A stretch of 32,000 nucleotides of DNA from Thermococcus kodakarensis KOD1 (GTDB taxonomy: Archaea > Methanobacteriota_B > Thermococci > Thermococcales > Thermococcaceae), in NCBI RefSeq assembly GCF_000009965.1, contig NC_006624.1, positions 60,001 through 92,000 on the forward strand, written 5' to 3'. A model generated the notes under the pieces. The model saw only the letters and a list, made by a program, of their open reading frames with translations, had not been told where the DNA came from and made no database searches. Shown here piece after piece: positions 1 to 32,000 of the stretch. Both the position numbers and the translations under genes were made by a program. Numbering within the stretch: position 1 is the stretch's first letter; each line of letters opens with the position of its first letter.

Positions 1-1800
1 GTACTCGTCGAGCATCCTGTCGAGCTCCCACGGCGGGACGTGCAGGCCCTTGCTGACTCCCTCCGGGATCGGCTCCCACATGATCCTGTACGGGAGCGTG
101 TCGTCCTTCCTGCTGAAGCCTTCCCTGACGTTGAAGGCCCTGGCTATGTTCATTATCCTCTCGCCGATGACCATCAGCTCTGCCTCGCCGATGTTCATGC
201 CGGTAACGGCCTCGATGAGCTCAGGGAAGCCCTCGAGGAAGTACATGTGCCTTGAGAACTTGCACGTTCCGGTGGCGTCGTAGATCGCCATGAGGTTCTC
301 GTGGAAGGCTATCTCGAATCCCTTGTTCTCGCCCTTCGTCCTGTCAACGCCGTCGAACTTCCACCACCTGCCGACGAGCTCGGTTCCGTAGGCTCCGGCT
401 GTGAGGTGGTCGGCACCGCGGACGCTGACCGCAAAGGCAAGCGCCATTCCCTTTATGCCGCGGACATCGTAAGCTGGCGGCTCCATGCCCTTGACGTGCA
501 TGGCGAACTTCCAGCTCTCCTTTCCAAGCCTCTCGCTGGCCCTCTTGACACCGTCAGCAAGGAGCTTTCCGAGGTTGCCCTCGCGGTAGGCCATCTTTCT
601 GAGGGCCTCAACTGCCGCCTCGCCGTTGCCAAAGGTGAGCTCTATGCCATCGGTGTCCTCTTTGGTGAGGAGACCGCGCTCGTAGGCTTCCATGGCCCAT
701 GCGATTGTGACACCCGCGGAGATTGTATCGAGACCGTACTGGTCGGCGAGGTAGTTGAGATAAGCTACTGTCTCAAAGTCGTCTATTTCCAGCACACCGC
801 CAAAGGAGTAGAGGGTCTCGTACTCTGGGCCGTCGACCATGAAGGTGCCCCACTTCTTGCTCTCGACCTTCACGTACTGGCTGCACGGCTTGTTACAGAG
901 CGGGCACGGCCTCCTTCCAGCGCGGTACTTCGGCGCCCAGAAGTAGGGGTCTATGCCGATGTGCTCCCTTCCCTCCTCCTTGGCTTTCTCGTAGGCCTTC
1001 TTGAAGAAGCCCATCTGCCAGTTCCTGACCGGGAAGGTTCCCCTCTCGCGGTTCATCCAGTCGAGGAACTCGCCGCTTCCATACTCCATGTCGGCCTTTG
1101 TAGCAGGGTGGTCCTTGAAGATGAGCGCCCACTTCTTTATCAGCTCGCGGAGCTTCTCTGGGTCGGCTATCGGGACCTTCTTGCTACCCTTGACGAGGAT
1201 TCCCTTGAGCTTCTTGCTTCCAAGGACCGCACCGGGGCCGCCCCTGGCCGCCTGCCTCTCGTCGGTCTCAATTATTGAGATGAGGCTGAGCCTCTCACCG
1301 GCCGGGCCGATGAAAGCGGTTGCGTAGCCTGGGTACTCCTCCTTGGCCTTGCTCCTCGCCTCACCGGTGGTGAGGCCCCAGTAGGCATCGGCGGGAACTA
1401 TCTTAACCTCGTCATCGTTGATAACCAGAAGGACGGGCTCTTCGCTCTGGCCCTCGATTATGAGCATGTCGTAGCCGGCCCTCTTGAGCTGGACGCCGAG
1501 CTCGGCACCGGCCATTGCCCTACCGTAGCCGCCTGTGAGTGGACTCTTGAAGTTAAAAGCGGTCTTTGAGCCGGTTCCTATACCTGTGTCAACGAAGAGA
1601 CCGGGTGTTATTATCATCTTGTTCTCGGGCCCGAGCGGGTCGGCTCCTTTTGGAACCTCCTCGTAGAGAACCCTCGTTCCAAAACCGACGCCGCCGAGGT
1701 ACTTCCTCGGGAACTCCTCGGGAAGGGGCTCGACTTTGACTTCCTTGGTGGTTAGGTTAACTCTCAGAATCTTTCCCCAGTATCCGCCCTTGGCTTCCAT
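1..1800 (-). CDS. Aldehyde:ferredoxin oxidoreductase (tungstopterin AOR/FOR/WOR) family protein; first 600 codons, 3' end lies beyond window start
   Basis: Absent from the ORF track because it has no stop in the window. The reverse complement from ATG at 1800-1798 reads MEAKGGYWGKILRVNLTTKEVKVEPLPEEFPRKYLGGVGFGTRVLYEEV...GAVLGSKKLKGILVKG...RRPCPLCNKPCSQY (CxxCxxxC cluster motif)...EPPAYDVRGIKGMALAFAVSVRGADHL...DATGTCKFS, open to position 1. The + strand ORFs 301..1278 and 1001..1327 are its antisense shadows. Confidence 0.9.
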   Translation of the reverse strand, partial: MEAKGGYWGKILRVNLTTKEVKVEPLPEEFPRKYLGGVGFGTRVLYEEVPKGADPLGPENKMIITPGLFVDTGIGTGSKTAFNFKSPLTGGYGRAMAGAELGVQLKRAGYDMLIIEGQSEEPVLLVINDDEVKIVPADAYWGLTTGEARSKAKEEYPGYATAFIGPAGERLSLISIIETDERQAARGGPGAVLGSKKLKGILVKGSKKVPIADPEKLRELIKKWALIFKDHPATKADMEYGSGEFLDWMNRERGTFPVRNWQMGFFKKAYEKAKEEGREHIGIDPYFWAPKYRAGRRPCPLCNKPCSQYVKVESKKWGTFMVDGPEYETLYSFGGVLEIDDFETVAYLNYLADQYGLDTISAGVTIAWAMEAYERGLLTKEDTDGIELTFGNGEAAVEALRKMAYREGNLGKLLADGVKRASERLGKESWKFAMHVKGMEPPAYDVRGIKGMALAFAVSVRGADHLTAGAYGTELVGRWWKFDGVDRTKGENKGFEIAFHENLMAIYDATGTCKFSRHMYFLEGFPELIEAVTGMNIGEAELMVIGERIMNIARAFNVREGFSRKDDTLPYRIMWEPIPEGVSKGLHVPPWELDRMLDEY

Positions 1801-2170
1801 ACCAGAATCACCTCGAAGGATTTTCGAATCAAAGATTATAAGCTCATCGAAAGAAGTTCTGTTTTATAAAAACCGAAACATTAAGCTGTTGTGTTATCCT
1901 CCAGTGTATCTCGTACTCTCTACGGGGCTCAATATTGGATATCGAGGAGAAACAACATACTTCATGGAAATATCAGCGACTAGGGTTCCGCGAATCTAAC
2001 ACTTTATAAGGAAGACCTCTCTAGATTAGGCTTTTCACCAAGTTTTTCCAAAAGCTATACTAAAAGTGTGCCATTCTTCTCGAACTTGCTCTTCGATGAG
2101 TGTATGCTCCTATATAAGGCAAGCTCGCATGGGTTTAATATTGAAATTCCCCACTAATTGTGATTTTAAC

Positions 2171-2857
2171 TTTCTTTTTAGTGCCCCTTGGGCACTATAC
2201 GGTGAGAAAATCCTTTTGAATCAGGCCAATTGAAAGTAAAACCCCTCAAAAGTTAGCTCGTTAGAAACGCATACTCCTCTTCCGCCATCCGTTAAGGACG
2301 CTTGAACGACAGTGAAAGCGGCGCTGAAACTTTGCAAGCAAAGTTTCATCAAAGTTTGTGGTTCTTGTTTGACAGGTCTTTCGAGAGGATTTTCTTTTTG
2401 AATGCTGTCTTAGGTTGTGAATTCCACTTTTATCCGCTTGTTCTCTGTGAGTTTGCTTTTTAATTGACGCCCGTAGGGCGTCAAGGTGTTAGAAACTCCT
2501 TTTCAGCGGGCTGAAACTTAGAGGAATTCACTGATGTTTGGCTTGAGTATTTTGAAAATCCTTATAGTGGAGCAATTCTAAGAAGAACCACGAACTTTGA
2601 TCAAACTTCGCGAGGAAGCTTTTGTGAAAAGCTTACCAAAAGCTCGAATGTCTTCTTGAAGTTGGCTTGATGTAGCTAGATTCTCTGTGATAGATGAGTA
2701 GGGAAGTGCGGGTTTTCTTCTTTTTTAACGCCCTTCGGGCGTTATATTGTGAGTAAACCCTTGAGGATTGCCCAATTTATGGTGAGAATCACTGAAAAGC
2801 AGGACACTCAAAAAGGACATTCACTCTTTGATGAAACTTTGCTCTGCAAAGTTTCTA
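2171..2857. repeat. Three degenerate tandem units (~260-290 bp) of non-coding DNA, each with a T-run, a GC hairpin and a GAAACTTTGC-type palindrome
   Basis: Hairpins: 2180-2196 (agtgccc-ctt-gggcact), 2464-2484 (ttgacgccc-gta-gggcgtcaa), 2726-2744 (taacgccc-ttc-gggcgtta). Palindromes: 2325-2348 (11-bp arms), 2591-2610 (9/10), 2833-2855 (10-bp arms). A 26-bp inverted repeat matches 24/26 between 2341-2366 and 2583-2608. No credible ORF. Confidence 0.7.
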
Positions 2858-3724
2858 TGGTGGGCCCGCGGGGATTCGAACCCCGGACCTCCGCCGTGTG
2901 AGGGCAGTCTAAACGACTGTTGGGACACCTACAAAGGCCAGTTTGCCGAATGGCTCTCCCACAGAATAGCCAGAACCACAATGAAAGACTACATCAGCGC
3001 GCTCGAACGCTTTTTTGGTCGGCACACAATCAGAGACATCAAGGGGCTGAAAGTCTCGCTCCAGCAAGAGAACTACAACGAGAAGATCGTCAAGGGGCTG
3101 AGAAACTTCGTGAACTTCCTCCTCGACGAGGGCCTCATCAACGAGGGCACTGCGGCGCTCTTCAAGAAGCCGCTGACATTCAAGAGGGGAACACCAAGGC
3201 AGGTTTTCATCAGCAACGAGGAGCTACGTGAAGCCTACATCGAGCTGACAAAGCACTACGGCAAAGAGGCTGAGGTTCTCTTCAAGCTTCTGGCCTTCAC
3301 TGGCCTGAGGCTCAAGCACATCGTGAAGATGCTGAATACCTATGACCCTCAAAAGCTCGTCATCGTGAACGAGAAGGTCGCCAGGTACCCGATGGCTGAG
3401 CATGGCAAAGGAACGAAGAGGGCATTTTGGGCCTACATGCCGGCGGACTTTGCCAGGAGCCTTGAGCGGATGAGCATAACCTACTTCCAGGCGCAACCGA
3501 GGACGACTTACAAGAGGGTATCGGCATCTACAGTGAGGAAGTGGTTCTCAACCTTCCTTGCGCAGAGAAAAGTCTCGATGGAAGTCATCGACTTCATCCA
3601 GGGCCGCGCTCCTCGCTCAGTTCTAGAGCGGCACTACCTCAACCTGACGGTTCTCGCCGACGAGGCCTACGCGAAGGTGGTTGATGATCTTAGAAAGGTG
3701 TTGGAGGGGCAGACTCATGATTGA
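2828..3724 (+). CDS. int: SSV-type tyrosine integrase, C-terminal catalytic fragment Int(C); true element-derived coding starts within att at 2858
   Basis: The ORF reads through att as WWARGDSNPGPPPCEG and continues into a recombinase-like body: TGLRLKH (Arg), VRKWFSTFL, IQGRAPRSV, ERHYLNL (Tyr). The same 16 att codons end the Int(N) ORF at 26216-26263 in the same frame. Confidence 0.85.
   Translation: MMKLCSAKFLWWARGDSNPGPPPCEGSLNDCWDTYKGQFAEWLSHRIARTTMKDYISALERFFGRHTIRDIKGLKVSLQQENYNEKIVKGLRNFVNFLLDEGLINEGTAALFKKPLTFKRGTPRQVFISNEELREAYIELTKHYGKEAEVLFKLLAFTGLRLKHIVKMLNTYDPQKLVIVNEKVARYPMAEHGKGTKRAFWAYMPADFARSLERMSITYFQAQPRTTYKRVSASTVRKWFSTFLAQRKVSMEVIDFIQGRAPRSVLERHYLNLTVLADEAYAKVVDDLRKVLEGQTHD
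2858..2905. repeat. attL: 48-bp copy of the 3' part of tRNA-Val (anticodon stem to CCA)
   Basis: tggtgggcccgcggggattcgaaccccggacctccgccgtgtgagggc is identical at 2858-2905 and 26216-26263. The flanking bases differ on both sides. Confidence 0.95.
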
Positions 3725-3866
3725 TCTCATGCCTGCCCTCGACAAAGCTCTCCGCCAAGTCAGTTGGTATACGATCTGCATCACTCTAACTTCCCTTTTC
3801 ATTCTTGTACTCGCCATGACACTTCTTCTTTTCACGGCCGTCTATTTGAAGAAATGTGGGAGGTGA
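3717..3866 (+). CDS. Small single-pass membrane protein (start uncertain; 3681 or 3684 also possible)
   Basis: The ATG at 3717 overlaps the integrase stop. It encodes MIDLMPALDKALRQVSWYTICITLTSLFILVLAMTLLLFTAVYLKKCGR with one hydrophobic helix. Confidence 0.4.
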   Translation: MIDLMPALDKALRQVSWYTICITLTSLFILVLAMTLLLFTAVYLKKCGR

Positions 3867-3872
3867 TATATT

Positions 3873-4067
3873 TTGGATCGGATTCGGATTGTCTCGATAA
3901 GGGGAATTGCGAGGAAATACGGCCTTAATCATATGCGCGTGTGGCGCCTGTTCAACCTCTATCACTCCATCTATGGCGATGATCCCCGCTATGTCATCAT
4001 AGACGCCGATGGCAGGCGAAAACCGACGCAGAAATTCGAGGACTTCGTGAAAAAGCTTCTCTTGTGA
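3873..4067 (+). CDS. Small helix-turn-helix protein, candidate excisionase/regulator
   Basis: TTG start preceded by gggaggtga (3858-3866). SIRGIARKYGLNHMRVWRLF looks like an HTH. It sits directly downstream of int. Confidence 0.5.
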   Translation: MDRIRIVSIRGIARKYGLNHMRVWRLFNLYHSIYGDDPRYVIIDADGRRKPTQKFEDFVKKLLL

Positions 4068-4226
4068 TTTCTTTTGTTACAATGTATTTTAGCTTTCTTT
4101 TTTGTGAGTAACACGTTGAGAAGTCTCTTTCGCTCAAATCACTTCTCTCAAATTCATAGCAAGGCCGAGCCGGCAGGGCGGCCACGCCCGCGGCGATGAG
4201 GCCGCCGAGCAACCCTCCGGAGGGAT

Positions 4227-5993
4227 GTGGATGTGAGGTTTCGGAAAGCACTTGGGGTATTGGTAGTGGCTCTCTTTCTCGCGGCCCTGGCGGGCACGGC
4301 AAGCGCCGCAGAAACACATGTTCCTAAAATCGACTTGCCAAAGTGGGTCATCGTTCCAGAGGACTCAAGCTTCAGCGACGTGACGCTGTTCTGCGGGCTG
4401 GACGCGTACGATGCGAGCACGAACACGACACCTTGCTACTACAGCGGGACGCTGACGAATGCGACGATAGTGTTCAACACGACGACAGGATATCCGAAAC
4501 TGGTGACGGGCAAAATCGGGAATGCGTTTGAGTTCAAAACAGGAGCAGGAGTTTCCGGTTCAGCAACTCTTTCGTCGCAACAAATCACGATTGCATTGTG
4601 GTTCAAAGTCATAGACGACAGTGATCGCAACTACATCAGACTTTTTGATATAGGAGATTTGGCGATTGTATGGAGAAGTTCAGATAACAAAATATACGCA
4701 CAATGGATTTCTGAGAGTGGTGAAGGTAAGGCGTTTATTTCGCAGAGCTCGCTTGAACTTGGCAAGTGGTACTTTGCAACGTTTGTTTTGAGTTTTGATA
4801 CAGGAGAGTCATATATCTACATAGATGCAGATGTAGATGCTAGTACATCAATCACAGGGGGTTACACGCTGACGTCATCGACTTTCAAAATACATCCTGA
4901 TACGAATGGAGGGGATGTCATCGTTGACGAAGTGCGGGTTTACGACGGGAAAGCACTTTCACAGGACGAAGTCAACCTCCTCTACCTCGCCGGCCGCAAG
5001 AAGCTCTCCGAGCCCGCTTCATTCAGACAGATCTTCAGCCCGCTCATCGACCTCACTCGCGACCGTGCGACCTTCTACGCGGGGCTTGAGGTCAGCACGA
5101 CCGACCCGAGCGGCTACGTGCCCGTTCCTGAGAGCGCGGTCAACATGAGCATCACGAGCGCCGAGAAGCTCAAGAGCGACTACACCAACGCCGACTTTTA
5201 CTATCAGGGTCACTACTGGTACCGCGCCGACAAGATCCAGTTCAACTTGCCAATTCAGTTCGAGACCATCCGCACAAATGGCGACTTTGATGACGTCATA
5301 ATCCTTGACGAGGATCAAAAGACATACGTCTATGAGCGCGAGTTCAAAGTCACAAACCCAACCGGTGCAAAGCTGAACATCGTGTACTCCCTCGATCCAA
5401 CTGCGCTCGGTTTCTCCGTGCTCCAGTACCCACAGTTTGAACTTGACGGCGTCCGCATGGTTTCCTGGAGGCCTGATGAGAACTCAAGTCAGCTCTACCT
5501 CATCCGCACCGACACGCTTGAGCCCGGTGAGATCAGTACTCACTGGATCAGAAGTATCTGGACGCTCTCGAAAGAAGAGCTGAACTTCCCGGCGAAGCTC
5601 GAAGACTTTAGAAACATCCTCGACTGGCAGACTGCGCAGAAGATGGCCGAGAACGCCGTGAAAGGAAAAGCCGACACGTGGGTCAAGGTCATCAAGGTCT
5701 CAAGCAACGCTGACGTGAGCAACGTCACTATTTACGTGCCGCTCAAGGATGTCGAAGACACTAACGACGTCATTGAGGCCGTCGCCTTGACAGGCTCAAG
5801 AGAGACCCTGCAGGTCGAAGAGCTTGAGGACGGCACCATTGCGGTCAAGGTTCCAGCCGATGCATTTGTTTCTGGAGAAGCGGAAATCAAAGTCTTCTAC
5901 AACAAGGAAACCTCGTGGTGGAAGAGCATTCTGGACAGGATTATGGGCATGGTCAAGATGATCAAGAGCTTTTTCGGCTTTGGAGGTGGCTGA
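4227..5993 (+). CDS. Secreted LamG/concanavalin-A-like lectin-fold protein, 588 aa
   Basis: GTG start after ggaggg. Signal peptide MDVRFRKALGVLVVALFLAALAGTASA. LamG_3-like block: GKIGNAFEFK...ITIALWFKV...RLFDIGD...GKWYFATFV...IYIDA...DEVRVYDGKALSQDEVNLLY. Many N-x-S/T sequons. Confidence 0.85.
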   Translation: MDVRFRKALGVLVVALFLAALAGTASAAETHVPKIDLPKWVIVPEDSSFSDVTLFCGLDAYDASTNTTPCYYSGTLTNATIVFNTTTGYPKLVTGKIGNAFEFKTGAGVSGSATLSSQQITIALWFKVIDDSDRNYIRLFDIGDLAIVWRSSDNKIYAQWISESGEGKAFISQSSLELGKWYFATFVLSFDTGESYIYIDADVDASTSITGGYTLTSSTFKIHPDTNGGDVIVDEVRVYDGKALSQDEVNLLYLAGRKKLSEPASFRQIFSPLIDLTRDRATFYAGLEVSTTDPSGYVPVPESAVNMSITSAEKLKSDYTNADFYYQGHYWYRADKIQFNLPIQFETIRTNGDFDDVIILDEDQKTYVYEREFKVTNPTGAKLNIVYSLDPTALGFSVLQYPQFELDGVRMVSWRPDENSSQLYLIRTDTLEPGEISTHWIRSIWTLSKEELNFPAKLEDFRNILDWQTAQKMAENAVKGKADTWVKVIKVSSNADVSNVTIYVPLKDVEDTNDVIEAVALTGSRETLQVEELEDGTIAVKVPADAFVSGEAEIKVFYNKETSWWKSILDRIMGMVKMIKSFFGFGGG

Positions 5994-6045
5994 CTTGGTT
6001 GTTTGCGCCACCCGGAAAACTCACACGAATGGAGGTTGATAGAAA

Positions 6046-7383
6046 ATGGTTGGGTGGAAAAAGCCCCTCGGGCTGTTTGTAGCCCTTGTAGTTGTGTTTT
6101 CCGTCTTTGCCGTAGTGAGGGCAGCGACCATCACCGAGACGGAGTGGGGGAACGCAATAACCGATCCTGGCATTGAGCTGATCCCTGGCTATCCGGCGAC
6201 TATGAACGTCACAATACTAACCAGCTCTGGCGAACCCTTCGCGCTGAGCAGCTACACGAACGCCGACACGCTTGAGGTTACCGCAAAGTTCGTCGATGAA
6301 TATGGAAATGCTCTCGACATGAACGGAGACAGCGTTGCTGACGTCTACACCTTCACGAACACCTCAACGCCTGGCCTTTGGACCGCTACAATAAACGTCT
6401 CGAACGTCACTCCGGGTGCGTACACTCTCAAGATCGAGGCCCTTGCAAAGAACAGCACAAGTGGCGAAATAGTTGACAACGCAACCCTTGAGCTCTCCGT
6501 TTGGATCGCCGGTGGCCCGTATTGGGTTGCCGTTGCTGACATCAAGGACGGCGATACTGTCGAAATCGGAAGTCTTGAGTTTACCATCCGCGGGCTTTCC
6601 GACCTTGGAGCGATTCTAGACCTCGGAAACCTGAGCACCACCACGATCACGGACGATGACCGTGATGGCATCTTTACCTGGAAGAACGACGTCACGAGCG
6701 ATGGAGTTGACGACTGGATTGTCTTCGCAAAGAGCGACGACGACAGCGACAGATACGTCATGATGGTCTACTCCAGCGATGCAAACCTCCTCGACGACTT
6801 CAACCTTGAGGACAAGTTCGAGGTTAGGAGTGACGATGGAAGGGTCAAGTTCACGAACAAGGTTTTCAAAGAGTACAACAACTACAAGGCATACGTGGTT
6901 TGGGATGAGAGTCTTCTTGCAAAGCTCGGCATCAAGGCTGTTGATTACTACATCATACCCCTAAAGGGTAGAGAGCACTGGAAAGAGGGCTTCGGAAATG
7001 TTGACAGAACCGACGTCAAAGTCATAAAGAGAACAACATACCTTTGGGGCTTGTTTGGTAACGAAGAGGAGGTTTACAGCGGCAACATATTCAATAAGAA
7101 CGTGAACATCGACGACATAATAACAGTTTTCGGAAAGTGGGTCGGCAATTGGGCGAGATTTGCGTGGGGACAATGGGAGATCACAAAGGGGCTTGGTGAC
7201 ATCACAATTCCAAACAGCTACAGCTTAAGAGAAAGGTCACTAAATGAGCTTAGCGTTTCAAGCGAGGACTTTAGAGGATTCAATCCCATACTACAGCCAA
7301 GTGGGCGCGGCCTCTTCAAGCCTTCACTCGACTGGAAGTCCATCCTCGGCCTTGACGAGGACGAGGACTCTACAAGCTCTTGA
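6046..7383 (+). CDS. Secreted protein with DxDxDG-type Ca-binding-like loops, paralog A (445 aa)
   Basis: RBS ggaggt and signal peptide MVGWKKPLGLFVALVVVFSVFAVVRA. Loops DMNGDSVAD and DDDRDGIF. Colinear similarity to 17703..19046. Confidence 0.85.
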   Translation: MVGWKKPLGLFVALVVVFSVFAVVRAATITETEWGNAITDPGIELIPGYPATMNVTILTSSGEPFALSSYTNADTLEVTAKFVDEYGNALDMNGDSVADVYTFTNTSTPGLWTATINVSNVTPGAYTLKIEALAKNSTSGEIVDNATLELSVWIAGGPYWVAVADIKDGDTVEIGSLEFTIRGLSDLGAILDLGNLSTTTITDDDRDGIFTWKNDVTSDGVDDWIVFAKSDDDSDRYVMMVYSSDANLLDDFNLEDKFEVRSDDGRVKFTNKVFKEYNNYKAYVVWDESLLAKLGIKAVDYYIIPLKGREHWKEGFGNVDRTDVKVIKRTTYLWGLFGNEEEVYSGNIFNKNVNIDDIITVFGKWVGNWARFAWGQWEITKGLGDITIPNSYSLRERSLNELSVSSEDFRGFNPILQPSGRGLFKPSLDWKSILGLDEDEDSTSS

Positions 7384-7399
7384 AAGGGGGCCTGATTAA

Positions 7400-8974
7400 A
7401 TGAGGGCCCTTCCAGTGATTTCCATTATTTTCATTATGCTTCTTTCAACCCTCAGCGTTGCAGTAGCTGACAGCAGCTCCAACGAGACCATCAGCACGCC
7501 TGCTCTCGAAATGCCATCACTCACAATCTCAGACTATGTGAACAAGGCCCTTATCGCCTTCAAAGCCTGGCGCTTCGACTCAAAAGGCCTTATCAAGACA
7601 AACACAGGCATCTATGTCGACGAGAGGTTTTGGGACTGGCTTTCGGGTTCAATTCAGGAGAGTGCTAACCTCACCGATGCTGCCCTAAAGTGGGCTCAGG
7701 TCTTCCACCAGAAAGTCCAGAACGATGAGCCGATTCAGTGGATTTTCATCACCTGGACGAAGCCAAATGACCGGCTCAAGGAGGCACTTGAAGCCCTCGG
7801 TGCTGAGGTACTTTATGTTGATGACGACATCAATGCAATCTCACTCAAGGCAAGACCATCACTCATCAAAAACCTCGTTTACAGCCAGGCTTTTGACTTC
7901 GACTATAGGTTCTACATCCGCGAAGTTTGGCCCGACCTTTACGTCGAGACCGGCCCGACTATACTTGAGAACGAGACTACGTTCACGCCTGCCAACGTCA
8001 CGATAACTCCTGAACAGGTTTCCGGCGCAATCTGGAACATCAAGCTCGTTAAGGCTGACCTCGCCTGGAGTAAGGAAGGAATCACCGGCAAGGGCGTCAC
8101 GGTTGCGGTTCTTGATACCGGTGTGGACTGTGACCACGTGATGCTCCAGGGGGCTTGTGTGGGCTTTGAGAACTTTGTAACTGACGAGCCGGCAAAAGAT
8201 CTGAACGGTCATGGAACCCATGTAGCTGGCATTATCGCAGGAAGGCCTACTAAGGTTACTTGGGAAGGGAAAGAAGTTTATGTAAGCGGTGTTGCTCCCG
8301 AGGCCAACATTCTCGCGGTAAAGGTTCTCGGCCAGGACGGCGGCGGCACGATGACGCAGATCATCCAAGGCCTCGACTATGTTGTTGAGTGGAAAAAGAA
8401 GCACCCTGGCGAGCCGATAGTCATCTCAATGAGCTTGGGTTCCCCATTTGGAAGCCCAAGAGACCCAATGGTTCAGAAGGTCGAGCAGATCATCAGAGAG
8501 GAGCACATCCCGGTTGTCATCGCGGCCGGAAACGAGTTCGCGGTCATTGACAGTCCAGGCATAGCTACTGGAGCCATCACTGTGGCCGCGGTTGACAGGA
8601 ACATGAAGGTGGCATCTTTCTCAGGAAAGGGGCCGGGCCTGAACATCTACGACATCAAGCCCGACATCGCGGCTCCAGGAGTCAAGATACTAAGCGCCAA
8701 GGCCGGGACGAGAAACGAGTTCATAGCCATGAGTGGAACATCCATGGCAACTCCTCACGTGAGTGGCGTCGTGGCGCTGATTTTACAGAAGCACGGAGAC
8801 CTCACACCTGAGACGATCAAACTCATTCTCGAGAAGACGGCCTATCCGCTCGATGGCATTGACGCCCTGCCAACGTGGTCAGGAGCCGGAGTCGTTGATG
8901 CCTACGCCGCGGTCAAAGCCGAGCCAAGCGAAAGTGGAGGGCTCATCGACTTCCTCAGGAGGTTGCTCGGATGA
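7400..8974 (+). CDS. Subtilisin-like serine protease (S8 family) precursor with signal peptide and N-terminal pro-region
   Basis: Asp VAVLDTGVD, His NGHGTHVAGIIAG, oxyanion Asn AAGNE, Ser GTSMATPHVSGVVALI. N-terminal hydrophobic signal MRALPVISIIFIMLLSTLSVAVA. Confidence 0.92.
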   Translation: MRALPVISIIFIMLLSTLSVAVADSSSNETISTPALEMPSLTISDYVNKALIAFKAWRFDSKGLIKTNTGIYVDERFWDWLSGSIQESANLTDAALKWAQVFHQKVQNDEPIQWIFITWTKPNDRLKEALEALGAEVLYVDDDINAISLKARPSLIKNLVYSQAFDFDYRFYIREVWPDLYVETGPTILENETTFTPANVTITPEQVSGAIWNIKLVKADLAWSKEGITGKGVTVAVLDTGVDCDHVMLQGACVGFENFVTDEPAKDLNGHGTHVAGIIAGRPTKVTWEGKEVYVSGVAPEANILAVKVLGQDGGGTMTQIIQGLDYVVEWKKKHPGEPIVISMSLGSPFGSPRDPMVQKVEQIIREEHIPVVIAAGNEFAVIDSPGIATGAITVAAVDRNMKVASFSGKGPGLNIYDIKPDIAAPGVKILSAKAGTRNEFIAMSGTSMATPHVSGVVALILQKHGDLTPETIKLILEKTAYPLDGIDALPTWSGAGVVDAYAAVKAEPSESGGLIDFLRRLLG

Positions 8975-9114
8975 AGAAGTTTATCATCTTTCTCCTGGTC
9001 ATCCTCCTCTTTACAGCGTTCCTCGTAGGCTTCAACGAGTTCATCAAGAACGTCAGTCTTGCGATAGCGATCGCCCTTGTACTCCGCATCGTTGACGAGG
9101 TTGTGGAGGACTGA
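8971..9114 (+). CDS. 47-aa membrane peptide (below ORF-track cutoff)
   Basis: ATGA overlap with the protease stop. Encodes MKKFIIFLLVILLFTAFLVGFNEFIKNVSLAIAIALVLRIVDEVVED. The next gene starts 4 nt after its stop. Confidence 0.55.
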   Translation: MKKFIIFLLVILLFTAFLVGFNEFIKNVSLAIAIALVLRIVDEVVED

Positions 9115-9117
9115 ACT

Positions 9118-9375
9118 ATGTGGGGTTTGGAGGACAAACCGCTCCCAATTCGTTTAGGGATTGCGATCATCGCGGACGTCATTGACGCTCTCAACATAAT
9201 ACCAGGAGTGGGCGACCTCATCGAAACTCCATTCAACGCTTTCATCGCCTACGCCCTCACCGACAACCCAAAAGCCGCAGTGGTGGGTGGAGTTGACGGT
9301 ATCCTTCCAGCGCCAATAGACTGGTTCCCGAGCGCCACGGTGATGGTGATAGCCGACGAGCTCGGCTGGATCTGA
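9118..9375 (+). CDS. Small hydrophobic protein, 85 aa
   Basis: Tight spacing within the operon; IRLGIAIIADVIDALNIIPGVGDLIETPFNAFIAYAL. Confidence 0.6.
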   Translation: MWGLEDKPLPIRLGIAIIADVIDALNIIPGVGDLIETPFNAFIAYALTDNPKAAVVGGVDGILPAPIDWFPSATVMVIADELGWI

Positions 9376-9412
9376 GTTTTCGTTTTTCCTTCTTGCGAGA
9401 GAGGTGAGAAAA

Positions 9413-9796
9413 ATGGGACTGCTTGCGATCATATTCCTCGTATTCATCATCACGTTTGCACTTGCGACGATGTGGTATTCCAGCGGTGAGGCAGCGTTCT
9501 TCATCACGTTGGGAATAGTGGGCCTTGTCTTCTTTTGGGATCTCTCGTCCAATGGAGGCCAGTTCCTGGCAACACCACTCATTATGATCGGCGACTGGCT
9601 CGGCATCAGGCTCTGGACGGCACTCTTCCTCTTCCTGACGACCTTAGGTGGCTATGTCTTCGGAAATTGGGGAAAAGCCATCGTCTTCCTCGTGCTGGCA
9701 TTGATCATCCTCTATGCCCTCGGCCTCCTCGGGCCGATAGCGAGTGGCGACCTGAGCGCGATCAAGGATGCCGTCCAGGTCGGAGGTGGTAAGTGA
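9413..9796 (+). CDS. Polytopic membrane protein (~4 TM)
   Basis: ATG at 9413 after gagaggtga (the track start 9404 is GTG). Four long hydrophobic segments. Confidence 0.7.
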   Translation: MGLLAIIFLVFIITFALATMWYSSGEAAFFITLGIVGLVFFWDLSSNGGQFLATPLIMIGDWLGIRLWTALFLFLTTLGGYVFGNWGKAIVFLVLALIILYALGLLGPIASGDLSAIKDAVQVGGGK

Positions 9797-10512
9797 TGTA
9801 CAACCCTTCCCTCGCCGCCGCGACCTCACAGGCAGTCATGCTGAGCGTCTTCGTTGTAGTTGCAGCGTTCTTTGCATACTTCATCGCCTCAAGAAGGGCT
9901 GACATCTTTGGGGCCATCCTCCTCATGCTCCTCTCCATATTCCTCGCAAAGAACTACTATTATCTCGTCTACGCCGCCGGCGCGATGCTTGTCCTCGCTA
10001 CTGTCGCGTACATCACCAGCTATGATGAAGGGACAGTATCCGGGGCGCTGTTTTGGGCCGGAATAGGCCTCTTCACCTCACTCATGATATTCTACGTTAT
10101 GCCCGAGACAATCAAGATGGGCCAGGATCAGGCGTTTGTCTACATCGTGCTGATTCCAAGCTTCCTCATCGTGCTCATCAGCGACTGGAAGGGAAAGTTC
10201 AACTTCGAGTGGGAGAATGCGCTCGCCATCCTCATTCCAGTGGCCTTTGCCCTAGCATTCGTCAGCATGGTTGGGGTGTCACACATCATTTGGGGAGCGG
10301 CGATCATGCTTTTCGGTGTCATCCTCGAGTATCTTAACGCAGGCTTCGCCTCAACGGTTGCTTTTGTCTCCGGATTCATTATTTGGCTTGATGACGTCAT
10401 TGGGTACTCTCTGTATCCAAACTATGGCAATACTGCGGCCCTCCACCTCCTCGGTCCTGTAGGAGCTAGCCTCGTGCTCATCTACATTTATCTGCTCGTG
10501 TGGGGTGATTGA
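9793..10512 (+). CDS. Polytopic membrane protein, 239 aa (~7 TM)
   Basis: GTGATG overlap with the upstream stop. Almost entirely hydrophobic helices. Confidence 0.75.
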   Translation: MMYNPSLAAATSQAVMLSVFVVVAAFFAYFIASRRADIFGAILLMLLSIFLAKNYYYLVYAAGAMLVLATVAYITSYDEGTVSGALFWAGIGLFTSLMIFYVMPETIKMGQDQAFVYIVLIPSFLIVLISDWKGKFNFEWENALAILIPVAFALAFVSMVGVSHIIWGAAIMLFGVILEYLNAGFASTVAFVSGFIIWLDDVIGYSLYPNYGNTAALHLLGPVGASLVLIYIYLLVWGD

Positions 10513-11113
10513 AGTGAGGAAAAAAGTCGTTGCAGTTGCAGTTTTGTTTCTGGTTGTAATGGCCGGGCCGGTTGGAGCCTGGTCACTGAAAGACCTCCTC
10601 AAGAGTACTGCCGACAAGGCCCTCGGTCTCTTCAAGAGGGAAGTCATGCCGGTGGACGGCTATAAAGGGCTCAAGCCTGGCGAAGGCTTCTGGATCGAAG
10701 GCGAGCACTTCTGGAACCCGGACTACTACGTCCAGCTTAACGAGAGCAAAGTCTACTGGAGCTATTTAATCCCTACCGACGTGGATGTCAAGGTGAGGGT
10801 TTGGAAGGTCTATTTTGGGATATTTGCTTTTCCAGTCGAAAACGACCAGTATGCCGACATCTGGTGGAAGAAAGCACCAGTCGGCGACGGTTGGATCGGA
10901 GCGTTCTTCGTGCGGGGCTTCAGCTGGAGGCCAGGACGCGGCTGGAGAGATGCTGAGAAAGCCTATATTGCCTACAACCTGCCGAGCGCACAGGACATGA
11001 GCGTGGAAAATACCACAGCGCTCCAGAACACCACGATACAGCTCCCGATCAAAGTCGAGAACGTGACTTTTCGCCACCTGATTGGTGGCCTTTACTTGGT
11101 GAAAAGGGGGTGA
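10505..11113 (+). CDS. Secreted/anchored protein, ~200 aa (alternative GTG start at 10514)
   Basis: The N-terminus (M)RKKVVAVAVLFLVVMAGPVGAWS is signal-peptide-like. The Trp/Tyr-rich body carries N-x-T sequons. Confidence 0.7.
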   Translation: MIEVRKKVVAVAVLFLVVMAGPVGAWSLKDLLKSTADKALGLFKREVMPVDGYKGLKPGEGFWIEGEHFWNPDYYVQLNESKVYWSYLIPTDVDVKVRVWKVYFGIFAFPVENDQYADIWWKKAPVGDGWIGAFFVRGFSWRPGRGWRDAEKAYIAYNLPSAQDMSVENTTALQNTTIQLPIKVENVTFRHLIGGLYLVKRG

Positions 11114-11117
11114 TCTG

Positions 11118-11246
11118 ATGTTTGGACTAACTTTCCTGAACCTGAGCCCTGAGGCAGCTTTTGCACTCGGCATGATTGTTGGGCTGCTCCTGATGTGGGC
11201 AATTGAAGAAGACCTTGGAAACCACCGCAAGGAGGTAAGCGCATGA
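11118..11246 (+). CDS. 42-aa membrane peptide (below ORF-track cutoff)
   Basis: Encodes MFGLTFLNLSPEAAFALGMIVGLLLMWAIEEDLGNHRKEVSA. Starts 4 nt after the upstream stop, and its own stop overlaps the next ATG (ATGA). Confidence 0.5.
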   Translation: MFGLTFLNLSPEAAFALGMIVGLLLMWAIEEDLGNHRKEVSA

Positions 11247-11563
11247 GCCTGAAGAGTGGCGTCCTCCTTGCACTCGCTTACATTGTACCCTTCGCCCTAC
11301 TCCTACCGCCGGACTCGACAAACTCACCAGGAGCGATCTTTCTGTGGTTCCTCTACCCTATAACCTCAATGATGATCATGGTCGCCGTTGCCATCACTGC
11401 CTGGAAAGTCTTCAATGTTGACTTTGTGCCTTGGGGTCTGCTCCTCCTCTTTGGCTCGCCGATCCTGACGCTCCTCTTCAGCCCGATCTTCAGCCTGATG
11501 TGGGGCTTCTACATCGTGCCCACCGCTTTGGTATTCCTGGTCGGCCTGATGGAGGGTGATTGA
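11243..11563 (+). CDS. Membrane protein, 106 aa (~3 TM)
   Basis: ATGA coupling; hydrophobic throughout. Confidence 0.7.
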   Translation: MSLKSGVLLALAYIVPFALLLPPDSTNSPGAIFLWFLYPITSMMIMVAVAITAWKVFNVDFVPWGLLLLFGSPILTLLFSPIFSLMWGFYIVPTALVFLVGLMEGD

Positions 11564-11564
11564 G

Positions 11565-11705
11565 ATGGTCAGCAGGAAGGTGTACCTCAAGAGGAAGCGC
11601 GAGATCCTTCACCGAGTCCTCACGAATCTCCAGAAAGAGCTCGCGCGCGTGAACAGAGAACTGAAACAGCTTGAGAAGGGTGATAGTCATGGAAGCCGCG
11701 CCTGA
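11565..11705 (+). CDS. 46-aa basic coiled-coil peptide (below ORF-track cutoff)
   Basis: ATG sits 1 nt after the upstream stop. Encodes MVSRKVYLKRKREILHRVLTNLQKELARVNRELKQLEKGDSHGSRA. Confidence 0.4.
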   Translation: MVSRKVYLKRKREILHRVLTNLQKELARVNRELKQLEKGDSHGSRA

Positions 11706-12594
11706 AGTCCGCGAGGACATCCGCGCCGAGCTCGCGGCAAAGGTCGAAGGAAAAGACAGTCAGAAAAGCAGGATACTCAAGTTCACACTGCTCGGAATCG
11801 GAGCCGGAATAGCCGTCGGGCTGATCATGCTCGCCTTCCCGGGCTTTTACGACACGCTCGTCAAGATTCACCAAGCCCTGGCCAAGCCTCGTTATAGCTT
11901 CTATGTCCTCATTGGCTCGATACTCTTCGTCGAGTTCATGAGGGCCACGTGGGTCGAGAGTGCGAAGGCCCGCTCAAAGAGGCTCATACCGCTCACATCA
12001 CCAGAAACGGAAATTTGGGTCAAGGAAAAGCCGCTTCTTGGAATAAAGCTACCGTTCACATCAAAAGAAGTCAAAAGCCGCAGGATAAAGCCCCACATTG
12101 TCGAGACAGAGCTCGGGTGGAGAGTCTATCCGAACAAGTCACTTCTCTCACAGCAGTGGGATGGAACAGTCCACTTCATTCCGGGCGACGCAATATTCGG
12201 CTATGGGAACACGAGAATAATCGCAGCAAAGAAGCCGAGCAGGCCAACCTACTACGAGGTTGACAAAACCACTGGAGAGCAGATTCCAGTTTACGTTTGG
12301 GAACCGGTGAACATTGGAGACGAACTATACCTCCGCGCCCTCAAGGAGATAGAATACCTCAAGGCAGAGAACACCGCACTGAGGGCCTACGCCGAGAAAG
12401 GCTACGAATTAGCCAGGACGATCGCGGCCCTGCCAAGGGAATTCTTCGACAGCCTACGCGAGAAGGGCTACGAGGACGCGCTGAGAATCATGAAGGAAGT
12501 CCTCGGAAAGGGCTTCTTCGCAGAGATGGGCAAGATGAGGAAAGAAGAGCTGACCGCCATCATAGACGCACTCAAAAAGGAGGGAGAGCTTTGA
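11689..12594 (+). CDS. Membrane-anchored protein (2 N-terminal TM helices plus a ~200-aa soluble domain), unknown function
   Basis: ATG at 11689 (track start 11671 is TTG). TM segments ILKFTLLGIGAGIAVGLIMLAF and FYVLIGSILFVEF. C-terminal helical region. Confidence 0.75.
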   Translation: MEAAPEVREDIRAELAAKVEGKDSQKSRILKFTLLGIGAGIAVGLIMLAFPGFYDTLVKIHQALAKPRYSFYVLIGSILFVEFMRATWVESAKARSKRLIPLTSPETEIWVKEKPLLGIKLPFTSKEVKSRRIKPHIVETELGWRVYPNKSLLSQQWDGTVHFIPGDAIFGYGNTRIIAAKKPSRPTYYEVDKTTGEQIPVYVWEPVNIGDELYLRALKEIEYLKAENTALRAYAEKGYELARTIAALPREFFDSLREKGYEDALRIMKEVLGKGFFAEMGKMRKEELTAIIDALKKEGEL

Positions 12595-12608
12595 CCTCTC
12601 CCATTTTT

Positions 12609-12722
12609 GCCATCCAGAAAGGGGCATCGGGCCAAGTAGGGATTCCGAACGGTCCGGCCCCCTGGATGGCCCTATTCGGGCCAGAACACCGCGGAGGTGA
12701 GTTGGCGTATACCCCACGCCAA
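12609..12722 (+). other. Structured non-coding gap: 62-nt imperfect long hairpin plus a 7-bp hairpin
   Basis: gccatccag (12609-17) pairs with ctggatggc (12662-70). Inner helices are gggg/cccc with c25-g57 and cgggcc/ggtccg. The second hairpin is 12702-12722 (ttggcgt/acgccaa). This is the only sizeable gap (170 bp) inside the coupled gene block. Confidence 0.45.
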
Positions 12723-12764
12723 GTTGACGCATCCTGACTGAGGAAAAGAAAGGGGGTCCATACG

Positions 12765-13340
12765 GTGGTAGTGGGAAACTCATCAAAAGGGTTAGTGGAG
12801 AGTATAGATGTCATTATAGAGCGCTCTAAGAACGCCAAACTTACGCCAGAGAAGAAGTACATTGACATAGCTAAGACAGTCGCCAAGAAGGCCGAGGCAA
12901 CAGAAAAGGAAGCCAGGGGACTGCCGAACATCTACGTCACCAGGAAGCTCGAGCTCGCCTTCGAAACCATCGAGCGCCTGAAAGAAGCCCTCGAGTATGC
13001 ATTTAAAGGCATCTATTCTGGCGAGGACGTTGAAGAGAAAATCAACTCGATGAGGCGCGTTTTTGGAAGGAAAGCCCACCTGAGGACGAAGATCCTCATG
13101 ACACTACTAATCCATGGAGAGATGAAGTCCCAAGATATTGCAAAGATACTCAGAAAGGACGAATCAACAATCAGCAAGGCGATGAAGTTCCTTCTCCTCG
13201 AGGGCTACGTGGTGAGGGGTGAGAATGGACTAAAGCTCCGGCCAGGGATTGAAGACGCCTTGTGGGAGCTTTTCGACGACATCTTCGGCCAGCTCGAGGA
13301 GATACTTCTTGAGCAGACCCTGGAGGGAGCGGATGAATGA
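12765..13340 (+). CDS. Winged-helix (ArsR/MarR-like) DNA-binding protein, 191 aa
   Basis: GTG after aagggggt. The C-terminal RTKILMTLLIHGEMKSQDIAKILRKDESTISKAMKFLLLEGYVVRGENGLKL has a wHTH pattern. Confidence 0.7.
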   Translation: MVVGNSSKGLVESIDVIIERSKNAKLTPEKKYIDIAKTVAKKAEATEKEARGLPNIYVTRKLELAFETIERLKEALEYAFKGIYSGEDVEEKINSMRRVFGRKAHLRTKILMTLLIHGEMKSQDIAKILRKDESTISKAMKFLLLEGYVVRGENGLKLRPGIEDALWELFDDIFGQLEEILLEQTLEGADE

Positions 13341-14644
13341 GAGCGAACCTCGAGGAGATCTGGCCCCGGGACGTGCTGGAGGAAGACTTGCAGAGATATG
13401 AAGAAAAAACTTCATATTCAGAGAACCCGCTCCTGACCTTTGGCCTCACCAAAAGGGGCAAACTCGCCTATCCTCTGAGCGGCCCAAGCCACAGGCTCAT
13501 AATGGGGCAGACTGGAGCCGGAAAGACGACCCTCGCCCAAACACTGATGGAAATCGACTTCCTGAGGGGCCGCAAGGTCTTCGAAATAGAACCCGCGCTT
13601 GAGGCCAAATCAGAGCGAGCTTTCATGAACCTCCCCAACAACGACAGCAGGATGCGCCGAGTCCTGCTCGAAAAGTTCGGGATTGATATTGAGGACCTCA
13701 ATGAGTGGCCATTCAGGGCCGTTGTGTACAGCCCTGCGACGCCGAGATTCATCAACTTCCTCCAGAAGTACGAGAACCATCCAGGAATAGAGTTCTTCAA
13801 GCCGCTAACCTTCACCGAGGCCGACCTGATTGACATCATCGCGAGGACGCTCCCAACAGGCTCGATTGAGGGCCTGATCGTTGCCGATGCATATGACCAG
13901 TACGTCAACACAGTCAAGAAGCGGAAGAAGAGGAACATCGAGGAGTTCAAGAACTACGTCAAGGAGATCGGAGAAGGGACAAACGTCAACATAGACAACA
14001 CACTCATGAAGATCAACCGCTTCTACCATGTCCTGAAAGGGCTGGAAGTCGAGAACGGGGTTACTCTCAACGAGATGATGAAGAACCCAAAGGAGATCAG
14101 CGTCTTCACAACACACTTCATCGAGAGGCCTGAAGACCGATACATATGGACCTTTGCAATACTCGTCACGGTGTACTCAAACTGGATCGGCAACCTCAAG
14201 CGCGACTACCTCATGAGCTTCTTCGTCGCCGATGCAAACCTCCTCGCTCCAAGTTCACCAAGAGATATCATCGAGAAACTTTCCTACTTCCAGACTCTCA
14301 TGAGGCAGGAACTTCAGATCTACGTGAAGATCTCCCGTGGAAAGAATATGGCCTGGACGCTTGACACACAGAGACATGACGATCTAAGCCCGAGCATCGT
14401 CAGCGAGTGCAAGGAGTGGTTCGTCAAGAGGATGTATGCTCGGGAATTCGCCCAAAAACTTGGGGTTGAGCCGAGGCTTCTGAGGACGCTCTCAATAGAG
14501 AAGGCAATCTACGTCGGGCCGCTGACAAAGTACAAAGTGCTCCTACGGCCCCCAATTTCCCGCAAAGCCGCGGCTGGAGAGTACGCACCAATCCACTTCT
14601 TAGATGCTTATGAGGGGTGGGAGAATGAGGAAGCTAACTTTTAG
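13337..14644 (+). CDS. HerA/FtsK-superfamily P-loop ATPase, 435 aa
   Basis: Walker A IMGQTGAGKTT. Candidate Walker B LMSFFVADANLLAP. HerA-like C-terminal motif WTLDTQRHDDLSPSIVSEC. ATGA-coupled to the wHTH gene. Confidence 0.8.
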   Translation: MRANLEEIWPRDVLEEDLQRYEEKTSYSENPLLTFGLTKRGKLAYPLSGPSHRLIMGQTGAGKTTLAQTLMEIDFLRGRKVFEIEPALEAKSERAFMNLPNNDSRMRRVLLEKFGIDIEDLNEWPFRAVVYSPATPRFINFLQKYENHPGIEFFKPLTFTEADLIDIIARTLPTGSIEGLIVADAYDQYVNTVKKRKKRNIEEFKNYVKEIGEGTNVNIDNTLMKINRFYHVLKGLEVENGVTLNEMMKNPKEISVFTTHFIERPEDRYIWTFAILVTVYSNWIGNLKRDYLMSFFVADANLLAPSSPRDIIEKLSYFQTLMRQELQIYVKISRGKNMAWTLDTQRHDDLSPSIVSECKEWFVKRMYAREFAQKLGVEPRLLRTLSIEKAIYVGPLTKYKVLLRPPISRKAAAGEYAPIHFLDAYEGWENEEANF

Positions 14645-15761
14645 CCTGATATTCATATTATATATAATGGGAACTCTTGGATATGTAGCGGCGTATAGCC
14701 AAGCCATCAAACTCCATGTCGGCGATGAGGTATATATTGATGATATGCACATATTTATAGACAAGAGCAGAGTGGACAACCGCACCGCTGCGGTGATCGA
14801 GTACCAAAACTCGACGTTCCTCGTATTTGAAGGCCAGAACAAAACAATCGGAAACTACACCATCGAGGTCATCCCATTCAAGGACTACGTTTACCTCATG
14901 ATCTCCGCGCCCTTCAACTTCACGGCGAGGTTTCCAGAAGAAGAGAACCTGACTGCCAGCAACGTGACCGTAGCGAACCAAACCAACACCACCGCGCCGG
15001 CCCCGGCGAACCTGACGAACTCCACAACTTCTGAGCCGGCCAACATCACGGCCAATTACACCTGCTCAAGCGTCGAGGAGTGCCAGGCAATAATAGCTAA
15101 ACTCGAGAACGAGCTTGAGAAGGAGAAGCAAGAGAGAGCTGAGCTTGAGAAACAGATAGAATATCTCCGACAACAAGCCACATTTTGCAACATGACACAA
15201 GTAGAGAACGAGCAGCTGAAGAAGCAGCTCAGAATACTCGAGCAGGCCCTCGAAGAGAAGAACCAGCGCATACGTGAATTAGAGAGACAGATCGAGGAAC
15301 TGCAGGCGCAGCAGTGGAGTTGGGAAACCTTCCGCGAGAAGAGCGAGGAACAGTACCTCCTCTGGACGCCCTATCTCTTCCCTGTCGTTCTCGGTGGGCT
15401 GGTCGTCTATTACAGGCGCTACAAGACAACGAAGAAGTACGCCGAGGTGATGATCGACCAGAAGGCCAGGGAGCTCAAAGAGGAGCTCCTGAGCGAGTAC
15501 CTGAAGAAGGATCTCCTGAGGGCCAAGATCGAGACCATCGTGGACGACCCGAACCTGCTCGTGATTCTGCGCACGATAATCCCGCAGATCACAGGCTCCA
15601 CAGAAATCACCAAGGGCGACATCCTGAACATTGACATCGACCAGGTCGCCGAGCTCGCCAGGAAGAAGTTCCTCCTCAAGGAGAACCGTGTTGAATACCT
15701 CAAGAAGAAGCTCGCCGAGCTGAAGGAAGCTATAAAGGAGGAGGTTGGGGAGAATGTTTGA
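14625..15761 (+). CDS. Bitopic envelope protein: signal peptide, N-glycosylation-rich stalk, long coiled coil, TM helix, cytoplasmic tail
   Basis: ATG at 14625 after gaggggtgggag. MRKLTFSLIFILYIMGTLGYVAA; NLTASNVTVANQTNTTAPAPANLTNSTTSEPANITANYT; heptad-rich LENELEKEKQERAELEKQIEYLRQQ...LEEKNQRIRELERQIEELQAQQ; TM LFPVVLGGLVVYY. Confidence 0.75.
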   Translation: MRKLTFSLIFILYIMGTLGYVAAYSQAIKLHVGDEVYIDDMHIFIDKSRVDNRTAAVIEYQNSTFLVFEGQNKTIGNYTIEVIPFKDYVYLMISAPFNFTARFPEEENLTASNVTVANQTNTTAPAPANLTNSTTSEPANITANYTCSSVEECQAIIAKLENELEKEKQERAELEKQIEYLRQQATFCNMTQVENEQLKKQLRILEQALEEKNQRIRELERQIEELQAQQWSWETFREKSEEQYLLWTPYLFPVVLGGLVVYYRRYKTTKKYAEVMIDQKARELKEELLSEYLKKDLLRAKIETIVDDPNLLVILRTIIPQITGSTEITKGDILNIDIDQVAELARKKFLLKENRVEYLKKKLAELKEAIKEEVGENV

Positions 15762-16026
15762 ATGGCTCCTATACATCTCCCTCGCCCTTGGTTTTTGGCT
15801 CATCTATGAGATAGCAAAGGACAAAGTCCGCGGGCCCGGACGCTACTGGATCACCCTCAACGTCGAGGGAGACGCCGAGCGCGTTGAGTACCTCATCAAG
15901 CAACTCGCAAAGGACCAGAAGATCAAGATCCGCAGTTTCAAAATCAGCGCCGAAAAGCCTTCCACATCAAAGAGGAAAAAGTTTTTTGGACAAACCACTA
16001 AAAAAGAAGAGGTGGATTCAAAATGA
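15754..16026 (+). CDS. Small membrane protein with basic C-terminal tail, 90 aa
   Basis: ATG at 15754 after aggaggagg. MFEWLLYISLALGFWLIYEI followed by a Lys-rich tail. Confidence 0.6.
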   Translation: MFEWLLYISLALGFWLIYEIAKDKVRGPGRYWITLNVEGDAERVEYLIKQLAKDQKIKIRSFKISAEKPSTSKRKKFFGQTTKKEEVDSK

Positions 16027-17459
16027 AGCGGCTAGCCGCCTTTCTCCTTTTCCTCCTCGCTGGTACCATGGTGCCGGCCGGGATAGTGGGAGCTGAACAG
16101 CAACTCGTCACAACCTTTCAAGTAACAGCTGGCAAGACCTGGACAAAGGAAATCCCTGGCGCCATCGTGAACTGGACTGGCACATTTGACTACTCAAAAA
16201 GAGACGGGTGGGAAGCAGCTTTCTCGGTTTACTTTACAGAGACGGGCAACACTCATGGGGTCGCGGCAACCGAAAACGGCTTCGTTGACGCAGACGGGAA
16301 ATACATTTGGTTCCTTAAGAACGTCCAGACTGAAGACAATCCTGAAACCAGGGAGCTTGGCGTTCTTGAGAGTTGGCATGAGCTCGTCGTGAAGTTCATT
16401 GATCCCCTGAGTGGAAAAGTTGTCATAGACAACGACTACAATGGCGAAACATACACCCTCTATGTTGGAGATGAAATAGACATCTCGGGAGAGCTTGCCG
16501 ATGCCTGGCGTGAGAAAACTATTCTTGAGCTGAGGAGCATAGAAACCAGCCTCTTCGGCTCCAAGGCCGTCCTCATACTCCAACACATCACAGCCGTTAG
16601 CGGAACGGTGGAGATCTATCCATACCAAGAGCAGACTTCGGAGCCAAACTCACCAAACGAGAACCAGACCAACGAGACTACACCTCAAAAACCCCTCATC
16701 GACCCGGCGAAAGTTCCGGCGGTGATGATCGTCGTCGGTGAACACGCGGCGGGGGCCGACGTGGCGGCGGGTGCCAAGGTCGGCATAGCAGTCCAGAAGT
16801 GGATTGACATCATCAAGGAGAAAGGTGCCGAGTTTGCCATTCCAGGACTCGGCCACCTTGGAGGCCTCATCGCCAAGGCAGTAACTGCGCCAGTCCAGAA
16901 CCTCAACGCCGATGCTATGCTCGACAGTGAGGTCAAAGATCCTGACAGAATAGCACCCATCGTTTACACTGTCGGCGGGCCGGTTGCCAACGAGTACACC
17001 AAACTGATCCTCGAGAAGAACGCCGACAGACTACCAGTCAAATTCATCAAAGAGAACGGCAAATGGTACATCAAGGACAGAAAAGGTAACAAATGGGACA
17101 ATGGCTACGGCATCATCCTCATAATCCCCGCCTCCGAGAATCCAGCTGAGCTTCAGATAAGGCTCATGAACGGAAAAATCAAGATGGCCGACGTCGTCGT
17201 GGCGGGAACCGACAGAGTCGGCACATACGCCGCCTGCGAACTCCTCCAAGGCGAGTTCTTGAAGCCGCTCCTCGGAGAAAAACCAAAACCAGAACTCGAG
17301 TATTTCCTCCAGCTTCAGGGGAGAATGCTCCTTCTCTTCGGCCAGAACCCGCTCGAGGCCTTCGACGTGAACCTCGACCCAACCAACCCATTCAAGTTCC
17401 AGGTTACCGCCGTGATAGTGGACAAAGATGGAAGAATAGTCAAGGTCATAGTAGGCTGA
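16023..17459 (+). CDS. Secreted protein, 478 aa, with a C-terminal S-layer-like domain (tentative)
   Basis: Signal MKRLAAFLLFLLAGTMVPAGIVGA. Thr/Asn/Pro linker. Then AVMIVVGEHAAGADVAAGAKVGIA...IVYTVGGPVANEYT...ADVVVAGTDRVGTYAACELL, which recalls the VVG..A..D..AA / VGGP..N / AGtdR..T..AA pattern of archaeal S-layer protein domains (from memory). Confidence 0.75.
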   Translation: MKRLAAFLLFLLAGTMVPAGIVGAEQQLVTTFQVTAGKTWTKEIPGAIVNWTGTFDYSKRDGWEAAFSVYFTETGNTHGVAATENGFVDADGKYIWFLKNVQTEDNPETRELGVLESWHELVVKFIDPLSGKVVIDNDYNGETYTLYVGDEIDISGELADAWREKTILELRSIETSLFGSKAVLILQHITAVSGTVEIYPYQEQTSEPNSPNENQTNETTPQKPLIDPAKVPAVMIVVGEHAAGADVAAGAKVGIAVQKWIDIIKEKGAEFAIPGLGHLGGLIAKAVTAPVQNLNADAMLDSEVKDPDRIAPIVYTVGGPVANEYTKLILEKNADRLPVKFIKENGKWYIKDRKGNKWDNGYGIILIIPASENPAELQIRLMNGKIKMADVVVAGTDRVGTYAACELLQGEFLKPLLGEKPKPELEYFLQLQGRMLLLFGQNPLEAFDVNLDPTNPFKFQVTAVIVDKDGRIVKVIVG

Positions 17460-17607
17460 CTTTTCTTTTACATTTTCCTTTAGAGCTTTTCAAATCTAAA
17501 AACAAGACAATAGAAGTCCCCTTTTGAAACGTTGTAATTAACTTATCATTTGCATATTTCAGCCACAAGGGTTGTATGGCGATGAGGTTCCTACCCAAAA
17601 TGTTCGC

Positions 17608-17702
17608 ATTTGCTTATAACTCCCAACTAAGAGATTTTCTCGAATTTGCTTATTAACTTCTTTGCTTTTTTGATATAGGGAAAATCCCCCGGGGGAATCC
17701 CC
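17608..17702 (+). promoter_or_regulatory. AT-rich promoter region with direct repeat ATTTGCTTAT(T)AACT x2, a TATA-like box and a 12-bp GC palindrome abutting the start codon
   Basis: Repeats at 17608-17621 and 17644-17658. tgatatag at 17671-17678. tcccccggggga at 17685-17696, 6 nt before the ATG at 17703. Confidence 0.35.
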
Positions 17703-19046
17703 ATGAGAAAACTGGAGGTCGGTCTAAAAAAGACGGTGGGTCTATTTTTGCTTTTTGTGTTAGTAGTGATGCCAGCAACAGCTAGCCACGTCCAGAGCGC
17801 AACAATAACAATCCAGGACACACCAGAAGGTGAAGGGCTGGTTTTAGTGCCCAACACAACCACAGAGGTAACGTTTTCTATAGTTAGCAGTTCGGGAGAT
17901 CCCTTCACATCTGCAACCTTTCCAACTGCCGACGTGATAAGCGTTACAGCCGAGTTCGTGGATGACTACGGGAATGCCCTTGACATTGATAACGACGGAA
18001 CCGCTGACATATGGAACTGCACAGAAGACCCAAACGTACCAGGCCTTTGGAAGGCAAACATAACTCTCGGAGCTAATGCTGAACCCGGTGTTTATTCTCT
18101 GAAAATCAAAGCCATCGCAAAGAACAGCACTACCAATGAGATTATTGACCAAGGGGAGTTGTCCATCGAGACCCTGATACTCGGAGGCCAATACGCCATC
18201 CAGTTCTTCAACGTAAAAGACGACGATCACTTTGAGCTAGATCCCCTCGATATCAGGATTGGAGCCTTAAGCGACCTCGGAAGCATCGTCAGCATTGGAA
18301 ACTTAACCAATACACTCGCACTGAGAGACAACAATACTGATGGAGTTTGGGGTCAAAGGATCGACCTGAACAACGACGGAAACCTCGACGGGTGGCTAAC
18401 CTTCATCAAAAACGAAGACAGCTATGATATGATAATATTCACGAACAACCAGAGCCTGATTGACTCTCTAATGCCAGAAGAATCCTTCAGAATCCGTGGA
18501 GATGAGATAACTTTCACAAACAGACTCCTCCGCGATACTCGGGATTATCACCACTTCAACTATTATACTCAAATCCTATGGGATAACAGCTTTTTGGCCA
18601 ACTTAGGCCTGAAAGCAACTGATTACTACATTATCCCCTACAAAGGAGCGGAAAACTGGAAGATTACACAGTTCTCCAATGGCCGAATACTTTCAGCAGT
18701 TATGAGGGTGAAGATCGTCAAGAGAACCACGTTTCTAGGAATCTTCACAAGTGAAGAGGTTCCTCTTGATGGCAACATTTGGACAGTGAGCACAAAGAAC
18801 GTAGACAGGCTAAGCCTGTCGCCAAAGGTGGTGAGATGGAGCTGGTACCCATCAAGAGGATATGGTATCATCTGGACTGCTGCAGTTGACATAACTGCGC
18901 CAAAGGGGTACAGCATAAAACAGAGGCAGGACTACAACGTCGAGTTCAGAGGGGACAACCCGCTCGACGGCCTGAACCCAATTAGTAGCTTCTTCAGTAA
19001 GGATTCAGTTGACTGGTACGGACTTCTCGGAGGGGATGAAGAATGA
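17703..19046 (+). CDS. Secreted protein, paralog B of 6046..7383 (447 aa)
   Basis: Signal-like VGLFLLFVLVVMPATASHVQS. Shared blocks: FVD-YGNALD, PGLW, Y-LKI-A-AKNST--EI-D, LSDLG, YYIIP-KG-E-WK, KRTT. Loops DIDNDGTAD and DLNNDGNLDGW. Confidence 0.85.
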   Translation: MRKLEVGLKKTVGLFLLFVLVVMPATASHVQSATITIQDTPEGEGLVLVPNTTTEVTFSIVSSSGDPFTSATFPTADVISVTAEFVDDYGNALDIDNDGTADIWNCTEDPNVPGLWKANITLGANAEPGVYSLKIKAIAKNSTTNEIIDQGELSIETLILGGQYAIQFFNVKDDDHFELDPLDIRIGALSDLGSIVSIGNLTNTLALRDNNTDGVWGQRIDLNNDGNLDGWLTFIKNEDSYDMIIFTNNQSLIDSLMPEESFRIRGDEITFTNRLLRDTRDYHHFNYYTQILWDNSFLANLGLKATDYYIIPYKGAENWKITQFSNGRILSAVMRVKIVKRTTFLGIFTSEEVPLDGNIWTVSTKNVDRLSLSPKVVRWSWYPSRGYGIIWTAAVDITAPKGYSIKQRQDYNVEFRGDNPLDGLNPISSFFSKDSVDWYGLLGGDEE

Positions 19047-19249
19047 CGCCGGAGGCTGCAGAGTTAGTGGACAAATCACTAAGTCTAAGCCCGTTTAGCA
19101 ACTTTACAGTATTTACCCAAGACGCTTCGGCCCTTTTGCTTCTTATTAGCCTAGCAGTACTGATAGGCACAGTAATATATCTCTGGAAGAACGGACTGCT
19201 CTACGAGTACATCATATACTACCTACTCCCCGGACAGTATTCTTGTTAG
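19043..19249 (+). CDS. Small membrane protein, 68 aa
   Basis: ATGA overlap with the upstream stop; one TM helix, ALLLLISLAVLIGTVIYLW. Confidence 0.55.
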   Translation: MTPEAAELVDKSLSLSPFSNFTVFTQDASALLLLISLAVLIGTVIYLWKNGLLYEYIIYYLLPGQYSC

Positions 19250-19497
19250 GGTTAACCGCGGCAGTTCTGCCTTTCGTGATACTTTGTGCTCTCCTCGGAG
19301 CTGTGGGGTTCATAATAGGGATTCCAGTAGGGCTTGCACTAGACCTGATCCCACCACTCTGGTACAAGGCAAGGCTCACAAGCTTGCCAATGGCTCTACT
19401 CTGGATCATTGCAGTAGCCCTTACGAGCCTGATCTCTCTCGGCATATTTGTTGACGCTTGGTTCTTCACAAACGTTGCAGGGGGAGATCTTTGGTGA
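19243..19497 (+). CDS. Small membrane protein, 84 aa (~3 TM; TTG start uncertain)
   Basis: Overlaps the upstream stop; hydrophobic throughout. Confidence 0.5.
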   Translation: MLGLTAAVLPFVILCALLGAVGFIIGIPVGLALDLIPPLWYKARLTSLPMALLWIIAVALTSLISLGIFVDAWFFTNVAGGDLW

Positions 19498-19752
19498 GTG
19501 ACGTCTCGATGGGGGGCCGAGGCTCATCTCTTCCTTCGTTTTCCATTTTTTGATAGGACTTGTTTTGAAATAGGGGGGAATAGTAAAAGTCGTGGCGGGT
19601 TGAAAACCCCTTCCTTTTTGATTTATAAACTCGTTGAGAATATGACCGCAAGTGCGCCCGGGAAGGTGCAAAATTTCGCAACCTTTTTTAGATGAACACC
19701 TCTAGCAGGATACCAGAGTATATACATAATATATGAGTAGGAGTTGAGGCCA

Positions 19753-20130
19753 ATGCCAGACCAGGACACCAGCAAAGCCAGAGTCGCCGAGCCGCTAGCG
19801 AAATTTCATGCCAGGTTGGACAGGGACGGGAGGGTCACTATTCCACGTCACGTTAGGACAGTATTTCACATCAACAAAGATGATTATATCAAAGCAACCA
19901 TCCGGCGCGTTTATGTTGATCTCGGGTTAAAAACTATCTTCATCCTCGGGGAAGATACAGGGGTCATTATGAGGGTGGGGCGTGGAGGGATGGTAACGAT
20001 CCCTCAGAAAGTCCGTGAGGAGCTCCAACTTGATCCTGGTGATTTAGTTGAAGTCATTATTGAAAATGTATTCAAACTGAAAACTGGATATGAACGAGAG
20101 TTCAGGTACGTGAGAGAAACCAAAAAGTGA
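19753..20130 (+). CDS. Tandem AbrB/SpoVT-domain DNA-binding protein (two swapped-hairpin domains in one chain)
   Basis: ATG at 19753 downstream of tatatacataatatat. Two copies of the motif: DRDGRVTIPRHVRTVFHINKDDYIKATI and GRGGMVTIPQKVREELQLDPGDLVEVII. Confidence 0.75.
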   Translation: MPDQDTSKARVAEPLAKFHARLDRDGRVTIPRHVRTVFHINKDDYIKATIRRVYVDLGLKTIFILGEDTGVIMRVGRGGMVTIPQKVREELQLDPGDLVEVIIENVFKLKTGYEREFRYVRETKK

Positions 20131-20180
20131 TCACTTCTTCACAATGATGTATAAGTAAGCGCTGTTCTGTACCCAAAAAC

Positions 20181-20246
20181 CTTATATATTGTTGGTGCTT
20201 ACAAATTAACGGTAAAAATTACCGTTTCGGTAAAATATACCGCAAG
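20181..20246 (+). promoter_or_regulatory. Promoter of the RHH-MCM operon with two adjacent CGGTA..TACCG palindromic operators
   Basis: TATA-like ttatatat at 20182-20189. Palindrome 1 at 20208-20226 is aacggtaa-aaa-ttaccgtt (8-bp perfect arms). Palindrome 2 at 20228-20242 is cggta-aaata-taccg. Confidence 0.55.
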
Positions 20247-20255
20247 GTGGTCGGA

Positions 20256-20429
20256 ATGGGGCGTGAAGATTGGGAATACCTGCCGGTGAAAAAAGCCACG
20301 AGAACAACTGTCGAGAAACTTAGAGCCCTACTGATTCTCCAGAGGGGTGAGAAACTCACCTATGACGACACAATCCGCTACCTGCTCCAGTTTCTGCCTT
20401 CTGAGATCAAGGCGCAAATAGAGGGATGA
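20256..20429 (+). CDS. Ribbon-helix-helix (CopG/Arc-like) small regulator, 57 aa
   Basis: ATG after aggtgg. EYLPVKKATRTTVEKLRALLILQRGEKLTYDDTIRYLL fits a beta-alpha-alpha pattern. Its stop lies 3 nt before the MCM ATG. Confidence 0.6.
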   Translation: MGREDWEYLPVKKATRTTVEKLRALLILQRGEKLTYDDTIRYLLQFLPSEIKAQIEG

Positions 20430-20432
20430 AGC

Positions 20433-23177
20433 ATGAGTGAGGACATCAATTTTGACTTCGCGTGGAAGTTCCTCATTGGACTAATCCAAAACGGCAAGAC
20501 AGAGATGAAAGTATCGACCCTACCCAACTCGCTTCAGAAAGTAGCCAAGTCCATCGGGTATGAGGATGATGACACAGTCCCACTTCTCACACTCAAGGAG
20601 TACCTTGAAAAGACTTGGGGACATATATCCCCAAATCCTCAAGTCCCCAAGAGTCCCCAAGAAGGTTGGGGACAATTAGAACCAGAGTCCCCAAGTCCCC
20701 AAGAAGATTCACCAGTTGATGAAAGTCTTGGGGACTCTGACGAGAGTATAATTTCAGAAATAACTCCATATCTTGAAGCAATACAAAGAGTTGTCACTGA
20801 TGCTGATAGAACAGAGAAACGTCTGGCAATCTATCTCCTCTTGAAGAACGGGGAGATGTATGATCCTGATCTCCGCAAGGAACTTGCTCCATTGGGTCAG
20901 TATTTCTCCAAGAACAAGGAACCGTACAAGGTCAAAACGATCAAGAATGTAATCTCCTTCGTCCGTAACTCTCCGCACGTCTGGTCGAGCAAGGACCCGA
21001 CGACGGGTATGTTTGTTTACCGCCTGAAGGACGAGACTGTTAAAGCCATCCTTCAAGAGCTTCAGATGGTTCTCCAGGAGCGTGAGGTTCTCCAGAAACA
21101 GGAGGAACTTAAGCAGGCGGATGAGGAGAAGCTGGTCAGGGCTTTCTTTGACTTCTTCATGAACTACGTGGAGGACGGCAAGCACGTGTTCCTCGACCAG
21201 CTCAGGAATCTCCTGGTCCTCGGAGAGGACAGGGGTCTGAGGGTGGACTGGCATGTCCTCGACGCGGTGAACCCGAGCCTCGCTGAGCGGCTCATCAACG
21301 AGCCCGATGTTGTCATCTCGGCCGCAGAGAAGGCCGTCCTGGAGGTCCTGAATGAGCCTGAGTTCATGCTCTATGAGGAGCGCCCGAGGATCCACGTCCG
21401 CTTTGTGAACCTGCCGAAGACGATCAGTCCTCGTGCCGTGAGGAGTGAGCACATCGGCAGGCTTGTCCAGGCCAGGGGCGTCGTCTCAGCAATCGCTGAG
21501 GGGGAGAAGAGCAATGGCGTGAAGGGCTTCATCGAGAAGGCTGTTTTTGTGTGTCCTAAGTGTGGGTATGAGGTTTCTCTCCTCCAAAAGCCGTATGAGA
21601 ATTTTGTTGTCCCAAAGGAGTGCCCGGCGTGTGGGGCGAGGCTGAGTGCTGACAACTTGAGCGTTGAGAAGAGTACTGTTATAGACATGAGAGAGATTTT
21701 TGTCCAAGACCCCTCTGATGCCCTCCACGCGGCAGGGACTGCCTCTTATGTGAGAGTGATTCTCCTCGACGACAACGCGAGGATGGACGTGAACCCTGGC
21801 GACGAGGTCCTCATCACTGGTGTGGTCAGGGGCATCATGAGGAAGAAGAACGGGAAGCCTGCTCTTGGGTGGGTGCTTGAGGCCAACTCTCTCACGAAGT
21901 TGACGAAGGACATCGAGGACCTTGAGATAACCCCTGAGGACGTTCAGAAGTTTCAGGATATGGTGAAGGATCCGGAGTTTGACTCGAAACTCATCCGCTC
22001 CCTCGCGCCGGCTATCACTGGCAGGGAGGTTGAGAAAAAGGCCGTCCTGCTGGCGCTCTTTAGCGGGGAGGACTATGACATCACCGGAACTCATGTGAGG
22101 AAGCGCTCTCACGTTCTCCTCTTTGGAGATGCAAGTACTGGAAAGTCGGAGATCATCAGGCACGCGGCTCAGATCGCTCCTGGTGGGGTCCACTCCACAG
22201 GAACCCATAGCTCTGGAGTTGGCCTAACCGCTGCTATTGATTCGATGGATGGAGTGAGGGTTCTCAGGGCTGGCGTCCTCGTACTGGCCGACCGCGGCGT
22301 TGCGGCCCTGGATGAGCTGGACAAGATGAGGGAGGAGGACTATGATAAGATGCTCGATGCTCTTGAGCAGGGCTGGTTCCCGTACAATAAGGCCGGCTTC
22401 AATACGAGGCTTATGGCGAGGGCTGTTGTGATAGCGGCGGCCAACCCGCCGGGGGGAGAGTTTGACAGGCACAATTATAAGCCGTTTGATGAGCTTAAGC
22501 GCCTGTTTGACCAGCCGTTTTACAGCCGTTTCGATTTAATCATCCCGACGTTTAGGAATACTGAGGATTCTGTTTTGGAGGAGATTGCTGATGCAGTTTT
22601 GGATAAGCATGAGGGGAAGATTGAACCGCCTTATGATTCTGAGCTTCTCACCAAATTCATTGCTTATGCTCGCCGTGAGATCCCGCGTGTAGTCCTTCCT
22701 CAGGCCTTGAGAGGAGTCATGAAGAAGTATATGGTTGACCTTGCAAAGGCGATAGGTTCTGCCGCGCCGAGGGCTATGGAGGCCATTATCAGGCTCACCG
22801 AGGCCCACGCGAGGATGCACCTTAGAAAGGAGGCCACTCTTGCTGATTTTCTCGCGGCTAAGGAGCTGTTTGATGAGATGATTACGCGCCTCGCCGGTTC
22901 ATCTGACGAGGAAGAAAAGGAGGAGGTGATGAAGGGGCTGGCGGGTGTCATCTGGACCGAGGAGAAGAAGAGGAAGGTGGACAAGCTCTGGAGCATTCTG
23001 AAGTACTATGAGGCCCTGGACGAGCGCGGTGAGGGTGTCCACATCAACGACATAATCGAGGAGGCGGAGCAGCAGGGGATTGAGCGGAGCGAGGTTTTGG
23101 TTCTTCTGGAGGATATGGAGCGGGCGAATATGGTTGAGCAGTCTAAGCCCGGCTTTTACCGCTTGAGAAGGAGGTGA
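20433..23177 (+). CDS. mcm: MCM-family replicative helicase, 914 aa, with a ~250-aa N-terminal extension and a C-terminal winged helix
   Basis: Zn ribbon CPKCGYEV...CPACGARL. Walker A LLFGDASTGKSEII. Walker B VAALDELDKM. Sensor 1 VIAAANP. Arg finger SRFDLI. C-terminal wHTH VHINDIIEEAEQQGIERSEVLVLLEDMERANMV. Confidence 0.93.
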   Translation: MSEDINFDFAWKFLIGLIQNGKTEMKVSTLPNSLQKVAKSIGYEDDDTVPLLTLKEYLEKTWGHISPNPQVPKSPQEGWGQLEPESPSPQEDSPVDESLGDSDESIISEITPYLEAIQRVVTDADRTEKRLAIYLLLKNGEMYDPDLRKELAPLGQYFSKNKEPYKVKTIKNVISFVRNSPHVWSSKDPTTGMFVYRLKDETVKAILQELQMVLQEREVLQKQEELKQADEEKLVRAFFDFFMNYVEDGKHVFLDQLRNLLVLGEDRGLRVDWHVLDAVNPSLAERLINEPDVVISAAEKAVLEVLNEPEFMLYEERPRIHVRFVNLPKTISPRAVRSEHIGRLVQARGVVSAIAEGEKSNGVKGFIEKAVFVCPKCGYEVSLLQKPYENFVVPKECPACGARLSADNLSVEKSTVIDMREIFVQDPSDALHAAGTASYVRVILLDDNARMDVNPGDEVLITGVVRGIMRKKNGKPALGWVLEANSLTKLTKDIEDLEITPEDVQKFQDMVKDPEFDSKLIRSLAPAITGREVEKKAVLLALFSGEDYDITGTHVRKRSHVLLFGDASTGKSEIIRHAAQIAPGGVHSTGTHSSGVGLTAAIDSMDGVRVLRAGVLVLADRGVAALDELDKMREEDYDKMLDALEQGWFPYNKAGFNTRLMARAVVIAAANPPGGEFDRHNYKPFDELKRLFDQPFYSRFDLIIPTFRNTEDSVLEEIADAVLDKHEGKIEPPYDSELLTKFIAYARREIPRVVLPQALRGVMKKYMVDLAKAIGSAAPRAMEAIIRLTEAHARMHLRKEATLADFLAAKELFDEMITRLAGSSDEEEKEEVMKGLAGVIWTEEKKRKVDKLWSILKYYEALDERGEGVHINDIIEEAEQQGIERSEVLVLLEDMERANMVEQSKPGFYRLRRR
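20614..20735. repeat. Cluster of eight GTCCCCAAG-type 8-9-mers in both orientations inside the mcm 5' region
   Basis: Direct GTCCCCAAG at 20643, 20653, 20687 and 20695. A near copy tccccaaa at 20628. Inverted (C)TTGGGGAC at 20614, 20666 and 20727. The direct copies are read in all three codon phases. Confidence 0.7.
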
Positions 23178-23183
23178 TCGGAG

Positions 23184-23435
23184 ATGGTGAGGGTGTTGGT
23201 GTATCCGGGCGACACCTTGGCGGCCATGGTCGCCGAGGCCCGGTGGAGGAAGGAGCAGGTCGAGGAAGTGCCGACCCTGCTGGAGTACATCGAGCGCGAG
23301 CTCCAGGTAGCTCGCGACACGGCGTTCTCACTCTCCGCTCGCGGTGAGAAGGAGAATGCGGCGTACTGGACAGGGTACGCCGATGCCTTGGAAGACCTGC
23401 TGAAGAAGATCGAGCGCAGGGAGGTGAGGGCATGA
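23184..23435 (+). CDS. Hypothetical protein, 83 aa
   Basis: RBS aggaggtga upstream; ATGA-coupled to the next gene; GC-rich codon usage. Confidence 0.6.
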   Translation: MVRVLVYPGDTLAAMVAEARWRKEQVEEVPTLLEYIERELQVARDTAFSLSARGEKENAAYWTGYADALEDLLKKIERREVRA

Positions 23436-23629
23436 CGAAGATTCTCGTCTTCACTCGTTACCCGCACGAAAAGGTGTGGGTGTACTCTGGCGACTGCTTC
23501 GACGCTTCAGAGGTCGACAAAGTCTGCGAGATTCTCAGGAATGTCGTCAAGGAGGGCAAGCTCCACGTCAAGATTGAGACTTGGCCTGACAAGGAGGTTC
23601 GGGATCTCTGCAGGAGGGGTCGCTCATGA
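23432..23629 (+). CDS. Hypothetical protein, 65 aa
   Basis: Coupled at both ends by ATGA overlaps. Confidence 0.55.
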   Translation: MTKILVFTRYPHEKVWVYSGDCFDASEVDKVCEILRNVVKEGKLHVKIETWPDKEVRDLCRRGRS

Positions 23630-23736
23630 CCTCTGACCGCCTCATGGACATCATCTTGGCAACCCTCGCCGGCGGCGTGGCGGGCGAGCTGGCCCTGGTG
23701 TTCATTGCACTCCTGATGAAGGTGGTGGGAGCATGA
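23626..23736 (+). CDS. 36-aa membrane peptide (below ORF-track cutoff)
   Basis: Encodes MTSDRLMDIILATLAGGVAGELALVFIALLMKVVGA, with ATGA overlaps on both sides. Confidence 0.45.
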   Translation: MTSDRLMDIILATLAGGVAGELALVFIALLMKVVGA

Positions 23737-23912
23737 GGTGGAAGGTGTATTTCAAGTACGATGCAGGGGACTACATCGCAAAGGGCTGGTTTGCCCCTCG
23801 TGCAGATACGGCAGAAGAAGCTGTTGAGAGGGTCAAGAGGAAGCTGAGAGAAGAGTTCGGGATTGAGAAGCCGCAGATAACAAAAGTACGCCCGGTGGGG
23901 GACCGCTCATGA
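23733..23912 (+). CDS. Hypothetical protein, 59 aa (below ORF-track cutoff)
   Basis: Encodes MRWKVYFKYDAGDYIAKGWFAPRADTAEEAVERVKRKLREEFGIEKPQITKVRPVGDRS and fills the gap exactly between coupled genes. Confidence 0.5.
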   Translation: MRWKVYFKYDAGDYIAKGWFAPRADTAEEAVERVKRKLREEFGIEKPQITKVRPVGDRS

Positions 23913-24268
23913 ACTCCCGCGAGGTTTGGGTCAAGCTCGGCGAGGGGGGCCTGCACGCCCACAAGACGAACGTCTACGCGGTCGTGAGAAAGCTGAAGCG
24001 CGGCGGGTACTCGTTCAGGATTGTCGAGCGTGGCTTCAACGGCTACACGGTGTCAACGAAGACGGAGCGCTATGAGAGCTTGGAGGCCCTCTTCGCGGAG
24101 GTCTCGCCTCGCGACCTCTACCGCGCCCTCCAGAACCACCCTGAGCCAGACGCCAAGGAGGTTTGGGCCGAGGAGCTCGAACTGCTGAAGAAGCTCCTCG
24201 AAAAGCCGGCTGAGAAGAAAACCATCACGCCAACACGCCAGGCGACCCTCGCGGAGGTGCTGTCATGA
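23909..24268 (+). CDS. Hypothetical protein, 119 aa
   Basis: ATGA coupling at both ends; no recognised motif. Confidence 0.6.
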   Translation: MNSREVWVKLGEGGLHAHKTNVYAVVRKLKRGGYSFRIVERGFNGYTVSTKTERYESLEALFAEVSPRDLYRALQNHPEPDAKEVWAEELELLKKLLEKPAEKKTITPTRQATLAEVLS

Positions 24269-24441
24269 GCACTTCCTTCCAGACTGCCCTTGAACTATAC
24301 TCTGAAAGGGAGCAGCAGGAGAGGCGGCGGATCCTTGCGGCGGCGCAGGGGCTGAAGAAGCGCGCTGAGGCGTTCAAGCGGACGTACAGGAAGGACATCA
24401 TGCAGGAGATCATGGAGGTCCTCCTCGGGGGTGGCGAGTGA
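24265..24441 (+). CDS. Hypothetical helical protein, 58 aa (below ORF-track cutoff)
   Basis: Encodes MSTSFQTALELYSEREQQERRRILAAAQGLKKRAEAFKRTYRKDIMQEIMEVLLGGGE. Coupled on both sides. Confidence 0.45.
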   Translation: MSTSFQTALELYSEREQQERRRILAAAQGLKKRAEAFKRTYRKDIMQEIMEVLLGGGE

Positions 24442-25019
24442 TGGTCGCGGCTCGGGCTCAGATGATCCGCCAGGCGGCGAAATACGGCCGTCACGTCTAC
24501 AGACCCTTCTTTGACTACATGCAGCGGGAAATCCGGAGCGCAGAGAACAGGTACATATTCAGCACTCTCGTTGAAGACGCCTTCCCTGGCAAGTTCTCCC
24601 TCTACGACCTGGATGAGCTTGTCTTCAGGAAAAACTCGAATGAGCCGCTCGCGGCCTTCGAGCTGAAGTTCATCAGCTGGAGGGTCATCAAGGACGCGTG
24701 GGCGCAGGGTGAGTTGGAGATCAACGGCTGGCAGTTCCAGCGGCTCAGGCGGCTTTCAGAACTCCTCGCGGTCCCGCTGTACTATTTCATTCAGATCGGC
24801 AACGAGGAGCAGTTTGTGATGTTCAACGTGCAGCAGGTCGAGCCTTCTTTCGAGTACCGGCGCGGCGGCTCGGCGCGGGATTACTACGCTGTCATCAGCC
24901 TCGATGATGTGATCGTCAGCAGGAGCTTTGAGGAGTTTGTGGATGACCTCGGCCTTCTCCTTGGTGTGAACTTGGCAAAGCCGGCTCAGATTCCAGCCTA
25001 TGCCGTCGGAGGGAGGTGA
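24438..25019 (+). CDS. Candidate PD-(D/E)xK-fold nuclease, 193 aa
   Basis: LYDLDELVFRKNSNEPLAAFELKFIS fits a D...(D/E)-x-K signature with the expected beta-strand context. No other motif recognised. Confidence 0.4.
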   Translation: MMVAARAQMIRQAAKYGRHVYRPFFDYMQREIRSAENRYIFSTLVEDAFPGKFSLYDLDELVFRKNSNEPLAAFELKFISWRVIKDAWAQGELEINGWQFQRLRRLSELLAVPLYYFIQIGNEEQFVMFNVQQVEPSFEYRRGGSARDYYAVISLDDVIVSRSFEEFVDDLGLLLGVNLAKPAQIPAYAVGGR

Positions 25020-25026
25020 CGGGGCG

Positions 25027-25341
25027 ATGAGCGTGGATTTGTCGTTTGTCAATGGATTCATAGTTGGTGCGGGCGCAACGTTCTTTGTCCTCTTAGTACT
25101 AGCCCATATATATGGTGGTAAGATCGACATAAAGCGAACAGGGGTCGCGAACCTGTACTTTGGTCTCGCCGCAAGGAAGGCAGTCAGAATTGAAGTGGAT
25201 CAGGACAAGGCGAAGATCCTCGTCATTAATGAGGATGTAGCATGCTCTATTGATTTTGACCCCTCGGAGTTCAAGGCCTTCAAAAAGGCCCTTCTCAAGC
25301 TAGGGCCTGAGGTTGAGGAGCGTGATGTCAGTGAGTCTTAA
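25027..25341 (+). CDS. Membrane-anchored hypothetical protein, 104 aa
   Basis: ATG at 25027 after ggagggaggtga. N-terminal TM helix FIVGAGATFFVLLVLAHIY. Confidence 0.55.
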   Translation: MSVDLSFVNGFIVGAGATFFVLLVLAHIYGGKIDIKRTGVANLYFGLAARKAVRIEVDQDKAKILVINEDVACSIDFDPSEFKAFKKALLKLGPEVEERDVSES

Positions 25342-25414
25342 CTTTCATACGAAAGTTAAGCCATTTATCGCACTTATTTTTAACATTCAAGGCGAAATAA
25401 AGACGAAAGTTAAG
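25337..25414. promoter_or_regulatory. 10-bp-arm perfect palindrome plus a third 12-bp copy flanking a TATA-like box upstream of the small recombinase gene
   Basis: cttaactttc-atac-gaaagttaag at 25337-25360. acgaaagttaag recurs at 25403-25414 (identical to 25349-25360). ttatttttaac at 25373-25384 lies between them. Confidence 0.5.
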
Positions 25415-25430
25415 AAATGAGGTGAGAAAC

Positions 25431-25949
25431 GTGGTGAAACCCTTCGCATGGGACAAAGGCCTCGACTATGAGAAAACCTATCGACAGATCCTCAACCACT
25501 ATCGCCAAGCCACCCGTGACACATCCAAAGCCTACGACATCATACTCCTGACTCAACTCCGCAACGGCTCCAGGCTCACCGAGGCCATCAACTTCCTCAA
25601 AAAGCTCATTGAAGAAAAGCCCTTCAAGCGCCAGAAGTACATCAAAGTCGAAAAGCGGAAAGACGGCTATGAAAGGCTCATGGTTCTTCCAGAGGAAATT
25701 GATAAGAAAGAGCTGATGAGGGTCTCCTACGTCATCAAAGAGGCCAACAAGTGGAAGGTCTCAACCTATTGTAAAAGGACCTACGGGTTCAACACCCACG
25801 CCTTGAGGTATGCACTAATATCATATCTATCTCAGAAAGGCGTTGCTCCACAGCTTATAGCAAAGATTACCGGCCACAAGACGCTCGACTACATTCTATA
25901 CTACACCCAACAGCAGAAGGCAGAAGAGCTTCTCAAGGACCTGAGGTGA
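25431..25949 (+). CDS. Minimal (catalytic-domain-only) tyrosine recombinase, ~172 aa
   Basis: GTG at 25431/25434 after gaggtga (track start 25422). Arg NGSRLTEA, H-x-x-R THALRYALIS, GHKTLDYILYYT (His/Tyr). Only ~45 aa precede the first Arg, so there is no core-binding domain. Confidence 0.75.
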   Translation: MVKPFAWDKGLDYEKTYRQILNHYRQATRDTSKAYDIILLTQLRNGSRLTEAINFLKKLIEEKPFKRQKYIKVEKRKDGYERLMVLPEEIDKKELMRVSYVIKEANKWKVSTYCKRTYGFNTHALRYALISYLSQKGVAPQLIAKITGHKTLDYILYYTQQQKAEELLKDLR

Positions 25950-26008
25950 TGCCGCATGCATATATATCATAATACTCTATATGACCTCGGTGATAAAGAG
26001 TGGGACAA

Positions 26009-26263
26009 ATGGGCAAAGTGGCCACTCCTGAACGCGGCTCTCACACAGCCCAAAAGCCAGAAAAGAAGCGAAAGACAAGGCTCCACATCACGCTTGATGA
26101 AGATGTCGGCGAAGTTCTTGACAGGCTGTACATCAGAAAGTCTCAGTTCATCAACGACCTGCTCAGAATCATTCTTTTTGGGGAGGGGGACGTTATGAGC
26201 TTTTTAGAATCGTTGTGGTGGGCCCGCGGGGATTCGAACCCCGGACCTCCGCCGTGTGAGGGC
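26009..26263 (+). CDS. int: SSV-type integrase N-terminal fragment Int(N) with RHH-like segment; joins 2906..3724 in the circular form (357 aa)
   Basis: ATG at 26009 downstream of atatatatcataatactctatat. RLHITLDEDVGEVLDRLYIRKSQFINDLLRIIL is RHH-like. It ends with the att-encoded WWARGDSNPGPPPCEG in the same frame as Int(C). The ORF-track extension to 26422 is read-through into the tRNA. Confidence 0.75.
26216..26263. repeat. attR: 48-bp att copy forming the 3' part of the intact tRNA-Val
   Basis: Identical to 2858-2905. Confidence 0.95.
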
Positions 26264-26293
26264 GGCGTCATAACCAGTCTAGACCACGGGCCC
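26216..26293 (-). tRNA. tRNA-Val (anticodon CAC), 78 nt with encoded CCA
   Basis: The reverse complement is GGGCCCGUGGUCUAGACUGGUUAUGACGCCGCCCUCACACGGCGGAGGUCCGGGGUUCGAAUCCCCGCGGGCCCACCA. Acceptor stem GGGCCCG/CGGGCCC. Anticodon stem CCGCC/GGCGG with loop CUCACAC. T arm CGGGG-UUCGAAU-CCCCG. Confidence 0.92.
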
Positions 26294-26333
26294 GCCCGAA
26301 GTAGTGAAAGGGTGGGAAAATATAAAGCTTTCG

Positions 26334-27128
26334 CTAAACTTCTTCGAGTATCTTCTCGGGTGCTCCAGCGAACTCCACCAGGTATTCTGCCTCAACTATG
26401 TGAAGCCTGCCTGGGACGATAAGGACGTGGGGCTGTCTTCCGAAGTCCTCGTTTATGAGCTCCCTGACGTAGCCGGCCCTCAGAGTCGGCTCAAGCGAAC
26501 CAGCCCTCGCTAAGACGACAACGAGAGTCTCAGGGGTGAACACTCCTTCACCTTTCATTTCCTCGACTTTGAGAAGTATCTCCATCGCTTCATTGGCCGT
26601 CATGTAGCGGTTCTGGTCTGCCTTGATGTCGAGGAACAGAAGCGTGTGGAGACCCCTTTCTTTGTTATCCCTTATCACGTCGTAGTGGCTCGTCGGGAAC
26701 CAGTTCTTCTCGGGATAGGCAACGGTAGCGCTCTTCCCGAACTTGTATATCTGAAGACCGGTGATTGCCACCGCGGAGTAAATGCTTGGAGCGTGGATAA
26801 CGTAGCTCTTAACTCCAGCTTTCTTTGCCCTTATCCTGAGGTCTGAGTGAGTAGTTGCCACCATCGGGTCTCCGGCGGTTAAAAACGCAACGTCTTTGTC
26901 CTTAGCCTCGGGAAGAACTATTCTCTCGAAGTTCAGCTCAACATCCTCCCTGCTGAGTCGAACTATCGGCTTGCCGATGAGCTCCTCAATTTTCTCAAGG
27001 GTGGTACCTGCTAAAAGGGAAGTGTAGAACTCAGCGAAGACTTTATCACACCTTCTCGCCGTTTCCAGTCCCTTGAGTGTGATGTCCTTTTCATCGTAAA
27101 GCCCAAGCCCAATGAAGTACAGCACCAT
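26334..27128 (-). CDS. dphB: Diphthine synthase
   Basis: MVLYFIGLGLYDEKDITLKGLETARRCDKVFAEFYTS...GDPMVATTH...YVIHAPSIYSAV...KFGKSATVAYPE is near-colinear with Pyrococcus diphthine synthase as I remember it. The start is taken at the MVLYF ATG (27128) rather than 27140. Confidence 0.92.
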   Translation of the reverse strand: MVLYFIGLGLYDEKDITLKGLETARRCDKVFAEFYTSLLAGTTLEKIEELIGKPIVRLSREDVELNFERIVLPEAKDKDVAFLTAGDPMVATTHSDLRIRAKKAGVKSYVIHAPSIYSAVAITGLQIYKFGKSATVAYPEKNWFPTSHYDVIRDNKERGLHTLLFLDIKADQNRYMTANEAMEILLKVEEMKGEGVFTPETLVVVLARAGSLEPTLRAGYVRELINEDFGRQPHVLIVPGRLHIVEAEYLVEFAGAPEKILEEV

Positions 27129-27152
27129 TTCTATCACCACATCAAAGGTGTT

Positions 27153-27210
27153 CCTAAAACTTTTAAGTTTTGGGAAAACTACTTAAAGGTTTTTGGTGAA
27201 CCTAAAACCA
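27153..27210. promoter_or_regulatory. Divergent promoter region with an imperfect palindrome and a repeated CCTAAAAC
   Basis: aaaactt-tt-aagtttt at 27156-27171, flanked by cct/ggg. cctaaaac recurs at 27202-27209, just before the DtxR-like start. Confidence 0.3.
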
Positions 27211-27211
27211 G

Positions 27212-27664
27212 GTGGTTGACGTGGAAGTAACGAAGAGGGAGGAAGAGTACCTTGAAACTATGTATATTCTCCACAAGAACAAAGGAGTCATCCGCGTCAA
27301 GGACATAGCGAAGGCCCTGAACGTCAGGCCCCCGAGCGTTGTTGATGCCCTTAAAAAACTCGCTGAAAAGGGTCTCATTGAATACGAAAAGTACGACAGA
27401 ATACTCCTGACCGAAAAGGGAAGGGAAATTGCCGAAAACACGTATTCCAAGCACGTATTCCTTACGAAGTTCTTCACGGACATACTCGGCATACCACCGG
27501 AGATCGCAGAGCAGGACGCGTGCCAGTTCGAGCACTACGTAAGCGAAATAACCGTTAAACGGATGAGGGAATTTGCGGAATTCATCCAGGAGCAGTGTCC
27601 CTACGTCCTGAAGCAGTTCCTGAAGGAGAAACTCGAAGAAGCCGAGCCTGAAGAAGGGGCTTAG
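27212..27664 (+). CDS. DtxR/MntR-family metal-dependent transcriptional repressor
   Basis: EEEYLETMYILHKNKGVIRVKDIAKALNVRPPSVVDALKKLAEKGLIEYEKYDRILLTEKGREIA...HVFLTKFFTDILGIPPEIAEQDACQFEH is typical of the wHTH plus dimerisation/metal domain. Confidence 0.88.
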   Translation: MVDVEVTKREEEYLETMYILHKNKGVIRVKDIAKALNVRPPSVVDALKKLAEKGLIEYEKYDRILLTEKGREIAENTYSKHVFLTKFFTDILGIPPEIAEQDACQFEHYVSEITVKRMREFAEFIQEQCPYVLKQFLKEKLEEAEPEEGA

Positions 27665-28266
27665 TGGTTCAACTGATTTTGGTTTTCTCATCCACTATTC
27701 TTTTAACCCCTTTATTCCAATCCCGATACGCGATGATGAGTGAATCCAATGCTGATGAGATGATGAGCCCCAAACCTGAGCAAGAGGTGATTGAACTGGA
27801 GAAGCTGTCCCAAAAGATAGACGGCATCAGCAGGCAACTTCAGGCCATTAAAGAGGCCGAGGAAAAGAAAAACGAACCGGACACCCTCGGGTGGGACGAC
27901 ATCACTCAGGAAATCATCGGGGCTGTGACCTTTGCACTCCCATTCCTTTTCACAGGCGAGCTCTGGGACGTTGCCAAGGCGATTTCCCTTGAAAGAGCCG
28001 TTGTGATATTTCTGCTCACCCTGGGCATCGCGTACCTGTTCCTCGTGAAGTCCCGGCTCGGGAATATGAAGAGGGAGGAGCTGTTCCACCTGCCAAAGAG
28101 GCTCATAAGCGTGTCCGTTATCTCGTACACTATTTCGGCGCTTCTCATCTACCTTTACGACATAAACGGTGTCGCTCACTTCACACCCGTCCAGTACCTG
28201 AACGCGACGGTCATAGTGAGCGCGTTCGCGGTTATCGGTGCAATAGCTGTTGACATGGTGAAGTGA
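27664..28266 (+). CDS. Integral membrane protein (4 TM), unknown function; start uncertain (ATG 27733 possible)
   Basis: Acidic N-terminal region followed by four hydrophobic helices. Abuts the DtxR-like gene. Confidence 0.65.
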   Translation: MVQLILVFSSTILLTPLFQSRYAMMSESNADEMMSPKPEQEVIELEKLSQKIDGISRQLQAIKEAEEKKNEPDTLGWDDITQEIIGAVTFALPFLFTGELWDVAKAISLERAVVIFLLTLGIAYLFLVKSRLGNMKREELFHLPKRLISVSVISYTISALLIYLYDINGVAHFTPVQYLNATVIVSAFAVIGAIAVDMVK

Positions 28267-29280
28267 ATGAGGGTTGTTACTGGAAACAAATGGGAGCAGT
28301 TTGGAGATGCGGTTCTATTTCCCGAGTATGGAAAGAACAGGGAAGACCTCTTGAAGTTCGTTGATTCCCTTTCGGGCGAAGAGACGCTGGTAACATCGAG
28401 CCTTGAGGTTATCGACCTTCTCGCTGAACGCTTCAGGAAAAGCGAGGAGAACATCCTCGTTTACTCGGACACTATGAAAAGCCTGACTCTCAAGGAGGTC
28501 TATGAACTCAGGAAGTACCTTGACTTTGATGTCCGCGGTGGTTTTTCTGGAGAAGATGCTCCGGTCTCGGTTCTCTTTGTTGAAGGGAAGACGGACTCCA
28601 AGTTCTTCAAGGCAGTCATGAAGAAGCTCTTCGACTTCAGAGAATCCAGAACCGCGCCAAGGAACCTGAAGTTCATTGAGAAGGTCTTTGAGCGCGACAA
28701 CTTTGACCTCCTCCATAAGGACGGAAAGTACGTTGCCGTAATCCCGAGCGAGGGAAACTCCGGTGTCATAAGGAACCTGGGCAACTTCCTCAAAGCCATG
28801 GACGTCTTTGGCTTCGGCGTTGAGAGAATAGGGGTTGCCATTGACGTCGATGAGGACAGGGAAGCGGCCATGGCGTCAATAACTGGCAAACTGGCATCCT
28901 TTAGTCCAAGGAAAGCCGGGGATTTTTACTTGGTCTGGAACACGTTCATCGTGCCGCTCATTATAGGTCTCCCCTTTGAGGACGAGCTTATTGACTGGAA
29001 GAAGCCGACGGTTGAGGATTTGATGCTCCACCTCATAAGCGCGGAGGGCCTTCTTGAGAAGCTCCGGCCTGCCCTTGGGGCTTTCGAGGAGAGCCTTGGG
29101 AGGAAACTCAAGCCAAAGGAGGTCATGTATCTGGCTCTCTCCGCCTACGGGCACTGGGGCAACCTCGAGGGGTTCTACGAGCTCTTCGTGATGCGCTCCC
29201 GCCACAGGCACATCAAGGACGTGCTCAGGAAGGCAGGTCTCATGGAGGGCCTGCGCTTCCTCGCCTTTGCCGAGCGCTGA
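28267..29280 (+). CDS. Conserved hypothetical protein with a Toprim-like (DUF4435/OLD-type) signature
   Basis: SVLFVEGKTDSKFFKAV (Glu), VAVIPSEGNSGV and IGVAIDVDEDREA (DxD-like) occur in the order expected for a Toprim fold. The start immediately follows the upstream stop. Confidence 0.6.
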   Translation: MRVVTGNKWEQFGDAVLFPEYGKNREDLLKFVDSLSGEETLVTSSLEVIDLLAERFRKSEENILVYSDTMKSLTLKEVYELRKYLDFDVRGGFSGEDAPVSVLFVEGKTDSKFFKAVMKKLFDFRESRTAPRNLKFIEKVFERDNFDLLHKDGKYVAVIPSEGNSGVIRNLGNFLKAMDVFGFGVERIGVAIDVDEDREAAMASITGKLASFSPRKAGDFYLVWNTFIVPLIIGLPFEDELIDWKKPTVEDLMLHLISAEGLLEKLRPALGAFEESLGRKLKPKEVMYLALSAYGHWGNLEGFYELFVMRSRHRHIKDVLRKAGLMEGLRFLAFAER

Positions 29281-29307
29281 GTTTTTAACTCCCTTTCCCA
29301 TCTCCAG

Positions 29308-30060
29308 GTGGTGATGTCCATGAAGCTGGTCTCATTTGACGTCTGGAACACACTTCTCGATATGAACGGGATGCTCGACGCTTTCTCAGCAGAGCTCTCA
29401 AACATCATGGGCACCTGCATCGTCGACGTTGTGGAGGCCATAATGCTGACGAGGGCGAGGATAAAGGGAATGAGGGCCAGGGGCGAAGGCGATCCGAAAA
29501 GGGCGCTTGAGGAGAGCCAGGAAATGCTCGCGGAAATCCTTGGCGTGGACATCGAGGTTATAAGGAGGGCCGCGGCGAGGGCCACCCTAAATGTCGGTGA
29601 CCTCGTCCTACCCGGGGCGGAGGATGCCCTCAAGGACGCCAAGAGGCGCGGTCTGAAGGTTACTGTAACTGGCAACGTCATGTTCTGGCCGGGTTCCTAT
29701 ACGAGACTGCTCCTCGAGAGGGTTGGCCTTATGAGGTACATAGACCGGACGTTCTTCGCGGATGAGGTTGGGGCCTTCAAGCCGCTTCCGGAGATGTTTA
29801 GAAAGCCTCTGGAGGTCTTCGGTGTTGAGCCGGAGGAGGCCCTTCACGTCGGCGACACCTATGCGGAGGACTTTGAAGGAGCCCTGAGGGTTGGCATGTG
29901 GGGGGCGTGGATAAACCCCGAGGCTGAAGGCGTCAGGAGAATCTCCGAGAGGGGCTTTGAGATACCCTCAATCGGTGAGCTGCCCGAAGTCCTTGATATG
30001 CTAACTGGGGATATGGGAAAAGCTTATAAATCGACTGGGCAACGCTCACCAGAGGTTTAA
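29308..30060 (+). CDS. HAD-superfamily hydrolase
   Basis: Motif [13 protein letters not shown], motif II VTVTGNV, Lys FKPLPEMF, motif [15 protein letters not shown]. Confidence 0.8.
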
Positions 30061-30094
30061 AAACCCACCTTTCTTGGAGGTGTTCGCAGTGGAG

Positions 30095-30268
30095 ATGAAG
30101 TTCGAGGTACCCGTATGCACCTCATGCGGAAAGGAGATAACCCCAAGGGAGCACGCCACTCACTTCGTTTGCCCGAACTGCGGTGAGGCGATCATATGGC
30201 GCTGCGAAAGCTGCAGGGTGCTCAGCGTGCCCTACAAGTGCCCCAAGTGCGGATGGGAGGGGCCGTGA
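30095..30268 (+). CDS. Zn-ribbon protein (two CxxC pairs x2) of the type found upstream of aEF-1beta; GTG 30089 or TTG 30074 starts possible
   Basis: CTSCG...CPNCG...CESC...CPKCG. Confidence 0.75.
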
Positions 30269-30285
30269 GTTAGGAGGTGAATGAT

Positions 30286-30561
30286 ATGAGCGACTACAAC
30301 CTTGTTGGCGTTATAAAGGTCATGCCGACCGACCCGGATGTCAACCTCGACGAGCTCGAGGAGAAGCTTAAGGCAGTCATCCCCGAGAAGTACGGCCTTG
30401 CAAAGGTCGAGAGGGAGCCGATAGCCTTCGGTCTCGTTGCTCTCAAGTTCTACGTCCTCGGAAGGGACGAGGAAGGCTACTCCTTCGACGAGGTTGCAGA
30501 TATCTTCAGACAGGTCGAGAACGTCGAGAGCGCTGAGGTCGAGACCGTTTCGAGGATCTGA
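30286..30561 (+). CDS. ef1b: Translation elongation factor aEF-1 beta
   Basis: MSDYNLVGVIKVMPTDPDVNLDELEEKLKAVIPEKYGLAKVEREPIAFGLVALKFYV...VESAEVETVSRI. RBS aggaggtga. Confidence 0.9.
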   Translation: MSDYNLVGVIKVMPTDPDVNLDELEEKLKAVIPEKYGLAKVEREPIAFGLVALKFYVLGRDEEGYSFDEVADIFRQVENVESAEVETVSRI

Positions 30562-30583
30562 GGGCTCCGCCCTCTTTTACTGA

Positions 30584-31057
30584 TTATCTGCACGGAAAGC
30601 CCCTGCACTTTCTCTCGCCAGTTAATTCGTAGCTCTTCCCGTCGAGGCTGTCCATTATCAGCTTTTTTCCGTCTTCCTCGTACACCCAGAAGACCTTGTA
30701 GGCGAGCTCTTCCCTTATTACCTCAATCCTTGGCAGCCACCACGAGACCACCCTTGAGTTTCCCCAAGTTATTGCGCTCTCGAAGGCCTTCATCCTCGCT
30801 TCTTCTTCCGTAACGAGGGGCTCCATAACGTTTTTCTCGTCAACTTCCCATTCCTCGAGGTCTATAAAGTCGTCTCCCCTCTCCGCACCGAGGCGGTAGA
30901 GGTCTATGTAAGCATAGTAGTCAAAGACCCTGTCCTTCATGCCCAGCCTCTTGTAGAAGAGCCTGAGGTGGTATATCCTGTAGGGATATAGAACAAAGCT
31001 TTCAGCGACCTCTGGTTTAAAGATTGGCCTCATGACCTTAACCTTGATCCCGCCCAT
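30584..31057 (-). CDS. Conserved hypothetical protein, 157 aa
   Basis: Long ORF with host-like codon usage and no competing frame. No motif recognised. Confidence 0.6.
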   Translation of the reverse strand: MGGIKVKVMRPIFKPEVAESFVLYPYRIYHLRLFYKRLGMKDRVFDYYAYIDLYRLGAERGDDFIDLEEWEVDEKNVMEPLVTEEEARMKAFESAITWGNSRVVSWWLPRIEVIREELAYKVFWVYEEDGKKLIMDSLDGKSYELTGERKCRGFPCR

Positions 31058-31187
31058 ATTCTAACACCTTTCTGCAATTCTTGATATTCTCTTACACCAA
31101 ACGTTTCAAACGATAGGTTTATAATTTTTTAGCCATATATGTACAATGCTGGCTTCCAACCAGCATATACATTCAGGGGTGATAAAT

Positions 31188-31367
31188 ATGGGACTTGGCG
31201 CCGAAGGCTGGGCATTGCTTCTGGTTCCAACGATTTTGGGTTTTTTGGTAATGGTTCTGTACGGCTACTGGGACAAGATAACGGGGAAGGAGTACTACGT
31301 AGATGCCGACATTCTGGCCTACGACGAGGATCTCATTGAAGAGCTAAAGAAGGAGGGTAAGGCATGA
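31188..31367 (+). CDS. Small membrane protein coupled to the symporter gene
   Basis: ATG at 31188 after aggggtga. MGLGAEGWALLLVPTILGFLVMVLYGYW. ATGA overlap with the symporter start. Confidence 0.6.
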   Translation: MGLGAEGWALLLVPTILGFLVMVLYGYWDKITGKEYYVDADILAYDEDLIEELKKEGKA

Positions 31368-32000
31368 ACGCGGGTGTGCTCTTTGGATTTCTGATATACC
31401 TTGCCCTCCTAGCTTACATAGGCTGGTGGGCCAACAGGTACACCAAGACCGAAGACCAGTACTTCGTCGGCGGCAGGAAGGTTCACGTTTTAGCAGCTAC
31501 ACTCTCGGACAAGGCCAGTGACTTCTCCGGCTGGTTGATGCTGGGTTATCCTGGAAGCGCATTCAAGGCTGGCCTTGGAGCATTCTGGGCTGGGATAGGC
31601 TGTCTCTTCGGTACGCTGGCTGATTACGTCCTCATTGGTCCGAGGCTCAGGATCTACGCAGGTAAATTTAGGGCAATAACCGTCCCGGACTATCTGGAGG
31701 CCAGGCTTAAGGACGACACCAAGCTCATCAGGATCCTCAGCGCTTTGATCATTATCATCTTCATGACCGCCTACGTAGCTGCGCAGTTCGCGGCCGGCGG
31801 AAAGACCTTTGCGGAGGGCTTTGACGTAAGCGTGAACACTGGAATCATAATAACCGTTATCATCCTGACTGCATACGTTATCACAGGTGGCTTCTTTGCC
31901 GTGGTATGGACTGACGTTGTCCAGGCCCTCTTCATGCTGCTGACCCTCGTTATCGTTCCGTTCCTGGCCCTGGCCAAGATAGGAGGCCTCGACAAGGCGA
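31364..32000 (+). CDS. Sodium:solute symporter (SSS family, PutP/PanF-like), N-terminal part; runs off window
   Basis: MNAGVLFGFLIYLALLAYIGWWANRYTKTEDQYFVGGRKV...SGWLMLGYPG...TVPDYLEARL...AQFAAGGK...GGFFAVVWTDVVQ is open to position 32000. Not in the ORF track because there is no stop in the window. Confidence 0.88.
   Translation, partial: MNAGVLFGFLIYLALLAYIGWWANRYTKTEDQYFVGGRKVHVLAATLSDKASDFSGWLMLGYPGSAFKAGLGAFWAGIGCLFGTLADYVLIGPRLRIYAGKFRAITVPDYLEARLKDDTKLIRILSALIIIIFMTAYVAAQFAAGGKTFAEGFDVSVNTGIIITVIILTAYVITGGFFAVVWTDVVQALFMLLTLVIVPFLALAKIGGLDKA

Follow-up and report, generated by a model that had tools for sequence, protein, structure and literature searches.

The pAMT11/TKV1 family of archaeal plasmids was described by Gonnet et al. 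in 2011, and Badel et al. 2020 (PMC7253208) worked with it as a family of elements; the literature on this family that we surveyed assigns no function to its gene module and describes no leader RNA. For the sister pT26-2 family, the core module of which is known from Soler 2010 (PMC2926602) and Badel 2019 (PMC6972569) and in which t26-13p and t26-14p are encoded by adjacent core genes, a DNA/protein transfer apparatus of unknown type has already been proposed (PMC6972569), and Soler noted variable-region genes common to pT26-2 and TKV1 (PMC2926602). Proven archaeal conjugation, represented by pNOB8-type plasmids and pT33-3, features VirB4 plus VirD4 homologues (PMC12857230).

The window analysed here, a stretch of 32,000 nucleotides, carries the integrated TKV1 of Thermococcus kodakarensis KOD1 (genome coordinate = window coordinate + 60000): the window proteins are sequence-identical to TK0076, TK0087 and the TKV1 MCM (BAD84285), and the gene coordinates agree after the shift by 60000. 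TKV1 is an already known plasmid-like element inserted in the host chromosome, and the gene block of this study represents the 'core module' that is conserved in the pAMT11/TKV1 family. Because this family was published in 2011, the module is not undescribed; the initial annotation had called it a candidate undescribed apparatus. The element, whose split-integrase behaviour is described in PMC7253208, is delimited by the following features:

2828..3724, plus strand: TK0073, C-terminal portion of the split integrase of SSV type (PF16795, 1.6e-61)
2858..2905, no strand: attL, left boundary of TKV1, a 48-nt direct repeat equal to the 3' part of tRNA-Val(CAC) and 100% identical to 26216-26263
20433-23177: MCM helicase, between the module and attR
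About 26000-26422: N-terminal part of the integrase, listed with MCM between the module and the right boundary
26216..26293, minus strand: tRNA-Val(CAC), the 3' 48 nt of which (26216-26263) are attR, the right boundary of TKV1

TKV1 and pAMT11 do not differ in kind. In pAMT11, the marker genes, three in number, and the remaining block genes are collinear with TKV1 and show 28-70% amino-acid identity across matched genes (57% between pAMT11 ORF1 and TK0074, which is marker ORF1 of the family). TKV1 carries MCM and a split SSV-type integrase; pAMT11 lacks an integrase and instead encodes a resolvase and a rolling-circle Rep, and a resolvase is also present in one MAG element with the module. Such an exchange of replication and integration genes between carriers would be anticipated for a module that serves propagation or transfer.

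Positions 4227-17459 form an unbroken run of genes on the plus strand, for which the annotation gives 17 genes (TK0074-TK0090) instead of the about 19 counted initially. The module does not end at 17459, as had been stated; a new finding is that it runs on to 19497 with TK0091 and a split membrane gene:

4227..5993, plus: TK0074, secreted, 588 aa, LamG/ConA-like domain at residues 111-250 (LamG 4e-17), C-terminal amphipathic tail; core gene
6046..7383, plus: TK0075, secreted all-beta protein, 445 aa, N-terminal Ig/macroglobulin-like domain, then beta domains without structural match; core gene
7400..8974, plus: TK0076, secreted subtilisin-like S8 protease (PF00082, 3e-59); core gene
8971..9114, plus: TK0077 (by numbering), 47-aa two-helix membrane hairpin; core gene, 16 loci, dN/dS 0.04-0.18
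9118..9375, plus: TK0078 (by numbering), 85 aa, amphipathic, highly conserved (26 invariant alignment columns); core gene
9413..9796, plus: TK0079 (by numbering), 127-aa membrane protein, ~4 TM; core gene, 18 loci
9796..10512, plus: TK0080 (by numbering), 238 aa, ~7 TM, candidate membrane conduit; core gene, 19 loci
10514..11113, plus: TK0081, secreted, 199 aa, aromatic-rich beta protein; core gene, 14 loci
11118-11246, plus: 42-aa peptide with one TM
11243-11563, plus: 106-aa protein, ~4 TM
11565-11705, plus: TK0084, 46-aa basic helical protein
11689..12594, plus: TK0085, 301 aa, two-TM hairpin and ~210-aa predicted cytoplasmic domain (beta-rich plus helical; topology inferred); core gene
12617..12764, plus: structured 5' leader (148 nt) of the TK0086-TK0087 transcript
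12765..13340, plus: TK0086, 191 aa, C-terminal wHTH of ArsR/MarR/TrmB type, stop codon overlapping the ATPase start (ATGA); core gene
13337..14644, plus: TK0087, soluble 435-aa P-loop ATPase, HerA/FtsK superfamily, Walker A GQTGAGKT; core gene
14625..15761, plus: TK0088, signal peptide, beta domain, N-glycan-rich stalk, coiled coil, TM and ~110-aa cytoplasmic tail; core gene
15754..16026, plus: TK0089 (by numbering), 90 aa, short hydrophobic N-terminus, basic C-terminus; Thermococcales-type loci only
16023..17459, plus: TK0090 (by numbering), secreted, 478 aa, S-layer-type C-terminal domain (PF05124, S_layer_C, 7e-9)
17703..19046, plus: TK0091, TK0075 paralogue (38% identity), beyond the end initially given
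19043..19497, plus: TK0092 and the next ORF, a membrane protein broken across two frames, present as one 146-aa ORF in loci L013 and L018

The three small genes at 11118..11705 are confined to Thermococcales-type loci. Five junctions within the block are 4-nt overlaps of the ATGA/GTGATG type (8971, 9793, 11243, 13337 and 16023), two overlaps measure 8 nt, and three are longer (17-41 nt, varying with the choice of start codon). Gaps of 3, 4, 16, 28 and 52 nt and one larger gap of 170 nt (12595-12764) separate the remaining genes; the initial description of gaps of 1-30 nt missed that of 170 nt. A mechanical ORF at 12297-12737 was rejected as a gene because it overlaps TK0085 out of frame and extends into the non-coding leader. 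The module comprises two transcription units. Newly observed, too, is that the nearest relatives of its two halves differ.

About 13 of the 17 block products are predicted to be membrane or secreted proteins, with a higher sequon density in the predicted secreted ones. Hydrophobic signal-like segments are found at the N-termini of six proteins (TK0074, 75, 76, 81, 88 and 90), in line with the at least five expected initially, and most other components named at that stage were recovered as well: the LamG-fold secreted protein (TK0074), the secreted S8 protease (TK0076), the bitopic coiled-coil protein with a glycan-rich stalk (TK0088, 14 N-glycosylation sequons), the S-layer-like protein (TK0090), a wHTH protein (TK0086, with weak wHTH matches), polytopic proteins of 4 and 7 TM, several membrane peptides (here 42-127 aa) and a single ATPase of the HerA/FtsK superfamily in ATGA overlap with the wHTH gene. 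The presumed DxDxDG-loop protein, TK0075, has one clean loop (DDDRDG at residue 203) and no other match to the strict pattern. Its AF2 model (pLDDT 85.8) reached TMq values of at most 0.23 in Foldseek searches of PDB and BFVD. The D-H-S triad of TK0076 is intact (DTG/HGTH/GTSMA, at residues 239, 271 and 446), and its top NCBIfam match is the mycosin of type VII secretion (T7SS; 154 bits versus a cut-off of 279). TK0090, an accessory gene present in 5 loci, scores 29.2 bits with TIGR01564 (cut-off 25); of the module genes with transcript counts examined, it and TK0075 have the highest values, with TK0075 in the lead. TK0078 and TK0085 have no match in Pfam or PDB, and TK0080 has no PDB profile match at E <= 10.

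Gene-neighbourhood conservation, proposed initially as a check, revealed 12 genes that are collinear across roughly 16-21 independent loci, among them plasmid pAMT11 and an element of Archaeoglobus profundus that carries its own integrase. The core gene recovered most widely is TK0085 (21 loci), a rank owed in part to its use as query in the metagenome scan. With dN/dS values of 0.04-0.38 at saturated dS, all genes are under purifying selection, even the ORFs of 42-47 aa. The module is one real unit under selection, beyond chance, and the initial view of it as a coherent, conserved envelope gene set centred on a single HerA/FtsK-type ATPase with a wHTH protein is supported. Only mobile elements carry the module, and it has not become fixed in host lineages.

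Structural matches of the TK0087 model (pLDDT 78.5) are led by HerA (4e-7), followed by TrwB and VirB4. Membership in the VirB4/VirD4 families was rejected, with Pfam AAA_10, TrwB and T2SSE far below their cut-offs and HerA ranking higher. FtsK_SpoIIIE reaches 15.7 bits (cut-off 24) over 25 residues, the HAS-barrel of HerA is missing, and DUF87 matches at 2e-4, under the cut-off, over 21 residues. TK0087 belongs to the HerA/FtsK superfamily only. It ends in a conserved C-terminal RPPxS motif. In its candidate Walker B motif, FFVADAN (read by eye), an invariant Asp-Ala occupies the position of the Asp-Glu of canonical relatives including the t26-14p family, which speaks against DNA transfer.

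Comparison with the pT26-2 core module revealed a distant relationship. Both blocks consist of 12-17 genes on the same strand, are rich in membrane proteins, encode large secreted beta-sandwich proteins and contain one HerA-like ATPase of ~435 aa next to a protein with signal peptide, beta domain, coiled coil and TM. New in this study are the homology of the N-terminal domain of TK0088 to t26-13p (prob 98.4-98.6%, E 5.2e-15) and the weak alignment of the neighbouring ATPases TK0087 and t26-14p, which extends over as many as 334 columns (prob 80-86%, E about 1e-5) and includes a common RPPxS end. In the TKV1 block no counterpart was detected for t26-5p, 6p, 7p, 11p and 15p, five of the seven core genes of pT26-2, and the order of ATPase and stalk genes is inverted. 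The S8 protease, the LamG protein and the coupled wHTH gene of TKV1 are lacking in pT26-2, and no structured leader was found upstream of its ATPase gene.

Neither capsid, portal, relaxase, pilin or VirB6 nor a defence system was found with Pfam, PHROGs, NCBIfam, PADLOC, PDB profiles, phage tblastn and IMG/VR or in two AlphaFold/Foldseek tests. The initial statement that the block contains no capsid, portal, relaxase, pilin or VirB4/VirD4 member was confirmed in every profile and structure search made. Virion hallmarks were not found in PHROGs, phage tblastn, IMG/VR and BFVD, searches that would miss small hydrophobic capsid proteins of the kind found in spindle-shaped or pleomorphic viruses, and no module product matched VirB6/CedA-like or VirB2/CedA1/TedC-like proteins. 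The block corresponds to no known virus-particle or conjugation machinery in these searches. With T4SS, archaeal conjugation, Ced and Ted systems it shares a HerA/FtsK-superfamily ATPase, polytopic proteins, small two-helix peptides and surface components, but it has one ATPase where pNOB8-type plasmids and pT33-3 have two, VirB4 and VirD4. The missing second ATPase and the failure to detect a relaxase, pilin or VirB6-like protein are points against DNA transfer. A further such point is the stable integration of TKV1 via a 'suicidal' split integrase, so that the module could serve the host and not element mobility.

FtsK/SpoIIIE and TraB represent a single-motor way to move double-stranded DNA across a membrane, and in FtsK-gamma/KOPS and Streptomyces TraB/clt winged-helix recognition is paired with the motor. 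TKV1 likewise combines a ring ATPase of the same superfamily with a winged-helix protein presumed to recognise DNA; however, its wHTH is a separate protein and its ATPase has no TM segments, and no clt- or KOPS-like repeated motif was identified. As the most likely reading, though with less than even confidence, we favour a non-T4SS envelope-spanning apparatus that would move the double-stranded DNA of the element across membrane and S-layer, by export or import, in a conjugation-like horizontal transfer. This reading is based on the sole energy source being an ATPase whose fold and profile relatives are dsDNA translocases, conjugative coupling or VirB4 ATPases, on the translational coupling of the wHTH gene to it, on the selection of the block as one unit from Thermococcales to Archaeoglobus profundus, on the predominance of membrane and secreted products, on the distant homology of TK0088 and TK0087 to proteins of pT26-2, for which novel DNA/protein transfer was proposed independently (PMC6972569), and on the lack of virion hallmarks in the above searches. 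TK0086 would pick the DNA and load the ring ATPase TK0087, encoded by the overlapping gene, and this motor may dock to the cytoplasmic domain of TK0085 and the cytoplasmic tail of TK0088. The membrane conduit could consist of TK0079, TK0080 and TK0083, which are polytopic, while the glycosylated coiled-coil stalk of TK0088 would span the distance from the membrane to the S-layer. TK0074, TK0075/TK0091, TK0081 and TK0090 are candidates for an external, cell-contacting part, and TK0076 might either mature the secreted proteins or open the proteinaceous S-layer locally, comparable to cell-wall hydrolases of bacterial systems. We infer all functional steps of this model, against a background of determined composition, predicted topology, gene order, conservation, selection, transcription units, leader and pT26-2 homology. 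The function of the module is open to genetic testing in T. kodakarensis.

The same components would fit a capsid-less pleomorphic virion or a plasmid-directed infectious vesicle equally well, with the secreted glycoproteins as spikes, the small TM proteins as internal membrane proteins, and ATPase and wHTH protein loading DNA into the bud. Modules of pleolipoviruses and the Halorubrum plasmid pR1SE resemble TKV1 in that an integrating or plasmid-like carrier encodes secreted glycoproteins, small membrane proteins and a single NTPase but no capsid; TKV1 moreover has an SSV-type integrase and was first annotated as 'virus-like', and the high transcript counts of TK0075 and TK0090 are what structural proteins would show. 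Pleolipovirus spikes typically have a C-terminal TM anchor. The secreted proteins of the module lack such anchors, no sequence or structure likeness to any viral set searched was seen, and the TK0075 model is unlike solved virion, spike and fusion proteins (TMq <= 0.19 versus PDB). According to the literature, DNA-carrying vesicles are shed by Thermococcales, but excision of TKV2 gave no detected particles with TKV2 DNA; a 2026 virome survey considers that some plasmid-labelled Thermococcales elements may be viruses with unrecognised capsids, although virions are known only from PAV1 and TPV1 in this order (PMC12934983). We regard such a particle or vesicle as rather unlikely. Similarly doubtful, and in our estimate unlikely, is that the module assembles a surface structure (an adhesive fibre, a patch of S-layer or a junction between cells) or secretes its own proteins with the ATPase as power source, to the benefit of host adhesion or fitness. 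Most coding capacity is indeed devoted to secreted or glycosylated beta-rich proteins, the protease and an S-layer-type protein, and the combination of S8 protease, FtsK-like ATPase and polytopic protein recalls type VII secretion. The mycosin score is, however, well under its cut-off, equivalents of EccB, EccC, EccD and EccE were not found, the motor-coupled wHTH protein points to DNA, and the restriction of the module to mobile elements and the literature listing of TKV1 among non-essential regions argue against this reading. HerA-type ATPases also have roles in repair and defence, and the top structural matches of TK0087 include HerA of anti-phage complexes and HerA-NurA, with additional weak PADLOC matches (mad8 2e-5, HerA 6e-5). 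That the module is a HerA-based defence, exclusion or DNA-repair system aboard the element is nevertheless highly improbable: the PADLOC matches are all weak and partial, NurA, SIR2, DUF4297 and other effector partners are absent, TK0087 lacks the HAS-barrel and has only the short DUF87 match, and twelve conserved envelope genes would be unaccounted for in such a system.

Also new is a covarying 148-nt leader ahead of the wHTH-ATPase operon. It begins at a published primary transcription start site (genome position 72617; Jaeger 2014, PMC4247193 supplement) and has no match in Rfam. Its elements are a long stem whose loop, AGUAGGGAUUCCGAA, is invariant, a GGCCC-N5-GGGCC hairpin that is likewise invariant, and a fully covarying hairpin of 6 bp; GGAGGUGA is invariant, too. 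Across the alignment 94.9% of the positions concerned are paired, compared with 78% after shuffling, and 14 pairs are changed on both sides.

The gene run belongs to TKV1, an integrated plasmid-like element. By exact-sequence look-ups the ATPase, the S8 protease, the MCM and one flanking host protein are identical to TK0087, TK0076, BAD84285 and BAD84298, and a transcriptome supplement for T. kodakarensis places TK0074 at genome 64227-65993 and TK0087 at 73337-74644 (PMC4247193). TKV1 comprises TK0073-TK0105 and is one of four non-essential 'proviral regions' in the KOD1 genome (PMC8155482); tRNA-Val(CAC) is its known integration site (PMC7253208). The features that delimit the element and the right end of the module are as follows (window coordinates; genome coordinate = window + 60000).

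2858-2905 and 26216-26263: att direct repeat of 48 nt, 3' part of tRNA-Val(CAC)
17703-19046, + strand: TK0091, a paralogue of TK0075 with 38% identity
19043-19497, + strand: TK0092 and the next ORF, a single 146-aa membrane protein in two of the related loci (L013 and L018) and two frames in KOD1

Between the 48-nt repeats lies an element of 23.4 kb, whose genes include those for an MCM helicase and a split SSV-type integrase (PF16795, 1.6e-61, C-terminal part). The repeat, the tRNA, the PF16795 match and the literature indicate that this integrase inserted TKV1 into tRNA-Val(CAC). Membership of the pAMT11/TKV1 family is defined by three long marker genes, ORF1-3, common to the plasmid pAMT11 and TKV1, by which 8 of 47 Thermococcales elements were placed in the family (Badel et al. 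2020, PMC7253208). TK0074, TK0075 and TK0076 are collinear with pAMT11 ORF1-3 and share 57%, 50% and 65% identity with them. The module can therefore not be called undescribed, as the initial annotation had it: the element has a name and the family is in print (Gonnet 2011). No function is assigned to the module in the published work that we searched on this family.

The block of + strand genes at 4227-17459 was borne out, the count of about 19 genes was not: annotation gives 17 (TK0074-TK0090), and the mechanical ORF 12297-12737 was rejected as a gene. Neighbouring genes overlap by 4 nt (ATGA/GTGATG) at five junctions, by 8 nt at two and by more at three; elsewhere they are separated by 3-52 nt, apart from one gap of 170 nt (12595-12764). 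The domain and topology descriptions held in substance: a LamG domain (4e-17), an S8 protease with intact catalytic triad (3e-59), an ArsR/MarR-type wHTH protein and an S-layer C-terminal domain (PF05124 at 7e-9, with TIGR01564 exceeding its cut-off) were recovered, hydrophobicity scans gave signal-like N-termini on six proteins, a 4-TM and a 7-TM protein and several small membrane peptides, and the stalk of TK0088 carries 14 N-glycosylation sequons. The module extends past 17459 to 19497, where TK0092 and the following ORF are probably a frameshift pseudogene in KOD1. The gap before TK0091 is AT-rich and 243 nt long; at window 17544-17702 it contains (TCGxA)TTTGCTTAT three to four times, along with two adjoining palindromes, GGGAAAATCCCC and GGGGGAATCCCC, and an antisense TSS at genome 77628. 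The TTTGCTTAT repeats (17544-17670) were considered as a clt-like motif and rejected, as they are local and absent from the related loci.

Exact-protein look-ups and a single scan of metagenomes supplied the relatives; the loci compared were pAMT11, the genomes of Pyrococcus kukulkanii, Thermococcus thioreducens and Archaeoglobus profundus, two MAGs and 15 metagenome contigs. Iterated HMM searches on all ORFs of these loci confirmed a conserved gene neighbourhood: twelve genes (TK0074-TK0081, TK0085-TK0088) keep their order, each in about 14-21 loci. Confined to Thermococcales-type loci are TK0090 (S-layer-like), the paralogue TK0091 and the proteins of 42, 106, 46 and 90 aa. Pairwise dN/dS values are 0.04-0.38 at saturated dS, the ORFs of 42-47 aa included. 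A full copy of the module lies beside its own SSV-type integrase in Archaeoglobus profundus (L002, CP001857, 723354-744595), so the family extends past the Thermococcales, from which alone it is described in the literature searched. Its proteins are otherwise narrowly distributed. When 1.84 billion representative proteins were searched exhaustively with HMMER, only about six full-length clusters were obtained for the ATPase; the TK0075 family comprises 34 clusters at 90% identity and has no outside relatives. The matches listed in a scan of genome contigs with the ATPase alignment, where the P-loop pattern dominated, comprised just two loci, both bacterial and unrelated.

The ATPase TK0087 was compared with known translocation motors. 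In Foldseek its AlphaFold model (pLDDT 78.5) resembles HerA best (4d2i, E 4e-7) and next TrwB and VirB4, with TM-scores of 0.4-0.5, and its 34 distant HMMER relatives include 22 of DUF87/HerA, 7 of TrwB_AAD and 4 of AAA_10 type. Its own Pfam and NCBIfam matches all fall below cut-off and cover the P-loop only. Taken with the HerA-like model, they place TK0087 in the HerA/FtsK superfamily, outside its named families. A sequence-profile search of the PDB likewise matched the P-loop alone and gave nothing usable. For a VirB4-family ATPase (AAA_10 or CagE_TrbE_VirB), AAA_10 reached E 0.017 and 14.6 bits (cut-off 27.5), and the VirB4 structure 4ag5 ranked under HerA (E 3e-5, TM 0.40-0.45). A VirD4/TrwB coupling protein has N-terminal TM segments and a TrwB_AAD_bind or T4SS-DNA_transf domain; TK0087 has no TM segment and no Pfam TrwB match, TIGR03743 (TraD) scored 15 bits where its cut-off is 366, and the structural likeness (TM about 0.40) is at superfamily level only. 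For FtsK/SpoIIIE-TraB, PF01580 stayed below its cut-off of 24 bits with 15.7, and TM segments are again missing; in those proteins the wHTH/gamma domain is fused to the motor, whereas in TKV1 the wHTH is a separate protein.

The closest link that we found leads to the sister plasmid family pT26-2. For this family, a 12-gene conserved region without similarity outside the family and a VirB4/HerA-like ATPase, t26-14p, have been reported, and a novel DNA or protein transfer system has been hypothesised (Badel et al. 2019, PMC6972569). Profiles of its core genes, built from pT26-2 and three related loci, were compared all-against-all with the TKV1 families. The strongest match joined the N-terminal extracellular beta-domain of the stalk protein TK0088 to t26-13p (probability 98.6%, E 8e-16; hhalign 98.4%, E 5.2e-15), and all 20 shuffled controls stayed below 1%. 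The genes compared are:

window 14625-15761: TK0088
9114-9878 of the pT26-2 locus (L012): t26-13

Both proteins consist of a signal peptide, a beta domain, a coiled coil and a TM segment. TK0087 matched t26-14p with a probability of 80-86% (E about 1e-5, up to 334 columns), and both ATPases end in an RPPxS motif. The two matches together point to a two-gene cassette of stalk and motor common to both modules; the order of ATPase and stalk gene is inverted between the two families. The other core genes (t26-5p, 6p, 7p, 11p and 15p) have no TKV1 counterpart by profile-profile comparison (probability ≤33%). With t26-13p and t26-14p alone detected out of the seven core genes that define pT26-2 membership, the TKV1 module is not a member of that family. 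The homology between the two families, as profile comparison suggests it, is newly found in this analysis. The transfer apparatus proposed in the initial annotation re-derives, for an element already named, the hypothesis published for pT26-2.

An invariant FFVADAN motif with Asp-Ala (window 14207-14246, residues about 293-303) was noted in the TK0087 family, where the t26-14p family has Asp-Glu. Assigned by eye, it is a candidate for the Walker B motif of TK0087, and its Asp-Ala is non-canonical. Conserved glutamates follow the strand after Walker A in both families, as EIEP in one and as IVxExK in the other.

The 170-nt gap (12595-12764, + strand) ahead of the wHTH gene is the sole large gap in the module and is conserved in nine Thermococcales-type loci. 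RNAalifold predicted 36 pairs on the gap alignment, 17 of them with compensatory changes. In a trimmed structure of 27 pairs, 94.9% of the cells pair against 78% in shuffled alignments (none of 500 shuffles as high), two-sided changes occur at 14 pairs, and pairing falls to 28-62% if the 3' partners are slid by one to three columns. The single-sequence folding energy is unremarkable (z = -0.73), so that the support comes from covariation and not from stability. A primary TSS mapped by dRNA-seq at genome 72617 is assigned to TK0086 (PMC4247193). This position, window 12617, is the foot of the first stem, and the structured element is therefore the 148-nt 5' leader of the wHTH-ATPase operon. The loops AGUAGGGAUUCCGAA and GGCCC-N5-GGGCC and the stretch GGAGGUGA are invariant. 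G.U pairs of the leader occur for the + strand only. As such a G.U is the commonest pair at one position, and as the TSS lies at the 5' end, a DNA-level hairpin of the oriT or pac kind is less likely than an RNA. A leader peptide was rejected: the mini-ORFs in the gap are not conserved across loci, and one locus stops after two codons. Rfam holds nothing resembling the leader, and a covariance model detected it in the nine training loci only, not in pAMT11, pT26-2 or Archaeoglobus-type loci. The gaps of the Archaeoglobus-type loci are analogous in layout and unalignable; in the pT26-2 gaps no conserved structure was found. We regard the covarying leader as a novel cis-regulatory RNA candidate, for which a TSS is already mapped.

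The leader divides the module into an 'envelope' part (TK0074-TK0085) and a 'motor' operon (TK0086-TK0090), and the two sides have different nearest relatives. Most genes of the left half (4227-12594) are nearest to the T. thioreducens element, with dN of 0.05-0.17. The wHTH and ATPase genes (12765-14644) are far from that element (dN 0.5-0.87); their nearest relatives are P. kukulkanii and two of the metagenome loci, and for the ATPase dN is 0.07-0.11 to the loci L013, L015 and L009. This discordance indicates recombination between lineages near the leader.

We tentatively prefer to see in the module an apparatus that translocates DNA across the envelope, a reading that we hold at somewhat less than even confidence. 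It is suggested by the translational coupling of the wHTH gene to a HerA/FtsK-type motor, by the association of the module with genes for replication and integration that are exchanged freely, and by the homology with the pT26-2 stalk-motor cassette. Against it stand the non-canonical Asp-Ala in the motif read as Walker B, the 'suicidal' split type of the TKV1 integrase and the failure to detect a second ATPase, a pilin, a VirB6 or a relaxase in the module. With regard to a VirB6/CedA/TedA-like channel, a profile search with TK0080 gave no PDB-sequence match at E ≤ 10 and none in Pfam; with regard to a VirB2/CedA1/TedC-like pilin, the family profiles of TK0078, TK0079 and TK0083 had no significant PDB-sequence match, and TK0077, a two-helix hairpin of 47 aa, is too short for profile comparison. 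The TK0085 family profile matched nothing in PDB sequences either. Neither the proteins of the module nor those scanned from the rest of TKV1 showed a relaxase domain, which is weakly diagnostic because the known archaeal conjugative plasmids also lack one.

That the module instead builds a capsid-less virion or a plasmid vesicle is possible and, in our view, rather unlikely. No major capsid protein, spike or portal of DJR/PRD1-like, HK97, SSV1-VP1-like or pleolipovirus type was recognised, in searches that could miss small hydrophobic VP1-type capsid proteins. Apart from the protease no PHROGs match rose above noise, tblastn of TK0074, TK0075 and TK0087 against 50,697 phage and archaeal-virus records gave no match, and IMG/VR contained no locus. 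The statement that capsid, portal, relaxase and VirB4/VirD4 are not recognisable thus agrees with Pfam, NCBIfam, PHROGs, phage tblastn, IMG/VR and Foldseek; of the initial annotation as a whole, the observation is confirmed and the interpretation partly supported, since the module had already been described. The all-beta AlphaFold model of TK0075 (pLDDT 85.8) matched PDB and BFVD structures via its N-terminal Ig/macroglobulin-like domain only (whole-protein TMq ≤0.23), and its family profile gave nothing usable among PDB sequences; the protein therefore resembles no capsid, spike, fusion or pilus protein of solved or predicted structure. A surface structure or a protein-secretion system we regard as unlikely. 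The best NCBIfam S8 model for TK0076 (7400-8974) is the type VII secretion mycosin TIGR03921 (154 bits against a cut-off of 279), a likeness that is to be taken as analogy with a secretion machine having an FtsK-like ATPase and not as family membership. Type VII (ESX) systems combine mycosin with a multi-domain EccC ATPase and EccB/D/E; here EccC appeared at E = 2 only in the PDB profile search, and no other Ecc component was found. A role in defence or repair is very improbable. HerA-NurA and HerA defence systems pair a HerA that has a HAS-barrel with a nuclease or effector, and the module offers a HerA-like model, a Pfam DUF87 match of 22 bits (cut-off 23.2) over 21 residues and no NurA, SIR2 or DUF4297 partner; a defence system was rejected after a PADLOC scan with weak partial matches only.

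A wider version of DNA translocation would take the TKV1/pAMT11 module and the pT26-2 core as divergent versions of one T4SS-independent archaeal DNA-transfer machine with a shared HerA-like ring ATPase and stalk cassette, to which the TKV1 side adds an S-layer-breaching protease and control by a structured leader RNA. Such a new conjugation system across Thermococcales, Methanococcales and Archaeoglobales is speculative, with perhaps a modest chance of being right. If the module is a transfer machine, its mechanism of conjugation would be unrelated to the VirB4/VirD4 systems, and it would bear on how widespread integrating plasmids of hydrothermal-vent Euryarchaeota spread. T. kodakarensis is naturally competent and has markerless genetics; since TKV1 is also reported as non-essential, every proposed role is open to genetic testing. 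The homologies of TK0088 with t26-13p and of TK0087 with t26-14p suggest that one experiment could inform both plasmid families. The module gains in interest from this tractability of the host, from the leader RNA and from the homology newly found across the two families.

Note that the C-termini of the secreted proteins are alike: SWWKSILDRIMG in TK0074, LDWKSILGL in TK0075, VDWYGLLGG in TK0091 and GGLIDFLRRLLG in the protease (tails at window 5900-5993, 7290-7383, 8900-8974 and 18960-19046). In TK0074 and TK0075 the shared tail is DWxxLLG-like. The common short tail may act as a signal for docking, for sorting or for cleavage. Some 200 nt ahead of the MCM gene, at window 20210-20242, stand two 15-nt palindromes in tandem, CGGTAAAAATTACCG and CGGTAAAATATACCG, which are candidates for an operator or an origin element. 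Also encoded in the variable part of TKV1 are a Holliday-junction-resolvase-like protein (window 24438-25019; phrog_27407, 1e-33) and, as a second recombinase, a short ORF of tyrosine-recombinase-like type (window 25422-25949) with weak PF00589 and PF16795 matches. Just beyond TKV1, the C/D-box sRNA sR46 (Rfam RF01130, 73 bits) lies at window 27729-27781 on the + strand, within the mechanical ORF 27664-28266.

Follow-up and report, generated by a model that had tools for sequence, protein, structure and literature searches.

How the MCM helicases of archaeal mobile elements are targeted to DNA independently of Orc1/Cdc6 has been an open question, and the array of short repeated words described here, which lies inside such a helicase gene, raises the question of what it is for and which protein reads it. 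An SV40-like role was speculated in the 2011 characterisation of Thermococcus kodakarensis MCM1 and MCM2 (PMC3239210), and a 2026 preprint, noting that Thermococcales viruses likewise have no Orc1/Cdc6, hypothesised origin recognition by a winged-helix (wH) domain with the DNA site unnamed (PMC12934983). The 32-kb stretch of DNA analysed in this work (the window) corresponds to the provirus TKV1 of T. kodakarensis KOD1; the array lies in TK0096 (MCM1; 20433-23177, + strand), which encodes a virus-derived replicative helicase of 914 aa with the Pfam domains MCM_N, MCM_OB, MCM, lid and WH. Its product is identical to BAD84285.1/WP_011249051.1 by exact match, and the window coordinates were anchored to KOD1 by a primer published in PMC3239210. 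The left att repeat of TKV1 is a 48-bp perfect direct repeat at 2858-2905, and the right att repeat (26216-26263) is the 3′ 48 nt of tRNA-Val(CAC), encoded on the minus strand at 26216-26293.

The iteron-like array occupies 20614-20735 within mcm, on both strands, and follows a ten-site plan, < >>>> < >>> <, wherein > and < mark direct and inverted sites. The preliminary description had counted eight copies of its word; six are perfect copies of the 9-mer GTCCCCAAG/CTTGGGGAC, at 20614(−), 20643(+), 20653(+), 20687(+), 20695(+) and 20727(−), whereas the other two are only near copies. The four perfect direct copies and the near copy at 20627/20628(+), which reads ATCCCCAA, are as had been described, and among the three inverted copies those at 20614 and 20727 are perfect, but the one at 20665/20666(−) matches the 9-mer in 8 of 9 positions only (GTTGGGGAC). 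Against a chance expectation of 0.33 for the six 9-mers observed, none of 100 shuffles got to six, and no perfect GTCCCCAAG occurs outside the cluster in the 32-kb window. The 8-mer GTCCCCAA is found seven times in the window, each time inside the 122-bp cluster, while the largest 8-mer cluster per 150 bp in 100 Markov-1 simulations of the window comprised 2-4 copies; the 7-mer TCCCCAA occurs eight times in the cluster and six times elsewhere in the window. The array is the sole k-mer cluster of the window.

Site 1 (20615-20622, −) is an inverted GTCCCCAA and site 2 (20627-20634, +) is ATCCCCAA with one mismatch, and together they form a divergent dyad, TTGGGGAC-ATAT-ATCCCCAA, the ttgggg-acatatat-ccccaa dyad at 20615-20634 having been correctly reported. 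Site 3 (20635-20642, +), with the sequence ATCCTCAA, is degenerate in the window; it is orthologous by position to site 3 of the virus TPV1 and of the relative L002, and all three start with A. Sites 4 (20643-20650), 5 (20653-20660), 7 (20687-20694) and 8 (20695-20702) are direct GTCCCCAA copies on the plus strand, and sites 6 (20666-20673, −) and 10 (20728-20735, −) are inverted ones, site 5 and site 6 forming a convergent dyad, GTCCCCAA-GAAGG-TTGGGGAC. The position of site 9 (20706-20713, +) is lost in the window, where it reads GATTCACC, and is kept in L002, TPV1, L004 and L008; orthologue comparison thus gives two of the ten planned sites, at 20635 and about 20706, as degenerate in the window. 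Directly 3′ of site 10 lies a modestly AT-rich patch of 65 bp (20736-20800; 66% AT vs 48% in the window), a tentative candidate for an unwinding element; a similar patch lies in L002, and none in TPV1.

In the frame of mcm (ORF 20433-23177), the direct copies at sites 4, 5, 7 and 8 lie in codon phases 0, 1, 2 and 1 and are translated as parts of VPK, SPQ, ESP and SPQ. The view that the signal is held at the DNA level and not at the peptide level is borne out by these three phases, by the copies on both strands and by the orthologue arrays, which exist despite wholly different peptides. AlphaFold (AF2) predicts a small N-terminal alpha/beta domain (aa 4-62; 20442-20618, +; pLDDT about 85-89), a disordered linker encoded by the array (aa 63-101; 20619-20735, +; pLDDT 29-44) and, before the MCM core, a wH domain (aa 103-200; 20739-21032, +; pLDDT 91-96). 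The array encodes aa 61-101 vs aa 63-101 predicted as disordered, that is, an interdomain linker between two confident domains, which agrees with the earlier suggestion of a signal tolerated in a flexible linker of MCM. Since a disordered tether of ~40 residues is encoded there, a signal in the DNA is tied neither to one codon phase nor to one strand. Inside the array, all four Gln codons are CAA, vs 5 CAA and 18 CAG outside, and none of the eight Pro codons is CCG, vs 19 of 37 outside; the synonymous codon choice in the array is dictated by the DNA word.

Orthologous mcm genes were inspected for equivalent clusters in 11 N-terminal extensions obtained with their DNA (TPV1 and metagenomic relatives), and an array was found in the linker-coding part of all 11, at the same place and in the same < >>>> < >>> < layout, with the common spacing plan '< 12 > 8 > 8 > 10 > 13 < 21 > 8 > 11 > 22 <'. 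It is the top k-mer cluster in each orthologue contig, and in no complete element does the word cluster anywhere else. The array is conserved, and neither the word nor the encoded peptide is: nine lineage words occur (GTCCCCAA, TTCCCCAA, TTTCCCAA, TGCATCAA, TTCACCAA, TGTCCCAA, GTTTCCAA, GTATCCAA and GTTCCCAA; L004, for one, has TGCATCAA, and L007 has TTCACCAA), and only their 3′ CCAA/TCAA is constant. In every lineage the inverted copies are complementary to the direct copies, and site-specific deviations, such as the initial A of site 3, are inherited in place.

The plasmid pTN3 carries an analogous GTTCAAA array at MCM aa 79-108; its N-terminal extension did not match that of TK0096 significantly by BLASTP (E = 0.18), and pTN3 is therefore treated as an analogous case only. 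Searching the pTN3 N-terminus against viral contigs gave one spurious locus (L014), and a search for protein homologues gave one short match. Scans of genome contigs, and of viral contigs with the queries P0005, P0007 and P0010, found nothing, and neither did blastn against plasmids. When IMG/VR was scanned for word-pair patterns, the 240 loci obtained were unrelated, and because none encodes the wH domain they are unusable as a prospective test of the recognition code.

Which part of the helicase could read so variable a word is indicated by co-variation. Over 11 sequences and 158 variable ungapped columns, with a word alignment chosen by the analyst and with the linker residues encoded by the words set aside, the strongest associations with the word were those of columns 171 and 172: residue 171 with word positions 1-2 (ARI 0.91, family-wise permutation P = 0.001) and residue 172 with word positions 3-4 (ARI 0.81, family-wise permutation P about 0.02). 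The two are direct neighbours on what is predicted to be the recognition helix, H3 (aa 167-179), of the wH domain, whose other elements in the AF2 model are H1 (127-139), S1, H2 (144-158) and the wing (183-198); in TK0096 they are K171 and N172, with codons at 20943-20948 (+). Residue 171 pairs as K with GT, R with TG, and N or A with TT, and residue 172 as N with C at position 3, K with TC, Y with TT and M with AT. Separate clades repeat these pairings, and of the 55 sequence pairs, 53 are concordant at residue 171 and 51 at residue 172. L013, for instance, has its word and its KK pair in common with L012 (0.60), although overall it is nearer to L011 (0.77).

A comparison of TPV1 with L004 points to the same region. 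Their mcm genes are ~90% identical along their length but for two troughs, the first comprising the array with the first wH helix and loop and the second H2-turn-H3, which may represent a natural specificity swap. The mini-domain of aa 1-62 was rejected as the specificity determinant, for it is ~90% identical between TPV1 and L004 and their words differ. The N-terminal extension has no sequence match in Pfam, PHROG or PDB. Foldseek returned MarR-family wH proteins as the best matches of the wH domain, with Orc1/Cdc6 among the matches, all weak (E of at least 2e-3) and none with E < 1e-3. As judged from the co-variation, the helicase would combine a sequence-specific DNA-binding domain (wH, aa 103-200) and a hexameric helicase core (MCM) in one polypeptide, and the array word is most likely read by this wH domain of the helicase itself.

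Based on these findings, we propose that the array comprises about ten 8-bp sites (iterons) for the wH domain of the element's own MCM, and we consider it, with moderate confidence, to be the site at which replication of TKV1/TPV1-type elements starts and MCM is loaded. First, H3 of the wH domain would read the word, residues 171 and 172 specifying the variable positions 1-4 and conserved residues the invariant CCAA. The wH domains of several MCM subunits would then fill the direct and inverted sites, whereby MCM could be concentrated on double-stranded DNA and oriented both ways, leading to ring assembly without Orc1/Cdc6. Subsequently, the adjoining AT-rich 65 bp would melt, and host GINS, primase and polymerases would be recruited. 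The location inside the initiator gene would keep site and reader together while replication modules are exchanged between viruses, and thus may give each lineage a private word/reader pair and hence replicon specificity. Extending this proposal further, it is tempting, at slightly under even chances, to regard the gene as a self-contained MCM replicon cassette of Thermococcales viruses and proviruses, wherein a replicative helicase of archaeal/eukaryotic type would locate the origin within its own gene and load itself there without Orc1/Cdc6, by means of the tethered wH domain and a two-residue code (171, 172); as such a code would set the word, lineages would evolve private, mutually orthogonal origin/helicase pairs, which might be re-programmable by design.

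Several observations bear on an origin at the array. No Orc1/Cdc6 domain was found in the ORFs scanned, including those beside the array, and the ORB core TTCCAGTGGAAA occurs at chance level and is absent near the array. GC skew, a low-resolution measure confounded in TPV1 and pTN3 by gene orientation, places the detrended cumulative minimum of TPV1 at 775, within 225 bp of its array (429-550); in the TKV1 circle, the GC-skew trough at 18.9-21.3 kb contains the array, with the exact minimum at 19473, in intergenic DNA 1.1 kb upstream. Against an origin stand the reports that recombinant MCM1 formed no hexamers and had minimal helicase activity, that deletion of the N-terminal extension of MCM1 had no detected effect (PMC3239210), and that marker-frequency analyses of KOD1 derivatives gave no secondary origin (PMC11409957, PMC5663688). 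The array/helicase system of TKV1 is probably dormant in the integrated KOD1 copy.

The array bound by the wH domain could instead be an autoregulatory or copy-control operator, acting as a roadblock on mcm transcription or by initiator titration or 'handcuffing', with the origin farther upstream, in intergenic DNA that is AT-rich and poor in repeats (about 19.05-19.74 or 20.13-20.25 kb), which we judge unlikely. The initiators of iteron plasmids often autoregulate via their repeats. The precise minimum of GC skew in the TKV1 circle (19473) and the two 150-bp segments around the module that are richest in AT (20058-20207 and 19598-19747) agree with an origin upstream, and predicted Thermococcales plasmid origins are mostly intergenic (PMC6972569). 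However, an origin inside the initiator gene has its precedent in lambda (PMC7466680), the array lies 180-300 bp into the ORF, away from the promoter, and the upstream intergenic DNA is without any copy of the word at ≤1 mismatch; as the word clusters nowhere but in the array in each complete element, there is no other address for a wH-guided MCM.

An improbable alternative is that another DNA-binding protein of the element, the AbrB-fold protein or the product of a small ORF, reads the array as a regulatory, partition (centromere-like) or packaging signal. Arrays of 7-8 bp repeats are bound by the ribbon-helix-helix (RHH) proteins omega, ParG and MetJ, the hexamers of P1 pac lie inside pacA, and the 8-bp distance between neighbouring sites is reminiscent of RHH arrays. 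The window has an AbrB/MazE-fold gene (19744-20130, +; Pfam PF04014, E = 7.8e-13) upstream, as have L004, TPV1, L007 and L012, and since the upstream genes, like the word, differ between TPV1 and L004, a second reader may exist. Yet the small ORF directly upstream of mcm and outside the array (20247-20429, +), which the preliminary description took for an RHH gene, has no Pfam or PHROG match and a low-confidence structure model, so that an RHH fold is no more than putative. It does not accompany every array: L002 and L004 have homologues, whereas TPV1 and L007 lack it and yet keep arrays. Its promoter region carries two operator-like palindromes of its own, CGGTAAAAATTACCG and CGGTAAAATATACCG (20210-20242), which are unrelated to the array word, and on these grounds the small ORF is disfavoured as the reader. 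Moreover, the pTN3 array is present with a different upstream gene, the array accompanies the mcm gene and not structural genes, and the co-variation indicates MCM residues 171 and 172. The N-terminal wH domain of MCM is therefore likely to be the reader rather than the small upstream ORF or the AbrB protein, as far as comparison of sequences can tell.

It is very improbable that the copies exist for the sake of three hairpins, in mRNA or in DNA unwound to single strands, and that the concerted changes seen from lineage to lineage are compensatory base-pair co-variation. The region 20600-20750 does fold into three hairpins (z = −6.1 as RNA, −6.0 as DNA), and the complementarity of inverted and direct copies is kept in every lineage; however, three direct copies would suffice for three inverted ones and 6-7 are kept identical, Rfam gave no match to the array region, at ~85 °C, where the host grows, an 8-9 bp hairpin is of marginal stability, and the co-variation with residues 171 and 172 would be left unexplained. 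Finally, a functionless by-product, either a low-complexity SP/PQ-rich peptide repeat or tandem DNA made by slippage, is next to negligible in spite of the Ser/Pro/Gln-rich linker and the short tandem units of periods 8 and 10, because these periods are no multiples of 3, the plan is kept in 11 lineages with site-specific deviations such as the A starting site 3 inherited in place, and the peptide repeat in particular is ruled out by the three codon phases, the copies on both strands and the wholly unrelated orthologue peptides.

Read as an origin bound by the wH domain of MCM, the array resembles several known systems. In lambdoid phages, the iteron and O specificities are matched, phage by phage. 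In gene O, lambda ori sits midway along the initiator coding sequence, as an iteron array with an AT-rich tract behind it, and extra iterons just add residues to a protein part without DNA contact (PMC7466680). The iterons are read by the DNA-binding domain of the initiator. However, O is no helicase and recruits DnaB via P, whereas the MCM initiator here is the replicative helicase; lambda has 4-6 copies of 19-bp internally symmetric iterons, whereas here about ten 8-bp sites lie in both orientations; and there is no homology, Pfam finding only MCM domains here, so that the system is an analogue and not a member. SV40 large T and papillomavirus E1 also unite an origin-binding domain and a hexameric replicative helicase in one polypeptide, and in their origins short words face opposite ways and thereby orient two hexamers. 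The SV40-like analogy for MCM1 has already been drawn by Pan et al. (PMC3239210). These are, however, SF3 helicases with another fold of the origin-binding domain, and their 4-6 pentamer or hexamer sites make up intergenic origins, in contrast to the MCM (AAA+) helicase with a winged helix and to the sites inside a gene described here.

In iteron plasmids (pPS10 RepA, F RepE, R6K pi), a repeated word is likewise read by the initiator's own wH domain, and word and Rep form private specificity pairs. Their iterons are 17-22 bp long, mostly direct and intergenic, however, and Rep is no helicase and serves bacterial replicons. The alpha protein of satellite phage P4, with its ori/crr octamers, is a fused primase-helicase with its own DNA-binding domain and 8-bp direct and inverted repeats, but it belongs to another helicase family and a bacterial replicon, and its sites form two separate clusters that are not described as linker-coding. 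In the Orc1/Cdc6-ORB system, a winged helix reads inverted origin repeats around an AT-rich region, and the N-terminal wH domain of viral MCM is reported to be structurally similar to the Orc1 WH domain (preprint PMC12934983); the differences are that the element has no orc1/cdc6 gene, the ORB core is not enriched, and here lineage-specific 8-bp words go with a wH domain fused to the helicase.

In conclusion, the array is probably where replication of this archaeal virus family (TKV1/TPV1-type) starts, an origin that had long been missing, and it provides a concrete candidate target of about 120 bp for a mobile-element MCM, together with a predicted protein-DNA recognition code. T. kodakarensis is genetically tractable, and tagged MCM1 and deletion strains exist; therefore, the hypothesis is directly testable. 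Origins in such elements can escape searches limited to intergenic DNA. If true, this would be the first defined origin of an MCM-based archaeal virus or plasmid replicon and a natural case of ORC-free MCM loading, and it would offer compact, orthogonal replicons for hyperthermophile vectors.

The mcm ORF (20433-23177, plus strand) is identical to TK0096/MCM1 of T. kodakarensis KOD1 (BAD84285.1 / WP_011249051.1), and at 20614-20735 it carries a cluster of short repeats in both orientations, just as the preliminary description had read it. Perfect copies of GTCCCCAAG/CTTGGGGAC occur six times, at 20643, 20653, 20687 and 20695 on the plus strand and at 20614 and 20727 on the minus strand, and the scan found none outside the cluster in the 32-kb window, where 0.33 copies are expected and at least six were reached in 0 of 100 shuffles. 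The 8-mer GTCCCCAA has seven copies in the window, all within the cluster, and the 7-mer TCCCCAA has eight in the cluster and six elsewhere; first-order Markov simulations of the window (n = 100) gave maximal 8-mer pile-ups of 2-4 per 150 bp, against the 7 observed. As also claimed earlier, the direct copies are read in all three frames (codon phases 0, 1, 2 and 1, giving VPK, SPQ, ESP and SPQ), the inverted copies being translated as WG, WG and LGD, and Tandem Repeats Finder reported periods of 8 and 10 in the array, neither a multiple of three. All four Gln codons within the array are CAA, versus 5 CAA and 18 CAG in the remaining gene, and none of its eight Pro codons is CCG, versus 19 of 37 outside; within the array, the word dictates codon usage.

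The gene belongs to TKV1, a 23.4-kb integrated element bounded by a 48-bp perfect direct repeat (2858-2905 and 26216-26263, the second copy being the 3′ part of a tRNA-Val) and by the C-terminal part of an SSV-type integrase (2828-3724; Pfam Phage_integr_3, E = 1.6e-61). The integrase is split, as expected of the SSV type after integration; an ORF at 26000-26422 crosses the right att site, and a second short integrase-like fragment lies at 25422-25949. The cargo includes four ORFs (4227-5993, 7400-8974, 13337-14644 and 16023-17459) of the types ConA-like lectin-domain protein, which is also found in Thermococcus prieurii virus 1 (TPV1), subtilase, HerA-like ATPase, called from a weak Pfam DUF87 match under the curated cut-off, and S-layer-like-domain protein. 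Primer TK80127-80146 (Pan et al., 2011, PMC3239210) corresponds to window 20127-20146, so that a window position is the KOD1 position minus 60,000.

The TK0096-type N-terminal extension is rare, with eight representatives at E <= 1e-3 among 1.84 billion proteins. Orthologue DNA (n = 11) was collected from TPV1 (NC_016899), two directly found JGI metagenome contigs and Logan/ENA/NCBI/JGI contigs. An array is present in the linker-coding part of all 11 genes, and it is the top k-mer cluster of each contig, the complete TPV1 genome included. The words themselves differ, being GTCCCCAA in TK0096, TTCCCCAA in L002, TTTCCCAA in TPV1, TGCATCAA in L004, TTCACCAA in L007, TGTCCCAA in L008 and L009, GTTTCCAA in L010, GTATCCAA in L011, and GTTCCCAA in L012 and L013, with only the 3′ CCAA (TCAA in L004) constant. 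They are set out in the common layout '< 12 > 8 > 8 > 10 > 13 < 21 > 8 > 11 > 22 <', namely runs of four and then three direct sites, with a single inverted site before, between and after them. Site identity is 0.78-0.95 within an element versus 0.40-0.81 at orthologous sites between elements, and site 3 starts with A in three elements, a site-specific deviation inherited in place, which indicates that the sites changed in parallel at fixed positions rather than by wholesale conversion. The linker peptides are unrelated between elements (e.g., WGHISPNPQVPKSPQEGWG in the window and LDANASVHQCINMHQGAGG in L004). The preliminary description had held that a DNA signal would be refuted if orthologs conserved the peptide and not the DNA word; it turned out that neither is conserved, while an array of a lineage-specific word is. 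As far as these contigs represent the family, the array is universal and its words are lineage-specific, and both observations are new here.

Several single features of these sequences were also noted. In the window, a perfect 13-nt inverted repeat (CAGAGTCCCCAAG / CTTGGGGACTCTG, 20683-20695 and 20727-20739) reaches 4 nt past the word at sites 7 and 10, and the equivalent flanks in L002 are non-complementary. The L011 contig (GCA_013154295.1, JAADCS010000122.1), 4 kb long and probably mis-binned, encodes an archaeal-virus-type MCM with an array under the MAG label 'Thermotogae bacterium'. In the stretch of TPV1 at 21570-21592 plus 1-300 and 388-2917, the record splits MCM into two annotated genes, gp01 and gp02, the 5′ end of the gene is frameshifted relative to L004, and an unannotated 96-codon AbrB-like ORF lies on the plus strand directly upstream. 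Directly 5′ of the L007 array is the palindrome TCCAGTG-CATC-CACTGGA (517-540), which we take to resemble the Pyrococcus/Thermococcus ORB core, and which could be chance.

In TK0096, the MCM_N domain (aa 236-326) is followed by OB, P-loop, lid and C-terminal WH domains, and the 235-residue extension preceding them has no sequence match in Pfam, PHROG or PDB. An AlphaFold2 model of aa 1-235, built from a 4-sequence alignment (mean pLDDT 79), has a confident small alpha/beta domain at aa 4-62 and a confident domain of winged-helix (wH) topology, H1-S1-H2-H3-S2-S3, at aa 103-200, followed by a long helix (aa 200-234). Foldseek matched the model to MarR-family winged helices and also to Orc1/Cdc6 chains, all weakly (best E = 2e-3). 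Residues 63-101, between the two domains, have a pLDDT of 29-44, and the array encodes aa 61-101; the array is thus predicted to code for a disordered tether between two domains.

Which protein reads the word was approached by aligning 11 extensions and scoring their 158 variable columns for tracking of the word; two columns stood out beyond the linker residues, which are themselves word-encoded. At residue 171, the series K,N,A,R,A,R,R,K,K,K,K follows word positions 1-2 (ARI 0.91, family-wise permutation P 0.001): GT goes with K, TG with R, and TT with N or A. At residue 172, the series N,N,K,N,N,K,K,Y,M,K,K follows positions 3-4 (ARI 0.81, P about 0.02): CC and CA go with N, TC with K, TT with Y and AT with M. 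Of all sequence pairs, 53/55 are concordant for the first residue and 51/55 for the second. These adjacent residues lie within helix 167-179, which is H3, the predicted wH recognition helix. The pairings recur across clades, R/TG in L004 and L008/L009, K/GT in TK0096 and L010-L013, and K172/TC in three clades; L013, nearer overall to L011 (0.77) than to L012 (0.60), has its word and both residues in common with L012. TPV1 and L004 have mcm genes about 90% identical apart from two troughs of near-random identity, one covering the array together with the first wH helix and loop (L004 aa 60-135) and the other the H2-turn-H3 segment (aa 151-185), a natural experiment that agrees with the wH reading the word. 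This two-residue recognition pattern, new here, points to MCM's own wH as the probable reader.

Based on these findings, we propose that the tethered winged helices of MCM would dock at the array. In each complete element the word clusters nowhere but in the array, and neither an Orc1/Cdc6 gene nor ORB enrichment was found in the element. A docking place for an MCM that has no Orc1/Cdc6 partner would most simply be an origin and loading site, and the array is therefore a candidate for both; the earlier reading of the cluster as a protein-binding, iteron-like DNA signal is supported, within the limits of computation. A 65-bp AT-rich patch (66% AT) adjoins site 10 in the window, and TPV1 has no such patch. 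The detrended cumulative GC skew, a measure of low resolution, has its TPV1 minimum at 775, with the array at 429-550, but is confounded by gene orientation there and in the plasmid pTN3. In the TKV1 circle, whose genes are all on one strand, the minimum falls within a trough (18.9-21.3 kb) that takes in the array. The main rival is that the same binding sites serve an autoregulatory or copy-control role, which could coexist with origin function. Recombinant MCM1 formed no hexamers, and its helicase activity was low (PMC3239210). Marker-frequency studies of the KOD1 chromosome saw no secondary origin (PMC11409957, PMC5663688), which is consistent with a dormant provirus, yet lends an active origin no support.

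An alternative place for the origin is the stretch at 19047-19743. The exact GC-skew minimum of the TKV1 circle is at 19473, within this probably non-coding stretch of about 700 bp upstream of the AbrB gene; no notable repeats were found there.

A weaker rival has the word read by the AbrB-fold protein, whose gene is common upstream of mcm (AbrB/MazE fold, 19744-20130 in the window); it is opposed by pTN3 (KF527230.1), where the array has a different upstream gene. This 18-kb plasmid represents a different virus-like family, with an MCM core 29% identical to that of TK0096 and no significant similarity between the N-terminal extensions, and its MCM gene carries an analogous GTTCAAA/TTTGAAC array (4086-4175, minus strand; layout > 11 < 9 < 40 < 14 > 9 >) at aa 79-108 of the extension; of the only two 7-mer clusters found in the plasmid, this array has the most copies. 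Two further candidate readers are also weaker. TPV1 and L004 have almost the same aa 1-62 domain despite their different words, and the small upstream ORF (60 codons, 20247-20429), labeled RHH in the preliminary description, a fold that the checks did not confirm, is absent from TPV1 and L007, both of which have arrays, and its own promoter palindromes are unrelated to the word in the window and L004. These palindromes, the 15-nt units CGGTAAAAATTACCG and CGGTAAAATATACCG (20210-20242, 18 bp apart), have a TATA-like box (about 20183-20192) on one side and the ORF on the other, and they resemble an operator through which a small DNA-binding protein would control its own gene; the L004 counterparts are TAGGAACGATG and TAGGAACGGTG (2460-2488). 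That the array exists for hairpins in single-stranded RNA or DNA, of which the region forms three (z about -6), is an unlikely explanation, since such folding is an automatic consequence of inverted words and leaves unexplained both the excess of direct copies and the co-variation of word and protein.

Among known systems, the lambdoid phage origin comes closest; it likewise has its repeats within the initiator gene: the middle of gene O contains iterons and an AT-rich tract, and added iterons just lengthen the protein (PMC7466680). There is no homology to the lambda system, which makes the TK0096 array an analogue and not a family member. The logic of a helicase with a fused origin-binding domain, one recognizing short words in both orientations, matches that of SV40 T antigen and papillomavirus E1, and the SV40-type analogy for MCM1 was already proposed by Pan et al. 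(2011, PMC3239210). A 2026 preprint on Thermococcales viruses, which covers a mobilome of 3,074 contigs, noted the wH extension at the N-terminus and that Orc1/Cdc6 and ORBs are lacking, and hypothesized origin recognition by MCM (PMC12934983); its text and supplement are silent on iterons or on repeats within mcm. For Thermococcales plasmids, origins have been predicted from intergenic, repeat-rich DNA (PMC6972569), and our literature search found no paper on the TK0096 mcm array. T. kodakarensis, for which a strain with His-tagged MCM1 has been described (PMC2962436), is well suited to experiments on the binding of the array and its origin activity.
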